DNA from: Candidatus Micrarchaeota archaeon | GTDB lineage: Archaea; Micrarchaeota; Micrarchaeia; Anstonellales; Bilamarchaeaceae | DNA length: 64,000 bases | Assembly: GCA_040753215.1 (NCBI GenBank) | Contig: JBFMEZ010000025.1 | Coordinates: 5,528 to 69,527 of the forward strand | Direction of reading: 5' to 3' | Translations under genes and position numbers: made by a program | Notes under the pieces: generated by a model | Seen by the model: the letters and a program-made list of their open reading frames with translations, nothing else | Databases searched by the model: none | Told to the model about the DNA's origin: nothing | Shown here: one piece after another, positions 1 through 64,000 of the stretch | How the letters are laid out: every line of letters begins with the position of its first letter | How positions within the stretch are numbered: position 1 is the first letter of the stretch

Positions 1-20
1 CTGCTTATGCCGTGAAGCTC

Positions 21-100
21 GCCCCATCTCCTGTTTCCGGTTTCCTGTTTCGGGTTTCCAGCACCGTTACCGGCAACGGGGAACTGGAAACTGAAAACTG
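21..100. repeat. inverted heptamer-repeat arrays (CTGTTTC/CGGTTTC ... GGAACTG/GAAACTG) downstream of gap; potential hairpin/terminator
   Basis: TGTTTCCGGTTTCCTGTTTCGGGTTTCC then, inverted, GGGGAACTGGAAACTGAAAACTGG. Confidence 0.7.
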
Positions 101-156
101 GTATTTCCGTCAGGGATGATGGCGATATGGTTCGGCTTCTTGTTTTCCATATTCCA

Positions 157-1155
157 TTACCACTTCTTCATGTGCAATACGAAATCTATGAGCCTGTTCG
201 AGTAGCCCCACTCGTTGTCGTACCACGCAAACACCTTGGCGAAATTCCCGGTTGCGCTCGTGAGCTGGGAATCCACTATCGAGGAGTGCGGGTTCCCGAT
301 TATGTCGCATGAGACTATGGGGTCCTCGGTATACTGCAGTATCCCCTTCATCTTCCCTTCCGCGGCCGCCTTTAGCGCCGCGTTCACCTGCTCCCTTGTT
401 GATTCCCGCTCCAGCTCAACGGACAGATCAACTAGGGAGCCGTCGGGAACCGGGACGCGGAGGGCGATGCCGTCCATCCTCCCCTTCATCTGGGGAATCA
501 CTTCCCCGATTGCTTTCGCGGCGCCGGTCGTGGTGGGGATTATGGAGACGGCGGCTGCCCGCGCGCGCCTCCAGTCCTTGTGGCTTCCGTCCACTATGTT
601 CTGGTCGTTGGTGTATGCGTGGACCGTGGTCATGTAGCCGCGCCTCACCCCGAAGGAATCCACGAGCACCTTAAGGACCGGCGCAAGGCAGTTGGTGGTG
701 CAGGATGCGAGCGAGAACACCTTCGCATTCCTGTCCGCATGCTCCATGTTCACCCCTGGAACTACGGAGGGGCAGCCCTTTGCGGGAGCGGAGATGAGGA
801 CGCGCTTCGCGCCCGCCTCCAGATGCTTTGACGCCTCGGAAGCGTCCTTGAATATGCCTGTGGACTCAATCACCACGTCCACGCCGTGCGCCTTCCACGC
901 GATTCCTGAGGGCTCGGTCTCCTTTGCCCACGGGATTTCGTATCCGTCTATTACGATGGATTTGTCCGTTGCCTTCACCGTGCCTTCGAAAGGCCCCATC
1001 ACCGAATCGTACTTGAAGAGGTGCGCGTTCACGAACTGGTCGCTGCGGTTGTTTATCAGCGAAAGCTCAATCTCCTTCCCGACAAGCCCGCGCCCGAACG
1101 CGGCGCGGACGAACATCCTGCCTATCCTTCCGAATCCTGAAACTCCTACCCTCAT
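157..1155 (-). CDS. gap: glyceraldehyde-3-phosphate dehydrogenase, class I (bacterial/eukaryotic type)
   Basis: N-terminal GFGRIGR Rossmann motif and the SCTTNCLAP catalytic-Cys signature. The ASCTTN/TVHA(Y)T/WYDNEWGYS blocks are class I GAPDH. I take MRVGVSGFGRIGR as the start; the ORF track begins three codons earlier. Confidence 0.9.
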   Translation of the reverse strand: MRVGVSGFGRIGRMFVRAAFGRGLVGKEIELSLINNRSDQFVNAHLFKYDSVMGPFEGTVKATDKSIVIDGYEIPWAKETEPSGIAWKAHGVDVVIESTGIFKDASEASKHLEAGAKRVLISAPAKGCPSVVPGVNMEHADRNAKVFSLASCTTNCLAPVLKVLVDSFGVRRGYMTTVHAYTNDQNIVDGSHKDWRRARAAAVSIIPTTTGAAKAIGEVIPQMKGRMDGIALRVPVPDGSLVDLSVELERESTREQVNAALKAAAEGKMKGILQYTEDPIVSCDIIGNPHSSIVDSQLTSATGNFAKVFAWYDNEWGYSNRLIDFVLHMKKW

Positions 1156-1213
1156 CAAAAGCACCCCAGAACAGATTATTCTATATTAAGAGGAAAATTT
1201 TATAAGCAGATAA

Positions 1214-3238
1214 TTATGTGCGCCAGTTCCCAAGGAGCCATTCGATGAGCACCGGGGTGAGGAACTTCGCATCTATCAGCACGAAGGAAAAGCCGGGATG
1301 CGCCCTGTTGGTGAAAACCGCGGCAGCCGACATGGATGTAAGCTCCGGGTTGAGGTCTTCCAGACCGCACTTGAACCTGAAAAGCGCATACTCCTTTCCC
1401 TCCGAGGTTTTCATAATCAGGTACCAGCGCTTCTCGGCCGGCTTCACCTCCTCTATGGAATCCGGCTCCATGAAAACATCCGCCAGCCCGTCCAGCCCGT
1501 CCAGCCCCTCCCCGGCCGTCAGGCAAAGCTCGGCGCCGCGGATAAGCTCCACCGTGTTCTTGCGCATCGCTGCGGCCTCGGAGTCTTCCTTCTTCGGCGC
1601 GGGCACGCCTGCCGCAGCAAGAACATGCCTAGGAATCATCGGGAGCGTATGGGGGGTCGGCTCCCCGTTTTCCCCGGCCTTCCTTACGGACTTTACCGTG
1701 AGGGTTATCTGCCCGCCGGAGGGAAGGCTTGCGGTCGGCCTTCCGGAGCCGGACAACGCTTCCATCAGGCGTACAGCCCGCCCGTTTGCGTAAAGGTGCT
1801 CCTCCATCCTCCTGTGCGCTTCGTCCCAGTCGCCATCGGTTACGAGGTAGCTCTTCCCCCCGCTCGAAAAGAGAACCGCTATGTGCCTGCCGCCCCCGCC
1901 AAAGGCCACCTCATCGTCCGGCCCCCATTTTGCTCCGGGGAAGCGTGCCACGTACTCCCTCACAGCATCATGGGCTTCGCTTGTTCTTCTTTCTGAGGCG
2001 GGTGCATCCTCCCTTGCGGGCTCCGGGACCGGTTTTGGCTCCTCCGGCCGGCCATCAAGTATCCGGGCGGTATTATCGAGGCTGCCGGCGGTAAAATCAG
2101 TATGGCCTTCCCTTACTTTTATGTAATAGAGTGCTCTTCCCTTCCGGTCTACGACTTCCATATACGCAGTTGGGTCTATGTAGCCTATCTGCTCCGCCCC
2201 GATATTCACGAGGTCGTTCGGGTGCCTTGGGGTTGCGATAAGCCTTACTCCTTCCACACCGGGGCGGGTGAGGACTACCTCATAGCCCCCGAACAATTCC
2301 ACCGCTTTATGGTTGTCCACTTTCCTCATTCCGCGCAAATCTTCCGGCTTTAACTTCACGCCCGGCTTTATCTCCAGGCTGTTGTGCAGCCCGGAGGCGG
2401 CGTCTTCCGCGCGCTCCGGGAAAGGCGAGGTGCCGCGGAGGAACTCCGGCTCCCTCGGCTGCCTTGCGGAAACCGCGGGAAGGTCTACCCCGCTCGGGGA
2501 TGAATCGCCTGAAAGCGGCTTAAGCTCCCCCACGCGGGTGAGGACGAAATCGGTTGCAGGGTTTTTCCTGCAGATGCCCATCAGCGTCCTCTCGATGCCG
2601 AGCGGGGCGAGGAATATGTAGATGTCCCTCCGGTCCTTCCTGCCGGGCGCGGAGAGCTTTATGCTCCTCGCGGCCGTGAGCTGGCCGTAGAAATCCAGGT
2701 CTATGTCCCCGAGCCGCGGGAGGGGGGCGTTGGTGAGGAGGAAGAGGCGGTTGAGCTCCCCGCCGCAATAAAGCAGGAGCGCCTCCAGGCGCTCCTCCCC
2801 GAACTCCCCTGCGAAGGTCGCGGACTGGAGGAAATTCCTCACAAATGCGATGGAGCCGGCTATGCAGCCCTTTGCAGCGGGCTGCCCGGACTCTGTTTTT
2901 ACCCTCCCGCCGATCCGGTCGTCCTCCTTCGGGGGCGCGGGGTACGAATCGATAACCGTTCTTATGTATTTGATGAGCTTCGCGTTTGGCGCCCCGAGGG
3001 CGGCGAAAACATCCGGCGAAAGCCTTGATTTGCCCTCCAGGCCGTCCATGTCCATTCTCGCCTGGATTCTTTGGGGCGCCTGCAGCGGCTCCTCGGCCAC
3101 GTCCCTCACGCGGTATCCGCGCACATCGGAAGAGATGGGCGGCTTCGGGGGAAGCGCGCTCCTCCTGGGCGCATCCCCGGCAACGGGCCCCCTGATGGTT
3201 TCTTTGAAGTCTCTGCGCTCGGGCATGGGTATTCGCAT
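1214..3238 (-). CDS. hypothetical protein (674 aa), no recognisable motif
   Basis: Long uninterrupted ORF with coding-like composition, in tandem with gap. I see no Walker or other diagnostic motif. Confidence 0.45.
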   Translation of the reverse strand: MRIPMPERRDFKETIRGPVAGDAPRRSALPPKPPISSDVRGYRVRDVAEEPLQAPQRIQARMDMDGLEGKSRLSPDVFAALGAPNAKLIKYIRTVIDSYPAPPKEDDRIGGRVKTESGQPAAKGCIAGSIAFVRNFLQSATFAGEFGEERLEALLLYCGGELNRLFLLTNAPLPRLGDIDLDFYGQLTAARSIKLSAPGRKDRRDIYIFLAPLGIERTLMGICRKNPATDFVLTRVGELKPLSGDSSPSGVDLPAVSARQPREPEFLRGTSPFPERAEDAASGLHNSLEIKPGVKLKPEDLRGMRKVDNHKAVELFGGYEVVLTRPGVEGVRLIATPRHPNDLVNIGAEQIGYIDPTAYMEVVDRKGRALYYIKVREGHTDFTAGSLDNTARILDGRPEEPKPVPEPAREDAPASERRTSEAHDAVREYVARFPGAKWGPDDEVAFGGGGRHIAVLFSSGGKSYLVTDGDWDEAHRRMEEHLYANGRAVRLMEALSGSGRPTASLPSGGQITLTVKSVRKAGENGEPTPHTLPMIPRHVLAAAGVPAPKKEDSEAAAMRKNTVELIRGAELCLTAGEGLDGLDGLADVFMEPDSIEEVKPAEKRWYLIMKTSEGKEYALFRFKCGLEDLNPELTSMSAAAVFTNRAHPGFSFVLIDAKFLTPVLIEWLLGNWRT

Positions 3239-3323
3239 ATAAATGTGTTAATTTATGTTTAAATATCTATGCTTTGCTGTGGAAACCGTTAAAAACACAA
3301 AAGTCCCGATATGCCTGAGTGGT

Positions 3324-4079
3324 ATGATGAAAGTGAAAACCGGCATTTCGGGGCTGGACAGGCTCATGGACGGGGGGATACCTGAGGAATCAGTTGTGCT
3401 TCTCTCGGGATGCACGGGCACGGGGAAGACCATATTCGGGCTGCAGTTCCTTGCGGAAGGGGCAAGGAAATACGGGGAGAGGGGATTGTACATAACCTTT
3501 GAGGAGAGGGAGGACAAGATAAGGGAGCAGGCGGAGCAGTTCGGATGGGATTTCACGGGGCTGGAAAAGAAGAGGATGCTGAAGATACTGAACATCTCCA
3601 AATTCACCATAGGCGAGATATTCAGGGAACTGAGCAGCGCCATACGCACGTATAAGCCCAGGAGGCTCGTGGTGGATTCCATCACGAACATGTGCCTCGC
3701 CGCGCATGTGAGGACGAAGCTCTTTGACCTGGACAAGGCGGACATAGATGAGATGATTTACGGGGAGGGGAATAATGTGGGGACTCCGCTTGACTGGGAT
3801 GGGATTATAGTGAAGAAGATGATGGTCGACCTTGTGAAAATCCTCCAGAGCCACCGCATAACCGCGCTCCTTACTTCGGAAGTTTCAAAGGAAAGCGAAT
3901 GGTACAGCCGGGACACCATAAGCGAGTTCGCTTGCGACGGCGTGATGCTCCTGAAGGCGGTCTCCATAGGGGAGGAGACGCAGAGGACGCTGGAGCTTGT
4001 GAAGATGAGGAACACGCCCATAAGGGGCGGGATTTACAATTTCGAATTCACGAAGAGCGGGGTAAAAATTAGTGTATGA
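3324..4079 (+). CDS. KaiC-like / RadA-RecA superfamily ATPase (single-domain archaeal KaiC homologue)
   Basis: GISGLDRLMDGGIPE...SGCTGTGKT Walker A and an LVVDSIT Walker-B-like block, the KaiC/RadB architecture. ATG at 3324 is preferred over the upstream ORF-track start. Confidence 0.8.
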   Translation: MMKVKTGISGLDRLMDGGIPEESVVLLSGCTGTGKTIFGLQFLAEGARKYGERGLYITFEEREDKIREQAEQFGWDFTGLEKKRMLKILNISKFTIGEIFRELSSAIRTYKPRRLVVDSITNMCLAAHVRTKLFDLDKADIDEMIYGEGNNVGTPLDWDGIIVKKMMVDLVKILQSHRITALLTSEVSKESEWYSRDTISEFACDGVMLLKAVSIGEETQRTLELVKMRNTPIRGGIYNFEFTKSGVKISV

Positions 4080-4929
4080 GAAGGAGGGCGGCGACCAGGG
4101 CCGCCGGTACGATGTCCGCCTCTGCCACAACGCCGCATATGAAACGCAGGTCGGCGTTATTTTTCTGGGATTCGAGAAGGTAGTAGAGCCCGAAGAGCGA
4201 CGTGGCTGCGGACATGAATACGAATGCGTAGGGCAGCGCCCCGTAGGCCCAGGAAACCAATGCCAGAATGAATGTGCCTGCATTTATCATATTGAGCAGG
4301 AGGAGAGCGCTGCCCGCGCCTATTGCAACGGGTATGGTTGGTATCCCCAGCCTCGCATCGCCTTCGACATCCCGCATGTCGAATACGGCGCTCACTAGGA
4401 AGAGGCGTGCGGCTATGAAGACGAACACTATCCATGCGGCGGGAGACAGCGGTGCGCCTGCATATAAAACGGGGATGAGGGCGAATGCCGCGTACATTAC
4501 GCCAACGCAGATGTTCTTCCCTACAAAAAGCTCCTTGAGCCTTGTGAAGCCGAGGAAACCGGGCAGGACGGGAAAGCTGTATAGCATGCTCGCGATGAAA
4601 TTCGCGGAGAGCAGGAGGAAGGCGGGCAGGCTTGCAGCTGCGAAATATGCGAGCGAGGCGAGCAGGCCGAGGAGCGAGAAAACGAGGACGAGGCCGCCGT
4701 TCCTGACGACAAATTCCGTGCGCTCCGGGTTGTTTATGCGGTCTATGTCCCTGTCCACCGCCCTGTTGAGCGCGTATATCGCAAGGGATTCGAAGAATAC
4801 CGCAAAGGCAACCGCCGGCTCAAGCGAAAGGCCGAGCACCGCTGCGGAAATGACCGGTACCGCAACCGCTATCAGCGAGGCGTAGATGTCAGTTACTACC
4901 AGTAGGTGCAGGAATTTGCCAAGGCGCAT
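4069..4929 (-). CDS. UbiA-family prenyltransferase, probably digeranylgeranylglyceryl phosphate synthase (archaeal lipid synthesis)
   Basis: Polytopic membrane protein with the Asp-rich NRAVDRDIDRIN motif and a second DMRDVEGD motif typical of UbiA/DGGGPS enzymes. Its 3' end overlaps the KaiC-like gene by 11 nt, convergently. Confidence 0.7.
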   Translation of the reverse strand: MRLGKFLHLLVVTDIYASLIAVAVPVISAAVLGLSLEPAVAFAVFFESLAIYALNRAVDRDIDRINNPERTEFVVRNGGLVLVFSLLGLLASLAYFAAASLPAFLLLSANFIASMLYSFPVLPGFLGFTRLKELFVGKNICVGVMYAAFALIPVLYAGAPLSPAAWIVFVFIAARLFLVSAVFDMRDVEGDARLGIPTIPVAIGAGSALLLLNMINAGTFILALVSWAYGALPYAFVFMSAATSLFGLYYLLESQKNNADLRFICGVVAEADIVPAALVAALLLIH

Positions 4930-4933
4930 AGGA

Positions 4934-6037
4934 CTAGCTCCGGAGCATAAGGTCGAGCGAACCGCGCGAAATGACCGGCTCGGAGTTTTTCAGCTCCACA
5001 TCCCTCGGGCCGGCGGAGAGTATTCCGGAAACCATCCCGCGCATCAGCGGGAACGTCGTTTCCCTGTGATATCTGGTCCACGGATAGCCGAAGCAGACTG
5101 CCTTTGAACCATCAAAATGGATGTCGCCCCATCCGAACGGGGGAAGGATGTCCGTGAGGAAATTTTCGGAGCTGGCCCCGCCTGGAACGCATCTCCTGCA
5201 GTGCTTGAACGCGACTTCGAAAAGAAGCCGCTCGCCGCCTTTCAGCTTCTCCAAGACCGTCTCCAAGAAGTAGACGGAGCTTGCTTCGTTTAGTACGAGC
5301 CTGCTCTTTCCGTACCTGAAAAAGCCGCCTTCGTATGCAATGACCCTGTTCTCCAGGAGGTCCCTGAGCGAATTCTTCGCATAATGTGCCCTCTTCGGCT
5401 GGTTCATCAGGAAGTATTCGGCTTCTAGCCCCAGGCCGGGGGGAACCTTGACCACGTGCGCGATTCCCTTTTTGTGGCTCTCCGGCGGCGCGCATAGTAT
5501 TACGCACTTCTCCCCGCGCTTCTGGCAGGCGAGCTTGACCCCCTCGGTCTGCACGCCCATCATATATTCCCAGGTCCCGTTGAGCGTGCCGGTGAGGAAA
5601 TCGCCGAGCCCGCTCTCCTTGCACACAAGCAAATCCTTTGCGGCAAACTCCAGCTCGCTTTTTGCAAGGTCGACCCTGTATTCTACTTTTGAGGAGTATT
5701 CGGACTCCAGCAGGCGCATTATCGCCTCTATGACCTCAAGCAGCGCCTCATCCGGCATCGAGCCGCGCTTCGGAAGCGCGGATGTCGCCGCGAACCTGTA
5801 GCCCCACATCTTTCCCGCAACATAGACCGCCTTCCTTCCCTCCTTTCCGTATTTCTCTGCGAATGCGGTCTCTATGCCGGCCAGCATCGACTCCGGCATC
5901 AGCACCTCGCGCAAGTAGCAGTTTTTCTTTTTCGAGCCGAAGCGGTATACGATGTACCCGGGCTTGTCTATTATCTCATTATTGGGAAGTATTATGTTCT
6001 TCATGAACCAGGACCTTATCCTTTTCTTTTCACCCAT
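4934..6037 (-). CDS. hypothetical protein (367 aa)
   Basis: Long ORF with coding-like composition. Several Cys pairs (CRRC, CxxP) but no firm family assignment. Confidence 0.45.
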   Translation of the reverse strand: MGEKKRIRSWFMKNIILPNNEIIDKPGYIVYRFGSKKKNCYLREVLMPESMLAGIETAFAEKYGKEGRKAVYVAGKMWGYRFAATSALPKRGSMPDEALLEVIEAIMRLLESEYSSKVEYRVDLAKSELEFAAKDLLVCKESGLGDFLTGTLNGTWEYMMGVQTEGVKLACQKRGEKCVILCAPPESHKKGIAHVVKVPPGLGLEAEYFLMNQPKRAHYAKNSLRDLLENRVIAYEGGFFRYGKSRLVLNEASSVYFLETVLEKLKGGERLLFEVAFKHCRRCVPGGASSENFLTDILPPFGWGDIHFDGSKAVCFGYPWTRYHRETTFPLMRGMVSGILSAGPRDVELKNSEPVISRGSLDLMLRS

Positions 6038-6077
6038 AACGCATCAACTTGGGATGGGAGAAACGCGCTCACAAACC

Positions 6078-6098
6078 TTATAAATTTTCCCCCCCCCC
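6078..6098 (+). promoter_or_regulatory. TATA box (TTATAAAT) followed by a C8 homopolymer, 24-31 nt upstream of the ATG at 6109
   Basis: Archaeal TATA-like octamer at the right distance for a leaderless transcript. An eight-C tract lies between the TATA box and the start codon. Confidence 0.45.
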
Positions 6099-6108
6099 GA
6101 ATTGCAGC

Positions 6109-6438
6109 ATGGCGCACCTGACTGGGCTGGAAGGAATTCTGCATCTCACGCTGTTTGCAATAGCAATCGCCACGCCGCTGATTTTGTTCTACATAGTTTC
6201 AAGGATGAGAAAGCATGTTTTCCGGGACATCATCATGATTTATGCGTTCGCCTTCCTCTTTTCCGCATTCAGGTGGGCGGGAGGCTCGATGACCGCAATG
6301 GGATATGAATTTACAGGCACGCTGCTCTTCCAGTGGGCGTGGTTCCTCACCGGGCTGCTCGCGGCAGTGCTGGGCATTGCTGCAACCATCAAGATGTACT
6401 ACTGGCTGAAGGAAAACGCTTTTGAGGCGGTGAAATAG
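6109..6438 (+). CDS. small membrane protein (3 predicted TM helices), hypothetical
   Basis: Hydrophobic 109-aa ORF starting at MAHLTGLEG. The upstream part of the tracked ORF precedes the TATA box and is unlikely to be coding. Confidence 0.5.
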   Translation: MAHLTGLEGILHLTLFAIAIATPLILFYIVSRMRKHVFRDIIMIYAFAFLFSAFRWAGGSMTAMGYEFTGTLLFQWAWFLTGLLAAVLGIAATIKMYYWLKENAFEAVK

Positions 6439-6516
6439 CAGGCCAAAAGCACCACGGAACCTGATTTTGCAGACGTAGCAACTGGAAACCCGAAACTGGG
6501 AACGAAATCAATGATT

Positions 6517-6588
6517 TGGGCCCGAAGGGAATCGAACCCCTGGTCTCTACCATGTCAGGGTAGCGTCTTGCCATTCGACTACGGGCCC
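6517..6588 (-). tRNA. tRNA-Val (anticodon GAC)
   Basis: Reverse complement reads GGGCCCGTAGTCGAATGGCAAGACGCTACC-CTGACAT-GGTAGAGACCAGGGGTTCGATTCCCTTCGGGCCC-A. It has a 7-bp acceptor stem, the GG D-loop, anticodon loop CUGACAU with U33 and A37, and a GGTTCGATTCC T-loop. CCA is not encoded. Confidence 0.9.
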
Positions 6589-6799
6589 AGAACAATTGCC
6601 GGTTTAGAGTTTTCAGTTTCCGGATAACGTGTTGACAAATAAAGGCGCATAAGTCCTTAAAAAGGATAGCACACCCCCGTGCGTGCGTAAGGAGTGCGAG
6701 CGAAGAGTTGCGAAGCGAAGTGGAAAGGGGGTATGATTACCCTAAAGAGAGGGGGGAACGCCTTCCCCCTTCCTCTTGGTGCCATTCGACTACGGGCCC
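6569..6799. repeat. 20-bp direct repeat (TGCCATTCGACTACGGGCCC) at 6569-6588 and 6780-6799, which is nt 1-20 of tRNA-Val; the copies bound a 192-bp segment
   Basis: Exact 20/20 identity. The second copy lies just outside the tRNA, 192 bp from the gene's 5' end. This is the pattern of an att-site duplication or a mini-element insertion. Confidence 0.7.
6727..6784 (+). repeat. conserved ~58-nt element, copy 1 (hairpin GGGGGAACGCCTTCCCCC plus CTAAAGAGA TATA-like box), ending in TGCCA
   Basis: About 85% identical to 33219-33274. Both copies sit in divergent intergenic regions directly beside tRNA sequence. Confidence 0.6.
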
Positions 6800-6830
6800 T
6801 CGGCGGGATATGATAGTAATTGCGGAGTAA

Positions 6831-7628
6831 ATGATTATAAAGAATCGTTCTGAAAGGAAGCGCATGAAAAAATCATCGCGCGTTCCCGCATCGGCAAGGC
6901 GGGCAGAACCGAAACCGGAAACCGGAAGCTGGAAACTGGAAGCCGGCGGCCGCACGCCCACCGGGATATCCGGGCTGGATGATTTGCTTGAGGGAGGGTT
7001 CCCGGAAGGGAGCTTCGTCCTTCTCTCGGGAACGTGCGGCACGGGCAAGTCCATCTTCGGGATGCAGTTCGTTTGCCGGGGCGCGGAGAGGGGCGAGCCG
7101 GGAGTGTTCCTCTCCATGGAGGAGGAGCCGGAGAGGATCATTAAGGACATGTCCGGCTTCGACTGGGATATAAGGAAGCAGGTGGACGAGGGGCGGCTGG
7201 CGATAGCCAAGCCGGAGATTTACGAGAGCGACGCGATAAAGAGGATGATAGTGGATTCCGTGGAAAGGACCGGCGCGAGGAGGCTGGTGATAGACTCCTT
7301 CACGCTGCTCAGCTCCTACCTGGAGAATCCCTTCGACATAAGGAAGATGATTTTCGACATAAGCAGGGAGATAAAGAAGCTGAACTGCACCACCCTCTCC
7401 ATCTCGGACATGCCGGAGGGCGGCGCATCCTACTCCATAAACGGGTTCGAGGAGTTCGTCTCCGACGGCGTGGTCGTGCTGTCCCTTGCGCAGGCGGGCA
7501 CGACCGGGGCGTACACGCGCGCGCTGCTCGTGAGGAAGATGAGGGCGACGTCGCATTCGCTGAAGATGGTTCCGTTCAAGATTGAGAGGGAGGGAATAAA
7601 GCTCTACCCCGAGGCGGAGCTTTTCTGA
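6831..7628 (+). CDS. KaiC-like / RadA-RecA superfamily ATPase, second paralogue
   Basis: GISGLDDLLEGGFPEGS...SGTCGTGKS Walker A and an LVIDSFT Walker-B-like block. The N-terminal ~40 aa contain a heptamer-repeat stretch (KPETGSWKLEAGG), so the true start may lie downstream or use a non-ATG codon. Confidence 0.75.
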   Translation: MIIKNRSERKRMKKSSRVPASARRAEPKPETGSWKLEAGGRTPTGISGLDDLLEGGFPEGSFVLLSGTCGTGKSIFGMQFVCRGAERGEPGVFLSMEEEPERIIKDMSGFDWDIRKQVDEGRLAIAKPEIYESDAIKRMIVDSVERTGARRLVIDSFTLLSSYLENPFDIRKMIFDISREIKKLNCTTLSISDMPEGGASYSINGFEEFVSDGVVVLSLAQAGTTGAYTRALLVRKMRATSHSLKMVPFKIEREGIKLYPEAELF

Positions 7629-7634
7629 CGGCGG

Positions 7635-8048
7635 TCAGCCGGCCGGCCTTGGCTGTGCGTGCAGCATCCGGAGAATCTCCTCCCGGGATATCTCCTGCCT
7701 GTGCCTCTGCTCCGCCTGGAGCTTCCTGAAAAAGTAGAAATACTCGTAAAGGCTGCCCTCGTCCTCCGCCCATATAACCCTATGGCTGTCCATCACCTCC
7801 CATTTGAGATAGAGGGGGAGCTCTTCGAAGCAGTAAACGTCGTAGCCCTTTCCGTATACATCCACATTGTGGTATACTCTTTTCATAATGCCCGCGCTTT
7901 TCTTCCCTGGAGCGACTATGCAGATGTCTACATCCCTCGCTCCGGCTTCGCCCTTTGCTGCGGAGCCGAAGAGGAGGACCGCAAGCGCGTCCTTTTTCAG
8001 GAATGAGAACTCTTTCCTGAGCGCCCGCATCATTTTTTCCCCAGCCAT
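7635..8048 (-). CDS. minimal nucleotidyltransferase (MNT/MntA-type antitoxin of a HEPN-MNT pair)
   Basis: LFGSAAKGEAGARDVDI is the GS-x9-13-DxD Pol-beta nucleotidyltransferase motif. The protein is small (137 aa) and overlaps the HEPN gene by 19 nt. Confidence 0.75.
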   Translation of the reverse strand: MAGEKMMRALRKEFSFLKKDALAVLLFGSAAKGEAGARDVDICIVAPGKKSAGIMKRVYHNVDVYGKGYDVYCFEELPLYLKWEVMDSHRVIWAEDEGSLYEYFYFFRKLQAEQRHRQEISREEILRMLHAQPRPAG

Positions 8049-8443
8049 TCCCCCACCGCCTGCGCGAGCTCTTCGAAGAACGGCAGCAGCCCGAGCATTG
8101 ATTCGTATGCCGTGTTCTCATCAAGCCCGTTGTATTCGTGGACGACCCTGTTCCTGAGGCCGTTCGCCTCCTTGAGCGCCTTCCCCAGCCTTCCGCTTAT
8201 GACTTTCTTCCCGAGTGCGGAGTCTATGTTTGAGTAGTCGTCCTTCGGGGGCGTGTTCTCATCGCGGAGAACCATCGCAAGGATGTCCATCGCCGCCTCG
8301 ACCATCTCCTGAAAAGCCTTGTAGCAGGCGAGGGCGGTTTTTTCATCCCCGAGGAAGTCGCCCTCCCATTCCTCTATCTCCGCCTTCCTTTTCCGCAGCA
8401 GGTCAAGCTTGTCCTTGTACCTCTTCAGCCTGGCGGCCTCCAT
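8030..8443 (-). CDS. HEPN-domain protein (DUF86/HepT-like toxin)
   Basis: The R-x4-H motif RNRVVHEY near the C-terminus and a small all-alpha protein, immediately upstream of and overlapping the MNT gene. Confidence 0.75.
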   Translation of the reverse strand: MEAARLKRYKDKLDLLRKRKAEIEEWEGDFLGDEKTALACYKAFQEMVEAAMDILAMVLRDENTPPKDDYSNIDSALGKKVISGRLGKALKEANGLRNRVVHEYNGLDENTAYESMLGLLPFFEELAQAVGEWLGKK

Positions 8444-8494
8444 GCAACCATTTCCAGCAGAAACCTATAAAAACACGCGCGGAGTGTAAAAGCC

Positions 8495-9067
8495 GTGGAC
8501 ATCGGAAAAGCGTTCGAGGGCCTTCACGAAGGCTTCGTGGTTCTGGTTATGGCGTCTCCCGACGAGTACGGGAAGGCAATCATTGATATCGTAAAGTATT
8601 TCGCGAACAGGAGGGGGCTCCCGCTCATATATGTAACGGCGAACAAGCCGTATGCGGTGCTCAGGAAGGAGCTGGAGAGGGGCAGCGCAAAGACAGATAA
8701 GATGTTCTTCATAGACATGATAACGAAGAAGGCGGCTGGGGCATCCGTGCGCGAGAAGGACTGCCTTTACATAGCGTCCCCGGACTCGCTGACCGAGCTG
8801 ACGATTGCGCTGAACAGCGCGGTTGCCGCATTGCCGCAGAAGGGGAAGGTCATATTGCTGGACAGCGTTTCCACGCTCCTGATGTACAACAACGCGGGCG
8901 CGGTCGGCAAATTCGTGCATTTCTTCACCGCGAAGATGGCGTCGTGGGATGCAGAAGGGGTGCTCGTGAGCCTGGAAGACGGGACAGATCCGATGCTTGT
9001 TTCGCAGCTAAGCCAGTTCTGCAGCAGGACCGTGCACATAAAGGGAGGGAAAGTAAAATGGGTATGA
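8495..9067 (+). CDS. RecA/KaiC-like fold protein with degenerate P-loop (hypothetical)
   Basis: VLVMASPDEYGKAI sits in the Walker A position, and KVILLDSVSTLLMYN is a Walker-B-like strand. The protein resembles an inactivated KaiC/RadB domain. GTG start. Confidence 0.4.
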   Translation: MDIGKAFEGLHEGFVVLVMASPDEYGKAIIDIVKYFANRRGLPLIYVTANKPYAVLRKELERGSAKTDKMFFIDMITKKAAGASVREKDCLYIASPDSLTELTIALNSAVAALPQKGKVILLDSVSTLLMYNNAGAVGKFVHFFTAKMASWDAEGVLVSLEDGTDPMLVSQLSQFCSRTVHIKGGKVKWV

Positions 9068-9103
9068 TTACAAACCGAAAACTGGGAACCGGGGAACTGG
9101 TGT

Positions 9104-9751
9104 GTGGGTATGATGTGGATTGATTTGATTTTGGGCGCTGCCACCCTTCTGCTGGGTGCGGCAGGCCTGGTGTACGTGTACTACGCCATACAGAGGCTGG
9201 AAAAAGGCGAGCTTAAAGGGATGCTGGAATGGGTTTTCTATGCGTATTTCTTCGCTCTCATGCATCTTGCCGTGCTTCTCTGGAATGACTTTTTCCCGGG
9301 GGGCCTGGAACTCCCTGCATACCTATTATTCCTGGCAGCGGTTCTGTGTGCGCTCCAGTCCGGGAGGCTCATAATGCGGTTCTCCAGGGCATACGGGTTT
9401 GCAGGGGTGGAGCTTGGGAAGGACCCCTGGTATGCGCTTATGGAATCAGTGGTGCGCTCCGTATACGGGCTTGAAGGCGCTGAAGCAATCGTGCATGCGA
9501 ATTCCGTGAAGGGGCTGAAGGTTGATGAGGAGATGAGGGTTGTTGAAATCAGAGGGAACAGGAAGAAGGCGCTGGAGGAGCTTGTGAAGAAGTACGAGGA
9601 AGTATACGGGAAGGCTGCCCTCAACATGATGAGAAAGGGAGCGGAGGCGGTTCTGCGGGAAAATGAGTGGCTTAGGGCGGATGTGGCGGGCATTTTTGGG
9701 GCGGGCGCTGGACGGGAGGAAAAGTTCTCCAAAGCTTTTGAGGTGGGATGA
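9104..9751 (+). CDS. membrane protein (4 TM N-terminal) with cytoplasmic C-terminal domain, hypothetical
   Basis: Hydrophobic N-terminal half and a charged C-terminal half, with coding-like codon usage. Confidence 0.5.
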   Translation: MGMMWIDLILGAATLLLGAAGLVYVYYAIQRLEKGELKGMLEWVFYAYFFALMHLAVLLWNDFFPGGLELPAYLLFLAAVLCALQSGRLIMRFSRAYGFAGVELGKDPWYALMESVVRSVYGLEGAEAIVHANSVKGLKVDEEMRVVEIRGNRKKALEELVKKYEEVYGKAALNMMRKGAEAVLRENEWLRADVAGIFGAGAGREEKFSKAFEVG

Positions 9752-10063
9752 ATGTTTGAACTTCTGGGTTACGCCCTTCAGCTGGCCGGGGTTTTCCTTG
9801 CGTTCCTTGCGGCAGGGCTGGCGTTTATAATAGCGGACATGACAAAGGGCGGCGCAACGGCGCGCTCCACGAGGATGATTGCCTTCGGGCTTATGGTGCT
9901 TGCGCTGGGAATTTTCCTTACATATGCAGGGACCCTCACCGGAGCAATAGACCCGCTCAGCCCGACGCCCTGGTGGCCCCTCCTTGGGGCGGTTACTGCG
10001 CTGGGCTTCGCGCTTCTTCTCTCGGGCCTGTGGACCATGCTGAAGGCGCTGAGGGGTGCCTGA
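9752..10063 (+). CDS. small membrane protein (103 aa, 3 TM), hypothetical
   Basis: Immediately follows the previous gene (TGATG overlap) and is entirely hydrophobic. Confidence 0.45.
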   Translation: MFELLGYALQLAGVFLAFLAAGLAFIIADMTKGGATARSTRMIAFGLMVLALGIFLTYAGTLTGAIDPLSPTPWWPLLGAVTALGFALLLSGLWTMLKALRGA

Positions 10064-10890
10064 TGAACGAAATGCAGAAGAAGTTCCTTGCCGCCGGTGC
10101 GGCGCTTGTGGTGCTTTTTCTGCTCTGGGAGCTGTGGGCGGCGCCATTCCTGCTTATGAATATGGACCTGAGGGACCAGCAGGTATCTGGCGGGGTGCAG
10201 GAGCTCTGGGTTTTCCCGGAAGGGGAGGAAGGGCCGTACTTTGTGGATGTGAGGCAGGTGGAGACGATAGTGGAGGAGGCCCCGGAGAAGGTTGTGATAA
10301 ATTCCACGTATATTGAGATAGACCCGCTTACCGGCGAGCTCTCCTGGGGGCACGAAGAAATAGTGGCGATAGGCAAGGCAACAAGGATGCATACATCGGG
10401 AGGGGATGTGGAGAGGAGCGGATATGCGGCCTTCCCCCTGCATGTGGGAAAGAGGGATTATGAGATATGGTACAGGCACCTTCTCGGGAAGGGCGTCTGG
10501 CATTTTGAACGGGAGAGTGTGCGGGAAGGCCTTCCGGTTTATGTGTTCAGCTACAAAGTGGTTTCCAATGCGACAAAGGAATACCCCGAGTGGGCGCCCC
10601 ATGAAGTGGTAGTCGAGGATACGGGCGAGATGGAGGTGGAGCCGGCCTCTGGAATGGTTGTTAATTGGGTAGAAAGGTGGGAGGGGTACGTGATAAAGGA
10701 TGGGGGGAGGGAACTCATAGATGTATGGACCGGGGCGTTCTACAGGAGCACCATCATGGCGCGGGCCGGGGAGGCGGCGGAGCGGAAAAGCTTCATATTT
10801 ATTGTTGAATGGATAGTTCCAGCGATGCTGGCCGGGCTCGCGCTCCTGATGGGCCTGCTCTCCCGCATCGCAAAGGAGGAGGCGGTGTGA
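10063..10890 (+). CDS. N- and C-terminally membrane-anchored protein, paralogue A (DUF3068-like architecture)
   Basis: Start MNEMQKKFLAAGAALVVLFLLW (TM), an acidic extracytoplasmic domain, and a C-terminal TM (AMLAGLALLMGLL). TGATG overlap with the upstream gene. Confidence 0.55.
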   Translation: MNEMQKKFLAAGAALVVLFLLWELWAAPFLLMNMDLRDQQVSGGVQELWVFPEGEEGPYFVDVRQVETIVEEAPEKVVINSTYIEIDPLTGELSWGHEEIVAIGKATRMHTSGGDVERSGYAAFPLHVGKRDYEIWYRHLLGKGVWHFERESVREGLPVYVFSYKVVSNATKEYPEWAPHEVVVEDTGEMEVEPASGMVVNWVERWEGYVIKDGGRELIDVWTGAFYRSTIMARAGEAAERKSFIFIVEWIVPAMLAGLALLMGLLSRIAKEEAV

Positions 10891-11724
10891 ATGGAAGCGC
10901 ACAAGGCTCTCGCGAAAGCCGGGATTGCCGTCCTTCTGCTCATCCCTCTCTGGCATATGCTTGTGGCTGAGGAATTGTACAAAACCGGGGAGGATTTCTA
11001 TTTCTATGCGGAGGGGTTCGGGGAAAGGGAATACCTCGCGCCCGGGGCGAATGAAACCAGGGAGATGCAGGTTATAACCATCATCACCAAGAGGATTGTG
11101 GAGAGCCGCGGGGACGAAGCCAGAATGGCTTTTGAAGTGGAAAGCAGGGAGCTGGCAACCGGGGCCCCCATATTTCACGCAAGCGAGGTGCTGGATTACA
11201 ACAGGCGCACATTTTCATTCACAAAGGACGGGAGCGCTTACAACTGGTTCCCGAGAAACGTGGAGAAGAGGGCGTATGAGGACGTCTACTACTCCTCCGC
11301 CCTGCCTGTGGCGGACTACGAATTCGAAGGGGTGGAAGAAGTGGAGGGGCTGGAGGCGTATGTGTTCGGGTTTGAGGGGAGGATGGATGCCTCGGGGAAA
11401 TACCCGGACTATCCCGATGCGCGCATAACCAGGGATATGGAGGGCAGGATATGGGTGGAGCCCAGAACGGGCAGTGTGGTGGACGTGGAAGTGGAATGGG
11501 TTGCGTATATGGATGCTGAAGGCGGCCCCGTGGTGATAGACAGGGGAGGCACAGGGTACTCGGATGACACGGCTGCCATGCTCGCGGAGGAGGCTTCGGG
11601 CAGGAAAAACCACATGCGGTTTGCGCTCATATGGATGCCGCTGCTTTTCGTGTTTGCCGCAATAGCGGCGTTTGCAGCATCCTGGCTTGCTAAACCAGGG
11701 AGGGAAGGATATGGAAGCAGGTAA
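10891..11724 (+). CDS. N- and C-terminally membrane-anchored protein, paralogue B
   Basis: Same architecture as 10063-10890 (N-terminal TM, EEL/YxxxE-rich domain, C-terminal TM), directly abutting it. Tandem paralogues. Confidence 0.55.
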   Translation: MEAHKALAKAGIAVLLLIPLWHMLVAEELYKTGEDFYFYAEGFGEREYLAPGANETREMQVITIITKRIVESRGDEARMAFEVESRELATGAPIFHASEVLDYNRRTFSFTKDGSAYNWFPRNVEKRAYEDVYYSSALPVADYEFEGVEEVEGLEAYVFGFEGRMDASGKYPDYPDARITRDMEGRIWVEPRTGSVVDVEVEWVAYMDAEGGPVVIDRGGTGYSDDTAAMLAEEASGRKNHMRFALIWMPLLFVFAAIAAFAASWLAKPGREGYGSR

Positions 11725-12478
11725 GGCCGCCCTTGGGGCAGCGCTGGTGCTTTCGGCAATCCTGCTGGCAGCCGGATTTGTATGGTATTCTGAGCTGGGG
11801 GCAGATGAATTCAGGGAATTCCATGTTGCAGTGGAGATGCTCACAGTGCTCGCGGGGCTGGCAGTTTTCTATTTCGCCTACACAAGCTACGCGGCGGAGA
11901 AGAATGTGCGCGTGCTTCTGATAGCGCTCGCCTTCCTGGCGATGGCTGTTTTTGATATTTTCCATACATATGCCTTTACTGAGATAGACCGCCCGCACAC
12001 CATAACGGCCATCAATACCTCAATATACTTCTGGCTGGCGGCGAGGGTGGGCGGGGCAATCCTGCTGGGGATGGCGTTCCTGCTGCCTGGCAGAACACTG
12101 GGCGAAAGGTTCGGGAAGGCGGTGTTTGCCGCAACCCTCGTGCTAATTCCGCTTGCGGCATTCGCAATCCTTGAGAACGCAACAGAGCCTTTCCTGCCGC
12201 AGATGTTTGTTTACGGGCAGGGGCTTACGCAGCTCAAGGTTGCGCTGGAGGCCTTTGCCGCCGCTCTCTATGCGCTGTGCGCCTTTGCGGCATTCAGGAT
12301 TTGGCAGAAGAACGGGGAAGAGATTGCAATCATGTTTGCAGCTGGGCTCGTGTTCATGGCTTACAGCGGGCTCGCCCTTATGCTTTACTCAAGCCCCTAC
12401 GATTCCTTCATGGTAATCGGGCATGTGTTCAAGCTTCTTGCGTTTGGCGCATTCCTCTACGCGGCTCTGGAGCACTGA
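11711..12478 (+). CDS. polytopic membrane protein (about 7 TM), hypothetical sensor-like
   Basis: Highly hydrophobic 255-aa ORF. The start MEAGKAALG is chosen over the ORF-track start to reduce overlap with the upstream gene. Confidence 0.5.
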   Translation: MEAGKAALGAALVLSAILLAAGFVWYSELGADEFREFHVAVEMLTVLAGLAVFYFAYTSYAAEKNVRVLLIALAFLAMAVFDIFHTYAFTEIDRPHTITAINTSIYFWLAARVGGAILLGMAFLLPGRTLGERFGKAVFAATLVLIPLAAFAILENATEPFLPQMFVYGQGLTQLKVALEAFAAALYALCAFAAFRIWQKNGEEIAIMFAAGLVFMAYSGLALMLYSSPYDSFMVIGHVFKLLAFGAFLYAALEH

Positions 12479-13015
12479 TTACTGCACAACCCCGTTAAGC
12501 GTGCCCGCCTCTATATATGAGAAGCCGGTTACACGGTCCGTGTAATTTATCCTCATTACGACCTGGAAGGACGTGCCTGCGCCGGTCGTGTAGTTGAACG
12601 CGCCCACCGGGATGGTGTCGGATATCTCGCCCACGCCGAGCGAGATGTTGAGGTCTCCGGAGTCTATCATGTCGCCCGCGTATGTAGCGTTTATGGAATT
12701 CACGGAGATTGGTACTCCCACCTGGTTCTGGAGCTTCACCGAAAGGTCGCCGCCCGAATTAAGGATGAAGGCGGGGACCGCGACCTGCGTGAAAGCGACC
12801 GGCCTGTTGCCGATGAAGGAGCCGATGTCGAATATTCCCAGCACGAAAAGGGCAGCGGCTACAAGAAGAACAATGAGGAGCGCCCATCCGTATGTAATGA
12901 GGAAATCCAGGGCGGCTTGGCCCCTTCGGTTTCGGGTTTCCTGTTTTCCGTTTCCCGCTTCCGGAAACCGGGGGCCGGCAACTGGAAACCGGCTTGCAGC
13001 CTGGCCTTTTTTCAT
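12479..13015 (-). CDS. archaeal type IV pilin-like protein (class III signal peptide, DUF361-type), paralogue 1
   Basis: MKKGQAAS...RRG|QAALDFLITYGWALLIVLLVAAALFVLGIF is a prepilin-peptidase site (K/R-G|Q-x-x-x-D/E) followed by a hydrophobic helix. The leader carries an in-frame heptamer-repeat insertion (RFPVAGPRFPEAGNGKQETRN). The ATG at 13015 is preferred over the tracked 13171. Confidence 0.7.
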   Translation of the reverse strand: MKKGQAASRFPVAGPRFPEAGNGKQETRNRRGQAALDFLITYGWALLIVLLVAAALFVLGIFDIGSFIGNRPVAFTQVAVPAFILNSGGDLSVKLQNQVGVPISVNSINATYAGDMIDSGDLNISLGVGEISDTIPVGAFNYTTGAGTSFQVVMRINYTDRVTGFSYIEAGTLNGVVQ

Positions 13016-13234
13016 TTTTTTCACCGGGTGAATAATGATAATACGGATTATAAAAGTTAGCACGAGCCGTAGGAGCATCCCTGTATCTGGTCGTACGCGC
13101 ACACGTAGCCGGTGTCGGGCCCGCAGTGGTCGTAGGTGCATGGGTCGCCGTCGTCGCAGGATGGCGGGCACACGCAGCCGAGCAGCAGGAGCGCGAGGAA
13201 GAGCAGCAGGAATGCGGCGCGTATTTTCTCCATC

Positions 13235-13723
13235 TCAGCTCACCTCCCCGAAAACCGTTCCCTTCGAAGCATAAGCAAACCCGGTTGCGCGGTCTTCGTA
13301 CCCTATCTTTATCGCGATTGCATAGCGCATGTCCGGGCTGATGCCGGTGAGGTTTCCCACCGGGATTATGTTCGATACTTCGCCAATGCCCAGCCGTGTA
13401 TTTGTGCACCAGGCGGTTATGGTCTGGTTCTGGTACGTTGCATTTATGTAGTTTATCCTTATCGGCCTTCCCGCATCGTTCCTGAGCTTCAGGAGAAGCA
13501 GGCCAGAGGGCGAAACCCTGAAAGCCGGGACTGAGACCTCGCTAAACCCTGCCGCCCTGTTGCCTATGAACGAGCCGACGTCAAGTATGCCCAGGGAAAA
13601 GAGGGATGCGCCTATGAGGATGAGCAGCACAACCGCCCATCCGTAGGTCATCAGGAAATCAAGCGCCTGGCCTTTATGGTTTCCTGTTTCCGGTCTTCGG
13701 TTTCCGGAATGCATTACGGACAT
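13235..13723 (-). CDS. archaeal type IV pilin-like protein, paralogue 2
   Basis: MSVMHSGNRRPETGNHKG|QALDFLMTYGWAVVLLILIGASLF is a class III signal. Leader codons are made of GGAAACC-type repeats. The mature domain is similar to paralogues 1 and 3 (IGNRxxGF, SVPAF, INATY). Confidence 0.7.
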   Translation of the reverse strand: MSVMHSGNRRPETGNHKGQALDFLMTYGWAVVLLILIGASLFSLGILDVGSFIGNRAAGFSEVSVPAFRVSPSGLLLLKLRNDAGRPIRINYINATYQNQTITAWCTNTRLGIGEVSNIIPVGNLTGISPDMRYAIAIKIGYEDRATGFAYASKGTVFGEVS

Positions 13724-13765
13724 TGAGAAGATAAAGGAAGAAAAGAAAAATAAAGGAATTGCTTG

Positions 13766-14272
13766 CTATTCCACGATTCCGTTCAGCGTCCCGGTCTCCA
13801 CGTAAGTGAAGCTCGTTGTGCGGTCGGTGTAGCCAACCCTCATAGTAACCACGTAGGAGTCGCCGCTGCTCAGCCCGGTGAACGCGCCCACGTTTATGGT
13901 GCTGGAGGTCCGCCCGATGCCAAGGTTCGTGGAAGGCGCGACGCTCACCGTCTGGTTGGTGTAGGTCGCGTTTATGGAATCTATCCTTATCGGGTTCCCG
14001 ACCTGGTTCTGGAGCTGCAGCGTTAGCGTCCCGTTTGACGCGATTTTGAACGCCGGGACCGCCACCTGCGTGAAACCCACTGCCCTGTTCCCTACGAAGG
14101 AGCCGATGTCGAATATCCCGAGCACGAAGAGTGCCGCTGCAATCAGGACAATCAGCAGTATGGCCCATCCGTAGGTCATCAGGAAATCCAAAGCCGCCTG
14201 GCCCTTCCTGTTTCCTGTTTCGGGTTTCCGGTTCCCGGAAACCTCTCTCTCTTGGCTTTTTCCCGAATACAT
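13766..14272 (-). CDS. archaeal type IV pilin-like protein, paralogue 3
   Basis: MYSGKSQEREVSGNRKPETGNRKG|QAALDFLMTYGWAILLIVLIAAALFVLGIF. Same family as the two downstream genes. N-x-S/T sequons are present. Confidence 0.7.
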   Translation of the reverse strand: MYSGKSQEREVSGNRKPETGNRKGQAALDFLMTYGWAILLIVLIAAALFVLGIFDIGSFVGNRAVGFTQVAVPAFKIASNGTLTLQLQNQVGNPIRIDSINATYTNQTVSVAPSTNLGIGRTSSTINVGAFTGLSSGDSYVVTMRVGYTDRTTSFTYVETGTLNGIVE

Positions 14273-14354
14273 ACTGGTATCACCTTGGGGTGAATAGGTT
14301 AAAAAGTTTATAAAGCTTGCTCCAGAAGCCCTGTTCGGTGGGGTATTGAAGGTC

Positions 14355-14490
14355 TTGGGGTCTTGAATGGTCTACGGGTCCCGGGGGTCTTGAATGGTCT
14401 ACGGGTCCCGGGGGTCTTGAATGGTCTACGGGTCCCGGGGGTCTTGAATGGTCTACGGGTCCCGGGGGTCTTGAATGGTCTACGGGAGCT
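14355..14490. repeat. tandem repeat, 27-bp unit (TCTTGAATGGTCTACGGGTCCCGGGGG) x5
   Basis: Five head-to-tail copies at 14361, 14388, 14415, 14442 and 14469 with no spacers, so not CRISPR-like. Located in the divergent region between the pilin paralogues and the adhesin gene. Confidence 0.85.
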
Positions 14491-14531
14491 GAAGACTATG
14501 CAAGACACGGAGACTACCGGTTGGTGATGAG

Positions 14532-14909
14532 TTGGTCCAAAATCCAAAGAACCTGCGTGTCTACGGGCAGGCATTCATGCTGTCCGCTGATGTTTACAAC
14601 CGTTTCCGGGATATCAAAACAAGTCTCAGGCTCAAGGACCAGCTTTTCGGGTCTGTGTCTTCTGTCTGCGCAAACCTGGCCGAGATGGGCGCCTTTGAGA
14701 GCAAGACGCAGCAGAAGCAGAAACTCATAACCTGCGTGGGGGAATGTAACGAAGCTGAGTATTGGTTTGATTTGTGCAGGGAGGTCGGCTTGCTTGGGGA
14801 GAAGGAGCATGGGGAATTCACCGGCAAGCTCAGGAAGGTACGGGTAATGCTCTTCAACCTGCTTGGCTCGGTAAAAGAGGACATCGGAAAAGAGGGTAGG
14901 AAGGCATGA
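14532..14909 (+). CDS. four-helix-bundle protein (23S rRNA intervening-sequence protein family, TIGR02436-like)
   Basis: CANLAEM...ESKTQQ...LEEL-type helical pattern (VSSVCANLAEMGAFESKTQQKQKLITCVGECNEAEYWFDLCREVGLL) characteristic of this small protein family. Confidence 0.55.
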   Translation: MVQNPKNLRVYGQAFMLSADVYNRFRDIKTSLRLKDQLFGSVSSVCANLAEMGAFESKTQQKQKLITCVGECNEAEYWFDLCREVGLLGEKEHGEFTGKLRKVRVMLFNLLGSVKEDIGKEGRKA

Positions 14910-14962
14910 GAAGAAAAATGCAGAAACAAGACGTGAAGGCACCCAAGACCAGAAGACCACCG

Positions 14963-15150
14963 CAAGACCTGGAGACCACGGTTGTGCGGTCTCGGAGTCC
15001 TGGAGTCTCGAGAGTCTTGAGAAACGTGGGGACTACGCAAGACCCCCAAGACCTGGAGACCACGGTTGTGCGGTCTCGGAGTCCTGGAGTCTCGAGAGTC
15101 TTGAGAAACGTGGGGACTACGCAAGACCCCCAAGACCTGGAGACAGCCTC
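14963..15150. repeat. tandem repeat, 84-bp unit x2.2, directly upstream of and in frame with the adhesin start
   Basis: Copies at 14963-15046, 15047-15130 and a partial 15131-15150. Translates as PQDLETTVVRSRSPGVSRVLRNVGTTQD. Shares GCAAGAC/GGTCT motifs with the 27-bp array and with the 5' end of the pilin gene at 18230. Confidence 0.85.
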
Positions 15151-15160
15151 AAGACCGTGC

Positions 15161-17218
15161 ATGAAAGGACAGGCGAGCCTTGAGAATTTGATAATGCTCG
15201 GCATAGGGCTCGCGGTCGCGACAGTATTCTTCTATTTTGCGCTCACGATGCTGGACGACAGCATAGCCGCTTCGCAGGCGAAGGACGCGGTGAACAGGAT
15301 TGCGCAGGAGGCGGATTACGTATACGCGCTCGCGCCAGGGACGACGAGGTATGTGGATTTCACAATCCCGCGCGGGACGGAGCTGATTGAGATAAGCGGG
15401 AGGAGGGTGCACATGCAGGTGCAGCTCTCCAGCGGGCTGACTGATTTCTATGCGAACACGCAGGCTGAGCTTGTGGGGGCAATTGACCTGAACCCCGGGC
15501 CCGCGAGGGTGGTGGTGAAGCATACCGAATCGGGAAACGTGCTGGTTGGGAACAAGGAGCTTTCCCTTTCCCCGGAAGTGCTTGAATTCTACCTCCAGAG
15601 GGGGCAGGGCGACAGCGGTCAGATAAACGTAACGAATGGGGGGGAGAGGAACCTTACCGGGATTGCTGCGTACGTGCTCGGGGACATACTGGACATGGTG
15701 ACGATAACCCAGCCCTCTGCGACGCTTGCGCCCGGGCAGAACTCGAGCATTTCTGTTTCTGTCCTTATTCCTGCTGCGAAGCCTTTCGGAACCTATTACG
15801 GGAGCGTGTATGCAAACTCAACGGAAGGGAGCTGGGACGAGACTGCGGTAAAGATTGTGGTGAGCGGGGGGGCGGCTGTTTCATGCGCGCTCTCCCCGGC
15901 CGTTGCGAACGTTTCGATAGGGTTCACGCAGGATTTCACGAGCACGTGCTATGATTCCGGGAGCTACGAGACAACGTGCCAGAACCTGAACTGGTATTCA
16001 GATGCGGGGGACATGATTCCATCCACTTCTCCTACGGGAAGCACTCTCTATGTGAATACGTATGGGACCCTGGTTAATGCGACCTCAGGCTCTTTCACTT
16101 GCAGCGCTTCGCTGAATTATCCGGATGCGAACGGGCCTCTTGTGGCCAATCTTACCTACTATCCACCTTCTCCGCTCAATGCAACCGCGAACATAACCGT
16201 GAATGCTACGGGCGACGATAGCACCACCGGCGGCTCCACCATAAAGATGTGCAGGGTGAACGTGGACTCGGGAACATGGATGAACATGGATGCCGTGGAC
16301 GGGAGCTATGACGAGGTTGTGGAGCCGGTCACAAAAAATATAGGGAATTATTCCTCGGGAAACCATACGATATACGTGCAGTGCCAGGATTACTACAACA
16401 ACTGGGGGCCGGTTTCGAGCACCACGTTCTTCGTTACGGATACTTCGGGCCCGAGCGTGAGCAACATATTCATAGACCCTGCGGGGGTGTGCAACCTGGA
16501 GACCGCAACCGTGTATGCGACCGCGACGGATACGGGTGGGATAGTGAGCATGTGCCAGTTCAGGCTGGATGCGGGCGGATGGAGCAACATGGAGGCGGAT
16601 GATGGGGCGTATGATGAGCAGACGGAACTGGTGAGATACTACCAGACCTCCGGCTTCACTGCGGGGAACCATACATTGTGGGTGAGGTGCACGGACCAGT
16701 ACAACAATACAGGAACCCCTGCAAGCCAGGTGGTGGCCATTCCCACATGCAACCCCGAGCTTTTCATGAACCCCGGATTCGACACCTATACCGGCTCGGT
16801 GAACAATGCGAACTGGCAGTTCTGGAACGAGGACAGGTTTAGCGGAGGGATTCTCGCCCCGGACGATGGGAGGACGATATTCGGGACATCGGTGCTTATG
16901 GCAAATGCGCAGATATGGCAGGGAGTTAGCATCAGCGGGTCTACGAATTATACGATGAGGGTGTGGGTGAAGAGCAGCAGGCCGCTCTCGGTGCCGATGA
17001 AATGGGGGGCGAGGGACAACAGCGGAAGGTGGCTGCAGCCTGGCGGAGGATGGGCAACGAGCACGTATTATTTCACGCAATATGTGAGTTCCTCATGGAC
17101 GCAGTTCAGCACCACGTTCGTAACGAGGGCGGGGGCGAACGCGGTCAGGATATACTACAGGATGGACACGCCTCCGGGGTACATATGGATAGATGATGCA
17201 AGCCTGAGGCGGACTTAG
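15161..17218 (+). CDS. large pilin-like surface adhesin: class III signal peptide, repeated beta-sandwich (CARDB/Ig-like) domains and a C-terminal carbohydrate-binding-module-like domain
   Basis: MKG|QASLENLIMLGIGLAVATVFFYFAL is a textbook DUF361-type prepilin signal at ATG 15161. The tracked ORF starts at 14906 and runs through the 84-bp repeats without a stop, so a long leader is possible. It is Thr/Ser/Asn-rich with many N-x-S/T sequons. The C-terminal GFDTY...NWQFW...YTMRVWVKS...YYRMDTPPGYIWIDD resembles CBM_4_9. Confidence 0.7.
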   Translation: MKGQASLENLIMLGIGLAVATVFFYFALTMLDDSIAASQAKDAVNRIAQEADYVYALAPGTTRYVDFTIPRGTELIEISGRRVHMQVQLSSGLTDFYANTQAELVGAIDLNPGPARVVVKHTESGNVLVGNKELSLSPEVLEFYLQRGQGDSGQINVTNGGERNLTGIAAYVLGDILDMVTITQPSATLAPGQNSSISVSVLIPAAKPFGTYYGSVYANSTEGSWDETAVKIVVSGGAAVSCALSPAVANVSIGFTQDFTSTCYDSGSYETTCQNLNWYSDAGDMIPSTSPTGSTLYVNTYGTLVNATSGSFTCSASLNYPDANGPLVANLTYYPPSPLNATANITVNATGDDSTTGGSTIKMCRVNVDSGTWMNMDAVDGSYDEVVEPVTKNIGNYSSGNHTIYVQCQDYYNNWGPVSSTTFFVTDTSGPSVSNIFIDPAGVCNLETATVYATATDTGGIVSMCQFRLDAGGWSNMEADDGAYDEQTELVRYYQTSGFTAGNHTLWVRCTDQYNNTGTPASQVVAIPTCNPELFMNPGFDTYTGSVNNANWQFWNEDRFSGGILAPDDGRTIFGTSVLMANAQIWQGVSISGSTNYTMRVWVKSSRPLSVPMKWGARDNSGRWLQPGGGWATSTYYFTQYVSSSWTQFSTTFVTRAGANAVRIYYRMDTPPGYIWIDDASLRRT

Positions 17219-17677
17219 ATGGTTTTCAGTTCCCAGTTGCCAGTTTTCGGAAGCCGGAAAGCGCAGGCAAGTATTGAGTTTACAATAATGGCCTTCTTTT
17301 CGCTCATGCTCCTGCTGGCGGCAACATTCATCTACTCCTGGCAGAGCGCGGAGATTGCGGAGGCGCGCACTTTCTCGGAGATGCGCTCCATCTGCTCCTC
17401 GCTCTCCGCGCGGGTCTCCGGGCTTGTGATGGCTGGAAGCGGGGCGAGTGTGAAGCTGGATTACCCCGAGAAATTGTATGGGGACAACTATTCAATATGG
17501 GTGCAGGGAAACGAGAGCATAGTGAAGGTCATAAGGACGGACGCGCTTGGGGAGGTTTCATCGGTCGGGTGCTACCTGAAAACGAGGGGGGTTTCGAACG
17601 GGACTTCGTATGCATTTTTCGCCGGGGCGAACGATACGCTGAGGAATGATGAAGGGGTAGTTGTATTCGGGAGGTAG
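17219..17677 (+). CDS. archaeal type IV pilin-like protein (class III signal), paralogue 4
   Basis: MVFSSQLPVFGSRKA|QASIEFTIMAFFSLMLLLAATFIY. The leader codons are heptamer repeats. Starts one nt after the adhesin stop (TAGATG). Confidence 0.65.
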   Translation: MVFSSQLPVFGSRKAQASIEFTIMAFFSLMLLLAATFIYSWQSAEIAEARTFSEMRSICSSLSARVSGLVMAGSGASVKLDYPEKLYGDNYSIWVQGNESIVKVIRTDALGEVSSVGCYLKTRGVSNGTSYAFFAGANDTLRNDEGVVVFGR

Positions 17678-17682
17678 GGAGA

Positions 17683-18243
17683 GTGCTGGGCACTGGAAAC
17701 CGGAAACGGGAAACTGGAAACAGGAAAGGTTACGCGACGGGCGTGGACTTCGTGCTCTCAATACTCATATTCTCGATAGTGCTTGCATACTCCATTGGCT
17801 CGTATTACTACTATCTTGGGGAATACCGGGCGGTGGAAGCGAGGAAGAACCTTGAGGTTTCGGCGCTTGCGCTTACGGACACGCTGCTCAAAAGCCCGGG
17901 GATTCCGGGAGACTGGGAGGCGGCCGCGGATTGGGAGGAATGGATGGAGGAAGAGGAGGAGGAAGAGGAGTGGATTCCCACGGGCCTGGAATCCATAGGG
18001 CTTGTGCGGAGGGCGAATGTGCTCGAGCCGGCGAAGGTCTTCGCGCTGGATATGATGGACTATAATTATTCCAGGGAAGTGCTTGGGATTGGGGCGGATT
18101 ATTTCCTCTACATAACAACCGTGGGCGGGATTACAGTGATGGAGAAGGGGGTGCGGATGGAGAACGCGAGCGTCATCTCGGTGAGGAGGATGGCGCTGTA
18201 CAACGGGACGTACGCATGGGTGACTTTGGATGTTTATGGATAA
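17683..18243 (+). CDS. pilin-like protein (class III-type signal), paralogue 5
   Basis: GTG start preceded by GGAGGT 7 nt upstream. MLGTGNRKRETGNRKG|YATGVDFVLSILIFSIVLAY. The leader is repeat-encoded and an acidic EEEEEEE stretch follows. Confidence 0.55.
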   Translation: MLGTGNRKRETGNRKGYATGVDFVLSILIFSIVLAYSIGSYYYYLGEYRAVEARKNLEVSALALTDTLLKSPGIPGDWEAAADWEEWMEEEEEEEEWIPTGLESIGLVRRANVLEPAKVFALDMMDYNYSREVLGIGADYFLYITTVGGITVMEKGVRMENASVISVRRMALYNGTYAWVTLDVYG

Positions 18244-18295
18244 GGATCGTCTTGGAGTCTTGAGTAGTCTCCATGTCTCCCGAGACTTGAGGACC

Positions 18296-18757
18296 ATGCA
18301 AGACACGAAGACCCCAAAGACGCGGGGACTAAACAGGAAAGGGCAGGTATTCACCATCGATGCCCTTCTCTCGGTCACGGTCCTCCTGCTTTTCATCTCC
18401 GCACTTGTTGGATTTTCGGTGAGCGGGAGGTTTGTGCGCAGCAGCATGCACGATGAGAAGCTCGCAGAGGACGTGCTCGTGGTTCTGGACGAGAACGGGC
18501 TGCTCACAAGGAACGCCACCTACCTCAATGCGACGCTTTACAACATCCTGGACGGGACCAGGCACTACGGGGTGGAAACCAGCGACTACGAATACCACGG
18601 GGGCAGTTTCGTCCTGGTGGGGAACGGGAGCGCGGGGGAGGTGCCGGCGGAATTTGATGAAGTGAGCGTGAGCGAGAGGAGCGCGGCAAGCTACGAGCCG
18701 GGGAAGGGGCCGCAGTTCGCGAACTTAACTATTGTGAGGCTGTATATATGGAGATGA
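18296..18757 (+). CDS. archaeal type IV pilin-like protein, paralogue 6
   Basis: MQDTKTPKTRGLNRKG|QVFTIDALLSVTVLLLFISALVGF. The ORF track extends to 18230 through sequence related to the 84-bp repeat, so the start is uncertain. Confidence 0.6.
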   Translation: MQDTKTPKTRGLNRKGQVFTIDALLSVTVLLLFISALVGFSVSGRFVRSSMHDEKLAEDVLVVLDENGLLTRNATYLNATLYNILDGTRHYGVETSDYEYHGGSFVLVGNGSAGEVPAEFDEVSVSERSAASYEPGKGPQFANLTIVRLYIWR

Positions 18758-19599
18758 GGGGGAAGCAGGGGCAGGCAGGCCGAAACCGGAAAGGTTTTAC
18801 CGCCACGCTTTCCACGCTGCTGCTCCTCTCATCGGTTGTGCTGCTGCTCATGCTCATACTGCAGGTGGAAGGGAGGGCGGATAAGGAGAACCTGGACATC
18901 GCGCGGCTCGGGATAATAAACAGCATAGATACGAACATAGGCGGGATGGCCCGGGAGGTGTACTCGCAGTCGGGATTCGTGATTGCGGGCGCGGGCGGGG
19001 AGGTGAACATAAGCGAGGACCGCTCCGCGTCCGGGAAGCTCTCGCAGAACCTGGGGGCGCTTGAGGCGTGGTGGGATGCAAGCAGGAGTGCGAACATAAC
19101 CCTGGAAATACCCAACGATGCGAAGACGCCGCTCTTCTGGATTATGCCGCAGAACATAAGCGTGGAGATAAAGCCGGGGAAGACAACGGTGCTGCCCCAG
19201 GATGCTCCGGAGAGCGCCGGGCAGGTAGAGGCGTATTCCGTTTATGAGATAACAACCTGCGCAAACCTCTCCGCGCAGTGGAACAACCTCTCGCTCGGGA
19301 GCGGGCCGGGCGCGGTGAATTTCACCATCAATTTCACGTGCAGCAATTACACCTACAACGATTTCAGGCAGCTCAATAAGTATGGGTACAGCGAGCTCGT
19401 GCTGCAGGAGAATGCGTTCACCCCCCTGCTCACGGTGAGGGTTTACTCGCCCGCGAAGATGGAGCTGGAGAAAAACAAGCCCCCCACTTATTTAAATTTG
19501 GCGGTAGAGGTGAATGGCAGCGCGAGGGTTGAGATGCCGGGTGTGCTGAACATAAGCATCGGAGAGGCGAGAAGGGACGGGAGGGTGGTGGTAGGGTAG
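18748..19599 (+). CDS. pilin-like protein (class III-type signal), paralogue 7, 283 aa
   Basis: MEMRGKQGQAGRNRKG|FTATLSTLLLLSSVVLLLMLIL, with an N-glycosylation-sequon-rich extracellular domain. Confidence 0.55.
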   Translation: MEMRGKQGQAGRNRKGFTATLSTLLLLSSVVLLLMLILQVEGRADKENLDIARLGIINSIDTNIGGMAREVYSQSGFVIAGAGGEVNISEDRSASGKLSQNLGALEAWWDASRSANITLEIPNDAKTPLFWIMPQNISVEIKPGKTTVLPQDAPESAGQVEAYSVYEITTCANLSAQWNNLSLGSGPGAVNFTINFTCSNYTYNDFRQLNKYGYSELVLQENAFTPLLTVRVYSPAKMELEKNKPPTYLNLAVEVNGSARVEMPGVLNISIGEARRDGRVVVG

Positions 19600-19650
19600 A
19601 TGTTTCCGGTTCCCTGTTTCGGGTTTCCGGAAACTGGCAACGGGGAACTG
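19600..19650. repeat. inverted heptamer-repeat array (GTTTCCN)n...(GGAAACN)n forming a potential hairpin
   Basis: GTTTCCGGTTCCCTGTTTCGGGTTTCCGGAAACTGGCAACGGGGAACTG, between the pilin 7 stop and the CBS gene start. Confidence 0.7.
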
Positions 19651-19652
19651 AC

Positions 19653-20303
19653 ATGAACGGGGAAATGAAGGTAAGGGACATCATGCGGAAGGACTTCATA
19701 TACCTTGATGAGGAGGAGAAGCTGGACGCGATAATAGAGAAGTTCGCAAAATACGGCATCCACGAGGCGCCGGTGCTGAGCAGGGGGGAGCTGAGGGGGC
19801 TCGTGTCCGACAGGGAGATTGCGGATGCCCTCCTGAAAAAGAGGGCGCTTCCTTTCCTGAGGGGCAGGGAGCTGCTTTCCGCGGAAAAGGCGAAAAACAT
19901 AAGGGCACGGGACATACTGAACAGGCATTTCCTCACGCTCGAGCCAGGCATGGAGCTCGTGGATGCGATAATAGACATGGCGCGCAGGGAGACGAACGTT
20001 ATCCCGGTAGTGGAGGGCGGGAGGGTGCTGGGGATAGTGACCGGGAAGGACGTGGTGGGCTACGTGGCGAAGAAATTCATAAGCCACGAGGCGGAGGAGA
20101 AGGGCGGCGAGGGGCTGCAATCCGCGGTGGATGCGGTGCTTGCGCTCGTGAAGGAGAGGAAGAAGGTCTCTGCTGAGGAGGCCTCGAAAAAGCTCGGGAT
20201 TTCCAGGGAAAGGGTTGAGGCGATAGCGAAATCCCTCGCAAAGCACGGGCTCGTCGAGGTGAGGTATACGATAGGCGGAAGGATGGAAGTGAGGGGGATC
20301 TGA
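19653..20303 (+). CDS. CBS-domain pair protein with C-terminal winged-helix-like domain
   Basis: Two CBS repeats (VRDIMRKDFIYLDEE..., ARDILNRHFLTLEPG... with GIVTGKDV) and a C-terminal KLGISRERVEAIAKSLAKHGLV HTH-like segment. Confidence 0.65.
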   Translation: MNGEMKVRDIMRKDFIYLDEEEKLDAIIEKFAKYGIHEAPVLSRGELRGLVSDREIADALLKKRALPFLRGRELLSAEKAKNIRARDILNRHFLTLEPGMELVDAIIDMARRETNVIPVVEGGRVLGIVTGKDVVGYVAKKFISHEAEEKGGEGLQSAVDAVLALVKERKKVSAEEASKKLGISRERVEAIAKSLAKHGLVEVRYTIGGRMEVRGI

Positions 20304-21775
20304 TGGCCCAGCTGGAGGAATATGCGGTAAGGAGCGAGGAGATGGAGGGGAAGGTCACGGTGGCGCGCGGGCCGGAGGATTACGTGCCCAGGTACAGCCT
20401 GCAGGTGCAGAAGCTCTCCGGGCCTACGGCCGCATACCTGGAAGACGTCAAGAACGAGCTGCTCAAGAGGATTACAATAGGGACGAGGGAGCTTACCGAG
20501 CTCAGCGCGCTCGAGGCGCTGAAGGCGGAGATAAAGAGGAATGCGGTGAAGCTGCTCAAAAGCGGCCTTCCGGGGGAGAGCGAGGATGATTACGCCTTCT
20601 TCGCATCGAAGATAGTGCAGGACATGGTGGGGCTGGGGGACCTGGAGTTCCTCATAGCTGACGACTGGCTGGAAGAGATATGCGTAAACAGGGCAGGGGA
20701 GCCGGTCTGGGTGTACCACAGGAAATACGGATGGCTGAAGAGCAACGTCATAATACCGGACGAGGCGCAGGTGAGGAACTACGCGGCCGCGATAGGGAGG
20801 AAGGTGGGCAGGCAGATAACGATACAGGACCCGCTGCTCGATGCGAACATGGTCACGGGGGACAGGGTGAACGCGACGCTCTCGCCGGTGTCCATGCTGG
20901 GGAACACCATCACAATAAGGAAATTCGCGAGGAAGCCATGGACGATTACGGACATGCTGAAGCTGAACACCCTTTCCTACGAATCCGCGGCCTTCCTCTG
21001 GCTGTGCATGGAATACGAAATCAACATCCTGGTGGGGGGCGGGACCGGAAGCGGGAAGACCTCCTTCCTCAACGTGCTCACCGCGTTCATGCCCGCGAGC
21101 CACAGGCTGGTCAGCATAGAGCAGACGCACGAGATAAAGCCGCCGAAGCACCTCCAGTGGGTGCCGATGGTGGTGAGGGAGCCGACGAGCGAGGGGAAGG
21201 GGGAGGTCTCCATGCTGGACCTCATGATAAATGCGCTCAGGATGAGGCCGGACCGCATAATAGTGGGCGAGGTGAGGAGGGCGGACGAGGCGGAGGTGCT
21301 CTTCGAGGCGATGCACACCGGCCACAGCGTGTATTCCACGCTGCACGCGGAGACCGCGAGGGAGACCCTGAAGAGGCTCACGCACCCCCCGATAGACATC
21401 CCTCCGGTTGTGCTCGGCTCGCTGCAGCTGATAGCGGTCATGTACAGGGACAGGAGGGCGAACGTGAGGAGGTTGTTTGAGGTGGTGGAGCTCCTGCCGA
21501 GCGAGGAGAGGGAGCCGATGAGCAGGACGCTCTTCAGGTGGAAGCCGCTGAAGGACCAGGTGTTCAGGGAGGAGGCGAGCGTGCGCGTGCTGGAGACGCT
21601 GAAAACCTTCACAAGGATGGACGAGAAGGAGATAGGGAGGAGCATAGCGGAGAAGGAGGAGATGCTCAGGTGGATGGTGAAGAAGGACGTAAACGCGGTG
21701 GACGCTGTCGGGAAGCTCGTGGCGGATTACTACATGGAGCCGGAAGCCGTGCTTGCAAAGGTGAGGAAGAAATAG
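20303..21775 (+). CDS. type IV pilus / type II secretion family assembly ATPase (archaeal PilB/FlaI/ArlI-like, VirB11 superfamily)
   Basis: ILVGGGTGSGKTSFLN Walker A, RIIVGEVR Walker-B region and a His box (MHTGHSVYSTLHA). 490 aa with the N-terminal domain typical of FlaI-like ATPases. TGATG overlap with the CBS gene. Confidence 0.85.
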   Translation: MAQLEEYAVRSEEMEGKVTVARGPEDYVPRYSLQVQKLSGPTAAYLEDVKNELLKRITIGTRELTELSALEALKAEIKRNAVKLLKSGLPGESEDDYAFFASKIVQDMVGLGDLEFLIADDWLEEICVNRAGEPVWVYHRKYGWLKSNVIIPDEAQVRNYAAAIGRKVGRQITIQDPLLDANMVTGDRVNATLSPVSMLGNTITIRKFARKPWTITDMLKLNTLSYESAAFLWLCMEYEINILVGGGTGSGKTSFLNVLTAFMPASHRLVSIEQTHEIKPPKHLQWVPMVVREPTSEGKGEVSMLDLMINALRMRPDRIIVGEVRRADEAEVLFEAMHTGHSVYSTLHAETARETLKRLTHPPIDIPPVVLGSLQLIAVMYRDRRANVRRLFEVVELLPSEEREPMSRTLFRWKPLKDQVFREEASVRVLETLKTFTRMDEKEIGRSIAEKEEMLRWMVKKDVNAVDAVGKLVADYYMEPEAVLAKVRKK

Positions 21776-21782
21776 GTGTCGT

Positions 21783-22667
21783 ATGGGCGCGAGGATTCCG
21801 TTCTTTGTCCCGGAAAAGGCCTCCTACCCGCTGGGGAGGCTGTTCGCGGGGGTTGTGCAGCCCTTCACGAGGCTGATGCCCGAGCTCGGGGAGAGCCTTC
21901 CGGTGCTGGGGATAGAGCACGACGAGGCGGAGTATACCGGGGCTGCGCTGGTGAACGCGCTGTTCGCGGGGGTTGTGCTCGGCGCCGCATTCTACATGGT
22001 CGCGGTGAGGGTGGGCGCCGCGGAGAGCATACGCGTGCACGGGAGCCTGATCACGGGGCTTGCAATCTTCCTCATGAGCCTCGCATACCTCCTCGCGTTC
22101 CCGGTGTGGGTGGTGAGGAGGAGGGCGGACGAGATAGAGGAGAACCTCCTGTATGCGGTGAGGCACATCATGGTGCAGACGACCGCGGGGGTGCCCTTCT
22201 TCGAGGCGCTCTCCTCGGCCGCGTCCGGGTACGGCCCGGTTTCGGCGGAATTCAGGAACATCGTCAACCAGGTGAACGGCGGGAAGGACCTGGCGGATGC
22301 GCTTGAGGAGAGCGCGGCGAAGAGCGCCTCCAAATATTACAAGAGGATACTGTGGCACGTGGCGAATTCAACGAGGTCCGGATATAACATAGCGGACATA
22401 ATGAAGGAGCTGGTGACCTACCTCGCATACGAGCAGCAGATAAGGGTGAAGAAATTCGGCTCCGAGCTCAACGTGATGTCCCTGTTCTACCTCTCCACCT
22501 GCGTGATACTGCCCACGATGGGGCTGATACTGGCCGTGATACTTTCCTCTTTCGCGGTCGTTTCGCTCAGCCCCACGCTGCTCGGGGTTTTTGTATTCGT
22601 GATAGCCATATTCAACCTGATGTTCCTGGGGATGGTGCAGTCGAGGAGGCCGAGGGGGCTCATATGA
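21783..22667 (+). CDS. TadC/FlaJ-like pilus assembly membrane protein (T2SS-F domain), first of two
   Basis: Polytopic membrane protein with a cytoplasmic helical domain, directly after the ATPase. This is the PilC/TadC/FlaJ platform architecture. Confidence 0.65.
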   Translation: MGARIPFFVPEKASYPLGRLFAGVVQPFTRLMPELGESLPVLGIEHDEAEYTGAALVNALFAGVVLGAAFYMVAVRVGAAESIRVHGSLITGLAIFLMSLAYLLAFPVWVVRRRADEIEENLLYAVRHIMVQTTAGVPFFEALSSAASGYGPVSAEFRNIVNQVNGGKDLADALEESAAKSASKYYKRILWHVANSTRSGYNIADIMKELVTYLAYEQQIRVKKFGSELNVMSLFYLSTCVILPTMGLILAVILSSFAVVSLSPTLLGVFVFVIAIFNLMFLGMVQSRRPRGLI

Positions 22668-23620
22668 ATCCTGTTAAAAGCTATGTGAATTACATACGGC
22701 AACTCCTGGCGTACTGCGACATCTCCGCATCGCCCAACAAGTTCGCCCTCTTCACGCTATGGTTCCCCTTCCTGACCGCGCTCATAATCTCGGTTTTCTT
22801 CCTCAGGGAGCAGGGGCACATCCTCTTCGCGGTGGGCGCCGCCGCATTCGTGGCGGCGGAGGCTGGGATATTCGGGTTCCTCATCCTCGCAAAGAACAGG
22901 AGGGCCGAGGCGGCGGAGGAGGCGATGCCGGACTTCCTGCTGCTCGCTTCAAACAACATAAGGAGCGGGATGACCCCGGACAGGGCGCTGATAGCATCGG
23001 CGAAGGACGAGTTCGGGGTGCTGAGCAGGGAAGTCATGCGGGTGATGCGGGAGACGGTCTCCGGAAGGCCTTTTGAGGAGATGCTGATGAAGGTCACCGA
23101 GAGGATAGATTCGCGGACTATTGAGAACACCGTGAGGCTCGTTGTCGAGGGGATGTATTCGGGCGGGGAGCTCCCCTCTCTCCTTGAAAGGACCTCCTAC
23201 GACATAAGGACGATGAAGACGCTCAGGAAGGACGTGCAGGCGCTCATAGTCACGTACCAGATGTTCATAGCGTCCGCCGTGATGTTCGGGGCGCCTATCC
23301 TCTTCGCGGTGGCAACGCACATAGTTGAGATAATGATCGCGCTGAGGGCAAAGATAACAATAAGCGGGCTTGCCGTGGCGGGGGGGCTGATACCGCTCGG
23401 CAGCGCGGCCGGAGTGAGCGCCGACACGCTCATGCTGTTTGCGGTGAGCGCGATATTCGTGAACTCCCTCTTCGCATCGGTTGCGATAGGGCTCATTTCA
23501 AAGGGAAGGAAGGTGGAGGGGCTGGGCTATTTCCCGCTCGTGTTCCTGGTCTCGCTGGCGTTCTTCTTCCTTGTGAGGCTCGTGCTCAAGAGCGCCCTCG
23601 GCGGCGTCCTGCCTGTATAA
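22664..23620 (+). CDS. TadC/FlaJ-like pilus assembly membrane protein (T2SS-F domain), second of two
   Basis: ATGA overlap with the previous gene and a similar TM/cytoplasmic pattern. Together the two genes resemble a split FlaJ. Confidence 0.65.
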   Translation: MNPVKSYVNYIRQLLAYCDISASPNKFALFTLWFPFLTALIISVFFLREQGHILFAVGAAAFVAAEAGIFGFLILAKNRRAEAAEEAMPDFLLLASNNIRSGMTPDRALIASAKDEFGVLSREVMRVMRETVSGRPFEEMLMKVTERIDSRTIENTVRLVVEGMYSGGELPSLLERTSYDIRTMKTLRKDVQALIVTYQMFIASAVMFGAPILFAVATHIVEIMIALRAKITISGLAVAGGLIPLGSAAGVSADTLMLFAVSAIFVNSLFASVAIGLISKGRKVEGLGYFPLVFLVSLAFFFLVRLVLKSALGGVLPV

Positions 23621-24253
23621 CTAGGGCAATGCCTCTACTTCCAGCATGGAGCCGTATTTAAGCCTGAGCTCGCCCATCAGGAAGACGGGGGCTATCACCT
23701 CTATTATGGAAAGCCCGTGCTGGGAGCGCCTGGGGAATATGACGGCCCCGTCTATGCTCCCTATCCTGCACCTGTAGGCGTCTATGGGCCCGTATGAGCG
23801 GCCGTTGCGCACGAAGCCGGATATCCTTATGGGCCTCCGGGAGCGCAGTTCCACGCGTTTTTCTATAAAGTCCGGTAGAAGCTCTAGATTGAGCGTCCCT
23901 GCGTAGGGCAGAAAGCCCAGCTTTTTCTCCATCCTCCTCCTGTAGCCGGGAAGCGACATGTAGTGGCCGCCCTCCCCGAGGCCCCTGGCGACCTTTCCCC
24001 TGAGGATGATGTGCCTGGATTCGAGCGCCTCCCTGAGCTGGGCGTATGCCTTTCTCAGCACCGCCTCCCCTTTTTTGGATATCCTTGCCTGCCCGCCGCT
24101 GCGCTCGGCCAGCCCCGCATGCACGAGGGCTCGGAGGCGCACGGATGCGTTCTGCTGGCTCATGCCGAGCGTCCTCCCAAGCTCGGTGGTCGTTAGGCGG
24201 ACCGGGGCGCGGAGCGCGCCCTTTTTTGCGAGGAGAAGGAGAAGTTCGTCCAT
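23621..24253 (-). CDS. ribK: CTP-dependent riboflavin kinase (archaeal RibK, MJ0056 family) with N-terminal winged-HTH domain
   Basis: The C-terminal domain has the PYAGTLNL and GSIDGAVIFPRRS blocks of archaeal CTP-dependent flavokinase. N-terminal HTH segment (TTTELGRTLGMSQQNASVRLRAL). Start at MDELLLLLAKKG. Confidence 0.7.
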   Translation of the reverse strand: MDELLLLLAKKGALRAPVRLTTTELGRTLGMSQQNASVRLRALVHAGLAERSGGQARISKKGEAVLRKAYAQLREALESRHIILRGKVARGLGEGGHYMSLPGYRRRMEKKLGFLPYAGTLNLELLPDFIEKRVELRSRRPIRISGFVRNGRSYGPIDAYRCRIGSIDGAVIFPRRSQHGLSIIEVIAPVFLMGELRLKYGSMLEVEALP

Positions 24254-24300
24254 ATATATTCGGTTGGCACGGGAAATATTTTTAAATGGAGGAGGGATAA

Positions 24301-25037
24301 TGCAGAGCATGTTCGAATCGGTAGGCGAGGCGCTGGAGCATTTCTCAAGGGACCCCGTCGCATTCATGGTGCCTACAATCCTCTATCCCGTTTTCATGCT
24401 CATAACCCTGGGCGCGGCGATTGGTGTGCTGTTCATACTCTTCCTCGTGCTCACGCTGGCCGGTGCGGGGGGCACCATCATGACCTACGTGCTGGGCGCG
24501 GTGGGCGCGTTCCTCGCCCTGGCATACCTGATACTGGCTGCGGGCTACAAGGGGGCGATGGTAAGCGAATACAACAACGCAACGGAGAAGAGGGAGGTCG
24601 GGCTCGTCCACTACATGAATTACGCGTTCTCGAACGCGGGCGGGCTCTTCGTGATTTCCCTGGTGAAGCTGGCGATAACCGGGTTCGTGGTGATGCCGTT
24701 CGTGCTGCTGTATTACTTCCTGCTCGTGGACCTGTGGGAAGGGTGGACCTACATCTTCGGGCTTGCTGCGCTGTTCCTCGTTTTTGCGATAGAGTTCCTT
24801 TTTTCCTTTTCCTTCACGGCGTATGCGGTCAGGAAGGTGTCGCCGATAACCGCGATGATGATATCCTTCAATTTCATAAAGGAGAAGAATGTGAAGGCGT
24901 TCCTCATCTACGGCTTCTATGCCGCCGTGGCGCTCAGCGTATGGATACCCATCCTCAACATAATAACGTACCTGGTGTTCTACCCGATCGCATACGCCTC
25001 ACTTATCCTTTTCTTTAAGCGCGGCAGCAGCGGATAG
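24301..25037 (+). CDS. polytopic membrane protein (about 6 TM), hypothetical
   Basis: Start [15 protein letters not shown]. Strongly hydrophobic. The 3' end overlaps trxB convergently by 39 nt. Confidence 0.5.
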
Positions 25038-25934
25038 CGCACGGCCAGCCATCACGGCGGCTATTGTGCCGTCGGAAACCGCGGTGGATATCTGGCGCAC
25101 GTAGGAGGCGCGCACATCGCCGGCCGCATAAACGAGCGGGACGCTCGTCTCCATCTTTTCATCCGTTATTATGTAGCCGGCCGCATCCGTTTTCAGCGCC
25201 CCCCCGAGGAAATCCGTGTTCGGCATGAGGCCTATGTAGAAGAAGACGCCGTCCACCCTCAGCCCGGATTCCTTTCCGGTCCTGTTGTTTTTCAGCGTGA
25301 GGCTTTCCACCCTCCCCTTCCCGTTGACCGAGACCACTTCGGTGTCCAGGAGGAACTCCATCTTCGGGTTTTTCATTGCGCGGTCCAGTATCGCCTTCTC
25401 CGCGCGGAACTGCCCGCGCCTGTGTATAAGCGTGACTTTCGACGCGAATTTCGTGAGGTAATTGCCCTCGTCAACCGCTGAATTGCCGCCCCCGACGACC
25501 GCGACGCGCTTCCCCTGGAAAAAGGGCGCGTCGCAGGTGGCGCAGTAGCTCACGCCCCTCCCCTTCAGCCCGCTTTCCCCCGGCACGCCGAGCTTCTTTT
25601 CGCGGGCGCCGGTTGCGATTATTATCGCCTTCGCGGCGATTTCACCTTTTGAAGTGCTTATTGCCTTTCTGGCGAGGTCTATGCCGCGCACCTCGGTGGC
25701 CTCCTTCAGCTTCGCCCCGAAAGAGAGGGCGTGCTCCGAGAACCTTGCCGAGAGCGCCGGGCCGGAGATGCTTTTCTCGCCCAGCCAGTTTTCGACCAGG
25801 AGCGTTGTGGCTATCTGGCCTCCCGGCTGGCCGCGCTCCAGCACGCAGGTGGAGAGCCCCTCGCGGGAGGCGTAGAGGGCTGCGGCGAGGCCCGCGGGGC
25901 CTCCGCCTATTATTACAACGTCGTATTTTTCCAC
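24999..25934 (-). CDS. trxB: thioredoxin-disulfide reductase
   Basis: [19 protein letters not shown]-binding site, CATCD redox-active disulfide, and a second [14 protein letters not shown](P)H-binding Rossmann motif. Confidence 0.9.
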
Positions 25935-25943
25935 AGGAACACC

Positions 25944-26747
25944 TCATATGGGGACGCGCTTTCCGGACGCATCCCTCCCGTATTTCCCGAATTCGGCTAT
26001 CTTTTCCGCCAGTTCTTTTTTAATTACCGGGCCTTCGGTGCACATCCTTATCCCGAGGGGGTCCACCGAGCACTGGCCGCAGATGCCTATGCCGCACTTC
26101 ATGTATCTCTCAAGGCTCAGCTCGCAGGGGATGCGGAACCCGTCCGAAATATCCACGACCTTCTTCATCATTATTTCCGGGCCGCAGGTGTATATCTTTC
26201 CTATCTTCTCCTTCCGGAGGAGAATCTGAAGGATGTCGGTGGCAAAGCCCCTTGCGCCGCGCGAGCCGTCGGCCGTGGATATCATGACTTCGGCCCCCGC
26301 CTTCTTCATCCTTCCCAGGAAGAAGAGATAGCCCTTCGAGCGCACGCCCTCAAGGAAGAACACCCTCTTCTTTTTCTTCAGCGCCTCGTCCGCGAGGAAG
26401 GCGAGCGGCGCGCAGCCGCACCCTCCGGAGACAAGGGCGATTGTTTTTTCCCTGCCCAGGGAGAAGGAAGTGCCGAAGGGGCCGCGGAAGCCGAGGACGT
26501 CCCCTTCCCGCACTTTCATCACGGCGCCGGAGAAATGGCCTGCGCTGGCTATGCTCAGGCCGAACCTTTCTTCATCGCGATAGGAGATGCTGATGGGCTT
26601 CTCTCCGGTTCCGGGGAGCCAGAGCATAACGAACTGGCCTGGCTTCGCATCCAGCGCATAATCGAAATAGAGGGTTTTGACATAGGGGTTCTCCTGCACC
26701 GCGCGGGAAACCTTCATCGAAACCATCGGCTCATTTCTCATGCGCAA
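25944..26747 (-). CDS. pyrK: dihydroorotate dehydrogenase electron-transfer subunit (PyrK, FAD/2Fe-2S)
   Basis: Ferredoxin-reductase-like fold and a C-terminal CGIGICGQCSVD...C 2Fe-2S cluster motif, immediately downstream of pyrD. The start may be the MVSMKV Met at 26726. Confidence 0.8.
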   Translation of the reverse strand: MRMRNEPMVSMKVSRAVQENPYVKTLYFDYALDAKPGQFVMLWLPGTGEKPISISYRDEERFGLSIASAGHFSGAVMKVREGDVLGFRGPFGTSFSLGREKTIALVSGGCGCAPLAFLADEALKKKKRVFFLEGVRSKGYLFFLGRMKKAGAEVMISTADGSRGARGFATDILQILLRKEKIGKIYTCGPEIMMKKVVDISDGFRIPCELSLERYMKCGIGICGQCSVDPLGIRMCTEGPVIKKELAEKIAEFGKYGRDASGKRVPI

Positions 26748-27645
26748 TACCCCGCATCTCCTTTATGGAGGAGAAACCTTCCTTCTGCATGAATTCCCCT
26801 ATTTCCGCGCAAACCTTCCTGAAGATGCCCATCCCGCGGTAGTATACGCCGCTCCCGATGCCCACCGCTGAGGCGCCGGCCATTATGAATTCTATGGCAT
26901 CCGCGCCTGTTGTTGCCCCGCCCGTTCCGATGATGGGGAGCTTCGTTTCCCTGTAAATGTCATAGACGCATCTCACCGCTATGGGCTTTATCGCCGGGCC
27001 GGAAACCCCGCCGCACTTGTTGGAGAGGACGGGGCGCCTCGCAACGATGTCTATCTGCATCCCGGGGCCTGCGGTGTTGATTGCGGTTATGCCGTCCGCG
27101 CCTGCCGATTTTGCTGCGCGGGCGACTTCAACCAGGTCAGGGGTGTTCGGGGAGAGCTTTACGAATACTGGGATTTTTGTATTCCTCTTTGCGGCGCGGG
27201 TTGCCCATTCCGCGGCAGCAGGGTCGTGGGAGAATGGCTTCCCGAACTCGTCATTCACATTCGGGCAGGATAGGTTTATTTCTATGAGGGCGGGATTCGC
27301 CCTGCTTATCTCTTTGGCGAGGGGGCCGAAATTCTCCGCCTTGAATTCTACAAGCGAGGCGATTACGGGGACGCCCGCATTCTTTACGGCGTATTCTATT
27401 TCAGGAAGGGAGTCCTTTATGCCCGCGTTGGAAAGGCCAACCGCATTGAGCATCCCCTGTCCGTAAGTAAGGATTACCGGGTTGGGATGGCCTTTTCTCG
27501 GCTCAAGGGAGATGGATTTGGAAGTGACTGCGCCCGCACCGTTCTTTGCGATTAGGGAAAGGGATGCGCCTGAGACGCCCATTATTCCTGAAGCGAGGAT
27601 TGTGGGGTTGGCCAGCTTTACCCCTGCAAGTTCGGTCTCCAGCAT
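26731..27645 (-). CDS. pyrD: dihydroorotate dehydrogenase catalytic subunit (class 1B)
   Basis: TIM-barrel DHOD signature blocks: NAVGLSNAGI, NLSCPN, and GGVSGPAIKPIAVR with the IGTGG motif. Confidence 0.9.
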   Translation of the reverse strand: MLETELAGVKLANPTILASGIMGVSGASLSLIAKNGAGAVTSKSISLEPRKGHPNPVILTYGQGMLNAVGLSNAGIKDSLPEIEYAVKNAGVPVIASLVEFKAENFGPLAKEISRANPALIEINLSCPNVNDEFGKPFSHDPAAAEWATRAAKRNTKIPVFVKLSPNTPDLVEVARAAKSAGADGITAINTAGPGMQIDIVARRPVLSNKCGGVSGPAIKPIAVRCVYDIYRETKLPIIGTGGATTGADAIEFIMAGASAVGIGSGVYYRGMGIFRKVCAEIGEFMQKEGFSSIKEMRGIAHEK

Positions 27646-27760
27646 CAGAAATAATAGGTGGGAATTGTTTATATGGATTTGGGAAGGATGAAAATATAGA
27701 AGAAAAGCAAAAAAGAAAAATTAGGACGAAACTGGAAACCCAAAACGGGAAACTGGAAAC

Positions 27761-29422
27761 TCAGTACTCGCCCTCGCCCATCCCGCCTGGGCCTCCTGGA
27801 GGCATCGGCGGGCCCTTCGCGCCGCCCTTCGCCGCGATTATGTCGTCTATGCGGAGGATGAGCCGCGCGGTCTCCGTGGCGGAGCTGAGCGCCTGCTTCT
27901 TCACGCGCAGCGGCTCGAGCACGCCGAGTTCCTCCATGTTGTCTATTTTGCCTTTGAGCACCGCAACGCCCGAGGTCGTCTCCTTGCCGCCCTTGTGCTT
28001 GTTCCTGAGGGCGACGAGGGTGTCGATCGCATCCATCCCCGCATTCTCGGAAAGGGCCTTCGGGATGGACTCCAGGGATTCCGCGAACGCCTGGATTGCG
28101 AGCTGCTCCCTTCCCCCGATTTCAACAGCGTAGGACTGAAGGGCAGCGGAAAGGGCCATCTCCGTGCTCCCGCCGCCGGTAACGTAGGAGCCGTCCTCAA
28201 TAGTCGCGCCCACCGCGCCGATTGCGTCCTTTATCGCGCGCTCCACCTCGCTCACGACGTGGTCGGTCCCTCCGCGGAGGAATACGGAGACGGACTTCGG
28301 ATGCCTGCACTGCTTTGCGAACACCATCGCCTCGCCCGCAATCTTCTTCTCCTCCACGACGCCCGCCTCGCCGAGGTCTGCCTTGGAAAGGTCCTCGAGG
28401 GAGGAGGCGATCTTCGCGCCCGTTGCGCGCGAGAGCTTCTCCATGTCGCTCTTCTTCACGCGCCGAACAGCGGCGACGCCGTCCTTCGCGAGGTAGTGCT
28501 GGGCGAGGTCGTCTATCCCCTTCTGGCAGAAGACCACGGTGGCTCCGGTCGCCTTTATCTTCGCGACCATCTCCTTCAGCATCTTCTCCTCCTGCTTCAG
28601 GAAGGCCTCCATCTGCTCGGGGGAGGTGATTTCTATCTTCGCATCGGTCTCCGTCTTCTCTATCTCCAGCGCGGTGTCGAGAAGCGCTATCCTGGCGTCC
28701 TTAACCAGCTTGGGCATGCCAGCGTGGACAATCTCCTTGTCCACGACCACGCCCTGTATGAGCTCGCTGTCCATCACTTCCCCGCCGGCCTTCTTCTCTA
28801 TCTTGACGAGGTCGCCGTCCACCACGTACTGGCCGTTCTTCTCCTCCGCGACCTGCTTTATCGCGGAAACGATGAGGGAGGAGAGCTTCTTCTTCTCCTC
28901 TTCGCTCCCTATCCCCTTGGAGCCCATCGCGATTAGCGCTATCCTGGTGAGGATTTCCTCGTCCTCAGGTGTTACCTTCCTGCCAAACTTCCTCAGCAGC
29001 TCCTCTGCCCTGCGTGCGGCGAGCTCGTACCCCTTTATTATCGTGGTGGGGTGGACGTTCTGGTCCAGGAGGTCGCCCGCCTGCTTCAGGAGGTTCCCCG
29101 CGAGCACGACCGAGGTCGTGGTGCCGTCGCCCACCTCCTTGTCCTGCGTCTTCGCAATCTCCACCATCAGCTTCGCGGCCGGGTGGTCAACGTTCATCTC
29201 CTCGAGGATGGTCGCCCCATCGTTCGTAATCACGATGTCGCCCAGCTCGCTCACGAGCATCTTGTCCATCCCCTTCGGGCCGAGCGTGGTCTTTATTATG
29301 TTCGCCACCGCGTAGCCGATTGCGATGTTCACGCGCATCGCGTCGCGGCCGAGCACACGGGTGCTGCCCTCGCGCATCACATATCCGCCTTCTCCTCCTA
29401 CTTCCCTGGCCATAGTTTTCAC
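27761..29422 (-). CDS. ths: thermosome subunit (group II chaperonin)
   Basis: GPKGMDKML, ITNDGATIL and the VGDGTTT ATP-binding motif. 553 aa with a Gly/Met-rich C-terminal tail (GGPGGMGEGEY). Confidence 0.95.
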   Translation of the reverse strand: MKTMAREVGGEGGYVMREGSTRVLGRDAMRVNIAIGYAVANIIKTTLGPKGMDKMLVSELGDIVITNDGATILEEMNVDHPAAKLMVEIAKTQDKEVGDGTTTSVVLAGNLLKQAGDLLDQNVHPTTIIKGYELAARRAEELLRKFGRKVTPEDEEILTRIALIAMGSKGIGSEEEKKKLSSLIVSAIKQVAEEKNGQYVVDGDLVKIEKKAGGEVMDSELIQGVVVDKEIVHAGMPKLVKDARIALLDTALEIEKTETDAKIEITSPEQMEAFLKQEEKMLKEMVAKIKATGATVVFCQKGIDDLAQHYLAKDGVAAVRRVKKSDMEKLSRATGAKIASSLEDLSKADLGEAGVVEEKKIAGEAMVFAKQCRHPKSVSVFLRGGTDHVVSEVERAIKDAIGAVGATIEDGSYVTGGGSTEMALSAALQSYAVEIGGREQLAIQAFAESLESIPKALSENAGMDAIDTLVALRNKHKGGKETTSGVAVLKGKIDNMEELGVLEPLRVKKQALSSATETARLILRIDDIIAAKGGAKGPPMPPGGPGGMGEGEY

Positions 29423-29490
29423 CTTTTTTCAAATCCCAAGAGCATTTACTCTGAAGAAATTGTGAGTAAAATAGATGTGAAGAAAAAAAT

Positions 29491-30225
29491 TTAAATGGGT
29501 GGGTTGGCTACCTCGAAGCCGACCTCCCTTGCGGTCTGGCCGAGAAGCCAGGGCGGCCACCTCACGTTCACTGTGGCTCCGCTCATGTCAATCACCGCGG
29601 TTACCCTGCGGGTCGCGGCGTCCTCCTCCGAGTAGACCCTCTTTGCACCGGCGTAGGCCCGGCCCGGAACATAATCCTCCGGCGGCTGGAGCGCATGGTT
29701 TGCGTTGTAGGCCTCGAACACCAGGCTGGAAAAATCGCGCTGCTGGTCCGTGAAACCCTCGCTGATGAGGTTACCTTCATCATCCCTCTGAGGGCCAAGT
29801 GTAAATGATATTGACGAACTTCCCGTACCAGTCTTAACCCGGTTTATTGCCTGCTCCATAATCGCGCCCAACGAATCCTCGGTCTCGCGCCTCATCCCCC
29901 TTGCCCATTCCACAACCCCGCCGACGTCTATGCGGAAGCTCTCCTCTTCCGGGCTTCCCGCCGCAGGGAAGGATTCCTCGGGGATTCCATAGCTTATTAC
30001 GTCCCTGTATATCCTGCCTATTATTTCGGACCTCGCTTCCGGAGTGGTGGCGGCATCAAGCTCGCGGTTGTATGCTTCCGCACGCTGCTGCGCAAGCTCC
30101 ACCGCCTCATCGAACGAAGAGCTTACCGCCCTGGAAACGGCATGGTCAGTTATCCTTACCTCGGCCGCTTCTGTGGGCGCTTCCTTTGCCTTTACCTGTC
30201 CTCTTGCCATGTTCGCACCAGCCAT
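29491..30225 (-). CDS. hypothetical protein (244 aa)
   Basis: ORF with coding-like composition and no recognisable motif. Confidence 0.4.
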   Translation of the reverse strand: MAGANMARGQVKAKEAPTEAAEVRITDHAVSRAVSSSFDEAVELAQQRAEAYNRELDAATTPEARSEIIGRIYRDVISYGIPEESFPAAGSPEEESFRIDVGGVVEWARGMRRETEDSLGAIMEQAINRVKTGTGSSSISFTLGPQRDDEGNLISEGFTDQQRDFSSLVFEAYNANHALQPPEDYVPGRAYAGAKRVYSEEDAATRRVTAVIDMSGATVNVRWPPWLLGQTAREVGFEVANPPI

Positions 30226-30249
30226 ATCTGTTTATGAGTGAATATAAAC

Positions 30250-31203
30250 CTAATCTTCCGGAAGCTGAATCAGCCCAAGGCTGCTGAAATCGCCCGGCTC
30301 GGTCTCAGATGCGAGGAAGCGCCTGCCTCCGGTTATGATTATCGTCTCCATGCCCCTCCGCACCACGGTAAGCGGCGATTCGACTCCCGGGAGCTCCCGC
30401 TCCTGCGTAAGTATTGATTCTGTTCCGAAATCTGCCTTAAGGAAAGTGACTGCGTCCTCTCCGGGCTGGAAGTGCAGTGCCATGCCGTTTGTGAGCCCGA
30501 CAAGCACCGCATTCCCGGAGGCGGGCAGCCAGGCCGTGGCGACCGGGGGGTTCATCCGGTCCGTCCTCCTTGCGCGCACATATCCGTTCCTGTTGATGAA
30601 ATATAGAATGCCTTCCGTTCCGTCCGCATCCTTTACAACTGCCGAAGAAAGAAGGTTGCCGTTCCGGCAATCTTCAGGAAGCTGGAATTCCACCGAAGTG
30701 CTCGTCCTGAATCCACCATCCATCTTCAGAAGAAACTCCCCGCGGAATGTGGCATCATAGCCTATTGTTATTATTACGGAATTTTCAAACACGAGCACGG
30801 TCCTTTCTGCGCCGGGGAACTCCTGCAGCAGGGAGCCCATCCCGTCGTGTAGCGGGACTATCGGCCCTGCGGAGCGGCCCGAGCGGTCTTCGTAATCGAT
30901 AACGAGCAGCCTCTGGCCGTCTTCGTTTCTCGTGTATCTTATGGAAGTATCCACCGGGCCCTGCGACGGGCCAAGGCTTATTCCGGTTACGGGCGCCTCC
31001 GGCTTGTCCGTATCCGCGGTACGTGGCGGCTTGGATGGGGCGCTTACGCCGCGCGCCTCTGAAATGCCGGGACGTGCCAGCTCAAGCGCCGCAAGGGCGG
31101 CCGCAGCTGCGAACCTCCCCTGTTTCCTGAACGGCTTCCTCGGAGGGACGTATTTCGGGTCTTTTGCCTTCTCGGGTTTGCGCTCTTCGGGCCGCCTTTT
31201 CAT
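30250..31203 (-). CDS. hypothetical protein (317 aa), basic N-terminus with a hydrophobic anchor, possibly secreted
   Basis: MKRRPEERKPEKAK...AAAALAALELA hydrophobic stretch. No family recognised. Confidence 0.4.
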   Translation of the reverse strand: MKRRPEERKPEKAKDPKYVPPRKPFRKQGRFAAAAALAALELARPGISEARGVSAPSKPPRTADTDKPEAPVTGISLGPSQGPVDTSIRYTRNEDGQRLLVIDYEDRSGRSAGPIVPLHDGMGSLLQEFPGAERTVLVFENSVIITIGYDATFRGEFLLKMDGGFRTSTSVEFQLPEDCRNGNLLSSAVVKDADGTEGILYFINRNGYVRARRTDRMNPPVATAWLPASGNAVLVGLTNGMALHFQPGEDAVTFLKADFGTESILTQERELPGVESPLTVVRRGMETIIITGGRRFLASETEPGDFSSLGLIQLPED

Positions 31204-31234
31204 AGAGTTATACGCATTAAAACAGTTTAAATAA

Positions 31235-31741
31235 CTATTCTTCAGGATTCAGCTTCAGCGCCTCCCCCATCACGTGGCCGAAGTAGCCGAGGAAGAAGCC
31301 GCAGAGGGAGAGGAAGGAGGCGGCTGGCGGAAGGCGGAGGTAAAGGAGGAGCGCGGAATAAGCGAGCGTGAAGAGCGCCATCGGGATGAGGCCGTGGAGA
31401 GGGGGCTTGAGCGGGCTCATCAGGTCGAAAACGAGGAACAGGGCTGTGAGAAGGAGGAGGGCGTATAGGACGAGGTTCTCGCAGAACGGGATGATGAGGT
31501 ACAGGCATATCACGTAGCCCCCGGACCAGGCGAGATAGATTAGGAAGGCGGCGGAGAGGAGCACGAGGACCCTCAGGTGGCCCCGGTAACCCTTCAGGAG
31601 AGAATCGAGGTCCGGGAGGGCTGAGCCGAGGAGTATCCCGACTCCGGCGAGGGCTATCGAATAAGAATCATATTTCAGGAAATAAAGGGCGGTGGCGAAG
31701 AGCAGGAAGAGCCCGATTGCAAAGACCTGCCTGGGGCGCAT
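31235..31741 (-). CDS. polytopic membrane protein (168 aa), hypothetical
   Basis: Entirely hydrophobic. Abuts the glnA stop. Confidence 0.45.
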   Translation of the reverse strand: MRPRQVFAIGLFLLFATALYFLKYDSYSIALAGVGILLGSALPDLDSLLKGYRGHLRVLVLLSAAFLIYLAWSGGYVICLYLIIPFCENLVLYALLLLTALFLVFDLMSPLKPPLHGLIPMALFTLAYSALLLYLRLPPAASFLSLCGFFLGYFGHVMGEALKLNPEE

Positions 31742-31743
31742 AT

Positions 31744-33132
31744 TTACACATTATAGTAGGCCTCGAACTCGTAGGCGGAGGTGCGGAGGTTGTGCTCCTT
31801 CTGCTCGTTCATCTTCTGCTCAAGGTAGTCCTCCAGAAGCTCCGGGGAGAGCACGCCCTTTAGGAAGGCGTTGTCGGTCTCGAATTCGCTCACCGCCTCC
31901 AGCAGGCTGGACGGGAGATAGCCCACTCCCGCGTCCTTCCTCTCCTTCGCGCCCATGGAGGAGATGTCCTTGTCCACAGGGTCTCCGGGGTCCTTCTTTT
32001 TCTTTATGCCGTCAAGGCCCGCGGCTACTACAACGGAGTAGGCAAGGTAGGGATTGACGGACGGGTCCGCGCCCATGAATGCGACGCACTTGCCGAGCTT
32101 GTCGTTCTTCCTCTCGAACGGGATGCGGACCAGCGCCCCGTTGCTCCTCTTGCCCCATGCGATGTAGAGCGGGTCGCCGAGCAGCTTCTTGTAAGAGTTG
32201 GTCGTTGGCGCGGTGAAAAGCGAGAGGGCGGATGCGTGCTCGAGGATTCCGCCTGCGAAATAGCGGCCGTTCTGGCTGAGCTGCGCGTACGTGTCCGCGG
32301 GGTCGTAGAAGACGTTCTCGTCGCCCTTCCAGAAGGACTGCGAGACCCTGAGGGAGCTGCCCCTCTCGGTGTGTATCGGCAGGGGCATGAATGTGGATGT
32401 GCTGTTCGCTATGAAGGCGAGGTTGCGGACCACGTATTTTGCGGTGACCATCGCATCTGCGGCGGTGCGCAGCGGGTTCGGCTTGAGCGCCAGGGACTGC
32501 TGGGAGCTGGGAGCCCTGCCGTGCACGTGGCCCTGCACGAAGAAGCGGAAGTTGTCCTCAAGCACCTCGGACACCTGCGTGCGCGCGGAGTAGAGGGAAT
32601 CGAACGGCTGGCCTATGAACGCGCCGTTCTTCGCGTTCCAGAGCGGGGAGGGGTTCCACGGCGCCTCCCTGGAATCTATAAGGTAGTTGGGGCCCCTGCC
32701 GGGGGTCATCTTGTCCACGCTCACCGCGTCGAATACGTAGAATTCCATCTCTGTGGCTGCGGATACGTCGGTCAGCCCCATCGCCCTCGCATTCACCATA
32801 ACGCGCTCGGCGACGTAGCGGGGGTCCTTGAGGAAGCGCTCCATCTTCGGGGCGACTGCGACGTCGCAGAGGAAGCGGACTGTGTTCGCCTCCCACGGCA
32901 CCCTGCCGAAGGTGTCCGGGTCTGGCCTCAGGACGAGCTCGCCGTCCTCGCTGAAGCCGAAGAGCTCCTGCAGGTTGCCGCACTGCACGCCGGCTGCGAA
33001 GGAATCCACGCTGAAATCCCTCGCGTGCACGGTCGCGCGGTTCAGCCTTCCGGTCGTGTCCACGAACTGGAGGTCTATCCACTTTGTGTTGTTCACGCTT
33101 ATGAATTCCAGTGCCTCTTCAGGAGTCGGCAT
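31744..33132 (-). CDS. glnA: glutamine synthetase (type I-alpha-like)
   Basis: Beta-grasp N-domain plus the catalytic domain, with NPLRTAADAMV, GALVRIPFERKN and NPYLAYSVVVAAGLDG blocks. The start at MPTPEEALEF is preferred over the longer ORF-track start. Confidence 0.85.
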   Translation of the reverse strand: MPTPEEALEFISVNNTKWIDLQFVDTTGRLNRATVHARDFSVDSFAAGVQCGNLQELFGFSEDGELVLRPDPDTFGRVPWEANTVRFLCDVAVAPKMERFLKDPRYVAERVMVNARAMGLTDVSAATEMEFYVFDAVSVDKMTPGRGPNYLIDSREAPWNPSPLWNAKNGAFIGQPFDSLYSARTQVSEVLEDNFRFFVQGHVHGRAPSSQQSLALKPNPLRTAADAMVTAKYVVRNLAFIANSTSTFMPLPIHTERGSSLRVSQSFWKGDENVFYDPADTYAQLSQNGRYFAGGILEHASALSLFTAPTTNSYKKLLGDPLYIAWGKRSNGALVRIPFERKNDKLGKCVAFMGADPSVNPYLAYSVVVAAGLDGIKKKKDPGDPVDKDISSMGAKERKDAGVGYLPSSLLEAVSEFETDNAFLKGVLSPELLEDYLEQKMNEQKEHNLRTSAYEFEAYYNV

Positions 33133-33218
33133 ACATACACCCGCGGAGATACCGAAGAATACATAAATAAAGATTTCTATGGCAAATAGCCTAAGCGTAT
33201 AGCCCTTCAATCATAAAT

Positions 33219-33274
33219 GGGGGGTTATGATTACGCTAAAGAGAAGGGGGAACTCCCCCTTCTTCTTGCTGCCA
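33219..33274 (+). repeat. conserved ~58-nt element, copy 2, ending in GCCA, which forms the first four nt of the downstream tRNA
   Basis: GGGGGGTTATGATTACGCTAAAGAGAAGGGGGAACTCCCCCTTCTTCTTGCTGCCA. CTAAAGAGAA lies at -35 to -26 relative to the tRNA 5' end, like a TATA box. The hairpin is AAGGGGG-AAC-TCCCCCTT. Confidence 0.6.
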
Positions 33275-33414
33275 CGGTAGCTCAGCTGGGAGAGCACTCG
33301 AGGTCTTCTGAGATTAATTTCATTTGACCGGTGAAGCTGAAGTTCCGTTCCCGCAATGGGGCGGATATTCTCCCGGAAACCGAGGGGTCGCTGGTTCAAA
33401 TCCGGCCCGTGGCA
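33271..33414 (+). tRNA. intron-containing tRNA (144 nt precursor, intron about 70 nt); isotype not resolved
   Basis: 5' GCCACGG-TA-GCTCAGCTGGGAGAGC (acceptor and D arm) and 3' ...CCGAG-GGGTC-GCTGGTTCAAATCCGGC-CCGTGGC-A (anticodon 3' strand, variable loop, T arm, acceptor) are canonical. About 70 nt in between cannot be folded into an anticodon loop without a non-canonical splice. Confidence 0.7.
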
Positions 33415-33418
33415 ATTT

Positions 33419-34099
33419 TCATTTTATATAGATTCCTTTTTCTCTCGGGAAATCCACCCTGCGCACAAGGTTCAGCCCTGGCCTGCGCTCCGAATCGTAG
33501 TGCGCATATGCGAGGAGGGCGGCGGCGAGGAATTCCTTCGTGTAGCCGCCGTATGCCATTTTCTTGACCAGCCCTGCGAAGTCGAGGGAGAACGACTTCC
33601 CGCGGAATTCGAATGAGATTTCGCCCTTTTCGTAATCTATGCCGGCGTTGGACGCGCCCAGCTCCTCCAGGCATCTTTCGGCATAGCTGCTCATGTAGGG
33701 GAAGCTGAGGAGGATGTATGTCCCGAACAGCCCCTTCCTGACCGGGCCGGCGAAGGATTTTGGCAGCCATTTCCAGGGCGGCTCCTCCGCCTCTTCCTCG
33801 TTTTTCATTATGTCCCCGAAATGGAGTATCGTAGCAGGGCCGGATATCTTCCTCCCGGAGAACCTGACCATCTCCTCGAGCGGCTTCTTCCAGCCCTTTT
33901 CGCCTTTCTTTACCGGAGGCATCACGCCGATGTAATATGCGCCCTGCTCTATCTCGGCGAAAACCGGGGCCCTCTTCTTCAGGGAGAAATTTATTATGTC
34001 GATCCACGCGCCGCGGGCGGCCGAGGGGCCGGCGGCCGCATAGTTGCGCGAAAGCGCGCCGCGGGTTATCGATTCAGAAACGAAATACCCACTGTCCAT
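33419..34099 (-). CDS. hypothetical protein (227 aa)
   Basis: Start MDSGYFVSE; the upstream extension of the tracked ORF overlaps the tRNA. No family recognised. Confidence 0.4.
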   Translation of the reverse strand: MDSGYFVSESITRGALSRNYAAAGPSAARGAWIDIINFSLKKRAPVFAEIEQGAYYIGVMPPVKKGEKGWKKPLEEMVRFSGRKISGPATILHFGDIMKNEEEAEEPPWKWLPKSFAGPVRKGLFGTYILLSFPYMSSYAERCLEELGASNAGIDYEKGEISFEFRGKSFSLDFAGLVKKMAYGGYTKEFLAAALLAYAHYDSERRPGLNLVRRVDFPREKGIYIK

Positions 34100-34223
34100 G
34101 CTGGTATTTGGAGGGCAAAGCTTAAATATGAAAAGAGCCGCAATACAATAAATGATGAAATGTACAACCTCTGAGCCGTGCTTGCACGGCGTTGATGACA
34201 CCAACAGCGTCTGAATCGTAATT

Positions 34224-37200
34224 CTAGTGATGGAGCTTCCTTGCGCCCCTCGGGACGGGCGGAGGGCCCTGCACAAGCCCCCTGAATCTCTTAGGGAGCG
34301 GCAGGCCGGGACTCGGCGCCGGCCTCGGCGCATTCATGGAAGCGGCAATCCGCCCCCTAAGTTCGGGCCCGAAGTATCCTGCGTAGTATGCGGGCAGCTC
34401 CCTCCTGTCCCTCGCCATCATGCGCTCGTCTGCCAGCCTCTTGTCCACCGCATCCCTCATGAGCTCGCCTATTTCCGCAGCCGTGAACATGCCGGATGCT
34501 ATGAGCTGCGACGCCGCAGACGCCTCGCCGCGGTACACCACTGCCTTTACCGCCGCCCATTTTAGCAGCAGCTTCTGCCATTCTGCGGGCGGGCTGCCGG
34601 AGAACGCCGCGGACATCGGCACACCGACGTCCTTTCCGCACTGCACCGCGCATAGAAGCGCGGAGAATGGCGAATCCAGCTCTGCCGCGAAATTCAGCGC
34701 CTCGTATTTCTCCTCAAGGTCGCCCTGCCCCCCCCGGAGGGCCATTGGCTCGAGCAGCTTTTCGCCTATTGCCGGGCTGCCTGCTGCCACCCCGAGCACT
34801 TCGGAAATGACCTCGGGGAGCATCCTGGAATCGCCAATTATGGCTGCGAAATGCTCTGCCGCCGGCCCGCCTGCGGCCGCCATGAGCTGCGCCGCGGTTT
34901 TTCTTGAGGCGATTTCAAGGTCGAGCGGGAGAAGGTCCTGCGGATGAACCCTCAGGCGCACCATGCGCTCCAGCTCGTCAAGGGGCACGTACGGGCCAGC
35001 CGCCTTCAGCGCGTCTTCCGCGCACGTGCTGACCATCCCGTTCCTGTGCCTGAGCAGCCCTGCGAGGAGCCTCGTGTTCTCCCGGAACTCCGGGAGCACG
35101 CTGAGCTCCTTCGGCGTTTCCCTTCCGCTCTGCAGCACCCTGGTAAACAGCTCCGCGGCCTGCACCGCCTTGTTCTCGTCCCCGGAGCGCAGCATCGCGC
35201 CTATCTGCTCCTGTGCGCCCCTTCCCATCAGCCTCAGGACGTTGTACACCCTTGCGGCCAGCTTTTCCCCGCCTTCCGTGCTGAGGACGGCGGCGACGCT
35301 GTCGAGGAGGTTTATGTTCCTCATCTCGGAAAGGACCATCGCGACAACGCCCTCGGAAAGCTCCTTCATGCCTATCGCATTCAGCAGGCATTCCCTGGCC
35401 TTCTTTTCTGTCGCCTCGCTCTGCCTGTGGCCTTTCTTCTTTCTGGCGTAGCCGGCGAGCTCGCCTATGGTCACGAGCGCGTTCCTGCGGTATTCCGGCG
35501 GGTAGCGCGAAAAATCGACGGAAAGGACGATGTCCGAAAGCTGGCCAACCGCGAGGTCGCCGTTCCTCACCAGGATTGTGCGTGCCTCCCTGAGGCGGTC
35601 CGCATTGTCAGCGGCCTCCACATCCCCGAAGAGGTGCGCCTTCACGCACGCCTTTATCAGGTCCGCGCCGCAGTCCTTCTGCTCGCGGAAAATCTTGAAA
35701 GCCACGAGCCCGAGGTCTGAAAGCTCGCCCCTGTCGAAGGCTGCGCGCATCAGGCAGGGGCGGACCTCCCCCTTTCCGTAGGCAGCCGAGAGGGCTTCCT
35801 CCACCCTGCGGCCGGTCCTCACGGCCTCGTCCCCGAGGCTCTTCCCGGAAACGAGCCCGGAGAGGAGCCTGTATGAAGCGTCGGAATTTATGCGTGCGAG
35901 CAATACCGCGATTGCCGCGGCTTCCTTCGGGGCGATTCCCTCCTTCTCCCTGTCAGCCAGGAACCGCCCGGCATGCTTCGTTGCCCCTTCCGCGAAAACC
36001 GGCAGGGATGCGAAATCCTGCATAGCGGCAACATCTGCGGCATCCATGTCCTTTATGAGGGGAAGCATGTGGCCTGCGAGGGCGGCGCACCTGCCGCTCT
36101 CCAGCAGCCCGCCGAAGGCCGATGCGAGGCCGGAAAGCGCGAGCGCCTCCTTCGGGGTGAGTGCCCCTTCCCGGGATTTCCTTTCCGCGTATTCGAGGAG
36201 GATTGCTTCCCCGTGGGCCGCGTCCAGCTTGATTGCGAGGTCCTGCAGCTTCTCGAGCTGGGCAGGGTTCATTCTAACTGCCTCCGGGAGCGCATGCTTC
36301 AGGAACTCCACGCCCTCCTTTGCGCCTATGTCTTCAACGACTATGGAAAGGAGGTGGGCACCGTCTGCGCCGAGGCCCTCTGCGGCGGCTTCCGCATACC
36401 TCAGTATTACGGGGACCGCGCCCTTTCCTATCTTCCTGGCGAAGCGCGCGGCTGCGACAAGCTGCTCGTCGTCCATTCCCTTCAGTACCGGCAGGGAGCT
36501 GGCGAGGATGCGGTTTGCGTCATCATCCGCAAAGCCGGCTTCCATCGCAAGGGAAATCATGAAGCGGCATTCTTCCGCGGTCAGCGTGCCTTTTGAGGAT
36601 TCCGCCTCCGCGTAAGAGGCGAGGTGCGCGACAGGATTGCTGCCCTTTTCCGCCATCTCCATCACCAGCTGGCTGATGAGCGGGTCGTGCACGCGGCCGA
36701 GCGTCCTGCTTTCGGAAAGCGCGACTGCGAGCATTCCTGCGGGTTCCATTGCGGCGAGGAGGGATGCCACGCTTTCCCTGAGCTCCGGCTGCTGCTGGTA
36801 GGCGTTGAGGAGCAGCGGGACCGAGGTTCCTGCGGCCTGCCCGCCAACGAGCGCCGCGGCGCTCTTCCTTGCCGCGAAGGGGGCGTTGTAATCGCCCAGG
36901 ACTGCGCACACGCGGCCGAAATCGGCTTCGGCCTCCATGATTTCCATCGCCCTGGAGTTCCCGGAAGCCGCCTCCAGCAGCCTTGAATATGCGTAGTGCA
37001 CGTCGGCATCATCGCCCTTGGCCGAGAGGAACAGCTCGGCGGCCCTTTCAACCGCAACCTCAGGGCTGCCGGGGTCCAGAAGCGTATCCTCAAGGTGGCG
37101 CAGGGCATCGAAGCTGCCCTCGTGCAGCGCCTGCATTATGGTGTGGGAGGCCTCGGTGTCGCCCTCCGCAATCGCGGAGGCGAGGAGCGGGTATGCGTCC

Positions 37201-40200
37201 CTGTGCCCAGGGGCAAGCTCCGCAAGAAGGCCCGCGGCTCCGCGCCTGACATTAACATCTTCGTTGTGAGCCAGCAGCTCCCCGAGGAGGGGCCCTGCAC
37301 GGCTGAAATCCATCGCAAGGAAGTACCTCCGGGTGTCCAGGCCTTTTCCGCCCAAAAGTATGAGCCGGCTGGCCGCACCCTCTGCGACCTGCTGGGAATC
37401 GTGGGTGAGCATCGGGGCGAGCACATCGCACGCCTCTTCGGTGCCCATCTGTCCCAGCACGGATATCGTTCTGAGGTTTTCCCCGTCCTCCCTGCCTGCG
37501 TATATGGACGGCAGGAGGCGGAGGCCGCCGGAGTGTATGCTTGAAACCGCGAGCTTCCTGACTTCGGCGTTCCCGCCGGCTGTTGCGGAACAGAGCACGG
37601 GGTAAACATCTTCAGGGTAGCGCACCGCGAATTCCGAGAGCAGGGTGGCGGCTGAGACGCCGGCTGCTTCGCTGAGCTCGCTGCCATCGCTGTCCAGCAC
37701 CGCTTCCTTCAGGAGGGCGAGCGAGCGGTTGAAATCCAGGTTCCTGAAATATTTGTGGGTGTCAGTGCCATCTGCTCCGTGCGCGGCGAGCAGCACACGG
37801 GCCGCCTCTGCGGAAACTGCGGGCTCCGTGTCGAGCAGCACGGGCGAGAGCGCGGCAAGCGCCTCCTGCGTCCCTATCTCCCTCAGGACCGAGACCGCGT
37901 TTAGCTTGCCCTCCCTTGTGCATGAGCCGAATTCCTCGGACACGGCCCGTATCACTGCGCCGTCCCCCCGGGATATGAGCATGGAGCATACGCCCATCGC
38001 GACATCCGGGTAGTCCAGGGCTCCGGCGAGGCCGTTGAGCGCCGCCGGGTCGTTTATGTCCGCCAGCCTCTGGAGGGCTGCGAGGCGGGCATCGGAGTCC
38101 TTCGCCCTGTGGAGCAACTTCACGAGCCTTGCTACCTCCCTGCCGGATTCCCTGGAAGATGCGACCAGCTCCGGAGCGGGAGGCGAGTAAACTGTAGGCC
38201 CCGCGTTTTCTGGCCCGGATTTTCCCACAAGCCCCTGCGGAGGCGGGTATAGGGATGTCGGCCTCGCTTCCAGAGGTATTCCATCTGCATGGGCCTCTGC
38301 TGTTTGCGGCACCGGAGCTGGCGGCTCTGGTTCGGCCGCAGGAACATGCGAGGTTGCGCCCGGCGTTTCCGGAGCCGGCTGGCCTTCAGCGGCAGGTGCA
38401 GCAGGTTCCTCGCCCAAAACATCCTCTTCCCTCACCGGAGCAGGCGGCTGGGACGGGGTTTCTGGCAAACCAAACCCCCGCCCTCCCGGTCCCACTTCGG
38501 CTCTGGAGGTTTGGTTTGGTCTCCCGTTTCCTGTTTCCGGTTTCGCGTCCGCTGTTGGCTGCGGAGCGCCTGCTGCCTGCGCTTCTGCCTTTTCTCCTGC
38601 AAGCGCTGCGGCTATCTCTTCCGGTGTGGGGGCACGTCTCTGAAACGTCCTCCATTTATCCGGAGGCAGCAGTTTTCCATCGGGGCCGAGCAGCGCGGGG
38701 CCCACATCCGGCGCAGGTGCGGGGCCTTTCATTGTCGGGTGCGCGGAAGGAACATCAGCAACCGGCTGGGGAGTGGAAACTGTAGAGTGGGAACCGGGAA
38801 CCGGAAGCGGGGAACTGGTTGCTGGCTGCGCTGCGGGCATCCCTACTGCGGTCCCTCCCCTCGCAGCGTCTGCCATCTCTTGTGAACCTGAAACGGGCGG
38901 CTTTCCTGCCGTAAGGTCAATCACCCGCTGGAACTCGCCGCTTTCGGAAGCATCCGGCGCATGTGGCACAATTTCCAAGTGCAGCTTCTTTGCACCCGGT
39001 TTCCCGCTTTCTGTTTCGGAACTGGAAACCGGAGACAGGAAACCGGAAACTGCGCTGCCACCTGCGGGCGGGACTGCGTGACCGGCAACCGTTCTGCCTC
39101 TCAGCGCCTCTGCCATTGCGAGGCTCTCGGGGGCAGCGGAGGAAACCGGCCCGGAACCGGAAACTGGAAGCCGGGAACCGTGAACCGGCTCTGTTGGTGC
39201 AGCTGCGGTGGCGGCTCTTGGCGCTTCCGCTGGGGGAGTCGGCACTTCGGGAGTTTCCGGCAACCGGGAACCGGAAACTGGAAGCTGGGGTGCCGGGTAA
39301 GGAGGAGGAAGCGGCTTAAGGAGGCCTGAATCGCCTTCTGAGCCGGCTGCGATTGTGGCAGCGAGGCCTATGGGCGCGGCGATTTCGACCGCATGCACGC
39401 GCGGGCCGGAGCCGTTTGCAGGAGGGGCTGCTGGAACCGTGGGCCTTGCTTCACTCTCCTTTGCGGCCTCAAGCTCGCGCTCGACAACCTTAAGGAATTC
39501 CAGCACTGCCGGCCCGGAGGGAAGCCCTATCCTTTCGGAATTTATCTTGTCCAATGCCGCGTGCATCAGTTCCGGCGCAATGGAACCGTTGCCGCAGAGA
39601 AGGTAGATGTGGAGCTTTGCAGGGTAGGGGTGGCCCGCATCTATGCACAGCCCGGAGAAGAATGCCGTCTCCTCATCAATGCCGCTGAACTGCTTCCTCT
39701 CGGAAAGGAGGATTGCGAGTGCCTTCTTTCCCACATCCTCGGGAATGAAGCCCCTCTGCACCCTGTTGTCTATCTGCCTTTTCGTCCTTATTTCGGCCCT
39801 GCAGACCGTGAAGAGCTTGTCCGCCTCTTCGGGGGTTTTCACCGACGCCTCGCCTGCGCGAACACGCCTAAGGGCTTCCTCCGCGGCCATGGCAGCGTAG
39901 TTGTCGGCCGGCGGCTTCCATTCCTTTCCGACTGCGCGCATGAGTGCGGCGAGCCGCTCGGGCATCGCGAGAACTGCGTTCCAGCCCTCGAGTTCTGCCT
40001 CCTTTTCGGCAAGGGCTGCGGGAGCGGGTTCCTTCTTTCTCATGCCCCCAACAGACTTGCCGAGGGTTTCAACAAAACCTTCCGCGGTCCTGCGCAGCTT
40101 CTCGCCCTGGAAAATATTGAGCAGGCCGGAGCGGCCCACGCGCACTCCGCCCATGGTTCTCGGGCCTTCCGCGAGCATAGTATAAGCGTTATCTTCGGGC

Positions 40201-42500
40201 TCTGCGCCGAACGCTGCCTTCCACGCCTTCTGCAGGAGCTGGGCGAGCTCCGGGTCCGCCTGCTCTATTTCGAGGATGTGGAGCCTCCTGGCCGCCTCTC
40301 CCATTTTGATTACATAGGCAAGTGCAGCGGCCTTGACCAGGTCTTCGGCGGCCTTATCCGTTTCCGGTTTCCCGCTTCCAGTTTCCGGCAACGGAGAACC
40401 GGGAACTGGCAACTGCTGGGCGCCTTCTGCCGCCTCTTCCGTGCTGCCTGAATCGTACCATCCGAGATATCTCTCGTCCGCAACGAGCCGCCGCACCTGC
40501 TCCTCCCTCGGCAATCTGAGGAGTTCCGGCGGGACTATTGCGCCTGCCTTCTGCCTTATTGCCTGCTCCAGCCCGGCCGCAAGCGAATCCATGGAATCGT
40601 TCAGCCCTCCAACGGCATCCGGCCCCAGGATTTCGGCGTTTGCAAGGAAAACCCTGCAGGAATCCCTCACAAATGAGCGCACATCAGACTGGAATTCCTT
40701 TTCTTCCTTAAGGGAGGCGAGGACCTGCGGGCGGGTGAGCAGGATGCCTGAAGCGAGGTATCTCCTCTCTGCCTCAAATGCAACGGAATAGGAATAGCCG
40801 CCCTCTTCTGCAATCATCCATATGTATTCGCCGCTGCTGCCCTGCAGCTTAAAGCGTGCCTGGAGAAGAATGTCGCCGGCGGAATCCAGGTCGGACGGGA
40901 TGACGAAATGGGTCCCGGAGAGCCGGATTGCGGCATCGGCTTCCTCATCCGTATAGCCGGAACCCTCTGCGGCCTTACTTATCAGCTTTGCGGCATCCTC
41001 TTCTTTCAGGAGATACTCCTTTGCCGCTGCCAGGTATCCTGAGGCCGCTTCCTCATCCTGGAGAATAGTGCCCTTTGCCTCTGCAGCATTCTGGGCCGCT
41101 ATCCAGGCTTTCATCGGGAATCCGCCTTTATCACCGGCTTTTCCTACAAGGACATGGTTCTGGATTTTCTGCTCTTCGGTGAGGACTGGCGGCCTGGGCA
41201 TCACGGTTGTGGATTCGGATTCGTGGATGAGCATCTGCCTTGTTTCCTCAAGGACATGGCGGGAATATTCATCGGGATGCATGCTGGGGAGCTTTACCGG
41301 GACCGCGTCGCCTGAGCCGATGTCCGCCTTTCCTGAAAGGCGCTCGGCTGCGCGCATGTAAACCCTCCTCGGGAATCCGCCGGATTTCCCGGAACCGTAT
41401 ACGTAGGATGATGGGTTGCTGAGGAAGGAGTGCTCTGCCCTCATCTCTGCAAGCACCTCTTCGGAGACTATTCTCTTTCCTGAAGAGGAGTGCCTTCCGG
41501 CTACTGTGGTGATGACCGGGGTGCGGAGCGGGCCGGCGGGAACTCCCCTCCCGCCGAGCATCCTCACATATTCGTATCCGTGCCTCGCCTGCATTAGGAG
41601 GTCGAGCGCTTCGGATTCCAGCGCCTCGCGCCTTTCCTTGCGGCCGTGCGTGACGTGCATCCCGAGGGCCTTTGCAGGCGGCTTCGGGAACCAGTTGTAT
41701 TTTGCGCAGAGGGCGAGGGCTGAGGCGGCTTCCCTTGCGGTGAAGCCGTTCTTTTTCGCGAGCCTGCGGATGAATCTTTCAGTTGCATTCGGGATTCCGG
41801 CTTCCGGTGAAACAACCACTTTGGGGGGAGCGGGCTGCGGCGCGGGCGGCTGGGGCGGAATGGCAGGGGCAGTAACCGGCCGGGTTGCCATGGACGATAC
41901 AGAAGCTGGAGATGCGGACGAGACTGGGGTGGAAGCAGGAACTGGCAGCCGGGAACTGGAAACTGGAGACCGCGGGGCTGCCATGCCTTTTGGATGCGGC
42001 TGCGCTGCTTTGCTTAGGAGGCCGAGGGCTCCAGCCTCATCCGCCGGAATGCTGCCGGAGCAGAAGGAGATGCCCCTTGCCCTTAGGATGTCATCTTCCG
42101 TGAAACGGGTGTCCCTGCCGGCTGCCTTCCTGAGGAGGCGCATGAGCTTTTTTTCGGAGCCCGCCCATTCCTCTGCGCGCACGAGCAGGTCGCGGGCGCT
42201 GTTTCCTGTGAGCCTTGTGCCGGGCGGAAGGTCGAGGCACAGGTCCTTTGCAAGCCCGATTACGGCTGCTGTGCAAGGGTACCCTTTATTGCCTGTGTAT
42301 TCCACCACGTACCAGTTTGTGGCGATGTCGAGCAGGTTGCGCGCAGAGGATGCATCAAATGCCGAGCCTTCTGGCAGGCGCTTTACTAAGCCCTTGGCTG
42401 CCGCAAGCGCATCGTTGGTATATCCATCGTACTCTGCGACATTTTCAAGCAATGCAAGGTTCCTTTCGGTTCCAGCTGGGAGTGCAGTAGTGTCTCTCAT
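34224..42500 (-). CDS. giant protein (2758 aa): N-terminal globular regions, ~450-aa Pro/Ala-rich low-complexity linker, ~1500-aa array of PBS-lyase/HEAT-like repeats
   Basis: 8.3-kb open frame in 60% GC DNA, which cannot be chance. The C-terminal half is repeated helical units (e.g. DSDARLAALQRLADINDPAALNGLAGALDYPD, NEDVNVRRGAAGLLAELAPGH). The linker contains in-frame GGAAACC-family repeats giving PVSGS and PETGN peptides. Confidence 0.7.
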   Translation of the reverse strand: MRDTTALPAGTERNLALLENVAEYDGYTNDALAAAKGLVKRLPEGSAFDASSARNLLDIATNWYVVEYTGNKGYPCTAAVIGLAKDLCLDLPPGTRLTGNSARDLLVRAEEWAGSEKKLMRLLRKAAGRDTRFTEDDILRARGISFCSGSIPADEAGALGLLSKAAQPHPKGMAAPRSPVSSSRLPVPASTPVSSASPASVSSMATRPVTAPAIPPQPPAPQPAPPKVVVSPEAGIPNATERFIRRLAKKNGFTAREAASALALCAKYNWFPKPPAKALGMHVTHGRKERREALESEALDLLMQARHGYEYVRMLGGRGVPAGPLRTPVITTVAGRHSSSGKRIVSEEVLAEMRAEHSFLSNPSSYVYGSGKSGGFPRRVYMRAAERLSGKADIGSGDAVPVKLPSMHPDEYSRHVLEETRQMLIHESESTTVMPRPPVLTEEQKIQNHVLVGKAGDKGGFPMKAWIAAQNAAEAKGTILQDEEAASGYLAAAKEYLLKEEDAAKLISKAAEGSGYTDEEADAAIRLSGTHFVIPSDLDSAGDILLQARFKLQGSSGEYIWMIAEEGGYSYSVAFEAERRYLASGILLTRPQVLASLKEEKEFQSDVRSFVRDSCRVFLANAEILGPDAVGGLNDSMDSLAAGLEQAIRQKAGAIVPPELLRLPREEQVRRLVADERYLGWYDSGSTEEAAEGAQQLPVPGSPLPETGSGKPETDKAAEDLVKAAALAYVIKMGEAARRLHILEIEQADPELAQLLQKAWKAAFGAEPEDNAYTMLAEGPRTMGGVRVGRSGLLNIFQGEKLRRTAEGFVETLGKSVGGMRKKEPAPAALAEKEAELEGWNAVLAMPERLAALMRAVGKEWKPPADNYAAMAAEEALRRVRAGEASVKTPEEADKLFTVCRAEIRTKRQIDNRVQRGFIPEDVGKKALAILLSERKQFSGIDEETAFFSGLCIDAGHPYPAKLHIYLLCGNGSIAPELMHAALDKINSERIGLPSGPAVLEFLKVVERELEAAKESEARPTVPAAPPANGSGPRVHAVEIAAPIGLAATIAAGSEGDSGLLKPLPPPYPAPQLPVSGSRLPETPEVPTPPAEAPRAATAAAPTEPVHGSRLPVSGSGPVSSAAPESLAMAEALRGRTVAGHAVPPAGGSAVSGFLSPVSSSETESGKPGAKKLHLEIVPHAPDASESGEFQRVIDLTAGKPPVSGSQEMADAARGGTAVGMPAAQPATSSPLPVPGSHSTVSTPQPVADVPSAHPTMKGPAPAPDVGPALLGPDGKLLPPDKWRTFQRRAPTPEEIAAALAGEKAEAQAAGAPQPTADAKPETGNGRPNQTSRAEVGPGGRGFGLPETPSQPPAPVREEDVLGEEPAAPAAEGQPAPETPGATSHVPAAEPEPPAPVPQTAEAHADGIPLEARPTSLYPPPQGLVGKSGPENAGPTVYSPPAPELVASSRESGREVARLVKLLHRAKDSDARLAALQRLADINDPAALNGLAGALDYPDVAMGVCSMLISRGDGAVIRAVSEEFGSCTREGKLNAVSVLREIGTQEALAALSPVLLDTEPAVSAEAARVLLAAHGADGTDTHKYFRNLDFNRSLALLKEAVLDSDGSELSEAAGVSAATLLSEFAVRYPEDVYPVLCSATAGGNAEVRKLAVSSIHSGGLRLLPSIYAGREDGENLRTISVLGQMGTEEACDVLAPMLTHDSQQVAEGAASRLILLGGKGLDTRRYFLAMDFSRAGPLLGELLAHNEDVNVRRGAAGLLAELAPGHRDAYPLLASAIAEGDTEASHTIMQALHEGSFDALRHLEDTLLDPGSPEVAVERAAELFLSAKGDDADVHYAYSRLLEAASGNSRAMEIMEAEADFGRVCAVLGDYNAPFAARKSAAALVGGQAAGTSVPLLLNAYQQQPELRESVASLLAAMEPAGMLAVALSESRTLGRVHDPLISQLVMEMAEKGSNPVAHLASYAEAESSKGTLTAEECRFMISLAMEAGFADDDANRILASSLPVLKGMDDEQLVAAARFARKIGKGAVPVILRYAEAAAEGLGADGAHLLSIVVEDIGAKEGVEFLKHALPEAVRMNPAQLEKLQDLAIKLDAAHGEAILLEYAERKSREGALTPKEALALSGLASAFGGLLESGRCAALAGHMLPLIKDMDAADVAAMQDFASLPVFAEGATKHAGRFLADREKEGIAPKEAAAIAVLLARINSDASYRLLSGLVSGKSLGDEAVRTGRRVEEALSAAYGKGEVRPCLMRAAFDRGELSDLGLVAFKIFREQKDCGADLIKACVKAHLFGDVEAADNADRLREARTILVRNGDLAVGQLSDIVLSVDFSRYPPEYRRNALVTIGELAGYARKKKGHRQSEATEKKARECLLNAIGMKELSEGVVAMVLSEMRNINLLDSVAAVLSTEGGEKLAARVYNVLRLMGRGAQEQIGAMLRSGDENKAVQAAELFTRVLQSGRETPKELSVLPEFRENTRLLAGLLRHRNGMVSTCAEDALKAAGPYVPLDELERMVRLRVHPQDLLPLDLEIASRKTAAQLMAAAGGPAAEHFAAIIGDSRMLPEVISEVLGVAAGSPAIGEKLLEPMALRGGQGDLEEKYEALNFAAELDSPFSALLCAVQCGKDVGVPMSAAFSGSPPAEWQKLLLKWAAVKAVVYRGEASAASQLIASGMFTAAEIGELMRDAVDKRLADERMMARDRRELPAYYAGYFGPELRGRIAASMNAPRPAPSPGLPLPKRFRGLVQGPPPVPRGARKLHH

Positions 42501-42521
42501 AACATATATTTGTCGCTGAAA

Positions 42522-42534
42522 ATGTTTTTAAAGG
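42522..42534 (-). promoter_or_regulatory. TATA box (CTTTAAAAAC) 23-33 nt upstream of the giant-gene ATG; leaderless transcript likely
   Basis: A/T-rich box in otherwise GC-rich DNA at the canonical archaeal distance from the start codon. Confidence 0.5.
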
Positions 42535-42620
42535 GATGCTATTTATAAACATCCAAAACCACTACGGAAAAAAGGGCTGGAAACAGAAAACCGGAAACCT
42601 GGCGGAGGAAGGTTTATTAG

Positions 42621-42638
42621 TTTTATATGATATAATTA
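42621..42638 (+). promoter_or_regulatory. TATA box (TTTTATATGATATAATTA) upstream of PCNA
   Basis: AT-rich box 16-33 nt upstream of ATG 42654. Confidence 0.5.
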
Positions 42639-42653
42639 CGCGGGGTGGAGAAA

Positions 42654-43397
42654 ATGAAAATTGTGATGGATGACGCTACTTCTCTCAAGGATGCGGTGGA
42701 TACCATTGTGAACCTGGTGGAAGAAGGGCTGTTCGAATTCACGAACGAGGGCGTGCGGCTGAAGGCAATGGACCCTTCGCAGATTTCCATGATTTCCTTC
42801 TTCATGCCGAAGGAGGCGTTCTCCCACTACGGGATTGACGAGGAGAGGAAAATCGGGATAGACGTGGACAAGCTGAGCCGGGTGCTCGCGCGCGGGATGA
42901 AGGGCGAGAGCGCGGAGCTGGGGCTTGAGGAGGGGCGGCTGAAAATCACATTCAGCGGCGCCAAGAAGAGGAGGGTTTTCCGGCTTCCGCTCATAGACGT
43001 CGGCTCAGGGCTGGAGAGGGAGCCGAAAATAGAGTATAAGAACCATATAAAGGTGGATGCGGACGCGTTCAGGGAGGTGCTCAAGGACGCGAAGCTGCTG
43101 AGCAGCCACATACGGCTCATACTGGAGGACGGGAAGTTCAGGGTGGAGATACGGGGGGATGAGGGCGAAGTGAAGGAAGAGTTCGAGAAGGATTCGGATG
43201 CTGTGAAGGAGCTTAAGGCGGTGGACGGGGCGAGGGCCACATTCCCGCTGCAGTACCTCGAGGACATAGTCAAGGCGAGCAAGGGCGGCACCCCGCTCAC
43301 CATTTACATGGAGACGGACAGGCCGCTGAAAGTGGAGTACGAAGTGGTGGGCGCGAAGAGCGTGTATTACTTAGCGCCGAGGATTGAGAGCGCGTGA
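42654..43397 (+). CDS. pcnA: DNA polymerase sliding clamp (PCNA)
   Basis: Length about 248 aa. N-terminal MKIVMDDATSLKDAVDTIVNLVEEGLFEFTNEGVRLKAMDPSQISMISF is the PCNA N-domain pattern. The ORF track uses an upstream GTG. Confidence 0.85.
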   Translation: MKIVMDDATSLKDAVDTIVNLVEEGLFEFTNEGVRLKAMDPSQISMISFFMPKEAFSHYGIDEERKIGIDVDKLSRVLARGMKGESAELGLEEGRLKITFSGAKKRRVFRLPLIDVGSGLEREPKIEYKNHIKVDADAFREVLKDAKLLSSHIRLILEDGKFRVEIRGDEGEVKEEFEKDSDAVKELKAVDGARATFPLQYLEDIVKASKGGTPLTIYMETDRPLKVEYEVVGAKSVYYLAPRIESA

Positions 43398-43410
43398 ATT
43401 GCCCGGCACT

Positions 43411-44280
43411 TTAGGCAAGGGTGTCTATGGCTGCGCGGATTTCCGGGTTCCTCGTTGCCCGTTTCAGCTCCTGCAGAAGCGATTCCCTTTCGGGGGCTTC
43501 TCCGCGGGATGCGTGGCGCGAGGCAACGCGGCTGAGCATTTTCTCCAGTTCGGAGTTGAGGGCGGAGCGCGTATCAAAATCCATCTCCGCGTAGCCCGGG
43601 ACCGCTGCAGTTATGCTGTCTAACACCTCGCGGGCGAGGGCGGACAGCTGCTCGAGCGCCTGCACGTGCTCTGCGGATATTTCCCTCTTTGCATTTCCCA
43701 TGGAATCCACTTCAAAGTACCTGGTCTCGCCTGCGGCGTTTGTGGCGGACCTGACGCTCATTCCGTAGTAACCCGTCTGTGATACGTCCGTGTAGCCCTG
43801 CGTCTGGAGCTCTGCAATTGTGGGTGCATGCCTCCTCGGGGTGGCCCTGCGGGCTTCAGCCGCGGCCGCCTCCTCGCGCGCGGGCACCTCCTCAAGCGTG
43901 CGGGGCAGGGTGAGCGGCGGGGGCGGAAGCCCCAATATGGCAGGCCCCCTCTCTGCGCCCCTCAGCTCGTCTATCGCATATGCGAGGTCCGGGTTGCGCA
44001 CCCGGTTCGGGCCGAACCTGAGCTCCGTGAGGAGGGTGTCGCGCGTGGGGGCCGGGGCACCGCGGTGCGTGCGGTAGAATTCCGTGTAATGGAGCATCAG
44101 CGAACGGAGGGCGCGCTGCAACTCCGCCGCTGCATTCCGCTGCGCGGTTTCTTCCATTACCTGCGGCAGATGCCGGATTATGTCATTTGTGAGCGCATTC
44201 ATCTCGCGGCTTATTGAGTCCAGCTTTTCACCATAAACATCTGCGACGCGTGCCATATGGACACCGGATAAATAGCGCAA
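43411..44280 (-). CDS. hypothetical protein (289 aa), alpha-helical
   Basis: Coding-like ORF with no motif recognised. Confidence 0.4.
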   Translation of the reverse strand: MRYLSGVHMARVADVYGEKLDSISREMNALTNDIIRHLPQVMEETAQRNAAAELQRALRSLMLHYTEFYRTHRGAPAPTRDTLLTELRFGPNRVRNPDLAYAIDELRGAERGPAILGLPPPPLTLPRTLEEVPAREEAAAAEARRATPRRHAPTIAELQTQGYTDVSQTGYYGMSVRSATNAAGETRYFEVDSMGNAKREISAEHVQALEQLSALAREVLDSITAAVPGYAEMDFDTRSALNSELEKMLSRVASRHASRGEAPERESLLQELKRATRNPEIRAAIDTLA

Positions 44281-44292
44281 TGGAAGTTTTTA

Positions 44293-45609
44293 TTACTTCC
44301 TGCTTTTCGCAACCACAAGCAGAAAAGTTGAGACGAGCACCGCGGCGACGGGGCAGGCCGCGGAGCCCGGGGAACCTGAAACCGGGGGCTGGGAACGGGA
44401 GACCGTTATGCTGTCGCTTATCTCGGTGCCCTGGGTGCTTACGAGGTACGGGACGGAGTAGGTGCCGCTGCCCAGCGAATCAAGGTTGAGCGCGTATGAA
44501 AGGGCCTTCCTGCCGCCGGGGGGAAGGAAAAGGATTCCGGACTCCTCGCCGTGCACGTAGGGCGGGAACGTGATTATGTAGGTGGGCGTGAGGTAATTCG
44601 CGCCCGGGTTGCTTATCACAACGCTGAATTCTGTGCCGTCAAAAGCGGCATACGCGGAGGAAACGGGCGGGAAGGGCCCGCTCTGGAGTATACGTATCCT
44701 GGCGACCGTATCGAAAGAGAAGGGGCCTCCCCTCGCAGTGAGCCGGTCGGCAGCGCCGGACTGGTCCAGGGAATAGGTGCCCGCGATGCGGCGCGCATCC
44801 AGGTTCCCCAGCTCCCGGAATGTGGGGTCCGAGGGCACCCACTGGCCGCCCATATCCAGCTCGGCCCATGCGTGCTCCTGCCAGCCGTCGCCGCTGAAGA
44901 CGTAGCCTGAAACGTAGCGCGTGCCGATGCCGAGAGAGCGGGCAAGCGAGATGAGGAGGTGCGTGTAGCCCACGCAAACGGCGCGTCGGCCGGCATATAC
45001 CTCCTCTGCCGGGGCGTCGTCCCCCCAGAAATCCTCATCGTATTCCACGTTCCTGTGCACCCAGTCGGTGAGGACCGCCGCGGCCTCCAGCTGGCCGCTG
45101 CTCTCGGCAGTATGGGAGCGGGCGAAGGCGGCCATTGCTGTGGTGTATGTTGTGAGCGTCGTGCCCGGGATGGAAGCGTTGGGGAGGGGCGGGTTGGAGG
45201 AGAGGTCCGGCATATAGCGCGTCTCAACGACCGCAACGGCAGTTATCTTTTTGGGGGTGGAGAGGTTGGCGGAGCGGTAGATTATCCTTATCTCGTCGCC
45301 GTGGCGGACCGCCTCGCCGTCGCTCAGGTTTATCTGGATTATCCTCTGGAACGGTGATTCGACAAGGAAGGTCGCATTCAGGACCGCGTCGCGGAGGGTG
45401 CCGTTTGAGACTATGTTCCATTCCTTTTCGAACTCGGCTGCCATGTAGCCGGTGTATGTGGAAAAGGAGATTGGGAGGAGAAGGAGGAAAATGAGAGCCG
45501 GAAACCGTGGGCTCAAACCGTGAAGCCAGGGACGGACGGGGGGACGGGAGGGCGGCTTCACGTCTTGACGGGAAACAGGGAACTGGAGGCTGGCTGGCAC
45601 GGGTTTCAT
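44293..45609 (-). CDS. secreted/anchored transglutaminase-like (cysteine-protease-fold) protein
   Basis: RRAVCVGYTHLL (catalytic Cys), WQEHAWAELD (His) and SDPT (Asp) form the transglutaminase-like core. N-terminal signal/TM (ALIFLLLLPISF) and C-terminal TM (VAAVLVSTFLLVVA). The leader region is encoded by heptamer repeats. The start ATG overlaps the purD stop (ATGA). Confidence 0.6.
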   Translation of the reverse strand: MKPVPASLQFPVSRQDVKPPSRPPVRPWLHGLSPRFPALIFLLLLPISFSTYTGYMAAEFEKEWNIVSNGTLRDAVLNATFLVESPFQRIIQINLSDGEAVRHGDEIRIIYRSANLSTPKKITAVAVVETRYMPDLSSNPPLPNASIPGTTLTTYTTAMAAFARSHTAESSGQLEAAAVLTDWVHRNVEYDEDFWGDDAPAEEVYAGRRAVCVGYTHLLISLARSLGIGTRYVSGYVFSGDGWQEHAWAELDMGGQWVPSDPTFRELGNLDARRIAGTYSLDQSGAADRLTARGGPFSFDTVARIRILQSGPFPPVSSAYAAFDGTEFSVVISNPGANYLTPTYIITFPPYVHGEESGILFLPPGGRKALSYALNLDSLGSGTYSVPYLVSTQGTEISDSITVSRSQPPVSGSPGSAACPVAAVLVSTFLLVVAKSRK

Positions 45610-46901
45610 CTCTTCAGCCTGCGCATGTGCTCCACCCTCTTCCTCACGAGCAGCTGGGTGCCTATGTCGGGCCTGTGCCACAGCGGGCCGTGCACCGCGC
45701 GCGTGCAGCATTCCGCCTTCTCCTCGGCGCGCTCCAGCAGCGGGTCCTGCGCGGCGACCGCCACCGCGCGGGAGGAGGTTGTGAGTATCCTGCCATCCTT
45801 CTCATAAACCGAGCCGAGGTATGCCTTGCCGCCGCAGTCCCACACCGCCCTGTTGTCAACCTCCACGGCAGCATCCTTCTTCCCGTTCTCTGGATAGCCC
45901 TCCGGGACCAGGTATTTCACGACGGTGCAATTGGGCAGGAAGGAAGCGCCGGTGAGGCTGCCCTCCACTATGGACTGGAGCACGTCCGCGAGCTGCGTGC
46001 GCAGCACGAGCAGGGCGTTCAGCGCCTCGGGGTCGCCGAAGCGCGCGTTGTATTCTATCAGCTTCACGCCGCTGCCGGTTATCATGAAGCCGCCGTAGAG
46101 GACGCCGCGGAAGGTGTTCCCCTCTGCGCGCATCGCGTCTATGGTCTGCTGCATTATGGATTTCGCCTCCTCCAGGTCCCTGAGCTCCATGAAAGGGAGA
46201 AGGCGGCCGGTGGAGTAGGAGCCCATCCCGCCTGTGTTGGGGCCCATGTCGTTGGTGAACGCGCGCTTGTGGTCCTGGACCGGCGGCATCACGGAAAGGC
46301 GCTCGCCGTCGGAGAATGCCTGGAGGCTGAACTCCTCGCCGTCCAGCTTCTGCTCAAGCAGCGCCTGCTTGTCCTTCCGGAGGAGCTCCCTCACGTAGTC
46401 CAGGGCTTCCTCCGCAGAATTGAGGTGCTCGCCCATAACGCGCACGCCCTTGCCGCCGGTGAGGCCCACGGGCTTGACCACCACGTCGCCGAATTCGGAA
46501 ATGAAGGAGGATGCGTCCGATTCGCTCTTTGCTATGCGGAAGGCCGGGAGGCCCGGGATGCCGTGCTTCTGGAGCAGGGTGCGGGCGTATCCCTTGTCCC
46601 ATTCTATGCGCGCGGCCTCCTTCAGCGGCGAGGCGACCTTGAGGCCCGCGCCTGCGAGGATGTCCGTCACGCCCTTGGCCAGGAGAGCGTCGGGGCTTAC
46701 GAAGCCGAGTTCTATCCCCTTCTCTATGCACCATGCGCCGACGGTCTCCCTGTCCGCCGGGTCGCAGACGAGGACCTCGCCGGCGAGCCTGGCGATTCCG
46801 GGGTGCTTCTTCTCCATTATCGCGTAGAGCGACGAGCTCCGGGAGAGCTGCTCGGCGATTGCGTGCTCGCGCGCGCCGGAGCCTACGAGGACCACCTTCA
46901 T
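45606..46901 (-). CDS. purD: phosphoribosylamine-glycine ligase
   Basis: MKVVLVGSGAREHAIA N-domain and an ATP-grasp central domain. 431 aa. Confidence 0.9.
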   Translation of the reverse strand: MKVVLVGSGAREHAIAEQLSRSSSLYAIMEKKHPGIARLAGEVLVCDPADRETVGAWCIEKGIELGFVSPDALLAKGVTDILAGAGLKVASPLKEAARIEWDKGYARTLLQKHGIPGLPAFRIAKSESDASSFISEFGDVVVKPVGLTGGKGVRVMGEHLNSAEEALDYVRELLRKDKQALLEQKLDGEEFSLQAFSDGERLSVMPPVQDHKRAFTNDMGPNTGGMGSYSTGRLLPFMELRDLEEAKSIMQQTIDAMRAEGNTFRGVLYGGFMITGSGVKLIEYNARFGDPEALNALLVLRTQLADVLQSIVEGSLTGASFLPNCTVVKYLVPEGYPENGKKDAAVEVDNRAVWDCGGKAYLGSVYEKDGRILTTSSRAVAVAAQDPLLERAEEKAECCTRAVHGPLWHRPDIGTQLLVRKRVEHMRRLKR

Positions 46902-47193
46902 TGCTTACCACCCGGAACCGGAAACTGGATGGCGGAAACCAGCAGGTTTCTGCCATGGCGGAATCCCGAAGGATTCTGCCAGTCTTCTCCGCAGAGAAGC
47001 GGAGTCATCGCCGCAGCGATGCGGAAACTGGAAACCGTCATGGCTTACCACCAACTATCCTTGAGAAGGTCTGGGAGAGTATGGAGAGCATGTCCATCCT
47101 GTACTGGCGGGCTATCATGTAGGAGCGTGGGCGGGAGAGCTTCCTTATTATGTCGAACCTGAAGACGCCGGGCTTTGTTTCCCTTGCCATGGT

Positions 47194-47889
47194 TCACCTC
47201 TTCCTTATGAAGCCGTTCTTGATGAGGGCATCGAGCCCCTCCTCCACCCTGCCGGCCGCGACGCTGTTCAGCTTGGAGAATTCCAGTACGTCTATCTCGC
47301 CGTCGTGGGTGCGTATCCACTCGAAAAGCTGCGCCTGCAGCTCCGTGTCGCCCATGCCCTCGAGGCGCTGCATCCGCTCCAGCAGGTCCTCGTTCTTTCG
47401 CTCGTATTCCACGAGGAGGCGCGCGTTCTGCGCGCTTGCCTGCACCAGGTCGTTGTATTTCTTCTCCAGGGAGGCGTGCTTCTGGCCGAGGTCCTTGAGC
47501 CGCGAGTACATCTCCATCTTTTCGCTGTCGGTGGCCTCGCCCATGGATTTCAGCAGGCTGAAATAGAATGTGTATACGGACTGGATCGGCACATCATAGT
47601 ATGCGGTGAGTATCTGGAACAGGTTCAGGAGCATGACCCCCATGTCAAGCGAGCGCGAGAGGCGGTGCTCAAGCACGGGGGTGGTGTATTTCAGTATTAT
47701 GGCGTTCTTGAGCAGCTCTATGCGGTAGTAGAGGTAGGGCTTCCCGTTCAGGTCCTCGGACTCGACCTTTTCTATGATGAGGGCGTCGTCGGAATAGTCC
47801 ATCCTGTTGAAGCCGAGCGAGCCGAGCGTCTGGAGGAGCGGCTTGAGCGGCCTCTTCCTCTTCGTGCTTATGCGTATTATCTCTTCCAT
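47194..47889 (-). CDS. coiled-coil protein with C-terminal winged-helix-like domain; last gene of the ATPase operon
   Basis: Heptad-rich central region (KHASLEKKYNDLVQASAQNARLLVEYERKNEDLLERMQRLEG) and a C-terminal LEFSKLNSVAAGRVEEGLDALIKNGFIRKR. Starts 2 nt after the ATPase stop. Confidence 0.5.
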   Translation of the reverse strand: MEEIIRISTKRKRPLKPLLQTLGSLGFNRMDYSDDALIIEKVESEDLNGKPYLYYRIELLKNAIILKYTTPVLEHRLSRSLDMGVMLLNLFQILTAYYDVPIQSVYTFYFSLLKSMGEATDSEKMEMYSRLKDLGQKHASLEKKYNDLVQASAQNARLLVEYERKNEDLLERMQRLEGMGDTELQAQLFEWIRTHDGEIDVLEFSKLNSVAAGRVEEGLDALIKNGFIRKR

Positions 47890-47891
47890 TT

Positions 47892-50800
47892 CTACTCCTC
47901 CCTCAAAGAAAGGTCAACCATGCCCTTGGAAGCCTTCCGCCTGCGGGCCAGGGAGAATATCTCCACTATGTCCTTCTCGCCCACCTCGAGCTGGCGGAGG
48001 AACCCCATTACGGAAGAGGGCGAGTAGCCGAACTTCTCAAGTATGGACACGAATTCCGTGGCGTCCATCACCCCGTCATTCCTCTCGAACTCGTTCTTCA
48101 CAAGCCCTATCTGCTCGTCGGTAAGGCCGAGCTCGTAGAGCATGTTGCAGAACTGCTCCCTTTCCTTTTCGACAGACATTCCATCAGCCTCCAGCGCATA
48201 CACGAACAGCGGCTCCTCCCCGTCTATCTTGTTAAGAAGGAAGGTGTGCGAGCCGCCTGCCCGCTTCGCGAATATCATGTTGAGGGCCGCGTCGCCCACG
48301 CCGAATTTGGAGATTTCGCCGTCTATGTAATCCGAGTAGTTCAGCGACTGCCGGACGTAGTCCTTGAACTCGCGCAGGACCAGCCGCAGTATGAACATCG
48401 TGCCGACGTTGCTCAGGATCGTCTTGTGCATGTCGGTAGGGTTCTGGGAGGCGACGATGAGGGCGAAGTTGTATTTCCTGCCCTCGCGCACTATCGTAAT
48501 CACGTCGCTGCGCTCGTCGGAGGCGATCTTCCACGCCTCGTCCACCACCACGAAGAGGCGGACGCCCTTCTCCTCCTTCATCTGCTCCCTGCGCATCCTC
48601 TCCTTGAGGAACTGGAGGATCGTGAGGCCCGCGAGGGAGCGCATCTCCTCGGTGGGGAGGGAATGGAGGTCTATGCACACCAGGCCCGAGTCCGTGAGCT
48701 TCTCCAGGGCCAGCGTGGAGGGCTTCGCGAAGAAGTCGCTGCCCTGAGTGGTGAAGCGCTTCAGCAGGCGCGCGGCGCCCCTCTTCTTTTTCTCCTCAAG
48801 CCTTTTCACGACGTCGGTGAGCGTGGGGTTCTTCGCACCGTCGTATGTTTCCTCGAGCGCCTCCTCTATGTCGTAGCGCTCGGAGGGGAAGTTGTGCAGG
48901 TCCAGCAGGATTTCGAGCGCGGACATTATCTGCTTCATCCGCTCGGATGGCGTGAGGCCAGCGAGGTCGAGGAGGTTGAGGTGCTCCTCGCCCAGGTGGA
49001 TGACCTTGCCGCCCGCCTGCTTCACCCACTTGTCGTACTCGCCGACCCAGTCCAGGATGAGCGCGTTGGAATTCCAGACGAGCGAGGCGCGGGTTAGGAA
49101 TGTTTTGGTTAAGTACGAGTTGTGGACAAACAACCCGCCAAAGCCGGCCATGAAAACCTCGCTGTCAACGGAAAGATCGTAAACGAACTCATCCCCAGAA
49201 GGCTCTTCCGCCTTTTCCACTATGGGGTCCCAGAAGAGGTCGGATTGTGCGAGCAGGTTGAGGAATTCCACTTCCTTGTCCCCGGTTGCCTGCACCGAAA
49301 CCTGCTCCAGAAGGCTTGCAAGATATTTTTTGGTTGGCCTCCTCAAGCCGGTTTGTATGGAGTAAGTCATCTGTGTGCGCGGGAGAGAATATTTCTTCAT
49401 CACGGAAGCAACGACGCCTTCTATGTTCGGAATCACATCAACGTTGCTGTGGCCCTTCCCGCATCTCTGGAGCAGCAGAACGAGGTTGTGGTTTTTCCTT
49501 TGAGTTACGAAGCCGATGTTTTCCGTGTATTTTCTGATGTTCTCCTTGCCGGATACCGTAACACGGTAGTATAACCCTCCCTTATGCTTAGAGTTGGTTG
49601 CCCTCTTCTTGCTTGGGTGGACTCTAGCGATTATGCCGAACCTCAGGAGCATGTAGCACAGCTGGCTGGCGAGCTCTTTTGACTTGGTGGTAGCGCTTAT
49701 GCACTTCTGCTCAACGCCGCCATCACCCTCAAAGTAACCCTTTAGGAATTCTGCGAGGTATTCCAGCTTGGAGGCCATAATGGGCGCGGGTATTTTCTTG
49801 CTGCCGGCATTGCCCTCAAGGCCGATTCTTTTTAGTAGCCGGACTACCGCGCTCGCTGAAGTGCGAAGCCCATGAGGTATTGGGAAGAACTGGAAGCCGA
49901 CAATCCCAAAGCAGCTTTTCATGTCGTCAAGAAGTTCCGGCTCGGTCGTGTGCACGTTTATGAAATGCTTTGCAATTGTGCCTTCTGAAACTATGTAGCC
50001 GCACAGCCTTGCGAGTGCCATCGCCTTTTCATTTTCTATCTTCGGGAGCAGAAGGGCGGAGCCGCTGGGCGACCTGAGTTTCAGTCCGGGAATAATGCGT
50101 GCGTCCAGACCGAGGAGTTCCATGATCTGGCTGAAATACGCGAGTGGGATTGCCCTTCCGGCTTTGTAGAAGCGGAGGTACTTGTCATATTTTTTGTTTA
50201 TCGGGAGCCACTTGTGCAACCTTTCGCAGTTGTCCGCGATAACTCCGGCTGCGCCTACCACATGGACATCGTCGTGTTTAAGCAGCCCAAGGGTGTCTAC
50301 GGCGAACTCTTCGCCTTCGAATGACAGCTCTCGCGGGGTGGGAATGTAATCACCCGTGCGCACCTCCGAGCCCTTGGCCACCGAGATACCGCCATCGCGC
50401 AGGACGAGGATGTTGTGGTCACCTGTCGTCCTTATCTCCCTGCCACTTGCGGTTTTGAATGAGTACAGTGTGCTCGGGGACTTTTTCCGCCCGGCGAAAT
50501 TAACGGGCACCCATTTCGCCTTTAGATTGCCATCAAATGAGTATATCTCGATGCCGGGGCTGCTGACGCCCTCCACATCGTCAATCGTTTCTGCAGAACC
50601 GGAATTTTGGATGAGCCCGTCTATAAGTTCTCCGATTTTTGCGATGCGGACCTTTCCGTTTTGCCTTATTATCACCGGCTCGTTTCTATCAATCGACTTT
50701 CCGCTCCCCGTGATGCCGACGATGGCGATGTGCGGGTTGATGAGCTTCTGGTAGTTCCAGAAGACCGGAACGTTCAGCCAGCGGGTTTTTCCCACATATA

Positions 50801-50906
50801 TCCCGTCTCCGGAGGATGAGATGAGGTATTCGGGCCTGGGCTCCGGCGGGTGCACCAGGAAAAGGCGCTCTGCAAGCTGCGGGGTGTAGATTTTCTGCAC
50901 TTTCAT
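47892..50906 (-). CDS. HerA/FtsK/VirB4-superfamily ATPase (DUF87-like) interrupted by a large intein
   Basis: Walker A AIVGITGSGK|S is interrupted after GK. Walker B is LFVVVDEAW and the sensor is ALIVASQNPTD. The inserted segment carries two LAGLIDADG motifs (LARLCGYIVSEGT, LKGYFEGDG) and ends ...GGLFVHN|S (intein blocks F and G with +1 Ser). Confidence 0.8.
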   Translation of the reverse strand: MKVQKIYTPQLAERLFLVHPPEPRPEYLISSSGDGIYVGKTRWLNVPVFWNYQKLINPHIAIVGITGSGKSIDRNEPVIIRQNGKVRIAKIGELIDGLIQNSGSAETIDDVEGVSSPGIEIYSFDGNLKAKWVPVNFAGRKKSPSTLYSFKTASGREIRTTGDHNILVLRDGGISVAKGSEVRTGDYIPTPRELSFEGEEFAVDTLGLLKHDDVHVVGAAGVIADNCERLHKWLPINKKYDKYLRFYKAGRAIPLAYFSQIMELLGLDARIIPGLKLRSPSGSALLLPKIENEKAMALARLCGYIVSEGTIAKHFINVHTTEPELLDDMKSCFGIVGFQFFPIPHGLRTSASAVVRLLKRIGLEGNAGSKKIPAPIMASKLEYLAEFLKGYFEGDGGVEQKCISATTKSKELASQLCYMLLRFGIIARVHPSKKRATNSKHKGGLYYRVTVSGKENIRKYTENIGFVTQRKNHNLVLLLQRCGKGHSNVDVIPNIEGVVASVMKKYSLPRTQMTYSIQTGLRRPTKKYLASLLEQVSVQATGDKEVEFLNLLAQSDLFWDPIVEKAEEPSGDEFVYDLSVDSEVFMAGFGGLFVHNSYLTKTFLTRASLVWNSNALILDWVGEYDKWVKQAGGKVIHLGEEHLNLLDLAGLTPSERMKQIMSALEILLDLHNFPSERYDIEEALEETYDGAKNPTLTDVVKRLEEKKKRGAARLLKRFTTQGSDFFAKPSTLALEKLTDSGLVCIDLHSLPTEEMRSLAGLTILQFLKERMRREQMKEEKGVRLFVVVDEAWKIASDERSDVITIVREGRKYNFALIVASQNPTDMHKTILSNVGTMFILRLVLREFKDYVRQSLNYSDYIDGEISKFGVGDAALNMIFAKRAGGSHTFLLNKIDGEEPLFVYALEADGMSVEKEREQFCNMLYELGLTDEQIGLVKNEFERNDGVMDATEFVSILEKFGYSPSSVMGFLRQLEVGEKDIVEIFSLARRRKASKGMVDLSLREE
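49119..50696 (-). mobile_element. intein with LAGLIDADG homing-endonuclease domain (about 526 aa) inside the ATPase P-loop
   Basis: Boundaries inferred from extein continuity: GITGSGK-[S71...N596]-SYLTKTF restores a Walker A plus helix. Terminal HN with +1 Ser. The first residue Ser is unusual but known. Confidence 0.7.
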
Positions 50907-51686
50907 CTAGAACACTTCGTCCCTTAGCTGTTCCGCCTCGGGCGGCAGGAAGTATTCCCACTCGAAGCACCTCACCATGTCCAGGTCGAACAGCTCGTTG
51001 ACGTCCGCGCCGAGCGTGGAGGAGATTATGGTCTTCACTTCCTTCGACTGCCTGCGGACCTTGGAAAGCGCCTCCTCGCGCGTGACGCCGTATGCGGTGG
51101 TGGAGACGAAGGACGTGATTTCGAGCGGGCGGTCTCCCCGGCTTATGCGCTCGAGCTGGCGGTTGTACATCGCGATCTCGCGGTCTAGGCGCACGAGCTC
51201 CTCGCTGTTCGGGGGGAGCTTGCGGCGCTTGCCCTCCGCCGCAGCGCGGCGCGTCTTTATGTCGTCTATCTCGCGCGTGAGGTCGACCTCGGAGACCAGG
51301 AGGGATATCTTCACCGCGTGCTTGAGGGATGCGAGCGCCTTCTCGAACGAGGAGAGCATGGACGCGCGGTCCTGCGAGTCCTTGTCCATCGTGCTCTCGT
51401 AGTACTTTATCTCCAGGAATTTGGTGGCGTAGAAGCCGTTGCCCGCCTTCTTCACGATGCAGTCGCGGGTGGAGGGTATCTCATAGCCGCCGCGGATCTC
51501 GACTATGTTGGTCGCGGAAGTGAAGTATGGTATCAGGAGGTAGCCGTACTTCCAGACGACCAGCGAGAGGACGAAGAAGAGGGCTGAGAGGGCGGCGAAT
51601 ATGGGGTTGCCCATAACCACCGCAATCACCAGGGCCGCAAGCCCGCCTCCGAGCGACATCAGCGTCATCATCCTGTTTTCTATCAT
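50907..51686 (-). CDS. membrane protein: 2 N-terminal TM helices plus a ~190-aa cytoplasmic domain (VirB3/TrbD- or CedA-like position in operon)
   Basis: Start MIENRMMTLMSLGGG; the ATG overlaps the upstream gene's stop (ATGA). The cytoplasmic domain has a coiled-coil segment. It abuts the ATPase start. Confidence 0.5.
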   Translation of the reverse strand: MIENRMMTLMSLGGGLAALVIAVVMGNPIFAALSALFFVLSLVVWKYGYLLIPYFTSATNIVEIRGGYEIPSTRDCIVKKAGNGFYATKFLEIKYYESTMDKDSQDRASMLSSFEKALASLKHAVKISLLVSEVDLTREIDDIKTRRAAAEGKRRKLPPNSEELVRLDREIAMYNRQLERISRGDRPLEITSFVSTTAYGVTREEALSKVRRQSKEVKTIISSTLGADVNELFDLDMVRCFEWEYFLPPEAEQLRDEVF

Positions 51687-52612
51687 AGGGAGCCCACCGC
51701 GAAGAAGAATTCCCCGCCGAATATTTCTGTTACCTCCTTTATGAATATTGCGGTTACGATGAGGGAGAAGAGGGGGGCGAGCAGCACGAAGAGCGAGAGC
51801 GACGAGATGGATTCGCTTATGCGCTGGGCGGCGAGCGTGAGGTCGCCTGTGAAGTCGCCGGTGGTCATGTTGTCGAGCTTCCCGGCGATTGCGTAATTGT
51901 CGTTTAGGTCGAGGATGGGCGTGGTCCTGTAGAGCGTGCTGTTGGTGACGTTGGTGAGGTTTGCTGTCGTCACGTTCAGCTCCGGGACCGGGAATATGAG
52001 GATGAACGCCGGGTAGAAGAGGTACACCCCTATGGAGAGGGCGATCAGGAACCCGCCGAGCCTGCGGGTGGAGAAGAAGGAGCGGAAGATGAGCCCGACC
52101 GGGAGGAAGAACGTGAGCAGCTGCGGGGCGAAGAAGCCGAGCACCTGGACCTGGAACTGGGAGACTGTGAGCAGCGCCTGCAGCGTGAGTATCTGCGACT
52201 GCAGGACGGACGCGATTGAGGAGAGGCCCGACATCGGCTGGATGGAGAACGTGGAGAATTCCAGGTTTATCGTCTGGTAGTACGAAACCATCTGGTGGAG
52301 GCTCACCGCCTGGGCGAGCAGCGCGAAGATCTCTGAGGAGAGGCTGGAGAATATGCACTGGAGGTTCTCTATCGCGTCTCCCGCGGTGCACGCGCCCTCA
52401 GTTATTATCCCGCGGCTTATTTCTGTGGCTGCGGCGACTATTGCGGTGTAGGCGCCGACCAGCGCCGCGTTTATCACGGACTGGATGAGCTCCTCCGTGC
52501 CGAAGTGCTCAAGCCGCTTCGAGTTCAGCGTCCTGCCGAGCCCCATCAGTATGCCTGAGAGGATTATGGAAAGGCTTACGACTATGCCGGCGAGGGTAAG
52601 GTCAGCTGCCAT
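51683..52612 (-). CDS. polytopic membrane protein (309 aa, at least 6 TM), candidate translocon/VirB6- or CedA-like component
   Basis: Hydrophobic throughout, with an extracytoplasmic loop carrying N-x-T sequons. Same operon. Confidence 0.5.
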   Translation of the reverse strand: MAADLTLAGIVVSLSIILSGILMGLGRTLNSKRLEHFGTEELIQSVINAALVGAYTAIVAAATEISRGIITEGACTAGDAIENLQCIFSSLSSEIFALLAQAVSLHQMVSYYQTINLEFSTFSIQPMSGLSSIASVLQSQILTLQALLTVSQFQVQVLGFFAPQLLTFFLPVGLIFRSFFSTRRLGGFLIALSIGVYLFYPAFILIFPVPELNVTTANLTNVTNSTLYRTTPILDLNDNYAIAGKLDNMTTGDFTGDLTLAAQRISESISSLSLFVLLAPLFSLIVTAIFIKEVTEIFGGEFFFAVGSL

Positions 52613-52629
52613 TTTTCACCTTCCCTGGG

Positions 52630-52875
52630 TCAGGTCAGGAGGTTCGACGCCACCGTCTGTATCAGCTCTGCGGCGCCTATTATCGCGGCGATAAGGACGC
52701 CGCCTATGAAAAGCCCTATCGCGGTGTTCTGCCACCTTCCCCTTGTCTCCCCGGGCTGGAGCTGTGCAAGCCCGTAGGCGACGCCCCCGACTATTATCAG
52801 GAGCAGCGAGAGGGTGACGCCGGCGGACTTCATGACTTCCAGCCAGCTCGAGAGGAGCGTCTCTATATACGCCAT
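52630..52875 (-). CDS. small two-TM membrane protein (81 aa), VirB2/TrbC-pilin- or CedA1-like
   Basis: Two hydrophobic helices separated by a short polar loop. First gene of the co-directional cluster. Confidence 0.45.
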   Translation of the reverse strand: MAYIETLLSSWLEVMKSAGVTLSLLLIIVGGVAYGLAQLQPGETRGRWQNTAIGLFIGGVLIAAIIGAAELIQTVASNLLT

Positions 52876-52936
52876 GGCCTTCTAATCGTAAGGAAGCTAT
52901 ATAAAGCTTTTTCGGGGGCTTTAATTCGGGGAAAAC

Positions 52937-53686
52937 GTGAAAGTGGGCATTGGGCTTGGAAAGAGCATACATGAGAATGCAGCGCGCTACTACGAAGAGG
53001 CGAAGAGGGCGAGGGAGAAGGCGGAGGGCGTGCGGAAGGCCATGGAGCAGACGCGGAAGAGGATGAAAGAGGCGGCCGGGAGAAAGAAGGCGGCCGTGAA
53101 GGTCGCCCGGAGGAGGGAGTGGTTCGAGGAATTCCACTGGAGCTTCACGAATGAGGGAAAGCTTATTCTGGCGGGGAAGAATGCGCAGCAGAACGACAAA
53201 TTATTCGGGAAAATGGAGGAGGGGGACTTGTTTTTCCATGCGGACATACGCGGAGCCGCGGCGACTATTCTGAAGGGAGGGGTTGGCGCGGGCGGGGAAG
53301 AGAAGAAAACGGCCGCCACCATCGCCGCATCCTACTCGAAAGCGTGGGGAATGAGGATGGCGGCGGTTGATGTGTATGCGGTGAGGAGGGGGCAGCTTTC
53401 CAAGCATGTGAGCGGAGGGTTTGTTGGGGCTGGAGGGTTCGCGATTTCCGGGGAGAGGGAGTGGTTCGGGAATACAAAGCTGGTGCTCGCAGTCGGGGTG
53501 GAGGGGAACGGGCGGGTTTCGGCCGGGGCCGGGGATGCGGAGTGGATGAAGAAGAAAGTGCTCATTGTGCCGGGGAAGATGGAGAAGAAAGAGGCGGCGG
53601 GGAGGATTGGGGAATTGCTCGGGGTGCCGGGGAGCGAAGTGATGCCTGTCCTGCCTCCGGGCAGGATAAGTATTGCGCGGGGTTAG
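52937..53686 (+). CDS. NFACT-R (DUF814) domain protein, Rqc2/FbpA-family C-terminal-domain homologue
   Basis: WFEEFHWSFTNEGKLILAGKNAQQNDKLF...DLFFHADIRGAAATILK matches the DUF814/NFACT-R signature. Gly-rich C-terminal part. Confidence 0.55.
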   Translation: MKVGIGLGKSIHENAARYYEEAKRAREKAEGVRKAMEQTRKRMKEAAGRKKAAVKVARRREWFEEFHWSFTNEGKLILAGKNAQQNDKLFGKMEEGDLFFHADIRGAAATILKGGVGAGGEEKKTAATIAASYSKAWGMRMAAVDVYAVRRGQLSKHVSGGFVGAGGFAISGEREWFGNTKLVLAVGVEGNGRVSAGAGDAEWMKKKVLIVPGKMEKKEAAGRIGELLGVPGSEVMPVLPPGRISIARG

Positions 53687-54034
53687 GAAGGGAATGTGAA
53701 CCTCCACGGCTCGGTCACACCTTGTAGTCGCCTGCGTGGCGGCGATAGGTCTGCCTAGCCATTGGGTGCGGCTACAAGGTGTGAGGAAGCCTCGGCATTT
53801 ATGCCGGGGAGGAGAGCCGAGGCTTCCTCTAAAGGCAGCAGGAATACAGTTGCCCCTTCATCTATGAAGAAGCCACGGCCTTTGGACCGTGGAGGTTCAG
53901 TAACCATGGTTACATGCCAGTTTTCAGCTACCTGTTTTCAGTTTTCAGTAACGGATGCCGGAAACAGGAAACCGACAACGGGAAACCGCAGGAAGAAAAC
54001 AAGAGTTATATATCTTGCTCAATAAAAATGCGCC

Positions 54035-56965
54035 ATGGGGGGAGCACGCCGTATAGAGGTCAGGCCGAAGGGCGCACTGCGCGACCCGCGCTCAGCTTCG
54101 CTGGCGAAGGAGGCGGAGGAGCTTTCCAGAACGAAAGTCTCTGATTTTGCGATAGTAAAGGCGTACAATATAGATGGCGGGCTGGATGACGCGGAGATGG
54201 AGAAGCTGGGGAAGGAGCTCTTCGCGGACCCGGTAACCGAGGAGTTTTCGTACAGGGAGCCGTTCTACGGCGGTTACTGGCGCATTGAGGTGGGCTTCCT
54301 GCCGGGAATGACCGACAACGAGGGGAATACGAGCAGGCAGGGGATAAGGGACGTGCTCGGGAAGGATGCGGACGTCTATGCATCGCGCGTTTATGCGATA
54401 AAGGCGGATTTTGAAGACGATGCAGTGCTCGGCGAGATTGCCAGGAGGATGCTCGCAAACGAGGTGATACAGGCGTGGAAAGTGTACGAGCCGGAGAGCG
54501 GCAGCTTCGAGCCGTACATACCGAAGGTCGAGCTAGACCATGCCCCGGTCGCGGAAGAAATCGACCTCCAGGTCTCAGACGAGCACCTGATGCGCCTGAG
54601 CAGGGAGAGGACGCTCGCCCTCTCGCTGGAAGAGATGCGGGCGATAAAGGCGCACTTCTCAAAGGCGGGTGTCGCGAAGGAGAGGGAGAAGGTCGGGCTC
54701 GGGAAGGGCGTGACCGATGTGGAGCTGGAGGCGCTCGCGCAGTCGTGGAGCGAGCACTGCAAGCACAAGATATTCAACGCGAGGATACGCTACTCGGAGG
54801 AGGGGGAAGGGGCGGAGGGGGAGGAGATAGATTCCATATTCAGCACTTACATAAAGGCGGCAACAGACGAGGTGAGGAAGCCGTATGTGGTTTCGGTCTT
54901 CAGGGACAACGGGGGGATAATAAAGTTCGACCCGGAGAACGACATCGCGGTGAAGGTGGAAACGCACAATGCGCCTTCTGCCCTCGACCCTTATGGCGGA
55001 GCCCTGACCGGCATCCTTGGCGTGAACAGGGACGTGCTCGGAACAGGGCTGGGCGCAAAGCCAATCGCAAACATCAACGTGCTCTGCTTCGGGTTCCTTG
55101 ACGAGAAAGACGTGCCTAACGGATGCCTGCACCCGAAGAGGATTGCGAAGGGCGTGGTCAGGGGCATAGAGCACGGGGGGAACATGGTGGGCATCCCGAC
55201 CGTTAACGGTTCCGTAGTGTTCGAGAAGTGCTATGCGGCGAGGCCGCTCGTGTACGCGGGAACGGTCGGGCTTATGCCCCACGTGGTCGGGGAGCGGGAG
55301 ACCGCCCGCAAGGAGATAAGGCCCGGGTACCTCGCGGTGATGGCCGGGGGCAGGATAGGGAAGGACGGGATACACGGCGCGACGTTCTCGTCCCAGCAGC
55401 TCACGACCGGGCTTTCGGGGAGCGTGGTGCAGATAGGCGACCCGATAACCCAGAAGAAGGTCATAGACATGGTCCTCGAGGCGAGGGACCTGCGGCTCTA
55501 CGAGGCGGTCACGGACAACGGGGCCGGCGGGCTTTCTTCAAGCGTGGGCGAGCTTGCCCAGCTCAGCGGGGGCTGCGAGATATACCTCGACAAGTGCCCG
55601 CTGAAATACCCCGGGCTGGACCCGTGGGAGATACTGCTCTCGGAATCGCAGGAGAGGATGACCCTTGCGGTTCCTCCAGAAAAGCTCGATGAGATAATGA
55701 AGGTGGCGAAGAAACATGATGTCGAGGCGGCCGTTGTCGGGAAGTTCACGGATTCAGGGAAATTCCACGCGCTGTTTGGGAAGAGCACCGTTGCCTACCT
55801 TGGCATGGATTTCCTGCACGGCGGCGCGCCGCAGATGAGGCTCAAGGCAGTATGGAAGAAGAGGATGCTGAACCCTCCGGACAGGCCGCGGCTCGGGCAC
55901 GGCGAGGCGCTGAGGGCGCTACTCGCCTCCCCGAACATCGCATCAAAATGGTGGGTGATAAGGCAGTACGACCACGAGGTGCAGGGAGGGAGCGCGATAA
56001 AGCCGCTCATGTACAACGATGCGCCATCCGACGCCGGGGTTATAAGGCCAATCCTGGAGAGGAAGGACGGGATTGTGGTAGCCCACGGAATATGCCCGCG
56101 CTATATAGAAGATGCGTACTGGATGGCTGCAAATGCGGTGGATGAGGCGGTGAGGAACGCGGCCGCGGCCGGAGCCAAATTCGGCTACCTTGCATGCCTA
56201 GACAACTTCTCATGGCCCGACCCGGTAAAGGGGCCCAGGAACCCGGACGGGGACTTCAAGCTGGCGCAGCTCGTGCGCGCTGCGAGAGGGATGCACGACG
56301 CCGCGGTCGCATACGGCATTCCGATAATATCCGGGAAGGACAGCATGAAGAACGACTATTTCGCAGGAGAGGAGAAGTACTCAATAAACCCGACGCTGCT
56401 CGTCACCGTGGTGGGGAGGATTGATGATGTTTCTTCCGCGGTAAGCTCCGACTTCAAGGAAACGGGCGACCTGGTCTATCTGCTCGGGACAACCAGGGAC
56501 GAGATGGGGGGGAGCGAGTACAACAAGCTGCACGGCGGCGTGGGCGGAGGCATGCCCCGCGTTGATTTTAAGGAAAACGCGCCGCTTTACGCCGCGCTCT
56601 CCAGGGCCCTGGAGAAGGGGCTGGTGAAGAGCGCGCACGATGTTTCAGACGGAGGGGTTGCGGCCGCTTTCGCGGAATGCGCGATGGGCGGCGCTGTGGG
56701 GGCTGAGCTTGACCTGTCGCTGGCCGCCAGAGAGACTGATGACGAGGTGGCCCTGCTCTTCTCGGAAAGCGCGGGCAGGTTTATAGTGAGCGTCGCTGAA
56801 AAGGACGCGTTCAGGTTTGAGAAGATGATGTTCGGCACAAAAACCAGGAAGGTTGGCAGGGTGCGCGGGGACAAGCGGGTGGTGCTCCGCTACAGGGACA
56901 ACACGCTCGTGAACGAGGACGTCTTCGCGCTGCGAGACATCTGGAACGGGGGGCTGAAATGGTGA
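54035..56965 (+). CDS. purL: phosphoribosylformylglycinamidine synthase, PurS-PurL fusion (FGAM synthase II with N-terminal PurS-like domains)
   Basis: PurL blocks (SWSEHCKHKIFN, VETHNAPSALDPYGGA, AIRE-like domains duplicated) preceded by about 170 aa resembling PurS (RIEVRPKGALRDPRSASLAKE). 976 aa versus about 720 for stand-alone archaeal PurL. Confidence 0.9.
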   Translation: MGGARRIEVRPKGALRDPRSASLAKEAEELSRTKVSDFAIVKAYNIDGGLDDAEMEKLGKELFADPVTEEFSYREPFYGGYWRIEVGFLPGMTDNEGNTSRQGIRDVLGKDADVYASRVYAIKADFEDDAVLGEIARRMLANEVIQAWKVYEPESGSFEPYIPKVELDHAPVAEEIDLQVSDEHLMRLSRERTLALSLEEMRAIKAHFSKAGVAKEREKVGLGKGVTDVELEALAQSWSEHCKHKIFNARIRYSEEGEGAEGEEIDSIFSTYIKAATDEVRKPYVVSVFRDNGGIIKFDPENDIAVKVETHNAPSALDPYGGALTGILGVNRDVLGTGLGAKPIANINVLCFGFLDEKDVPNGCLHPKRIAKGVVRGIEHGGNMVGIPTVNGSVVFEKCYAARPLVYAGTVGLMPHVVGERETARKEIRPGYLAVMAGGRIGKDGIHGATFSSQQLTTGLSGSVVQIGDPITQKKVIDMVLEARDLRLYEAVTDNGAGGLSSSVGELAQLSGGCEIYLDKCPLKYPGLDPWEILLSESQERMTLAVPPEKLDEIMKVAKKHDVEAAVVGKFTDSGKFHALFGKSTVAYLGMDFLHGGAPQMRLKAVWKKRMLNPPDRPRLGHGEALRALLASPNIASKWWVIRQYDHEVQGGSAIKPLMYNDAPSDAGVIRPILERKDGIVVAHGICPRYIEDAYWMAANAVDEAVRNAAAAGAKFGYLACLDNFSWPDPVKGPRNPDGDFKLAQLVRAARGMHDAAVAYGIPIISGKDSMKNDYFAGEEKYSINPTLLVTVVGRIDDVSSAVSSDFKETGDLVYLLGTTRDEMGGSEYNKLHGGVGGGMPRVDFKENAPLYAALSRALEKGLVKSAHDVSDGGVAAAFAECAMGGAVGAELDLSLAARETDDEVALLFSESAGRFIVSVAEKDAFRFEKMMFGTKTRKVGRVRGDKRVVLRYRDNTLVNEDVFALRDIWNGGLKW

Positions 56966-57735
56966 AGGCGAACGCGCTCGTGCTGGACGGGTACGGGATA
57001 AACTGCCCGCATGAGACCGCATACGCGGTGAGGGCTTCCGGCGGCGCTGCGGAGATACGGCACGTGGGCGAGCTCGCCGGGAACCCCGGCATGCTGGGCG
57101 CCTACAACATGGTTGTTTTTCCGGGCGGGTTCTCGTTCGGAGACGACATAGCTTCGGCAAGGGTGCTGGCGAACAGGCTGAAATACCGGGCAAAGGATGA
57201 GCTGCGGGGATTCGTTTCAGACGGCAAGCTCGTGCTCGGGATATGCAACGGGTTCCAGGCGCTGGTTAAGATGGGGCTGCTGCCGAAGCCGGATTTCGTG
57301 CAGAGGGTTACGCTGACCTACAACGCTTCCGGGAAATTCGAGGACAGGTGGGTCAGGCTCAGGATGAACCAGAAGAGCCCGTGCGTATTCACAAAAGGCA
57401 TCGAATACCTCGACCTGCCGGTCAGGCACGGGGAGGGCAGGTTCATACCCGAAAGCAGGGAGGCGCTGGAAGAGATTGCGGCCGGCAACATGCTGGCGTG
57501 CCAGTACGTGGACTTCCGCGGCGAGCTGGCGGGATATCCGTACAACCCGAACGGCTCGGTTGCGAACACCGCGGGCATATGCGACCCCAGCGGCAGGATA
57601 TTCGGGTTGATGCCGCACCCCGAAGCGTTCAACCACTTCACGAACCACCCGGGATGGACAAGGGGCATTGCGAGACAGGGCGAGGGGCTGAAGATTTTCA
57701 GGAACGCGGTGGAGTACATAGAATCCAATTTATAG
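56959..57735 (+). CDS. purQ: phosphoribosylformylglycinamidine synthase glutaminase subunit
   Basis: Class I glutamine amidotransferase with GICNGFQAL (catalytic Cys) and HPE (His). Overlaps the purL end by 7 nt. Confidence 0.9.
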   Translation: MVKANALVLDGYGINCPHETAYAVRASGGAAEIRHVGELAGNPGMLGAYNMVVFPGGFSFGDDIASARVLANRLKYRAKDELRGFVSDGKLVLGICNGFQALVKMGLLPKPDFVQRVTLTYNASGKFEDRWVRLRMNQKSPCVFTKGIEYLDLPVRHGEGRFIPESREALEEIAAGNMLACQYVDFRGELAGYPYNPNGSVANTAGICDPSGRIFGLMPHPEAFNHFTNHPGWTRGIARQGEGLKIFRNAVEYIESNL

Positions 57736-57743
57736 GTGACTTA

Positions 57744-58223
57744 TTGAGGAGGCTCAAGACCTTCAGGGTTTCCGGGAAGAACTCCCTCAACCATTGGACG
57801 AGATTCAGGAATCCTTTGATGGTAGCGTATAATTTCCTGCTGGTGGAGGCATCGAGGTACGCGCCCTCCCTGGCGCTGAAGCGCTTCCTGCTGCGCATGA
57901 CCGGGATGAAGGTTGGCAGGGACGCGGCCGTCGGCCTGATGGCCATGTTTGACATATTCTATCCGGAGTTCATAGAGCTCGGCGACAACTGCATAATAGG
58001 ATACAACGCGACAATCCTGGCGCACGAGTTCCTGAGGGACGAGCTGCGCACCGGGAAGACCGCAATCGGGAGGGGCGCGATGGTCGGCGCGAATGCGACC
58101 GTGCTCGCTGGCGTAAATGTCGGGGAAGGGGCGGCGGTTTCGGCGATGACGCTGGTTGACCGGGACGTGCCCGCCGGCTCGTTCGCAAAAGGAAACCCGA
58201 TGAGGATAACCGGGCGCGGATGA
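57744..58223 (+). CDS. hexapeptide-repeat (left-handed beta-helix) acyl/acetyltransferase
   Basis: Repeated [LIV]GxxxxI hexapeptides (IGDNCIIGYNATILAHE..IGRGAMVGANATVLAGVNVGEGAAV). Probable TTG start at 57744 with GGTGA 8 nt upstream; the first in-frame ATG is at 57820. Confidence 0.6.
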   Translation: MRRLKTFRVSGKNSLNHWTRFRNPLMVAYNFLLVEASRYAPSLALKRFLLRMTGMKVGRDAAVGLMAMFDIFYPEFIELGDNCIIGYNATILAHEFLRDELRTGKTAIGRGAMVGANATVLAGVNVGEGAAVSAMTLVDRDVPAGSFAKGNPMRITGRG

Positions 58224-58270
58224 ATAATCTTTTATAATTAGGCATACCTGTTGAAACAGCTGGTGATGGG

Positions 58271-59740
58271 ATGAAGGTAGAATTCCTGAGAAAGGACTTT
58301 GGTGTGGTTTCTGCCGACGCCCTTGCGGTGCCTTGCTTCAGGGGGAGGATCCCGAAATGGGTGCACGAGGAGATGGAACGCGCGGGCGTGGCAGGGGATT
58401 TCAGCGGGGAAAAGGGGAAGACTTATGCGATTCCGGCAAAGGGAAAGCCGTACAGGCGGCTCATCCTTGTCGGGCTGGGGAGGGAGAAGAGCATAGAGCT
58501 GGATGAATTCCGGCTGGCCGCTGCGAAGATACTGAAAACCGCGAAGAACATGCGGCTGAAAAACATCGCGGTGTGGCTGGACTTTGACGGCGCAACCAGG
58601 CATTCGGAAAAAGACGTGGCCGCCGCAACCGCGGAAGGCATGCTGCTCTCCGGCCTGAGGCTCGAGCCGTATAAGAAAAAGAAGAAAGATGAGCGCGCGG
58701 TCGAGCGGGCGGTGCTCGTCTCAAGGACTGACCTTTCGGAAGCTGTGCGGGAAGGGAGGGTGCTGGCCGAATCGCAGAATTACGCGCGGCTTGTCGCCGT
58801 TGAGCCCGCGAACATAATGACACCGAAAAAGCTCGCCGGGGTTGCGCACGACTTAGCAAAGAAATACGGGCTCGCCTTCCGTGCGATTGGGAGCTCCGGG
58901 ATGGAGAAAATGGGCATGAACGGGATACTCGCCGTGGCGAGGGGGAGCGCTCAGGAGCCTGTGCTGGTCGAATTGCGGTATAATGGGGGCAGGAACCTGC
59001 CGCACGTGGTGCTCGTAGGCAAGGGCCTGACATTTGACAGCGGCGGCATCAGCATAAAGCCGGCGAAGGGGATGGAAACGATGAAGTTCGACAAGTGCGG
59101 GGCGGTCGTGATGCTTGGCGTCGTGAGGGCCGCCGCAGAGATGAAGCTTCCGCTGAGGATAACGGCACTGGTGCCGGCAACGGAAAACATGCCGAGCGGA
59201 AGCGCCACCAAGCCCGGCGACATTGTGCGGATGTATAATGGAAAAACCGTTGAGATACTCAACACGGACGCGGAGGGCCGGCTCGTCCTCGGGGATGCGC
59301 TTGCCTATGCCGCCGAGGCAGAACCAGACCTGATAATAGATGCGGCGACGCTGACCGGTGCGGTGCTGATCGTGCTGGGGAAGCATGGCATAGGGATGCT
59401 GGGGACAGACGACGGCGCGATGAAGCTGATGTACGATTGCGGGATGGAAACGAATGAGCGTGTATGGGGGCTGCCGCTATGGAAGGAGTATTCCGAAATG
59501 ATGAAGGGGGACTACGCGGACCTTAAGAACATCGGCAGCGAAACGGGAGAGGCGGGGACCATAACCGCGGCCGCGTTCCTGAAGGAATTTGTAGGCAAGA
59601 CTCCGTGGGTGCATCTCGATGTCGCTGGCGTCGAGTGGGTTGATAGCGAAGGGGGGTACTTCTGCAAGGGCCCCACGGGAAAGGGCGTCAGGCTGCTTGC
59701 CACCTTCCTGAAAGATTGGGCCAAGGCAAGGAAAAGGTAG
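58271..59740 (+). CDS. pepA: leucyl aminopeptidase (M17 family)
   Basis: NTDAEGRLVLGDAL and VGKGLTFDSGG signatures of the M17 dinuclear-metal site. 489 aa. Confidence 0.85.
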   Translation: MKVEFLRKDFGVVSADALAVPCFRGRIPKWVHEEMERAGVAGDFSGEKGKTYAIPAKGKPYRRLILVGLGREKSIELDEFRLAAAKILKTAKNMRLKNIAVWLDFDGATRHSEKDVAAATAEGMLLSGLRLEPYKKKKKDERAVERAVLVSRTDLSEAVREGRVLAESQNYARLVAVEPANIMTPKKLAGVAHDLAKKYGLAFRAIGSSGMEKMGMNGILAVARGSAQEPVLVELRYNGGRNLPHVVLVGKGLTFDSGGISIKPAKGMETMKFDKCGAVVMLGVVRAAAEMKLPLRITALVPATENMPSGSATKPGDIVRMYNGKTVEILNTDAEGRLVLGDALAYAAEAEPDLIIDAATLTGAVLIVLGKHGIGMLGTDDGAMKLMYDCGMETNERVWGLPLWKEYSEMMKGDYADLKNIGSETGEAGTITAAAFLKEFVGKTPWVHLDVAGVEWVDSEGGYFCKGPTGKGVRLLATFLKDWAKARKR

Positions 59741-59758
59741 GGAGACCCCCCACTTCCA

Positions 59759-59992
59759 CTATTCCAGCCTCTCTATCTGCCTGCAGCGTATCTTATACAC
59801 AACGCAGAATTTCGTGTACTCTTTGAAGAACCTGTCTACGGGCCGTTCCATATTTTTCGGGACTACGATTACTGACTTTGTTTTCCAGTAAAACCTGCCC
59901 AGGCCGTTTCTGTGCAGATTGTAGTAAAACACCCTTTTGAGGCGGTTGTAGTTCCTGACGCTGGATTTGAGGTCATAGAGATAGACAATCAT
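59759..59992 (-). CDS. small hypothetical protein (77 aa)
   Basis: MIVYLYDL...R.KRV...G.GR...SV gives a faint Cas2/ferredoxin-like-fold flavour, but the Cas2 signature is incomplete. Confidence 0.3.
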   Translation of the reverse strand: MIVYLYDLKSSVRNYNRLKRVFYYNLHRNGLGRFYWKTKSVIVVPKNMERPVDRFFKEYTKFCVVYKIRCRQIERLE

Positions 59993-60124
59993 CGAATCAC
60001 TATGTAACCATGGTTACAATATAATTAAATACCCATCGCCAAGCATAAGAGTATAATGCGGATTAGTGGAAACACACCCTCTCCACACCTCCTTCTTTTA
60101 ATCTCTTTACCTCAATATTAACTC

Positions 60125-61597
60125 ATGAATCTGGAGCCCCGGGCCTACCAGGCGCAGATAATCGATTCCGTAAAGAGGAACGGCAACACCCTCGTGGTCC
60201 TCCCAACCGGCCTTGGCAAAACCCTGATCGCGCTTTCATTGATGGAAAAAACCATTTCAGAAGGCGGGAATGCGCTGTTTCTCACACCAACAAAACCACT
60301 CGCAAGGCAGCACGCCGCAACCATACAAAACACACTCGATCTCGCCCAAAGCGACGTTGCATTTGTTACCGGCGAAATACCCGGCCATAAGAGGCAGGCA
60401 CTGTACTCTTCGAAAATATGCGTCTCCACCCCACAGACGATTAGAAACGACATCAGAAGCATGGTCTACCCCGCAAACAATACAAAATTTGTTGTCTTTG
60501 ACGAGGCGCACCGCGCTGTCGGGGGCTACGCTTATGTGGAAATCGCCGGCAGCATGCCAGAAGGATGCCTCTTTCTGGCCCTCACCGCTTCCCCGGGCGG
60601 CGACCTGGCCAGAATAAGGGAGGTGCTGTCCAACCTTAGGATAAGGAACATAGAGATACGGACCGAATCCGATGAGGACGTAAGGCCTTTCGTGAAAAAC
60701 CTGGCGCACAATTGGATATCCGTGGAACTTTCCCCGCGGATGAGGGAAGCAGATTCCATACTCTCGTCCCTTGCGGATGCGTACGCACAGAGACTGGCGC
60801 GCTCGTTCGCGAAGCCCCCGGTTATCTCCAAGCGGCAGTTTGTGCTTTACGGCCAGCGCCTCAGGGCCATGAGGCACCCGGCAAAATATACTCTGTTGTC
60901 GCACTATTACACACTACTTCATATAATACATATGCAGGAGCTCATGCAGACGCAGGGGCCGTACCCGTTCCTTTCCTACCTCCAAAAACTGGAAAACTCA
61001 AGCTCAAAATCAGCAAAGATTCTGGCGAAAAGCCAGGCGCTCTCGAGGGCAAAGCAGCTCCTGCTGGAAGCCGGCGACCACCCCAAGACAGAGAGGCTGC
61101 TGCGGCTCCTTTCCTCGCTCAGGGGGAAGAAGGTGATAGTGTTCGTGCAGTACAGGGACCAGATAAAAAGGATAAAGGAACTGCTTGACGCGCATGGCTT
61201 CTCATCCAGGATTTTTGTTGGGAAAAAGGATGGCTTCACAAGGAGAATGCAGGAAGAGACGATGGATGTATTCAGGAGGGATGGGTTCAGCATCCTGATA
61301 GCAAGCTCAATAGGTGAAGAGGGGCTGGACATACCCGCCGTGGATTCGGTGATATTCCACGAGCCGATACCCAGCGAGATACGCTCAATACAGAGAAGGG
61401 GGCGCGCGGGCAGGTTCAGGGACGGCTCTGTTTACATATTGATGGCGAAATCAACCAGGGACGAGCATTACTATTGGGCATCAAAAAAGCGCGAAATGAA
61501 GATGAAGGAGATACTTCTCTCGTTGCAGAAGGCGCTGGAAAGGAACAGGCCTGCCCTTCCCGGAAACGGTCAGTCCAAGCTAGGTTCGTTCATGTAG
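60125..61597 (+). CDS. Hef/ERCC4-type (RIG-I-like) superfamily 2 helicase, helicase module only
   Basis: Motif I LPTGLGKT, motif II VFDEAH, motif III TASP, motif VI QRRGRAGR. The inserted helical domain between the RecA lobes is typical of the Hef/FANCM family. No XPF nuclease domain. Confidence 0.7.
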   Translation: MNLEPRAYQAQIIDSVKRNGNTLVVLPTGLGKTLIALSLMEKTISEGGNALFLTPTKPLARQHAATIQNTLDLAQSDVAFVTGEIPGHKRQALYSSKICVSTPQTIRNDIRSMVYPANNTKFVVFDEAHRAVGGYAYVEIAGSMPEGCLFLALTASPGGDLARIREVLSNLRIRNIEIRTESDEDVRPFVKNLAHNWISVELSPRMREADSILSSLADAYAQRLARSFAKPPVISKRQFVLYGQRLRAMRHPAKYTLLSHYYTLLHIIHMQELMQTQGPYPFLSYLQKLENSSSKSAKILAKSQALSRAKQLLLEAGDHPKTERLLRLLSSLRGKKVIVFVQYRDQIKRIKELLDAHGFSSRIFVGKKDGFTRRMQEETMDVFRRDGFSILIASSIGEEGLDIPAVDSVIFHEPIPSEIRSIQRRGRAGRFRDGSVYILMAKSTRDEHYYWASKKREMKMKEILLSLQKALERNRPALPGNGQSKLGSFM

Positions 61598-63996
61598 TCT
61601 GCTTTTTTCAGCCGCCTCAGCTGGTGCTGCCCGCCTTTTGGCAGCCCCGGCCCTGCCTTTCCGAGAAGCAGGAACAGCACAACCCCTATCACAAGCAGCG
61701 CGGTCACGCCAAGCACGAGGATGCCGTCGTCCCCGCCGCCGCTTTCCCGCAGGGCTTCCAGCGCATTCTCATAGGCGAGTATCGCCTTTGCGTACTGTTT
61801 CCGTTCGTAATAGTCTTCAGCCATCCGGATTGCTTCGTCCATTCCCGCCCGCCCGCTTTCATCCATCCCTCCCCTGCTCTCTTCGTACAGCTCTCTAACC
61901 GACGCCCCAAGCCGCGCCCCCTCGCCTTCCAGAAATCCTATCACGCCATTCATCTCTCCGTTCAGGGCCGAAACCTCACCCATCGCCTCCCCCACATCAG
62001 CGCTTCCTGAAAGCGCATCGAGCCTGCCTTCGATCCACGACGGGCTCTTTTCAAAAAGCGAGACAAGGCGGTGGCTCCTCGGTATCGCATCCCTCTCTTC
62101 CCTGTATTCCGCGGCTGTCTCCCTCGCCTCGCCCAGCATCCTCTCAAGCGCGCTCTCCATCTCTGCGGATGCGGCATCCTGCCTGGCCTTCACATTCTGG
62201 AGCGCGGCGTCCGCTTCCTGCAGCGCCGCAAGCGCTGCAATCCCGTCCTCAAACATCATGGTTCCTGAGAAAGCGGCGTTCTTCTCTTCCATCGAATCCA
62301 CGGCGGCGCTCAGGTTCCTGTCATCGACGCCAAGGGCCATCCACTCCTTCTTTATCCTCTTCTCCCCATCTTTCAGGTATTTCTCAATCTTCTTCAATTC
62401 CCTGCCTTCCCACCCCAGATCCACGTCCTCAAGCGGGCTCGTGGTTGCCGCCGGGCTGAGGTTTTTCGCAAGCATCTCTTCCAGATACCCCTTCCTCGCA
62501 GCCATCTCGTCCACATAGCCGCCGGTTACTCCCGCCCTCTCCGCAGCCGCAATCGCTCCCCCGAGCTCCGCGGCCTTCCTGCTTGTCTCATCCACTAGCT
62601 TCTGGTGCTTCTCAAACAGCTTCGCATTTGCCCTGCCCTCCTTCTCAATCTGCGCATCCACATCCCCAAGCGCCGCTAGTGCGCCATCATAATCCCCTGC
62701 TCCGTATAGCGCCGATGCGTTGTTGAAGTATGCCTGCGCCTGCTGGCCCAGTGTCGCGTTTTCCAGTTCGGACAGCCTGCGTTCAACATAGCCTCGCGCA
62801 TCCAGGAACTCGTACCTCACCCGGACCTTGGCCAGTCTGCCTTCCTCGAGCCCGTTTACCTCAAAGTATGCAACACCACTGGATTCCCGCTTGTTTGTTA
62901 TGCGCTCGCCGGTGTATGCGAATATGTCCATCCGCCCAGGGCTCTTGCCGCTCTCGTCCACCCATACAGGCACGTAGTCCAGGCCCATGGCCGGCATTAT
63001 ATCAATCATGTATTCCACCGTTGTTTTCGTCCCGATCGTGGTGGCAGTTTCGGTCCCTTTGCTGATCGCGTAAGCGTCAGGCACTTCGCTCACGAGGATG
63101 AAGTCATGCCTGCCGGCCGGCAGCCTTGCCGTGAGCATGCCGTTATGCAGCACGTGCCAGCTGCCATCGATGCCTGCGCGTTCAGCGTCCTCGCCTACAT
63201 AAATGGAATCCACGCCCGCGGTGCAATAGAGTTCCATGCTTTCCGTGACCTTCGCATTCCCATACACATCCCCCACCGCGCTTCTCCCATAATCCGAGGC
63301 GGTGCACGGGGTGTAATTTTTCGAGAACGCCAGCATTATCTCTTCGTGCGGGCTTATGTTGTACAGCTGTATGGTTGCGACCCCTCCCTCATACGCCACC
63401 GTGCGCACGCGCTCCCTCCCTTCCACCAGGTCCATGGTTCTCAGTTCCGCTCCGGCAGGGACACCGAATGCGATATTTTCTCCGCCAATGCCCAGCCTGT
63501 TCTTCACTTCGATAAGCAGGGCATATGCACTCTCCCCGCTGAGGCTCGCAGCGGTGGTCGTCTCATGGTAATCAACAAACAAGGCATTGCCAACGGCGCC
63601 GTTTGCCCGCTGCACGACCTCATCCCGTATGCGCGAATACGAGGATTCCATCCCCCCCAGCCCGCCGAGTCCGCACCAGTAATCCAGCCTTTCCCCCGAA
63701 TAACATTCCTCGTTCTCAAACCACGTCCTCAGAAATGCCAGCTGCTGCCCGCCCCCGTCTATTACGGAAAGAAGCTCCTTCCTCTCTTCAGGAAGCCGGC
63801 CATACATCACCTCCGCCTTTCTGAGCAGCCCTTCCCTCACCCTCATAAGTATTGATATGGAATCCGCGGGCCTCTTTTCCTCCACTATCCCGAGAAGCGC
63901 CCTCTCCATGGCGGTGTCTATCCCATCTTCTTCCGCCTTTGCGATTGCGGACCTCGTTTCAGCGAGCGCAACCGCGAATTCCGTGGAATTCTCCAT
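61570..63996 (-). CDS. large coiled-coil-rich surface-associated protein (at least 808 aa) with C-terminal TM anchor; may start beyond the window
   Basis: Long helical/coiled-coil central region, and the C-terminal ILVLGVTALLVIGVVLFLLLGKAG TM followed by a basic tail. The first Met is 4 nt from the window edge. Confidence 0.5.
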   Translation of the reverse strand: MENSTEFAVALAETRSAIAKAEEDGIDTAMERALLGIVEEKRPADSISILMRVREGLLRKAEVMYGRLPEERKELLSVIDGGGQQLAFLRTWFENEECYSGERLDYWCGLGGLGGMESSYSRIRDEVVQRANGAVGNALFVDYHETTTAASLSGESAYALLIEVKNRLGIGGENIAFGVPAGAELRTMDLVEGRERVRTVAYEGGVATIQLYNISPHEEIMLAFSKNYTPCTASDYGRSAVGDVYGNAKVTESMELYCTAGVDSIYVGEDAERAGIDGSWHVLHNGMLTARLPAGRHDFILVSEVPDAYAISKGTETATTIGTKTTVEYMIDIMPAMGLDYVPVWVDESGKSPGRMDIFAYTGERITNKRESSGVAYFEVNGLEEGRLAKVRVRYEFLDARGYVERRLSELENATLGQQAQAYFNNASALYGAGDYDGALAALGDVDAQIEKEGRANAKLFEKHQKLVDETSRKAAELGGAIAAAERAGVTGGYVDEMAARKGYLEEMLAKNLSPAATTSPLEDVDLGWEGRELKKIEKYLKDGEKRIKKEWMALGVDDRNLSAAVDSMEEKNAAFSGTMMFEDGIAALAALQEADAALQNVKARQDAASAEMESALERMLGEARETAAEYREERDAIPRSHRLVSLFEKSPSWIEGRLDALSGSADVGEAMGEVSALNGEMNGVIGFLEGEGARLGASVRELYEESRGGMDESGRAGMDEAIRMAEDYYERKQYAKAILAYENALEALRESGGGDDGILVLGVTALLVIGVVLFLLLGKAGPGLPKGGQHQLRRLKKADYMNEPSLD

Positions 63997-64000
63997 CTCG

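Follow-up and report, generated by a model that had tools for sequence, protein, structure and literature searches.

Dispersed GGAAACN heptad arrays in a Candidatus Micrarchaeota archaeon: a probably insertion-derived repeat family at permissive genomic sites

Short tandem arrays of a heptanucleotide, GGAAAC followed by any base (N), recur throughout a 64-kb stretch of DNA (hereafter the window) from the MAG of a Candidatus Micrarchaeota archaeon of the small symbiotic type, and were compared here with about 100 kb from its relatives. On balance, we consider the arrays to be probably an insertion-derived, largely non-adaptive dispersed heptad-repeat family that selection has filtered to permissive sites, and they look more like tolerated insertional DNA than like a regulatory code. 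The arrays have a free seventh base, are restricted to permissive sites, show insertion polarity and unit turnover, are flanked at two places by target duplications and at one place disrupt a gene. The best reading is that the family is lineage-restricted and an archaeal variant related in kind to the bacterial STRR, TAACTGA and GGGNATC heptamers.

Results

A heptad with six conserved positions and one free position

We defined a strict array as at least three units of GGAAAC+N with at most one mismatch per 6-nt core, the seventh base being free. The window contains 18 strict arrays, against a mean of 0.05 and a maximum of 1 in 100 third-order Markov simulations, and 40 arrays of at least two units against 6.7 expected, so that the family noticed in the initial annotation is real and well above chance frequency. 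TRF reported 15 period-7 arrays of the GGAAAC+N family, and the arrays thus form head-to-tail 7-nt tandems of the kind known as prokaryotic heptameric repeats. TRF also listed one unrelated 7-nt repeat of 2.3 copies (32499-32514). A relaxed chain detector found 24 arrays of three to five units each; four units is the mode (13 of the 24) and none exceeds five, and the three to eight units described earlier must be revised accordingly, eight never being reached unless both arms of an inverted pair are counted together. A CRISPR array was considered and rejected, since the units are 7 nt long, contiguous and without spacers, and CRISPRs have repeats of 23-50 nt with unique spacers.

The unit had at first been read as GGAAACY, but the seventh base takes all four values (C 36, T 28, G 15, A 15) and yields 0.04 bit of information, whereas the six core positions have 1.1-1.9 bit, with A4 and C6 better conserved than G1 and G2. 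Neighbouring units have the same N in 20 of 70 cases (expected proportion 0.286), with no excess over chance, and neither strings of N nor unit orders are common to several window arrays beyond chance. The units therefore do not appear as mutual copies, the mark of an origin by slippage: the seventh base is random within arrays, and only one clear adjacent-unit duplication was seen, in the array 3' of the thermosome gene.

As had been claimed, the arrays stay open inside genes, and they are stop-free in all six frames whatever the value of N; this property is not special, because 25% of possible hexamer cores have it. The encoded peptides are also those described before, GNRKPET in one sense and VS/PVSGS-type in the other.

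Filled and empty sites in relatives

Besides the window, arrays are present in L125/L267, L175 and L182 (L-numbers designate relatives), and they are absent from L121-124, L126-133, L268 and L269. Because orthologous arrays occur in these independent assemblies from other samples, the arrays are not an assembly artefact, and the proposed search of related genomes has found the unit in a subset of them. Judged by filled versus empty syntenic sites, the comparison shows the arrays to be insertions; the suggestion of a dispersed element spreading by insertion is borne out by clean filled and empty orthologous sites, two of the filled ones being flanked by target duplications. L182 is nearer to the array-free L121 and L122 than to the window, and for this reason some arrays may be old and subsequently lost rather than recently gained.

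One copy interrupts a gene. The inverted pair at 29-99, consisting of (GTTTCCN)4, a 12-nt spacer and (NGGAAAC)4, is a 70-nt insertion that splits the DGNRRW motif of a uppS-like ORF (minus strand, start at 150) between Asn16 and Arg17 and carries an in-frame TAA; the L175 ortholog is intact (230 aa, PF01255 match, E=1.3e-71). The array had been placed at 21-100 downstream of a gap; the array itself stands, but its position is inside this ORF. More remotely, the 70-nt hairpin, which is bracketed by GGAAAT and GGAAAC, might be removed or bypassed at the RNA or ribosome level, in which case the gene would not be dead.

Two inserts lie between direct duplications that abut them directly, and such scores have a null frequency of 0.4%. 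Within 9059-9114, a 36-nt array insert (9069-9104, plus strand) is enclosed by an exact 10-nt duplication, TGGGTATGAT (9059-9068 and 9105-9114), the left copy giving the TGA of the upstream gene and the right copy the ATG of the downstream gene; L267 likewise has an insert at this junction, but one of different architecture. Upstream of purD (46894-47052), a 121-nt composite insert (46913-47033) has heptad units at each end (CGGAACCGGAAACTGGA ... CGGAAACTGGAAACC) and four small hairpins inside, and is enclosed by a 19-nt duplication with two mismatches (46894-46912 and 47034-47052). The duplicated target is the overlap of the purD start and the stop of a 51-aa gene, and in L126 and L268 the junction is overlapping and uninterrupted. 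Insertion at an overlapping ATGA together with target duplication regenerates both the upstream stop and the downstream start. Among about 32 clusters examined, just 2 have clear target duplications; those of about 12 nt at two pilin-leader inserts are suggestive. An overlapping ATGA is also the state in L121 of the CBS-TrmB junction, where the window has an abutting inverted pair (19601-19649) in a 53-nt spacer between the stop at 19599 and the start at 19653, and L125 has an orthologous pair of about 50 nt.

These inserts invite comparison with miniature transposable elements of the MITE/REP/BIME type, whose transposase would act in trans from elsewhere in the genome and whose terminal inverted repeats would be the heptad arms. 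The arms of about 28 nt, the direct duplications at two sites and the near identity of two composite copies (32-99 and 19601-19649, whose arms agree in 26 of 27 nt on one side and share GGCAACGGGGAACTG on the other) speak for such elements. Nevertheless, we regard them as quite improbable: in place of defined terminal inverted repeats and a uniform length, the inserts range over 20-121 nt and comprise single arms, pairs and direct-ended composites; duplication length varies (10 and 19 nt clear, about 12 nt suggestive, none at most sites); unit orders and N strings are not shared beyond chance, as described above; and no transposase, reverse transcriptase or integrase was found among the window ORFs. 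REPs and BIMEs proper, which are strictly extragenic and associated with RAYT, were rejected, since 17 of the 24 arrays lie inside ORFs and no RAYT-like protein is found in the window.

Restriction to permissive sites

Among the 24 relaxed arrays, 7 are intergenic (4.4% of the window), 8 lie within the first 40 codons of ORFs (11% of the window) and 9 lie in linkers of a 2758-aa ORF, its disordered part, leaving none in the remaining 72% or so. The earlier proposal that arrays are tolerated where peptide sequence is unconstrained is supported by this distribution: each of them falls in a spacer, in an N-terminal leader or extension, or in a disordered linker. Dispersal with a bias toward non-coding DNA and gene ends, as in known heptameric repeats, was found in the window and relatives.

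The nine arrays of the 2758-aa HEAT-repeat ORF (34224-42500, minus strand) are in frame, occur in both orientations between 38518 and 41971 (38518-38545, 38789-38816, 38998-39018, 39024-39051, 39159-39179, 39259-39286, 40359-40386, 40387-40414 and 41951-41971) and sit in P/A/S/E-rich, poorly conserved linkers; several match gaps in the L126/L269 orthologs. A KaiC-like ATPase has a 5-unit array (6910-6944, plus strand) translated within its N-terminal extension; the gene in fact starts at ATG 6864, behind a TATA box, TTATAAAG, at 6835. The transglutaminase-like ORF has weak, degenerate arrays in its C-terminal region (44370-44403, plus strand) and a weak 2-unit array in its N-terminal tail (45571-45583, plus strand). 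All sites listed in the initial annotation do hold array sequence, those given as 44370-44410 and 45520-45600 being weak (2-unit, mismatched).

Outside coding sequence, a tRNA gene (6517-6588, minus strand) has a 3-unit array 13 nt downstream of its 3' end (6484-6504, plus strand; GTTTCC-type in the tRNA sense) and a 2-unit array 21 nt upstream of its 5' end (6609-6621, minus strand), and in L175 a 5-unit array follows right behind a tRNA-like 3' end; the array reported at 6481-6510 is thus confirmed, with its position corrected to the flank of this gene. Right behind the stop codon of the thermosome gene, and followed by a T-rich tract, is a 5-unit array (27727-27761, plus strand), which is GTTTCC-type in sense because the gene is on the minus strand. 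It has four units in L175 and L182, the extra GGAAACT of the window being the adjacent-unit duplication, and only 2 of 24 core columns vary across the three lineages. The giant ORF and PCNA are divergent, and the spacer between them contains a 3-unit array (42579-42599, plus strand) immediately 5' of the PCNA TATA region, for which L126 has degenerate sequence with the register kept (AAAAACA GCTGCGC GGCAACC). An inverted pair (53919-53987) follows a structured RNA-like region and precedes the purL TATA box; L268 lacks it.

Such positions might suggest cis-acting sites, at which a nucleic-acid-binding factor reads the 6-base motif at 7-base spacing in RNA or DNA within a lineage-specific network; a regulatory network has been proposed for the analogous TAACTGA repeats of Beggiatoaceae (PMC4679880). 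Recognition by a protein at fixed spacing would predict just such a conserved 6-nt core and free seventh base, arrays gather near starts and stops, a hand tabulation shows a sense-strand trend (GGAAAC beside start codons, GTTTCC just past stop codons or RNA 3' ends), and the thermosome 3' array has been kept in three lineages. However, arrays occur in every context, including 5' leaders, 3' UTRs, upstream of promoters and their TATA boxes, deep in an ORF and once inside a disrupted gene, and syntenic close relatives have the same genes without them. The cores of the two comparable leader arrays differ between the window and L125 at 7 of 30 and 6 of 24 positions (hand count on alignments), the genome-wide difference being 20.7%; they would therefore diverge about as fast as the genome, with no excess conservation. 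Target duplications point to a mutational origin, and no candidate binding protein was found. We accordingly judge a regulatory role of this kind unlikely, although it deserves serious consideration.

Arrays in pilin-like leaders

At least six pilin-like genes contain arrays in their 5' coding ends. Their proteins have K/R-G-Q-A-(A)-L-D-F-L and then a hydrophobic helix, this motif and a hydrophobic stretch being present in six to seven ORFs, and T2SSE and T2SSF genes adjoin them. The class III signal peptides assigned earlier are plausible from these motifs and neighbours; Pfam gave no significant match for the pilin-like proteins, the sole match being Class_IIIsignal in one of them (E=0.13).

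In pilin-like gene 1 (12479-13015, minus strand), an inverted pair (12928-12990) gives the leader MKKGQAA-SRFPVAGPRFPEAGNGKQETRNRR-GQAALDFL, with GQAA codons at each side of the insert. Four-unit arrays on the minus strand lie in the leaders of gene 2 (MSVMHSGNRRPETGNHKGQALDFL; 13678-13705, orthologous to L125 1840-1874) and gene 3 (MYSGKSQEREVSGNRKPETGNRKGQAALDFL; 14209-14236); the gene 3 ortholog in L125 has the short leader MYARKGQAALDFL, an empty site (MYARKGQ), and the window leader is 19 aa longer. The first codons of gene 4 (MVFSSQLPVFGSRKAQASIEF) are an inverted pair (17221-17262) orthologous to L125 4574-4608, with different unit content. In the gene 5 leader, the aligned array (17695-17729, plus strand) has five units in the window, two in L125 (21 nt fewer, in frame) and none in L121, and the leader of the pilin-like gene at 18748-19599 retains a 2-unit remnant (18781-18793, plus strand) where L125 has four units (6088-6115). 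Unit number therefore varies between related genomes at single loci (gene 5, 5/2/0; thermosome, 5 vs 4).

Arrays in so many pilin-like 5' coding ends, a 7-nt unit that shifts the reading frame and unit numbers that vary among relatives would together suit contingency loci, in which slipped-strand changes switch surface proteins on and off. We rejected phase variation of this type as very improbable, because the units are heterogeneous at the seventh base and neighbours are not alike beyond chance, which disfavours slippage, and because the only measurable coding change is exactly 21 nt and in frame. Moreover, no frameshifted pilin gene was seen among the pilin-like genes examined, and many arrays flank housekeeping genes (thermosome, purD, purL, PCNA and a tRNA).

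Inverted pairs and folding

All seven inverted pairs (7/7) have the GTTTCC arm first and then the GGAAAC arm; this shared arrangement and the unit mode of four would also fit structural or functional constraint. As RNA, the pair at 29-99 folds with -30.9 kcal/mol on the plus strand (z -3.5) and -25.7 kcal/mol on the minus strand (z -2.7). The pair at the CBS junction forms a sense hairpin of -25.5 kcal/mol (z -3.3) vs -17.8 in antisense, and its L125 counterpart one of -20.9 (z -3.6) vs -8.6, so that the sense hairpin is much the stabler in both species having the pair and is kept despite sequence change.

The arrays might accordingly be structure-forming elements, with pairs acting as stabilizer, processing or terminator hairpins, or with four GG tracts forming two-tetrad G-quadruplexes, a structure for which two-tetrad forms with 5-nt loops are expected to be weak. 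For two or three pairs, folding is significantly better than in shuffled sequences (z about -3.3 to -3.6), and the modal number of four units, never exceeding five, supplies the four G-tracts of a predicted quadruplex and resembles the four-unit preference of the GGGNATC heptamers of Xanthomonas and Nostoc, for which G-quadruplexes have been proposed (PMC4692102). Against this, three of the six window pairs fold no better than shuffles, the arms mismatch at nearly every seventh position, the G-tracts are only GG, conservation is higher at the loop bases A4 and C6 than at the G bases, the opposite of a quadruplex constraint, and single arrays inside ORFs occur in both orientations. Structure as the reason for the arrays thus seems doubtful to us.

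Discussion

Under the reading that we favour, of inserted and tolerated arrays, a replication- or repair-type insertion process would often duplicate 10-19 nt of target, whole units would later be gained or lost while point decay proceeds, and selection would spare arrays only where 20-120 extra bases are harmless. The permissive sites are gene spacers, predicted-cleaved pilin-like leaders, other N-terminal extensions and the disordered linkers of the giant surface-type protein. We infer that new arrays start out with near-perfect cores and random seventh bases, which would imply a generating process or protein that dictates six bases but not the seventh, and that most copies are without a function in their own right; secondary effects of some copies may come from RNA hairpins, U-rich 3' tails or signal-peptide Arg-Lys codons. 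Counting against this reading are the well-conserved thermosome 3' array, the greater sense-strand stability of the CBS-junction hairpin in both species, the scarcity of clear target duplications and the failure to find a transposase, reverse transcriptase or integrase among the window ORFs.

A bolder proposal, which we offer as a long shot, is de novo synthesis of the arrays at staggered breaks or stalled forks, with an enzyme copying a six-base template again and again. Such an enzyme would add one untemplated base per round, in a telomerase-like manner or by primase/PrimPol-like 'unit-length' synthesis, and this would explain the perfect cores, the random seventh bases, the arms of about four units and the variable length of target duplications. 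If this is true, DPANN archaea would possess a mutational or mobile process not described before, one that writes stop-free filler into genomes and provides raw material for signal-peptide leaders and protein linkers.

Several known systems resemble the arrays in part. REP, BIME and MITE elements are likewise short, dispersed, often palindromic and found between operon genes, with possible RNA hairpins and possible flanking duplications; in contrast, the arrays have no fixed length or ends, have an internal heptad periodicity, occur in coding sequence and have no associated transposase that we found in the window. Slipped-strand contingency loci, for example the pentamer repeats that Neisseria opa genes carry in their signal-peptide codons, share with the arrays a unit that is not a multiple of three and a location in leader codons of surface proteins, but the units here are not identical, the measured coding change keeps frame and most arrays are not in surface-protein genes.

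Heptamers termed STRR were reportedly described in cyanobacteria by Mazel et al. in 1990. TAACTGA direct repeats are found in marine Beggiatoaceae, cyanobacteria and Bacteroidetes (MacGregor 2015, PMC4679880). Here as in both of these, a single heptamer recurs at many loci in short sets (2-6 copies), often just upstream of starts and in some cases in ORFs, with a patchy phylogeny in which close relatives lack it and no known mobilizing mechanism. Nearly all TAACTGA repeats are direct, 'forward' upstream of starts and fixed at the seventh base, whereas the arrays have both orientations and common inverted pairs, also lie behind stops and RNA genes, and allowed insertion polarity and target duplications to be demonstrated.

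A further close comparison is with bacterial heptameric SSRs, namely the GGGNATC-type repeats of Xanthomonas and Nostoc (Rehm et al. 2015, PMC4692102) and the heptanucleotide class of 'long SSRs' (LSSR; Mrazek et al. 2007, as summarised in PMC4679880). The host of GGAAACN described here is an archaeon (DPANN); its variable base is fully random within arrays, whereas the bacterial GGAAACN arrays that we found mostly have one base (135/158); its arrays never exceed five units, and many copies are translated as predicted signal-peptide leaders and linkers. Target duplications at two inserts contrast with none detectable around 280 bacterial clusters, and the strand preference with respect to ORFs is opposite to that reported for G-rich repeats. 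The two groups nevertheless have in common a dispersed 7-nt unit with a non-coding bias near ORF ends, direct and inverted forms, a preference for about four units, different lengths at the same loci in related species and one tolerated variable position.

A dispersed heptad family with a six-base core

The initial annotation had proposed that a 7-nt repeat family recurs throughout the window, and our census bears this out. Counting as a unit GGAAAC with at most one mismatch plus any base, we found 18 arrays of at least 3 units in the window (58.6% G+C) against a mean of 0.05 in 100 third-order Markov simulations, and 40 arrays of at least 2 units against 6.7 expected; array-type sequence is present at every site that had been listed. 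TRF reported 15 period-7 arrays, all of one family, and a relaxed chain detector recovered 24 arrays of 3-5 units (seven with 3, 13 with 4, four with 5 and none longer). Phasing was based on the TRF-detected arrays, this mode of detection treating all seven positions equally: each of the six core positions carries 1.1-1.9 bit and position 7 carries 0.04 bit. Adjacent seventh bases match in 20 of 70 cases, where a fraction of 0.286 is expected, and strings of seventh bases are not shared between window arrays beyond chance. A 6-base core with a truly free seventh base argues against plain slippage, under which neighboring units should be identical, and points to a specific generating or recognizing activity. 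The arrays had also been said to stay open within genes, and stop codons are indeed impossible in any frame; this property is shared by 25% of all possible hexamer+N cores and is thus not special.

Seven inverted pairs occur in the window, and all seven have the order (GTTTCCN)n followed by (NGGAAAC)n. Pairing by hand showed the arms to be mismatched at almost every seventh position, and an origin of the pairs by fold-back (snap-back) copying is therefore rejected.

Gene content and array placement

The PCNA, thermosome and CTP-dependent riboflavin kinase proteins confirm that the host is an archaeon, and close relatives of the PCNA are labeled Bilamarchaeaceae. The window also codes for gap, two KaiC-like ATPases, a HepT/MNT pair, a pilus-type locus (T2SSE and two T2SSF genes, together with 6-7 small proteins in which the motif K/R-G-Q-A-(A)-L-D-F-L precedes a hydrophobic helix), the metabolic genes pyrD/pyrK, glnA, purD, purL and purQ, and a 2758-aa HEAT-repeat ORF (the giant ORF, 34224-42500, minus strand). 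No transposase, integrase or reverse transcriptase domains were found in the window, and an Rfam scan of it returned two tRNAs and no match over any array.

On a hand-curated gene map of the window, 7 of the 24 arrays fall in intergenic DNA (4.4% of the window), 8 within the 40 codons that open a gene (11%) and 9 in the disordered N-terminal half of the giant ORF; the other ~72% holds none. In five pilin-like genes, small ORFs beside T2SSE/T2SSF, the leader peptide is array-encoded, reading for example MYSGKSQEREVSGNRKPETGNRK directly before GQAALDFL in one sense and MVFSSQLPVFGSRK directly before AQASIEF in the other. A KaiC-like ATPase, which really starts at the ATG at 6864, also has an array translated as part of its N-terminal extension. 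Elsewhere, arrays are found directly 3' of the thermosome stop codon, on both sides of a tRNA gene, 5' of the TATA regions of PCNA and purL, and between neighboring genes within operons.

Several neighboring features deserve mention in their own right. The two tRNA genes lie at 6517-6588 (minus strand), where the bracketing heptad arrays could pair across the gene, and at 33271-33414 (plus strand), a span of 144 nt that presumably includes an intron. The HepT-like RNase and MNT nucleotidyltransferase form a toxin-antitoxin pair (7635-8443, minus strand) adjoining the KaiC-like genes. A 1004-aa ATPase (47892-50906, minus strand) is of the DUF87/AAA_10 type in relatives, where it has 478 aa; since its annotation in the source record is LAGLIDADG homing endonuclease, it probably carries an intein. 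The spacer 5' of the large pilin-like gene (14339-15144) contains a perfect 27-nt x 4.8 tandem repeat (14357-14486), an 84-nt x 2.3 tandem repeat (14953-15144) and an ORF at 14532-14909; both repeats are composed of GGTCTTG/CAAGACC-like motifs, a second and distinct short-repeat family, and the equivalent spacer in the relative L125 comprises only ~65 nt and a heptad-encoded leader. A ~205-nt region between the NFACT-like gene and purL (53697-53900, plus strand) folds very strongly, at -115.8 kcal/mol (z -8.0), matches HgcC RNA in Rfam weakly and below threshold (24.5 bits, E=1e-3) and is missing from the relative L268; this is probably an unannotated structured RNA, and 3' of it lie the palindrome GTAACCATGGTTAC and then an array pair.

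Filled, empty and resized sites among relatives

We compared the window with syntenic relative loci at 72-83% DNA identity. Arrays are present in L125/L267, L175 and L182, and none were found in the sampled regions of L121-L124, L126-L133, L268 and L269. At the CBS-gene junction, L121 has an overlapping ATGA where the window and L125 have a ~50-nt inverted pair; the purD junction is overlapping in L126 and holds a 121-nt composite insert in the window; and the site upstream of purL is empty in L268. The pilin-5 leader has no units in L121, 2 in L125 and 5 in the window, the difference between the last two being exactly 21 nt. The pilin-3 leader reads MYARKGQ in L125 and is array-encoded and 19 aa longer in the window, and the large pilin-like gene is filled in L125 and has a short MKGQ leader in the window. 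At the thermosome 3' end, L175 and L182 have 4 units and the window 5, the extra unit being a copy of its neighbor. Judged from these alignments, filled, empty and resized sites indicate that speciation was followed by gain, loss and changes in length of arrays. Since L182 is nearer to the array-free L121 and L122 than to the window, the family probably predates each of these lineages and has disappeared from some of them. These comparisons support the earlier proposal that insertions are tolerated at unconstrained sites.

Between thermosome and pyrD, L121-L124 carry an extra AT-rich gene of 200-230 aa (9120-10000 in L121), and the window (27646-27760), L175 and L182 have just the array and a T-rich spacer. 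Orthologs of the giant ORF (2675 and 2752 aa) are only ~29-30% identical to it, although DNA identity in the flanking genes is about 80%; its product is a very fast-evolving protein. Because of this low identity, most giant-ORF arrays could not be mapped to exact indels against the orthologs.

Target duplications and a gene interruption

Direct repeats abutting each cluster were scored against control positions, of which 0.4% reached a score of at least 10. Two duplications stand far above this null: a 19-nt duplication with 2 mismatches flanking the purD insert, and an exact 10-nt duplication, TGGGTATGAT, flanking the insert at 9069-9104. Each includes an ATGA-type stop/start overlap: the upstream gene now takes its stop from the left copy, and the downstream gene its start from the right copy; the duplication thus restores both signals, which explains why such overlapping junctions tolerate insertion. 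Diverged duplications of ~12 nt are suggested in two pilin leaders (GQAA...GQAA and KSQ...KGQ). Most window clusters show no flanking duplication, and there was no excess of them around 280 bacterial heptamer clusters among the matches listed.

Inside the insert upstream of purD (46929-47024), a 26-nt hairpin and a 22-nt hairpin each occur twice in tandem, and the copies differ by compensatory changes (GGAAACC/GGTTTCT versus GGAATCC/GGATTCT, and CTTCTC/GAGAAG versus CATCGC/GCGATG).

The pair at 29-99 is a 70-nt insertion of 10 units, a length not divisible by 3. It splits the DGNRRW motif of an uppS-like gene between Asn16 and Arg17 and introduces an in-frame TAA into that gene. The ortholog in L175 is intact (Pfam Prenyltransf, E=1.3e-71), and the native target, GGGAAC-A-GG, was unit-like before insertion. 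From its predicted effect on the reading frame, the insertion is harmful. The uppS-like (cis-prenyltransferase) gene lies at 1-150 (minus strand) directly 3' of gap, its remainder being beyond the window edge; the insert has the edges GGAAAT and GGAAAC, and deleting the 70 nt in silico gives exact DGN-RRW. Reading the hairpin as a BHB intron is not supported, as the predicted stem has 1x1 mismatches and not 3-nt bulges.

Selection and RNA folding

In the two leader arrays common to the window and L125, 7 of 30 and 6 of 24 core positions differ (hand count from alignments), and the overall DNA divergence is 20.7%. The pairwise core difference is about the sum of the departures of each copy from GGAAAC. 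These few sites would fit an ancestor whose cores were near-perfect and whose seventh bases were heterogeneous from the outset, followed by neutral decay. Conservation is higher in the thermosome 3' array, where 2 of 24 core columns vary across three lineages. In RNA folding, the CBS-junction pair gives -25.5 kcal/mol (z -3.3) in sense and -17.8 in antisense, its L125 ortholog -20.9 (z -3.6) and -8.6, and the uppS pair a z of -3.5; three other window pairs folded no better than shuffles.

Origin of the arrays and comparison with known heptamer repeats

Together, the account that we consider most likely, though with modest confidence, is a largely non-adaptive repeat family that derives from insertions and has been filtered by selection, in which the generating activity would fix six bases and leave the seventh free. 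Copying of a single master element to all arrays was also considered; one pair of sites, and only one, has the look of a true copy, and shuffling of unit order and N strings revealed no excess sharing, so this origin is rejected. CRISPR was rejected on anatomy, and the arrays do not fit the pattern of MITE, REP or contingency loci. A repeat scan of viral contigs gave 13 scattered matches.

This locus shows both target duplications that rebuild overlapping stop/start junctions and repeats whose translation yields signal-peptide leaders of pilin-like proteins, the N-terminal extension of an ATPase and giant-protein linkers. Sister lineages with arrays and without them both exist, so that comparing their gene contents could identify the enzyme responsible.

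Searching species-representative genomes for exact (GGAAACN)3GGAAAC returned at least 120 stretches, and the hosts among the matches listed include Gemmatimonadales, Wenzhouxiangella, Acidobacteriota, Hydrogenophilales, Desulfonema, actinomycetes, Bacteroidota and one cyanobacterium. Many of these listed loci (L001-L120) are inverted pairs adjoining start codons, often just upstream. Also among the matches listed, the seventh base is fixed within the array in 135 of 158 arrays, giving true heptamers (GGGAAAC, TGGAAAC and CGGAAAC) of up to 21 units, and GGAAAC-core heptamers recur across many bacterial phyla, for example in Desulfonema magnum. Some metagenome loci not related to the window have heterogeneous-N pairs resembling those described here.

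Our literature search found no report of heptanucleotide repeats in Micrarchaeota. According to the summary in PMC4679880 of Mrazek et al. 2007, no class of long simple repeat is commoner in prokaryotes than the heptanucleotides, for which an origin by polymerase slippage has been proposed. TAACTGA repeats lie 5' of start codons in Beggiatoaceae (PMC4679880), and GGGNATC-type repeats of Xanthomonas and Nostoc lie between genes, with a preference for four units; they form inverted repeats and vary among related species, without known function (PMC4692102). Three features of the window are not described for these bacterial cases (PMC4679880, PMC4692102): the insertion polarity readable against syntenic relatives, the free seventh base beside a 6-base core, and the recruitment into proteins. 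We class the window arrays with the dispersed heptameric simple-sequence repeats, from which they differ in that neighboring units are non-identical.

Follow-up and report, generated by a model that had tools for sequence, protein, structure and literature searches.

An apparently undescribed family of hairpin-forming, non-coding repeats that often lies beside tRNA genes in Micrarchaeota and may be mobile

Next to a tRNA-Val gene in a Micrarchaeota MAG, we found a member of an apparently undescribed family of hairpin-forming, strand-specific, non-coding repeats of 45–135 nt, hereafter E, that is found in Micrarchaeota. Comparison of orthologous loci showed that E behaves as inserted DNA, being present in some species and absent in others at six sites. 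We assign a probability of roughly 55% to the reading that E is a non-autonomous mobile repeat, associated with a junction duplication, that has often inserted beside tRNA genes. Micrarchaeota have genomes of ~1 Mb that are thought to hold little repetitive DNA. Two copies, E1 and E2, lie in the window, i.e., the whole 64,000-nt stretch of DNA that was analyzed.

The tRNA-Val(GAC) gene is intact and lies on the minus strand at 6517–6588 (Rfam RF00005, 69.5 bits; also called by ARAGORN). An earlier sequence-only reading of the same DNA had reported an exact duplicate of nucleotides 1–20 of this tRNA nearby, and this was confirmed: the 20-mer GGGCCCGTAGTCGAATGGCA has two exact copies in the window, both on the minus strand, one within the gene (6569–6588) and one isolated (6780–6799), while two matches were found in 0 of 100 shuffles. 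The reported spacing of 192 bp was off by one base, as 191 bp separate the two copies, whose starts are 211 bp apart, and the repeat is limited to 20 nt. The genes flanking this 191-bp segment comprise the gene for a KaiC-like ATPase, a HepT/MNT pair, UbiA, and unknowns.

The same reading had taken the two 20-mers as the bounds of a 192-bp element. This interpretation fails, because the 96 bp at 6589–6684 have orthologous counterparts upstream of tRNA-Val in relatives without E and are thus ancestral sequence rather than insert. Orthology over this stretch was found in five relatives (z = 26 for L074, 16 for L138, 12 for L141, 10 for L113, and 9 for L142), three of which are without E. Inside it lie a heptamer tract (6598–6623) and the TATA-like CCTTAAAAAGG (6655–6665), and the GGAAGTCCTTAAAAA motif is also found upstream of tRNA-Val(CAC) genes. 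The repeat itself, E1, follows at 6685–6779 on the plus strand as a full-length "type a" copy of 95 nt (nhmmer profile positions 1–95, E-value 1.6e-24). It consists of a 5' module that starts GCGTAAGGAG, a first hairpin, H1, at 6728–6743 (GGGGUA-UGAU-UACCCU), a core at 6733–6750, a second hairpin, H2, at ~6747–6777, and the 3' end CTCTTGG, with a predicted fold of -36 kcal/mol on the plus strand, compared to -25.6 kcal/mol on the minus strand. The isolated 20-mer abuts the 3' end of E1 and is followed by 22 nt (tcggcgggatatgatagtaatt, 6800–6821) that are absent from L141, L113, and L142 and that match nothing else in the window or among 146 loci. Beyond these 22 nt, the ancestral promoter region of the KaiC-like gene begins (6822–6863, plus strand; orthologous to L141 and L113 with z = 4.8 and 4.9, respectively), with the TATA box TTATAAAG at 6836–6843, 21 nt ahead of the ATG at 6864; the encoded protein has a KaiC domain (Pfam PF06745, 1.8e-61). 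E1 sits between two native TATA boxes and directly precedes no gene start.

The block that is extra relative to the E-less locus L141 is thus made up of E1, the 20-mer, and the 22 nt, and L113 has only "ta" at the place of the last two. The 5' junction of E1 is common to the window, L074, and L113, which suggests that the insertion is old. The isolated 20-mer carries a window-specific base (GGCA, where relatives have GGTA), so that this copy is either young or has been kept in step with the gene. The best reading of the 20-bp duplicate is a junction repeat or scar at the edge of E1, and not an integrase att site delimiting a 192-bp element. Since the left 20-mer lies 96 nt from E1 with ancestral DNA between them, a simple target-site duplication does not fit, and three histories come into consideration. 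The 20-mer may be what is left of a very long duplication that stretched between tRNA position 20 and the TATA box and whose non-tRNA part later diverged; it may be a patch that templated repair left at the E 3' junction at a later time; or it may have arisen by recombination of two allele types. For the first of these, the motif order is alike on both flanks, a likeness that lacks statistical support, and the flanks of E1 showed no significant similarity outside the 20-mer.

E2 is a short "type b" copy of 50 nt that comprises H1, the core, and H2 and lies at 33219–33268 on the plus strand (nhmmer positions 41–94, E-value 1.9e-9; supported by the fold), 2 nt before the second tRNA gene of the window. 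A 27-nt filler (33192–33218, plus strand) was inserted along with it, as it is absent at the orthologous empty site L018. The second tRNA gene (33271–33414, plus strand) contains an intron, with a 71–80-nt insertion in the anticodon arm (Rfam, 44.1 bits); it is not called by default ARAGORN, and intron-allowing ARAGORN gives implausible calls. A CTGAAG motif suggests that it may encode tRNA-Phe(GAA), as a tentative assignment. The invariant 18-nt core of the family, ATGATTACNCTAAAGAGA, occurs only twice in the window, and the profile likewise found only E1 and E2.

In the sequence-only reading, these two copies had appeared as a 58-nt element (6727–6784) recurring at 33219–33274 with about 85% identity, immediately upstream of the second tRNA. 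The recurrence holds, at 50 of 60 aligned columns (83%, two gaps), and so does the upstream position. The last 4 nt of the 58-mer, GCCA, lie outside the element; they correspond to the tRNA start and, by coincidence, are also the first bases of the 20-mer. The element proved to be genuine, being repeated, conserved, and associated with tRNA loci. Its size was underestimated: because the profile match at the tRNA-Val locus spans 95 nt, the true unit there is 95 nt, and the 58-mer is its 3' part.

To assess the extent of the family, we scanned genome contigs, one genome per species, with the core pattern. The 91 loci obtained included 47 true copies, in which a G-run precedes the core and a G/C hairpin follows it, and all 47 were in Micrarchaeota or closely related archaeal MAGs; the other core matches, in bacteria and other archaea, had no flanking G-run and were taken as chance matches. 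A stricter pattern yielded 36 further copies in metagenome contigs, and a profile made from full-length copies gave 117 matches in the collected loci. One ~1-Mb genome held at least 18 copies, with ~13 core matches plus variants on one 1.03-Mb contig. E was found only in Micrarchaeota-type DPANN MAGs or genomes and in metagenomes, and no true copy was present in IMG/VR, among the INPHARED phages, or among the PLSDB plasmids. When searched against Rfam, only the tRNAs passed, the best sub-threshold scores on E being ≤18 bits against gathering thresholds of 32–100, and a full-text search of the literature found no description of E. Contigs that end inside or at the end of E were seen at L074, L018, L021, L087, and L090, and at L117 the upstream flank of one locus is joined across E to the downstream flank of another.

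The members of the family share a common anatomy. Full-length "type a" copies begin GCGTAAGGAGTRCG..GAAGTGG. In all copies, H1 (GGGUA-UGAU-UACCC) arises by pairing of the G-run with the core ACCC and is followed by the linker UAAAG and by H2, written AGAGAGGGGGG-loop-CCCCCUUC(C)CUCU, in which one C is bulged. The H2 loop of some copies contains 40–90 nt of extra hairpins (hereafter loop-expanded copies, 81–135 nt), and diverged subfamilies, e.g., GGGGGTCAGAATGACACCTAAAAATGGGGGGAGTGCCCTCCCCGCGTTTTTGG, have the same architecture with other sequence. The 3' end is constant (...CCTCTTGG, ending CTCTTGG), except for one copy, at L002, without the 3' arm. The 5' end is ragged, with starts at profile positions 1, 13–16, 21, 29–41, and later, and it is often preceded by unrelated filler, which occurs at the 5' junction only. 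Terminal inverted repeats at both ends of E are absent, as its hairpins lie internally; one subfamily allows pairing of the 3' arm with a sub-terminal segment on the 5' side, with 35 nt of conserved sequence outside the pairing. Across 13 subfamily representatives, H2 was 93.7% paired, and the number of double-change cells was 20, compared to 8.0 ± 2.5 in shuffles (0/500), with slid controls all clearly lower. These counts indicate that the G/C-rich hairpin is maintained by compensatory changes. G-U pairs and free energy favored the plus strand of E. Several other identities were rejected: a mirror repeat or triplex formed by the two G-runs was dropped, since the upstream G-run pairs with the core ACCC as H1; an archaeal C/D-box sRNA, defined by a C box RUGAUGA, a D box CUGA, and 12-nt guides, does not fit, as E contains AUGAUUA and, by reading, no D box; and a C/D-box sRNA candidate at 6806–6854 scored 14.9 bits with sR11 (threshold 39), overlaps the KaiC TATA box, and is not conserved in relatives.

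We then analyzed where copies sit and how they point. Among 60 distinct canonical copies, namely those with enough flank, 14 terminated at most 6 nt before the start of a co-oriented tRNA gene, and six adjoined the 3' end of a tRNA on the opposite strand. The sequence-only reading had asked whether other tRNA genes carry the element; they do, the 3' end of E being ≤6 nt from a tRNA gene end in 20 of the 60. None of the copies examined abutted a tRNA with its 5' end. Seen from the tRNA side, a canonical E was present in 20 of 54 distinct upstream regions, a sample biased by the retrieval of loci through E, and several more held variants, always 1–4 nt from +1. It had been proposed that if both the 20-mer and the 58-nt element stood upstream of most tRNA genes in a fixed arrangement, they would represent a generic promoter or leader; half of this was observed, as E lies at a fixed 1–4 nt upstream of many tRNA genes and the 20-mer does not. 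The site upstream of tRNA-Thr(CGU) was filled by different E subfamilies in five genomes. Other copies occupied tight gaps right after stop codons and before start codons. In tandem gene contexts, E was co-oriented in 23 cases and antisense in 6 (p = 0.002). Short copies did not lie significantly more often before tRNAs (12/43 short copies vs. 2/17 loop-expanded copies, p = 0.31). A gene cassette of an ORF plus E, akin to integron attC, was also rejected, as an ORF ended in the E 5' module in only 2 of 29 type-a copies.

The six polymorphic sites differ in which species carry E. The tRNA-Val/KaiC spacer is occupied in the window, L074, and L113 and empty in L142 and L143, so that the empty tRNA-Val site whose existence in relatives had been raised by the sequence-only reading was indeed found; in these two loci, the TATA region that is repeated around E in L113 is present once, serving both tRNA-Val and a leaderless KaiC gene. 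The E2 site, occupied in the window by the 27-nt filler plus E2, is empty in L018. For tRNA-Thr(GGU), the 3' end is occupied in L045 and L012 and empty in L009, and the 5' end, conversely, is occupied in L009 and empty in L012 and L045. The 5' region of the NFACT gene is occupied in L002 and empty in the window, and the tRNA-Val 3' end is occupied in L113 and empty in the window and L141.

Archaeal promoters comprise BRE and an A/T-rich TATA box ~25–30 nt before the transcription start. E could also be read as mainly a cassette of the host that acts in cis as "punctuation" for tRNAs and closely spaced genes, serving as a promoter, 5' leader, or terminator hairpin; it would have spread by duplication or gene conversion, with the 20-mer as an incidental repair scar, a view that overlaps with the promoter cassette of the sequence-only reading. 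We regard this as unlikely to be the main explanation, although much of the placement speaks for it. E ends 1–4 nt ahead of tRNA +1, its sense-strand bias is as expected of such a cassette, and the tRNA-Thr(CGU) site has received different subfamilies. The TAAAGAGA box of E lies 32–40 nt ahead of tRNA +1, within the native range, the TATA boxes of E-less tRNAs being at 30–37 nt (by eye). At the other end, the H2 G/C hairpin is followed by a U/C-rich tail, with UUUUU in one subfamily; intrinsic terminators of bacteria are a G/C hairpin with a U-rich tail, and archaeal termination uses oligo-U tracts. Moreover, the 3' 61 nt of E are identical in orthologous copies of two species whose tRNA-Thr genes differ, and are therefore better conserved than the adjoining tRNA. 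Against a purely host-serving role, the six polymorphic sites show that the genes work without E. As a TATA box, TAAAGAGA is weak and CCCTAAAGAG is poor, and loop-expanded copies (81–135 nt) disrupt the fixed spacing and yet are not significantly rarer before tRNAs. Six copies face the 3' ends of convergent tRNAs, and E1, between its two native TATA boxes, has no gene start directly after it. A role as a host cassette and mobility may well coexist.

The reading of E as a mobile repeat with a junction duplication draws on the sequence at its edges. A direct repeat beginning 1–5 nt past the E 3' end beat all 200 control windows in 10 of 58 distinct copies, and six further copies were borderline (p ≤ 0.04). 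These repeats consist of 9 to ~35 nt of nearby sequence, many of them imperfect, and range from 0 to ~35 nt over the copies; the left copy lies 0–250 nt upstream of E, with unrelated filler between. Examples are L007 (31 nt), L118 (34 nt), and L124 (32 nt). The clearest case is L113, the ortholog of the tRNA-Val locus, where GCGGAAGTCCTTA[A/T]AAA is found on either side of E as a 13–17-nt repeat of the TATA region. In L045 and L012, the repeat comprises 18 nt from the 3' end of tRNA-Thr, with 18/18 positions identical within each species, and the two species differ from each other at three of those 18 positions. As at tRNA-Val, the tRNA gene is intact and E is followed, directly from its 3' end, by an exact copy of part of that gene's end; a diverged 23-nt partial tRNA-Thr copy was seen at L047. 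The fillers at the tRNA-Thr(GGU) site of the two species are 46 and 242 nt long, unrelated, and without significant similarity, and the 242-nt filler of L012 includes an open frame of 81 codons; beginning with an ATG, the last ~66 of these specify a Cys-rich peptide.

Partial tRNA copies beside intact tRNAs also bring integrases to mind, and the sequence-only reading had indeed raised an integrase-type origin. In its developed form, this explanation holds that E is the conserved arm next to the attP core of a family of small tRNA-targeting plasmids or viruses whose interiors have decayed, with the partial tRNA copies as att duplications. The exact 18–20-nt duplicates of tRNA ends that adjoin E would fit, and the use of the same tRNA-Thr(GGU) position in two species with unrelated fillers could reflect repeated site-specific hits. 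The open frame with its Cys-rich peptide in the L012 filler and the identity of E across species, as for a horizontally moving element, point the same way. Yet no integrase, transposase, or reverse transcriptase was found in 30 scanned ORFs of the 64-kb window, no integrase or other recurrent gene lay beside E in the 8-kb loci (117 copies), and E was absent from IMG/VR, INPHARED, and PLSDB. In addition, many flanking repeats are non-tRNA sequence, the different cores are too many for one integrase, the DNA between the repeats at the tRNA-Val site is ancestral, and many separate decays to 50–300 bp that each left E intact are improbable. We therefore consider integrase remnants a doubtful explanation. 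Among the three options offered by the sequence-only reading, a small non-autonomous tRNA-targeting element and a cassette copied between tRNA loci come closest to what we found.

The search for another mobilizing enzyme gave a similar picture. No autonomous IS with matching ends was found beside the 117 copies or in the window, and no RAYT or TnpA gene adjoined any E copy. The possibility that E is the right end of a TnpB/IS200-605 element with a flanking "guide" was rejected, as there was no recurrent ORF upstream and the flanks match tRNAs in both sense and antisense. IS200/IS605 elements occur in >65% of Micrarchaeota genomes (PMC13343696), which is a lead and not a link to E.

A more speculative alternative is a SINE-like, RNA-mediated spread, in which pre-tRNA leader RNA, from the transcription start to the RNase P site, would serve as the mobile unit, its reverse transcription being followed by insertion at new positions. 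In support of this idea, the 3' end of E is constant and its 5' starts are ragged, filler is confined to the 5' junction, the flanking repeats vary in length, and the plus strand is the structured strand. At L009, a short copy exactly fills the gap from the native promoter to tRNA +1 and would thus equal the whole leader. Conversely, no reverse transcriptase was found within the 64-kb window and the 8-kb loci, the L002 copy without its 3' arm is the wrong type of truncation, and E1 has extra sequence on its 3' side. We know of no SINE-like system described in Archaea, and we judge this alternative quite improbable. Just as improbable is its fullest form, a SINE-like DPANN retroposon family in which the pre-tRNA leader, with its 5' end set by the host promoter and its 3' end by RNase P, would be copied back to DNA and would integrate where transcription starts and ends, at tRNA genes especially. 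A milder version would be a mobile promoter/terminator "punctuation" cassette that may rewire tRNA expression in very small genomes. Finally, although five contigs stop inside or at the end of E and L117 has chimeric flanks across it, an assembly artefact or chimera at a repeated element is scarcely credible, because tRNA-Val/KaiC synteny is the same in five relatives, both junctions run into unique sequence and on to the orthologous KaiC promoter, and separate assemblies share the arrangement of E followed by a partial tRNA, the MAG locus L045 and the JGI contig L115 being identical.

Our preferred reading remains that E is a non-autonomous mobile repeat, and the following mechanism is proposed. 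E would be moved in trans by an enzyme, and its insertion, or repair of the 3' junction, would duplicate or copy adjacent target DNA. Insertions in or near the end of an essential gene would survive only if the copy restores the gene, which would explain the partial tRNA copies beside intact tRNAs, i.e., tRNA-Val nucleotides 1–20 and the tRNA-Thr 3' end. Copies that lie between a native TATA box and tRNA +1, such as E2 and the L009 copy, would necessarily be transcribed as the pre-tRNA 5' leader and presumably be removed by RNase P, and sense-oriented copies would be those retained. Against this reading, no mobilizing enzyme was found in the window or beside copies, the repeat length varies from 0 to ~35 nt, unlike that of classical transposases, and the identity of the 3' 61 nt across species fits a host function or horizontal spread better than it fits selfish DNA that evolves neutrally.

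A mobile E would be a small archaeal element of a new kind, unusual in how it inserts in that it favors tRNA ends and makes duplications of varying length; a host-derived E would be a leader, promoter, or terminator module, as yet undescribed, that serves the expression and processing of tRNAs in DPANN. E also breaks and chimerizes MAG assemblies and makes partial tRNA copies that resemble integrase att sites.

Of the known systems, MITEs resemble E in being multi-copy, non-coding, intergenic, small, and non-autonomous, in varying in presence among relatives, and in often having flanking repeats. However, E is without terminal inverted repeats at both ends, and the target duplication of MITEs has a fixed length, whereas the flanking repeats of E range from 0 to ~35 nt. 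In E, moreover, the 3' end is constant while the 5' end is ragged, the strand bias is strong, and no parent IS with matching ends was seen. REP/BIME and REPIN-RAYT sequences are likewise G/C-rich imperfect hairpins at gene ends that are extragenic and transcribed with their neighbors. Unlike them, E has two to three hairpins plus an invariant 18-nt core and occurs as single, strand-biased copies rather than inverted pairs, and it is flanked by duplications, which REPs are not. Archaeal tRNA-targeting integrative elements of the SSV and pTN3 types leave an intact tRNA and a nearby partial copy, and the E locus shares with them a partial tRNA copy of 18–20 nt beside an intact tRNA. In contrast to these elements, no integrase was found with E and there is no kilobase-scale insert, E occurs with many cores, including non-tRNA ones, and ancestral DNA lies between the repeats. 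In eukaryotes, tRNA-gene-targeting retroelements insert within a few nucleotides of tRNA gene ends, and SINEs, Ty3, and the Dictyostelium TRE are like E in near-tRNA insertion, variable target duplications, a constant 3' end, 5' heterogeneity, and structured RNA. The likeness is in pattern only, as E has no A-rich or simple-repeat tail, a prokaryotic host, and no known reverse transcriptase partner. Putative mobile promoters of prokaryotes, reportedly described by Matus-Garcia and colleagues in 2012, resemble E in that the same short upstream sequence is found before unrelated genes, but E also adjoins 3' ends, both those of genes and those of convergent tRNAs. The E family looks new and is best filed among the small non-autonomous prokaryotic repeats.

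Contigs from MAGs and metagenomes frequently stopped in the interior or at the end of E, the small hairpin-forming repeat found near tRNA genes, as was the case for five of the compared loci (L074, L018, L021, L087 and L090). In L117, compared with L132 and L135, the sequences on the two sides of E were found to derive from different loci, the upstream flank matching one E locus and the downstream flank another. Together, these contig ends and the mixed flanks of L117 indicate that E both breaks and chimerises assemblies.

The DNA lying between tRNA-Thr(GGU) and E was analyzed in two species that carry the repeat at the 3' end of this gene. In L012 (minus strand), tRNA and E are separated by a 242-nt filler. 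This filler contains an 81-codon open frame that uses the TAA of the E 5' module as its stop codon; the last ~66 codons of the frame, which begin with an ATG, specify a Cys-rich peptide (MDIDLATNPGNISWKQDKCPWNV...). In L045, the filler at the orthologous site has a length of 46 nt and is unrelated to that of L012.

The tRNA gene that follows the second E copy of the window (33271-33414) carries a 71-80-nt insertion and was not found by ARAGORN at default settings. When introns were allowed, the program returned implausible anticodons, namely, Asn-ATT for the window gene and Ser-GGA for its ortholog in L018. Since the insert contains the conserved GCTGAAGT, its sequence suggests that this gene is a tRNA-Phe(GAA) interrupted by introns at two positions, 31/32 and 37/38.

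Upstream of tRNA-Val(GAC), we identified a motif, GCGGAAGTCCTTAAAAA, that also precedes tRNA-Val(CAC) genes, in several genomes (window 6651; L003 4179; L108 1793; L015; L141; L138), and that appears to be a promoter block common to both tRNA-Val paralogs. In the spacer between tRNA-Val and the KaiC-like gene, positions 6806-6854 (+) gave a weak match to sR11, an archaeal C/D-box sRNA family (14.9 bits, below the threshold of 39). This match is probably due to chance, since its boxes are degenerate and not kept in relatives and the KaiC TATA box falls within the same stretch.

Throughout the window, tracts of a 7-nt unit (NGGAAAC/GTTTCCN) occur in both orientations, most commonly at gene ends (29-104, 6480-6503, 6598-6623, 6899-6946, 12925-12990, 17684-17727, 38752-39291 and 53914-53999, among others). 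The tract upstream of tRNA-Val is shared by the window, L074 and L142, and is absent from L141 and L113.

Three adjoining paralogous small ORFs (12479-14272) have in common repeats of 149-190 nt at 70-76% identity, and in two of them the N-terminus resembles that of pilins (...ALDFLMTYGWA...). Downstream of this cluster, the region 20303-23620 holds the gene for a type IV secretion/pilus ATPase together with two genes for the membrane platform. Two tandem repeats, one made up of about 5-6 units of 27 nt (14330-14491) and the other an 84-nt duplication with 99% identity (14960-15127), are located at the start of, and a short way into, a 770-aa ORF for which no Pfam match was found. On the minus strand, a single 2758-aa ORF (34224-42500) contains long low-complexity stretches of Pro/Ala/Ser, and a HerA/AAA_10-type ATPase (47892-50906) is interrupted by an intein harboring a LAGLIDADG homing endonuclease domain. 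The KaiC-like gene lies directly upstream of a nucleotidyltransferase/HepT-like pair (7635-8443, minus strand) of the MNT-HEPN toxin-antitoxin type. Synteny of the 137-aa neighbour is kept in relatives.

Follow-up and report, generated by a model that had tools for sequence, protein, structure and literature searches.

Dispersed heptamer arrays in the class III leader peptides of a Micrarchaeota pilin locus

A cluster of pilin-like genes in a Micrarchaeota MAG raises the question of why leader peptides, which are expected to be cleaved off, should be long and largely encoded by short repeats. We analyzed a 64-kb stretch of this MAG (hereafter the window) together with 157 other DPANN loci (∼2 Mb), using two syntenic relatives, L080 (sister lineage) and L001, for comparison. 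A scan of the 64 kb for class III (prepilin) signal-peptide N-termini ([KR][GA] ahead of an uncharged hydrophobic segment, in ORFs of at least 80 aa) returned exactly eight, all within 12479–19599. The pilin paralogs with long, repeat-encoded leaders described in a first-pass annotation of this region are real, with repeat arrays in six of the eight genes, which are listed below with leader lengths counted from the conserved start up to the cleavage motif (slash).

12479–13015, minus strand: pilin 1; leader MKKGQAASRFPVAGPRFPEAGNGKQETRNRRG/QAALDF, 32 aa (12920–13015, 32 codons)
13235–13723, minus strand: pilin 2; leader MSVMHSGNRRPETGNHKG/QALDF, 18 aa (13670–13723, 18 codons)
13766–14272, minus strand: pilin 3 (MEW5996777.1, 168 aa); leader MYSGKSQEREVSGNRKPETGNRKG/QAALDF, 24 aa (14201–14272, 24 codons)
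15161–17218, plus strand: "big" pilin-like protein, 685 aa from ATG 15161; MKG/QASLENL, leader 3 aa
17219–17677, plus strand: minor pilin m1; leader 15 aa (17219–17263, 15 codons)
17683–18243, plus strand: minor pilin m2, GTG start after SD GGAGGT; leader 16 aa (17683–17730, 16 codons)
18230–18757, plus strand: minor pilin m3; leader 38 aa (18230–18343, 38 codons)
18748–19599, plus strand: minor pilin m4; leader 16 aa (18748–18795, 16 codons)

Judging from modeled fold, PDB matches, and adjoining assembly genes, these proteins are genuine pilins. The AlphaFold2 model of pilin 3 (pLDDT 90) comprises a helix (residues 22–51) and a beta-sandwich, and its top PDB matches are archaeal type IV pilins, the best being 8fk7_A. 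Pfam and NCBIfam searches returned no above-threshold model for the window pilins; m1 gave a sub-threshold match to PF04021 (Class III signal peptide), beginning at residue 13. Pilin 1 carries the class III motif RRG/QAALDF followed by a hydrophobic helix. The Asp/Glu residue of the motif, initially assigned a fixed position, lies at +4 to +6 and is missing from m4. The pilin genes adjoin a block identified by Pfam and NCBIfam results:

19653–23620, plus strand: pilus assembly block
19653–20303, plus strand: CBS-wHTH regulator
20303–21775, plus strand: T2SSE/PilB-like ATPase
21783–22667, plus strand: half-size platform protein, first of two
22664–23620, plus strand: half-size platform protein, second of two

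At the matching locus the L080 gene table has PF00437 and, twice, PF00482; no prepilin peptidase gene was found within the 64-kb window. With Epd-like ("system 1") archaeal type IV pilins the window proteins share the residues around the cleavage site (Lys/Arg at −2, Gly/Ala at −1, Gln at +1, Asp/Glu close to +5) and a hydrophobic N-terminal helix leading into a beta-sandwich. Their genes are also linked to those for a PilB-like ATPase and a pair of platform proteins, an arrangement described for system 1 in DPANN. The window pilins differ in their leaders, which are made of dispersed repeat DNA and measure 15–38 aa (not the 16–33 aa first reported), whereas 134 of the 143 pilin-family members in the 158 loci (94%), from which the norm was taken, have leaders of 3–9 aa; the two longest in this set, at 24 and 32 aa, are from the window. 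Minor-pilin orthologs elsewhere mostly have leaders of 3–10 aa.

The repeats are tandem arrays of the unit GGAAACN, defined here as at least two units of GGAAAC+N with at most one mismatch per unit, or, in a stricter count, at least three units. By the stricter count the window holds 18 arrays, against none in 20 shuffles of the window, and four of them lie in the ∼486 nt of leader-coding DNA, where ∼0.14 would be expected. Leaders had been proposed as a reservoir of the element but are not its main one, since they hold only eight of the 41 arrays of at least two units; the other sites are intergenic DNA, the N-terminus of a KaiC-like gene, and low-complexity linkers in an ORF of 2758 aa. The repeat is dispersed across the genome, though strongly enriched in leaders, where array density is ∼5-fold that of intergenic DNA, and around two thirds of all arrays sit within ORFs. 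Three units equal seven codons, read forward as G-N-R-K-P-E-T, and the unit is free of stop codons in all six frames. Inverted array pairs are frequent and meet at TTTCC/GGAAA. Leader arrays are short (2–5 units) and imperfect, the seventh base differing in almost every unit; that of pilin 1 encodes RFPVAG...PEAGNGKQETRNR. The arrays of the pilin region are as follows.

12928–12990, unstranded: palindromic array in the pilin 1 leader, with five forward units (12928–12962; coding, minus strand) and reverse units (12977–12990)
13678–13691, minus strand: array in the pilin 2 leader, plus degenerate units
14209–14236, minus strand: array of four units in the pilin 3 leader, preceded by one reverse unit; center GGTTTCC/GGGAACC
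17221–17248 (reverse orientation) and 17249–17262 (forward, two units), gene on plus strand: arrays in the m1 leader
17695–17729, gene on plus strand: array of five units in the m2 leader
18781–18794, gene on plus strand: array of two heptamer units in the m4 leader
19601–19649, unstranded: intergenic palindromic array, four reverse and three forward units, occupying the entire m4-to-CBS spacer

Beyond the window, arrays were found among the 157 other loci only in L080 (four, all in pilin leaders) and L048 (once); L001 keeps the same operon, free of arrays. All three syntenic genomes preserve the promoter, the SD, and the first codons; the stretch from there to K/R-G differs by 6 to 96 nt, and in each gene the conserved start keeps the frame of the mature part. 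The pilin 3 orthologs in L080 and L001, with the same promoter, SD, and ATG, have the leaders MYARKG/Q and MYSRKG/Q, and relative to both the window gene contains 54 nt inserted in frame behind a TATA box, SD GGTGAT, and ATG-TAT that are all conserved. Alignment of m2 with its L080 ortholog leaves a single clean gap of exactly 21 nt (three units, seven codons), and compared with L001, 27 nt are inserted in m4, whose L080 ortholog has a 39-aa leader with a four-unit array. The L080 ortholog of pilin 2, P0013, likewise contains an array (MHSRNRKPGTGNRKG/Q), as does that of "big" (24-aa leader, three units), and the arrays in the N-terminal linker of the KaiC-like gene have no counterpart there in L080 or L001. 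Unit number and array position change fast between close relatives. These alignments show leader arrays to be lineage-specific in-frame insertions into earlier short leaders, which had first been suspected from the duplicated-motif layout of pilin 1 (MKKGQAAS...RRGQAALDF), seen again in pilin 3 (MYSGKSQ...RKGQ). Target-site duplication at the insertions is only suggested, by 13 nt in pilin 3 and by the KGQAA codons in pilin 1. Pilin 3 and P0001 are 91% identical as proteins and the locus DNA is ∼80–84% identical; the mature pilin parts are under constraint.

One alternative places the arrays only in 5′ untranslated regions, with translation beginning after them and the leaders being truly short. 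"Big" could be read in this way, having an ATG right before KG/Q (MKG/Q), as could m3, where an internal ATG would yield a 16-aa leader. However, ATG, GTG, and TTG are all absent between array and cleavage site in pilins 1–3, m1, m2, and m4, and with no start codon downstream of any array the arrays are necessarily translated if the pilins are made, as the first reading had supposed. Moreover, the features conserved in the three genomes, well-spaced SDs and the first codons, precede the arrays: pilin 1 has a TATA box and SD GGTGA ahead of ATG 13015, and the SD GGTGAC of m3, with an ATG overlapping the m2 stop, is kept in three of three. The insertions are all multiples of three and free of stops, for which a UTR has no need. 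PGAP annotation gives the same long N-termini, its start for pilin 1 (MEW5996774.1; P0009 is identical to pilin 1) being a GTG three codons upstream. A location in 5′ UTRs only is largely refuted by these sequence comparisons, and we give it almost no credence.

Translated repeats whose seven-base unit is not a multiple of three, placed near the 5′ end of the coding sequence in genes for surface filaments, several of these being paralogs, recall contingency (phase-variation) loci, at which slipped-strand events adding or removing a single leader unit would switch individual pilins on or off. Unit numbers do differ between the window and L080, and there is a precedent in the CTCTT repeats of the Neisseria opa leader (PMC3960869), which share a unit not divisible by three and a location in the sequence encoding the leader peptides of paralogous surface proteins. 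The opa tracts, though, are perfect and switch frame at a high rate, whereas the GGAAACN tracts are short, imperfect, and all in frame, and their sole clean indel is the frame-keeping 21 nt of m2. In the window and L080 together, 15 genes retain the conserved start-codon position, and in every one of them it shares the frame of the mature part; array length differences between genomes all keep the reading frame, and arrays also occur in the 2758-aa ORF and the KaiC-like gene, where switching would be merely harmful. Phase variation is unsupported because no frame-switching was found, and we regard it as very unlikely; the arrays are most likely harmless passengers rather than a switch. Separately, the L080 m2 gene was considered as a possible "OFF" phase state and rejected: it has GCG at the position of the window's GTG start, a point change without frameshift that leaves it with no canonical start. 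Given this loss, some of these genes may be decaying.

Alternatively, the arrays could be cis-regulatory DNA or mRNA sites, for instance for the adjacent CBS-wHTH protein or an RNA-binding protein, positioned at gene 5′ ends and controlling pilus expression, with their translation incidental. A start codon lies no farther than ∼130 nt from around half of the arrays, the palindromic center TTTCCGGAAA resembles a dimer-binding site, the operon includes a regulator gene, and the array at the m4–CBS junction occupies the same place in L080, where the spacer is a similar 54-nt array (L001 lacks a spacer altogether, its two genes overlapping at ATGA). When folded against shuffled sequence, this 19601–19649 array forms a hairpin of −27.4 kcal/mol (z −1.8). 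The leader arrays, by contrast, fold no better than shuffled sequence (z +0.7 to −1.4), and the suggested tuning of secretion or expression by leader length is unsupported. An Rfam search found no match for the arrays. Their distribution also fits a regulatory role poorly: both orientations are represented, arrays are also found at 3′ ends, beside a tRNA, and deep in the giant ORF, and they turn over rapidly between close relatives, down to the array-free operon of L001. We therefore consider such a role unlikely.

It would be similarly improbable that long positive leaders are themselves adaptive, timing or slowing cleavage, aiding membrane targeting, or matching an altered peptidase, with the heptamer as raw material only. 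Such a benefit would account for the excess of arrays over intergenic DNA and for the GGAAAC strand being the coding strand in six of seven window leader arrays, yielding K/R-rich peptides that end in N-R-K-G, and L001 m1 and a few distant homologs do have long leaders without repeats. Yet orthologous leaders of 24 vs. 6, 16 vs. 39, and 38 vs. 15 aa in close relatives speak against a preferred length, 94% of family members function with the usual short leader, and the NRKPETGNRKG-type reading, correct for forward units, fails for the reverse-oriented m1 array, which encodes uncharged residues.

On balance, we think it probable that these are dispersed heptamer arrays tolerated in cleaved leaders as near-neutral passengers. 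In this Micrarchaeota lineage, a dispersed family of short tandem GGAAACN arrays, often in inverted pairs, would emerge and alter length at numerous sites, presumably growing by slippage or recombination, and would persist only where tolerated: in intergenic spacers, in disordered protein linkers and termini, and above all between start codon and K/R-G. The arrays in the KaiC-like linker and in the linkers of the 2758-aa ORF are consistent with persistence wherever tolerated. Leader arrays would be translated within the pre-pilin, giving the n-region a mostly positively charged extension whose final units supply the N-R-K-G leader end, and would be tolerated on account of leader cleavage: prepilin peptidase would remove the whole extension and leave the mature pilin unaltered, while purifying selection would hold every array in frame. 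Silent removal of this kind may reasonably be inferred. Bacterial type IVb and Tad/Flp pilins have leaders of ∼15–30 residues that are cut by prepilin peptidase, so long leaders are processable; those, however, are conserved family features, whereas the window leaders result from recent repeat insertion and vary from one sister lineage to the next. Tolerance alone may not account for the ∼5-fold density in leaders; targeting of some kind, positive selection, or seeding by the AGG-AAA-GG(N) codons of the cleavage site could add to it.

Heptameric SSR families and in-frame selfish repeats are already known; the present case adds an archaeal host and a concentration in signal-peptide leaders. The heptameric families GGGAATC of Xanthomonas, GGGGA(T/C)T of Nostoc, and STRR of Calothrix (PMC4692102) share with GGAAACN the 7-base unit, short arrays (typically ∼4 units) in many dispersed copies, some as inverted pairs, restriction to one lineage, and variable length and sequence among close relatives. 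GGAAACN differs in not being G-rich, in its archaeal host, and in having around two thirds of its arrays in ORFs, concentrated in leaders. Rickettsia palindromic elements (RPE) and other MITEs (PMC10969869) likewise place palindromic repeat DNA in frame in many unrelated genes without destroying them, but RPE are defined elements of ∼150 bp with a conserved peptide, in contrast to the variable arrays formed here by tandem 7-bp units.

The first-pass view that leaders are built of heptamer codons applies to six of the eight, m3 and "big" lacking the heptamer. Compared with its orthologs, the m3 leader (38 aa in the window, 15 in L080, 9 in L001) contains a second repeat family, and the former leader-coding region of "big" is divided by a large insertion not present in L080 or L001:

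14341–15160, plus strand: ∼820-bp insertion in "big"
14357–14486, inside the insertion: 27-bp repeats, 4.8 copies (tandem repeat scan)
14532–14909, inside the insertion: 23S_rRNA_IVP four-helix-bundle ORF (Pfam PF05635, E 3.6e-16)
14953–15144, inside the insertion: 84-bp repeats, 2.3 copies (tandem repeat scan)
∼18246–18320, in the m3 leader: insertion belonging to the second repeat family (AGACC/GGTCT)

In "big" the ancestral GTG (14338–14340) is followed by a stop after three codons, and the ORF stays open upstream as far as ATG 14906, which overlaps the stop of the IVP ORF. AGACC/GGTCT motifs are confined to the ∼820-bp insertion and to 18246–18320.

The region at 12479–23620 is a locus for an archaeal type IV pilus, with three small pilin paralogues (pilins 1–3) on the minus strand and a plus-strand operon encoding a 685-aa pilin-like protein ("big"), the minor pilins m1–m4, a CBS-wHTH regulator, a T2SSE ATPase (PF00437, E = 2.7e-35) and two half-size UpsF/GspF/ArlJ-like platform proteins. 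The PilB-like ATPase (20303–21775) has its best match, at 77% identity, in L001, one of two syntenic relatives of the locus, and its closest relatives are Micrarchaeota/Micrarchaeia MAGs. The other syntenic relative, L080, is a sister lineage represented by a 17.8-kb JGI contig with ∼80–84% DNA identity to the window and matches PF00482 twice. Because of the two platform genes and the Gln at +1 of the pilins, the locus fits the "system 1/Epd-like" pilus class reported for methanogens and DPANN archaea. GenBank holds proteins identical to pilin 1 (MEW5996774.1) and pilin 3 (MEW5996777.1). A 58-aa ORF between pilins 1 and 2 (13057–13233, minus strand), conserved in L080 (10982–11164), has a lipobox-like LLGC, a Cys-rich tail and a weak Dicty_CTDC match.

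Scanning the 64 kb for class III signal peptides (a K/R-G/A site ahead of a hydrophobic stretch free of charged residues) returned exactly eight proteins, all between 12479 and 19599. Each of them has the charged residue at −2, the G/A/S at −1 and the ∼20-residue hydrophobic H-domain by which this class is recognized (PMC4371748). Curated Pfam and NCBIfam models (PF04021, TIGR02537 and similar) gave no pilin match at E ≤ 0.01, the sub-threshold scores being those of m1 to PF04021 (E = 0.17) and m3 to DUF7288 (E = 0.026). For pilin 3, an AlphaFold2 model based on 78 homologues (pLDDT 90.4, with the leader at low confidence) predicts a long N-terminal helix (residues 22–51) and a beta-sandwich of eight or nine strands; the top Foldseek match of the model was 8fk7_A, a type IV pilus subunit of Pyrobaculum calidifontis (E = 3.2e-4). 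The next matches were 6w8u_A and 8fj5_A, and other archaeal pilins and FlaF/FlaG ranked lower. The predicted fold of pilin 3 and the gene context support placing the window proteins among archaeal type IV pilins, and apart from their leaders they are ordinary members of a Micrarchaeota pilin family. None of the window's multi-TM ORFs proved to be an A24 prepilin peptidase.

What sets these pilins apart is the segment between the conserved start codon, from which all lengths were counted, and the cleavage motif.

Table. Leaders of the eight class III signal peptide genes in the window and their counterparts in L080 and L001 (↓, cleavage site)
Pilin 1 leader: 32 aa in the window, 16 aa in L080, no orthologue in L001
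Pilin 2 leader: 18 aa in the window
Pilin 3 leader: MYSGKSQEREVSGNRKPETGNRKG↓Q, 24 aa, in the window; MYARKG↓Q, 6 aa, in L080; MYSRKG↓Q, 6 aa, in L001
"Big" leader: 3 aa, MKG↓Q; ORF open 85 codons further upstream
m1 leader: 15 aa in the window, 17 aa in L080, 22–47 aa in L001
m2 leader: 16 aa in the window
m3 leader: 38 aa in the window, 15 aa in L080, 9 aa in L001
m4 leader: 16 aa in the window, 39 aa in L080, 7 aa in L001

Among 143 N-termini of the pilin family (158 loci), the shortest possible leader was 3–9 aa in 134, and two leaders of the window, of 24 and 32 aa, exceeded all the others; leaders of minor-pilin orthologues elsewhere were mostly 3–10 aa. Six of the eight leaders carry arrays of the heptamer GGAAACN (at least two tandem units, one mismatch allowed per unit), which encode the G-N-R-K-P-E-T-type peptides described by the first-pass annotation. 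The m3 leader contains a different repeat family (AGACC/GGTCT) found elsewhere in the window only at 14340–15150. In the m1 leader the array is inverted, its peptide being VFSSQLPVF. The L001 orthologue of m1 (7080–7637) has a leader without heptamer arrays, in which a GGGGAACCTGGGGACTGGG stretch resembles a degenerate form of the repeat.

Alignment with orthologues, which the first-pass annotation had proposed as a way of recognizing lineage-specific insertions, bore that idea out. The window, L080 and L001 share conserved first codons and sequence upstream of them, the length before K/R-G is variable, and the arrays are in-frame insertions particular to one lineage. Pilin 3 differs from its relatives by a single 54-nt insertion in the window. 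Conservation of the mature parts is good, with 91% protein identity between pilin 3 and its L080 orthologue; L080 carries arrays at partly different places, and the 21 kb of L001 contain none. Every leader difference among the three preserves the frame of the conserved start, and for six independent indels all to be multiples of 3 the chance probability is ∼0.001.

The location of 7-nt units, not divisible by 3, in the 5′ coding regions of surface genes could also be read as a contingency locus, with slippage in the leaders causing phase variation, for which the CTCTT leader repeats of Neisseria opa offer a precedent (PMC3960869). We consider this very unlikely here, given that the array tracts are imperfect and that, in the two genomes compared (the window and L080), each gene retaining the conserved start position has it in frame. 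The m2 arrays of these two are separated by one clean 21-nt gap, equal to three units or seven codons, and no shorter array change would leave the frame intact. The L080 copy of m2 (7270–7375, minus strand), which at first looked out of frame, proved to have a start-codon change, GCG replacing the GTG of the window, with no canonical in-frame start upstream of the cleavage site; we discarded a reading of this gene as "OFF by one heptamer," since the alignment contains the clean gap and the start change. The gene could be a pseudogene or use a non-canonical start, or the change could be a sequencing error. In the JGI annotation of L080, the genes called for m1 and m2 begin downstream of the cleavage site, and the class III signal peptide is thus missed in both.

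Translation signals lie upstream of the arrays. Pilin 3 has a TATA box (TTTATAAA), a Shine-Dalgarno (SD) sequence GGTGAT at the correct spacing and ATG-TAT, and pilin 1 has a TATA box, GGTGA and ATG; m2 has GGAGGT followed by its GTG start, m3 has GGTGAC followed by an ATG overlapping the m2 stop, and the m1 start is directly 3′ of the "big" stop. No ATG, GTG or TTG occurs between array and cleavage site in pilins 1–3, m1, m2 or m4, so the arrays must be read if these pilins are made. Confinement of the arrays to 5′ untranslated regions, which the sequence contradicts, is therefore extremely improbable.

The repeat also occurs outside the pilin genes. In the window there are, on both strands, 41 arrays of at least two units and 18 of at least three ("large" arrays), and shuffled sequences contained no large array; 27 of the 41 lie within predicted ORFs, and all six frames of the unit are free of stop codons, whatever its seventh base. 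Pilin leaders are nevertheless array hot spots: the ∼486 nt of leader-coding sequence contains four of the 18 large arrays (∼0.14 expected), and in L080 all four large arrays are located in pilin leaders. An alanine-rich, apparently HEAT-like 2758-aa ORF (34224–42500, minus strand) contains at least 10 arrays in both orientations, located in low-complexity Pro/Ser/Gly-rich linkers (e.g., SPVSSSRLPVP and PETGSGKPETD). A five-unit array (6910–6944) occupies the N-terminal linker of a KaiC-like ATPase (6831–7628; PF06745, E = 2e-61), between MKKSS and the GLDxLL motif. The corresponding sequence in L080 and L001 is unrelated and array-free, so the window lineage must have acquired this array since diverging from L080. 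The tRNA-Val gene (6516–6589) is flanked by arrays on both sides (6484–6504 and 6608–6621).

Forward arrays are mostly preceded by one or more reverse units, giving the centre TTTCC-GGAAA. One inverted pair of two four-unit arrays (32–99, 12-nt loop) forms a predicted hairpin of −30.9 kcal/mol (z = −3.5); it begins 58 nt beyond the 3′ end of the minus-strand ORF at 157–1164 and may be terminator-like. Another (19601–19649) fills an intergenic spacer that is missing in L001, where the two flanking genes overlap. A regulatory role of the arrays, on DNA or RNA, is unlikely given their mixed orientations, their sites inside ORFs and their rapid turnover. RNA hairpins of the leader arrays were also not significant (z from +0.7 to −1.4), only the intergenic inverted pairs folding well. 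A search of the window against Rfam returned tRNAs only; one of these matches (33271–33414, 144 nt, 44 bits), missing from the ARAGORN output, is probably an intron-containing archaeal tRNA.

Beyond the window, 157 other DPANN loci (∼2 Mb) were examined; 155 have no such arrays, and the sister lineage L080 is one of the exceptions. A metagenome scan with the pilin alignment A1 recovered 77 loci, all at ≤69% identity and without arrays; the same kind of scan with the "big" protein yielded zero relatives, and exact-protein look-ups of the ATPase, pilin 3, the CBS protein and P0009 (identical to pilin 1) returned zero contigs. In viral contigs such arrays are rare: four perfect-core units occurred in 13 of 2.9 million, and since none of the 13 has protein homology to the window, nothing points to the repeat having come from a virus.

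On the best-supported reading, the arrays are passenger repeats. Slippage or recombination would create them at many sites and alter their length, and selection would retain them where additional stop-free, mostly hydrophilic sequence is harmless. Given its predicted cleavage, the leader would be the most permissive coding location available, and forward arrays supply K/R-rich residues that suit the n-region. The terminal units GGAAACA-GGAAAGG themselves encode N-R-K-G, so that an array could abut or replace the cleavage-site codons and leave the site intact.

Heptameric SSRs are known from Xanthomonas (GGGAATC), Nostoc and Calothrix (STRR), where they are under-represented in coding DNA (PMC4692102). 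The window repeat resembles these in its lineage-specific 7-nt unit, its short arrays at many dispersed sites, its occasional inverted pairs and its variability between close relatives, and differs in that 27 of 41 arrays lie in ORFs rather than mainly between genes. In surviving in frame inside many ORFs, it is similar to the Rickettsia palindromic elements (PMC10969869).

The duplicated motif that the first-pass annotation had noticed in pilin 1 (MKKGQAAS...RRGQAALDF), in which the KGQAA codons are repeated, was seen again in pilin 3 as MYSGKSQ...RKGQ, with a possible 13-nt target duplication (GGAAAAAGCCAAG ... AGGAAGGGCCAGG). Three distant Micrarchaeota pilins without heptamers (P0057, P0107 and P0108) have leaders of the form M..KGQAAL-[10–15 aa]-(K/R)(G/A)↓QAALDF, with the motif duplicated around a non-heptamer insert. 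This pattern hints, and is suggestive only, that the insertions that survive are those that duplicate the cleavage codons. Many arrays have palindromic centres, and no fixed element length or boundary emerged from their comparison. One could imagine an actively spreading, palindrome-centred "mobile microsatellite" that preferentially enters the 5′ ends of genes, duplicates its target and finds a safe harbour in the class III leader-coding segment, where the insert would be removed from the protein by the cell's own processing. We regard this as rather unlikely; if true, selfish DNA would persist in archaea in a way that is new, and that may have been co-opted for varying the expression of pilins.

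Pilins with GGAAACN leaders are not a new kind of system, and no new molecular machine appears to be revealed. The arrays widen the known range of lineage-specific heptameric SSRs, so far bacterial, to DPANN archaea and to coding sequence. As passenger repeats, they would be a clear natural case in which selfish or slippage-prone repeat DNA builds up in a protein segment that is thrown away once targeting is complete, and such segments would serve as mutational "buffer zones." Gene callers and FlaFind-type predictors that assume short leaders can be expected to place starts wrongly or overlook pilins in genomes of this kind, and the leaders of 15–38 aa offer prepilin substrates for probing how long a leader archaeal prepilin peptidases can accept.

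The former leader-coding region of "big" is split by an insertion of ∼820 bp (14341–15160). The ancestral GTG (14338–14340 in the window), conserved with L080 and L001 and located 22–28 nt 3′ of a common TATA box, is followed in the window by a stop after three codons. The insertion contains 27-bp perfect repeats (4.8 copies), an ORF for a 23S_rRNA_IVP four-helix bundle (14532–14909; Pfam E = 3.6e-16) and 84-bp repeats (2.3 copies), and the TGA of the IVP ORF overlaps the ATG at 14906 of a long, 770-aa version of "big." The m3 insert was ruled out as a plain copy of the 84-bp repeat, only motifs being common to both.

Arrays of related form were seen in L167, L160 and L169, contigs that lack protein homology to the window. 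The IMG/VR contigs L167 (7470–7518) and L160 (4372–4420), with a GC content of 62%, have a seven-unit GGAAACY array directly 3′ of an SD sequence and ATG, encoding METGNRKLETGNRKLETRKW ahead of a transmembrane segment, with a second heptamer array (CAGGTGY) just upstream. In L169, an inverted array pair lies directly 3′ of a stop codon.
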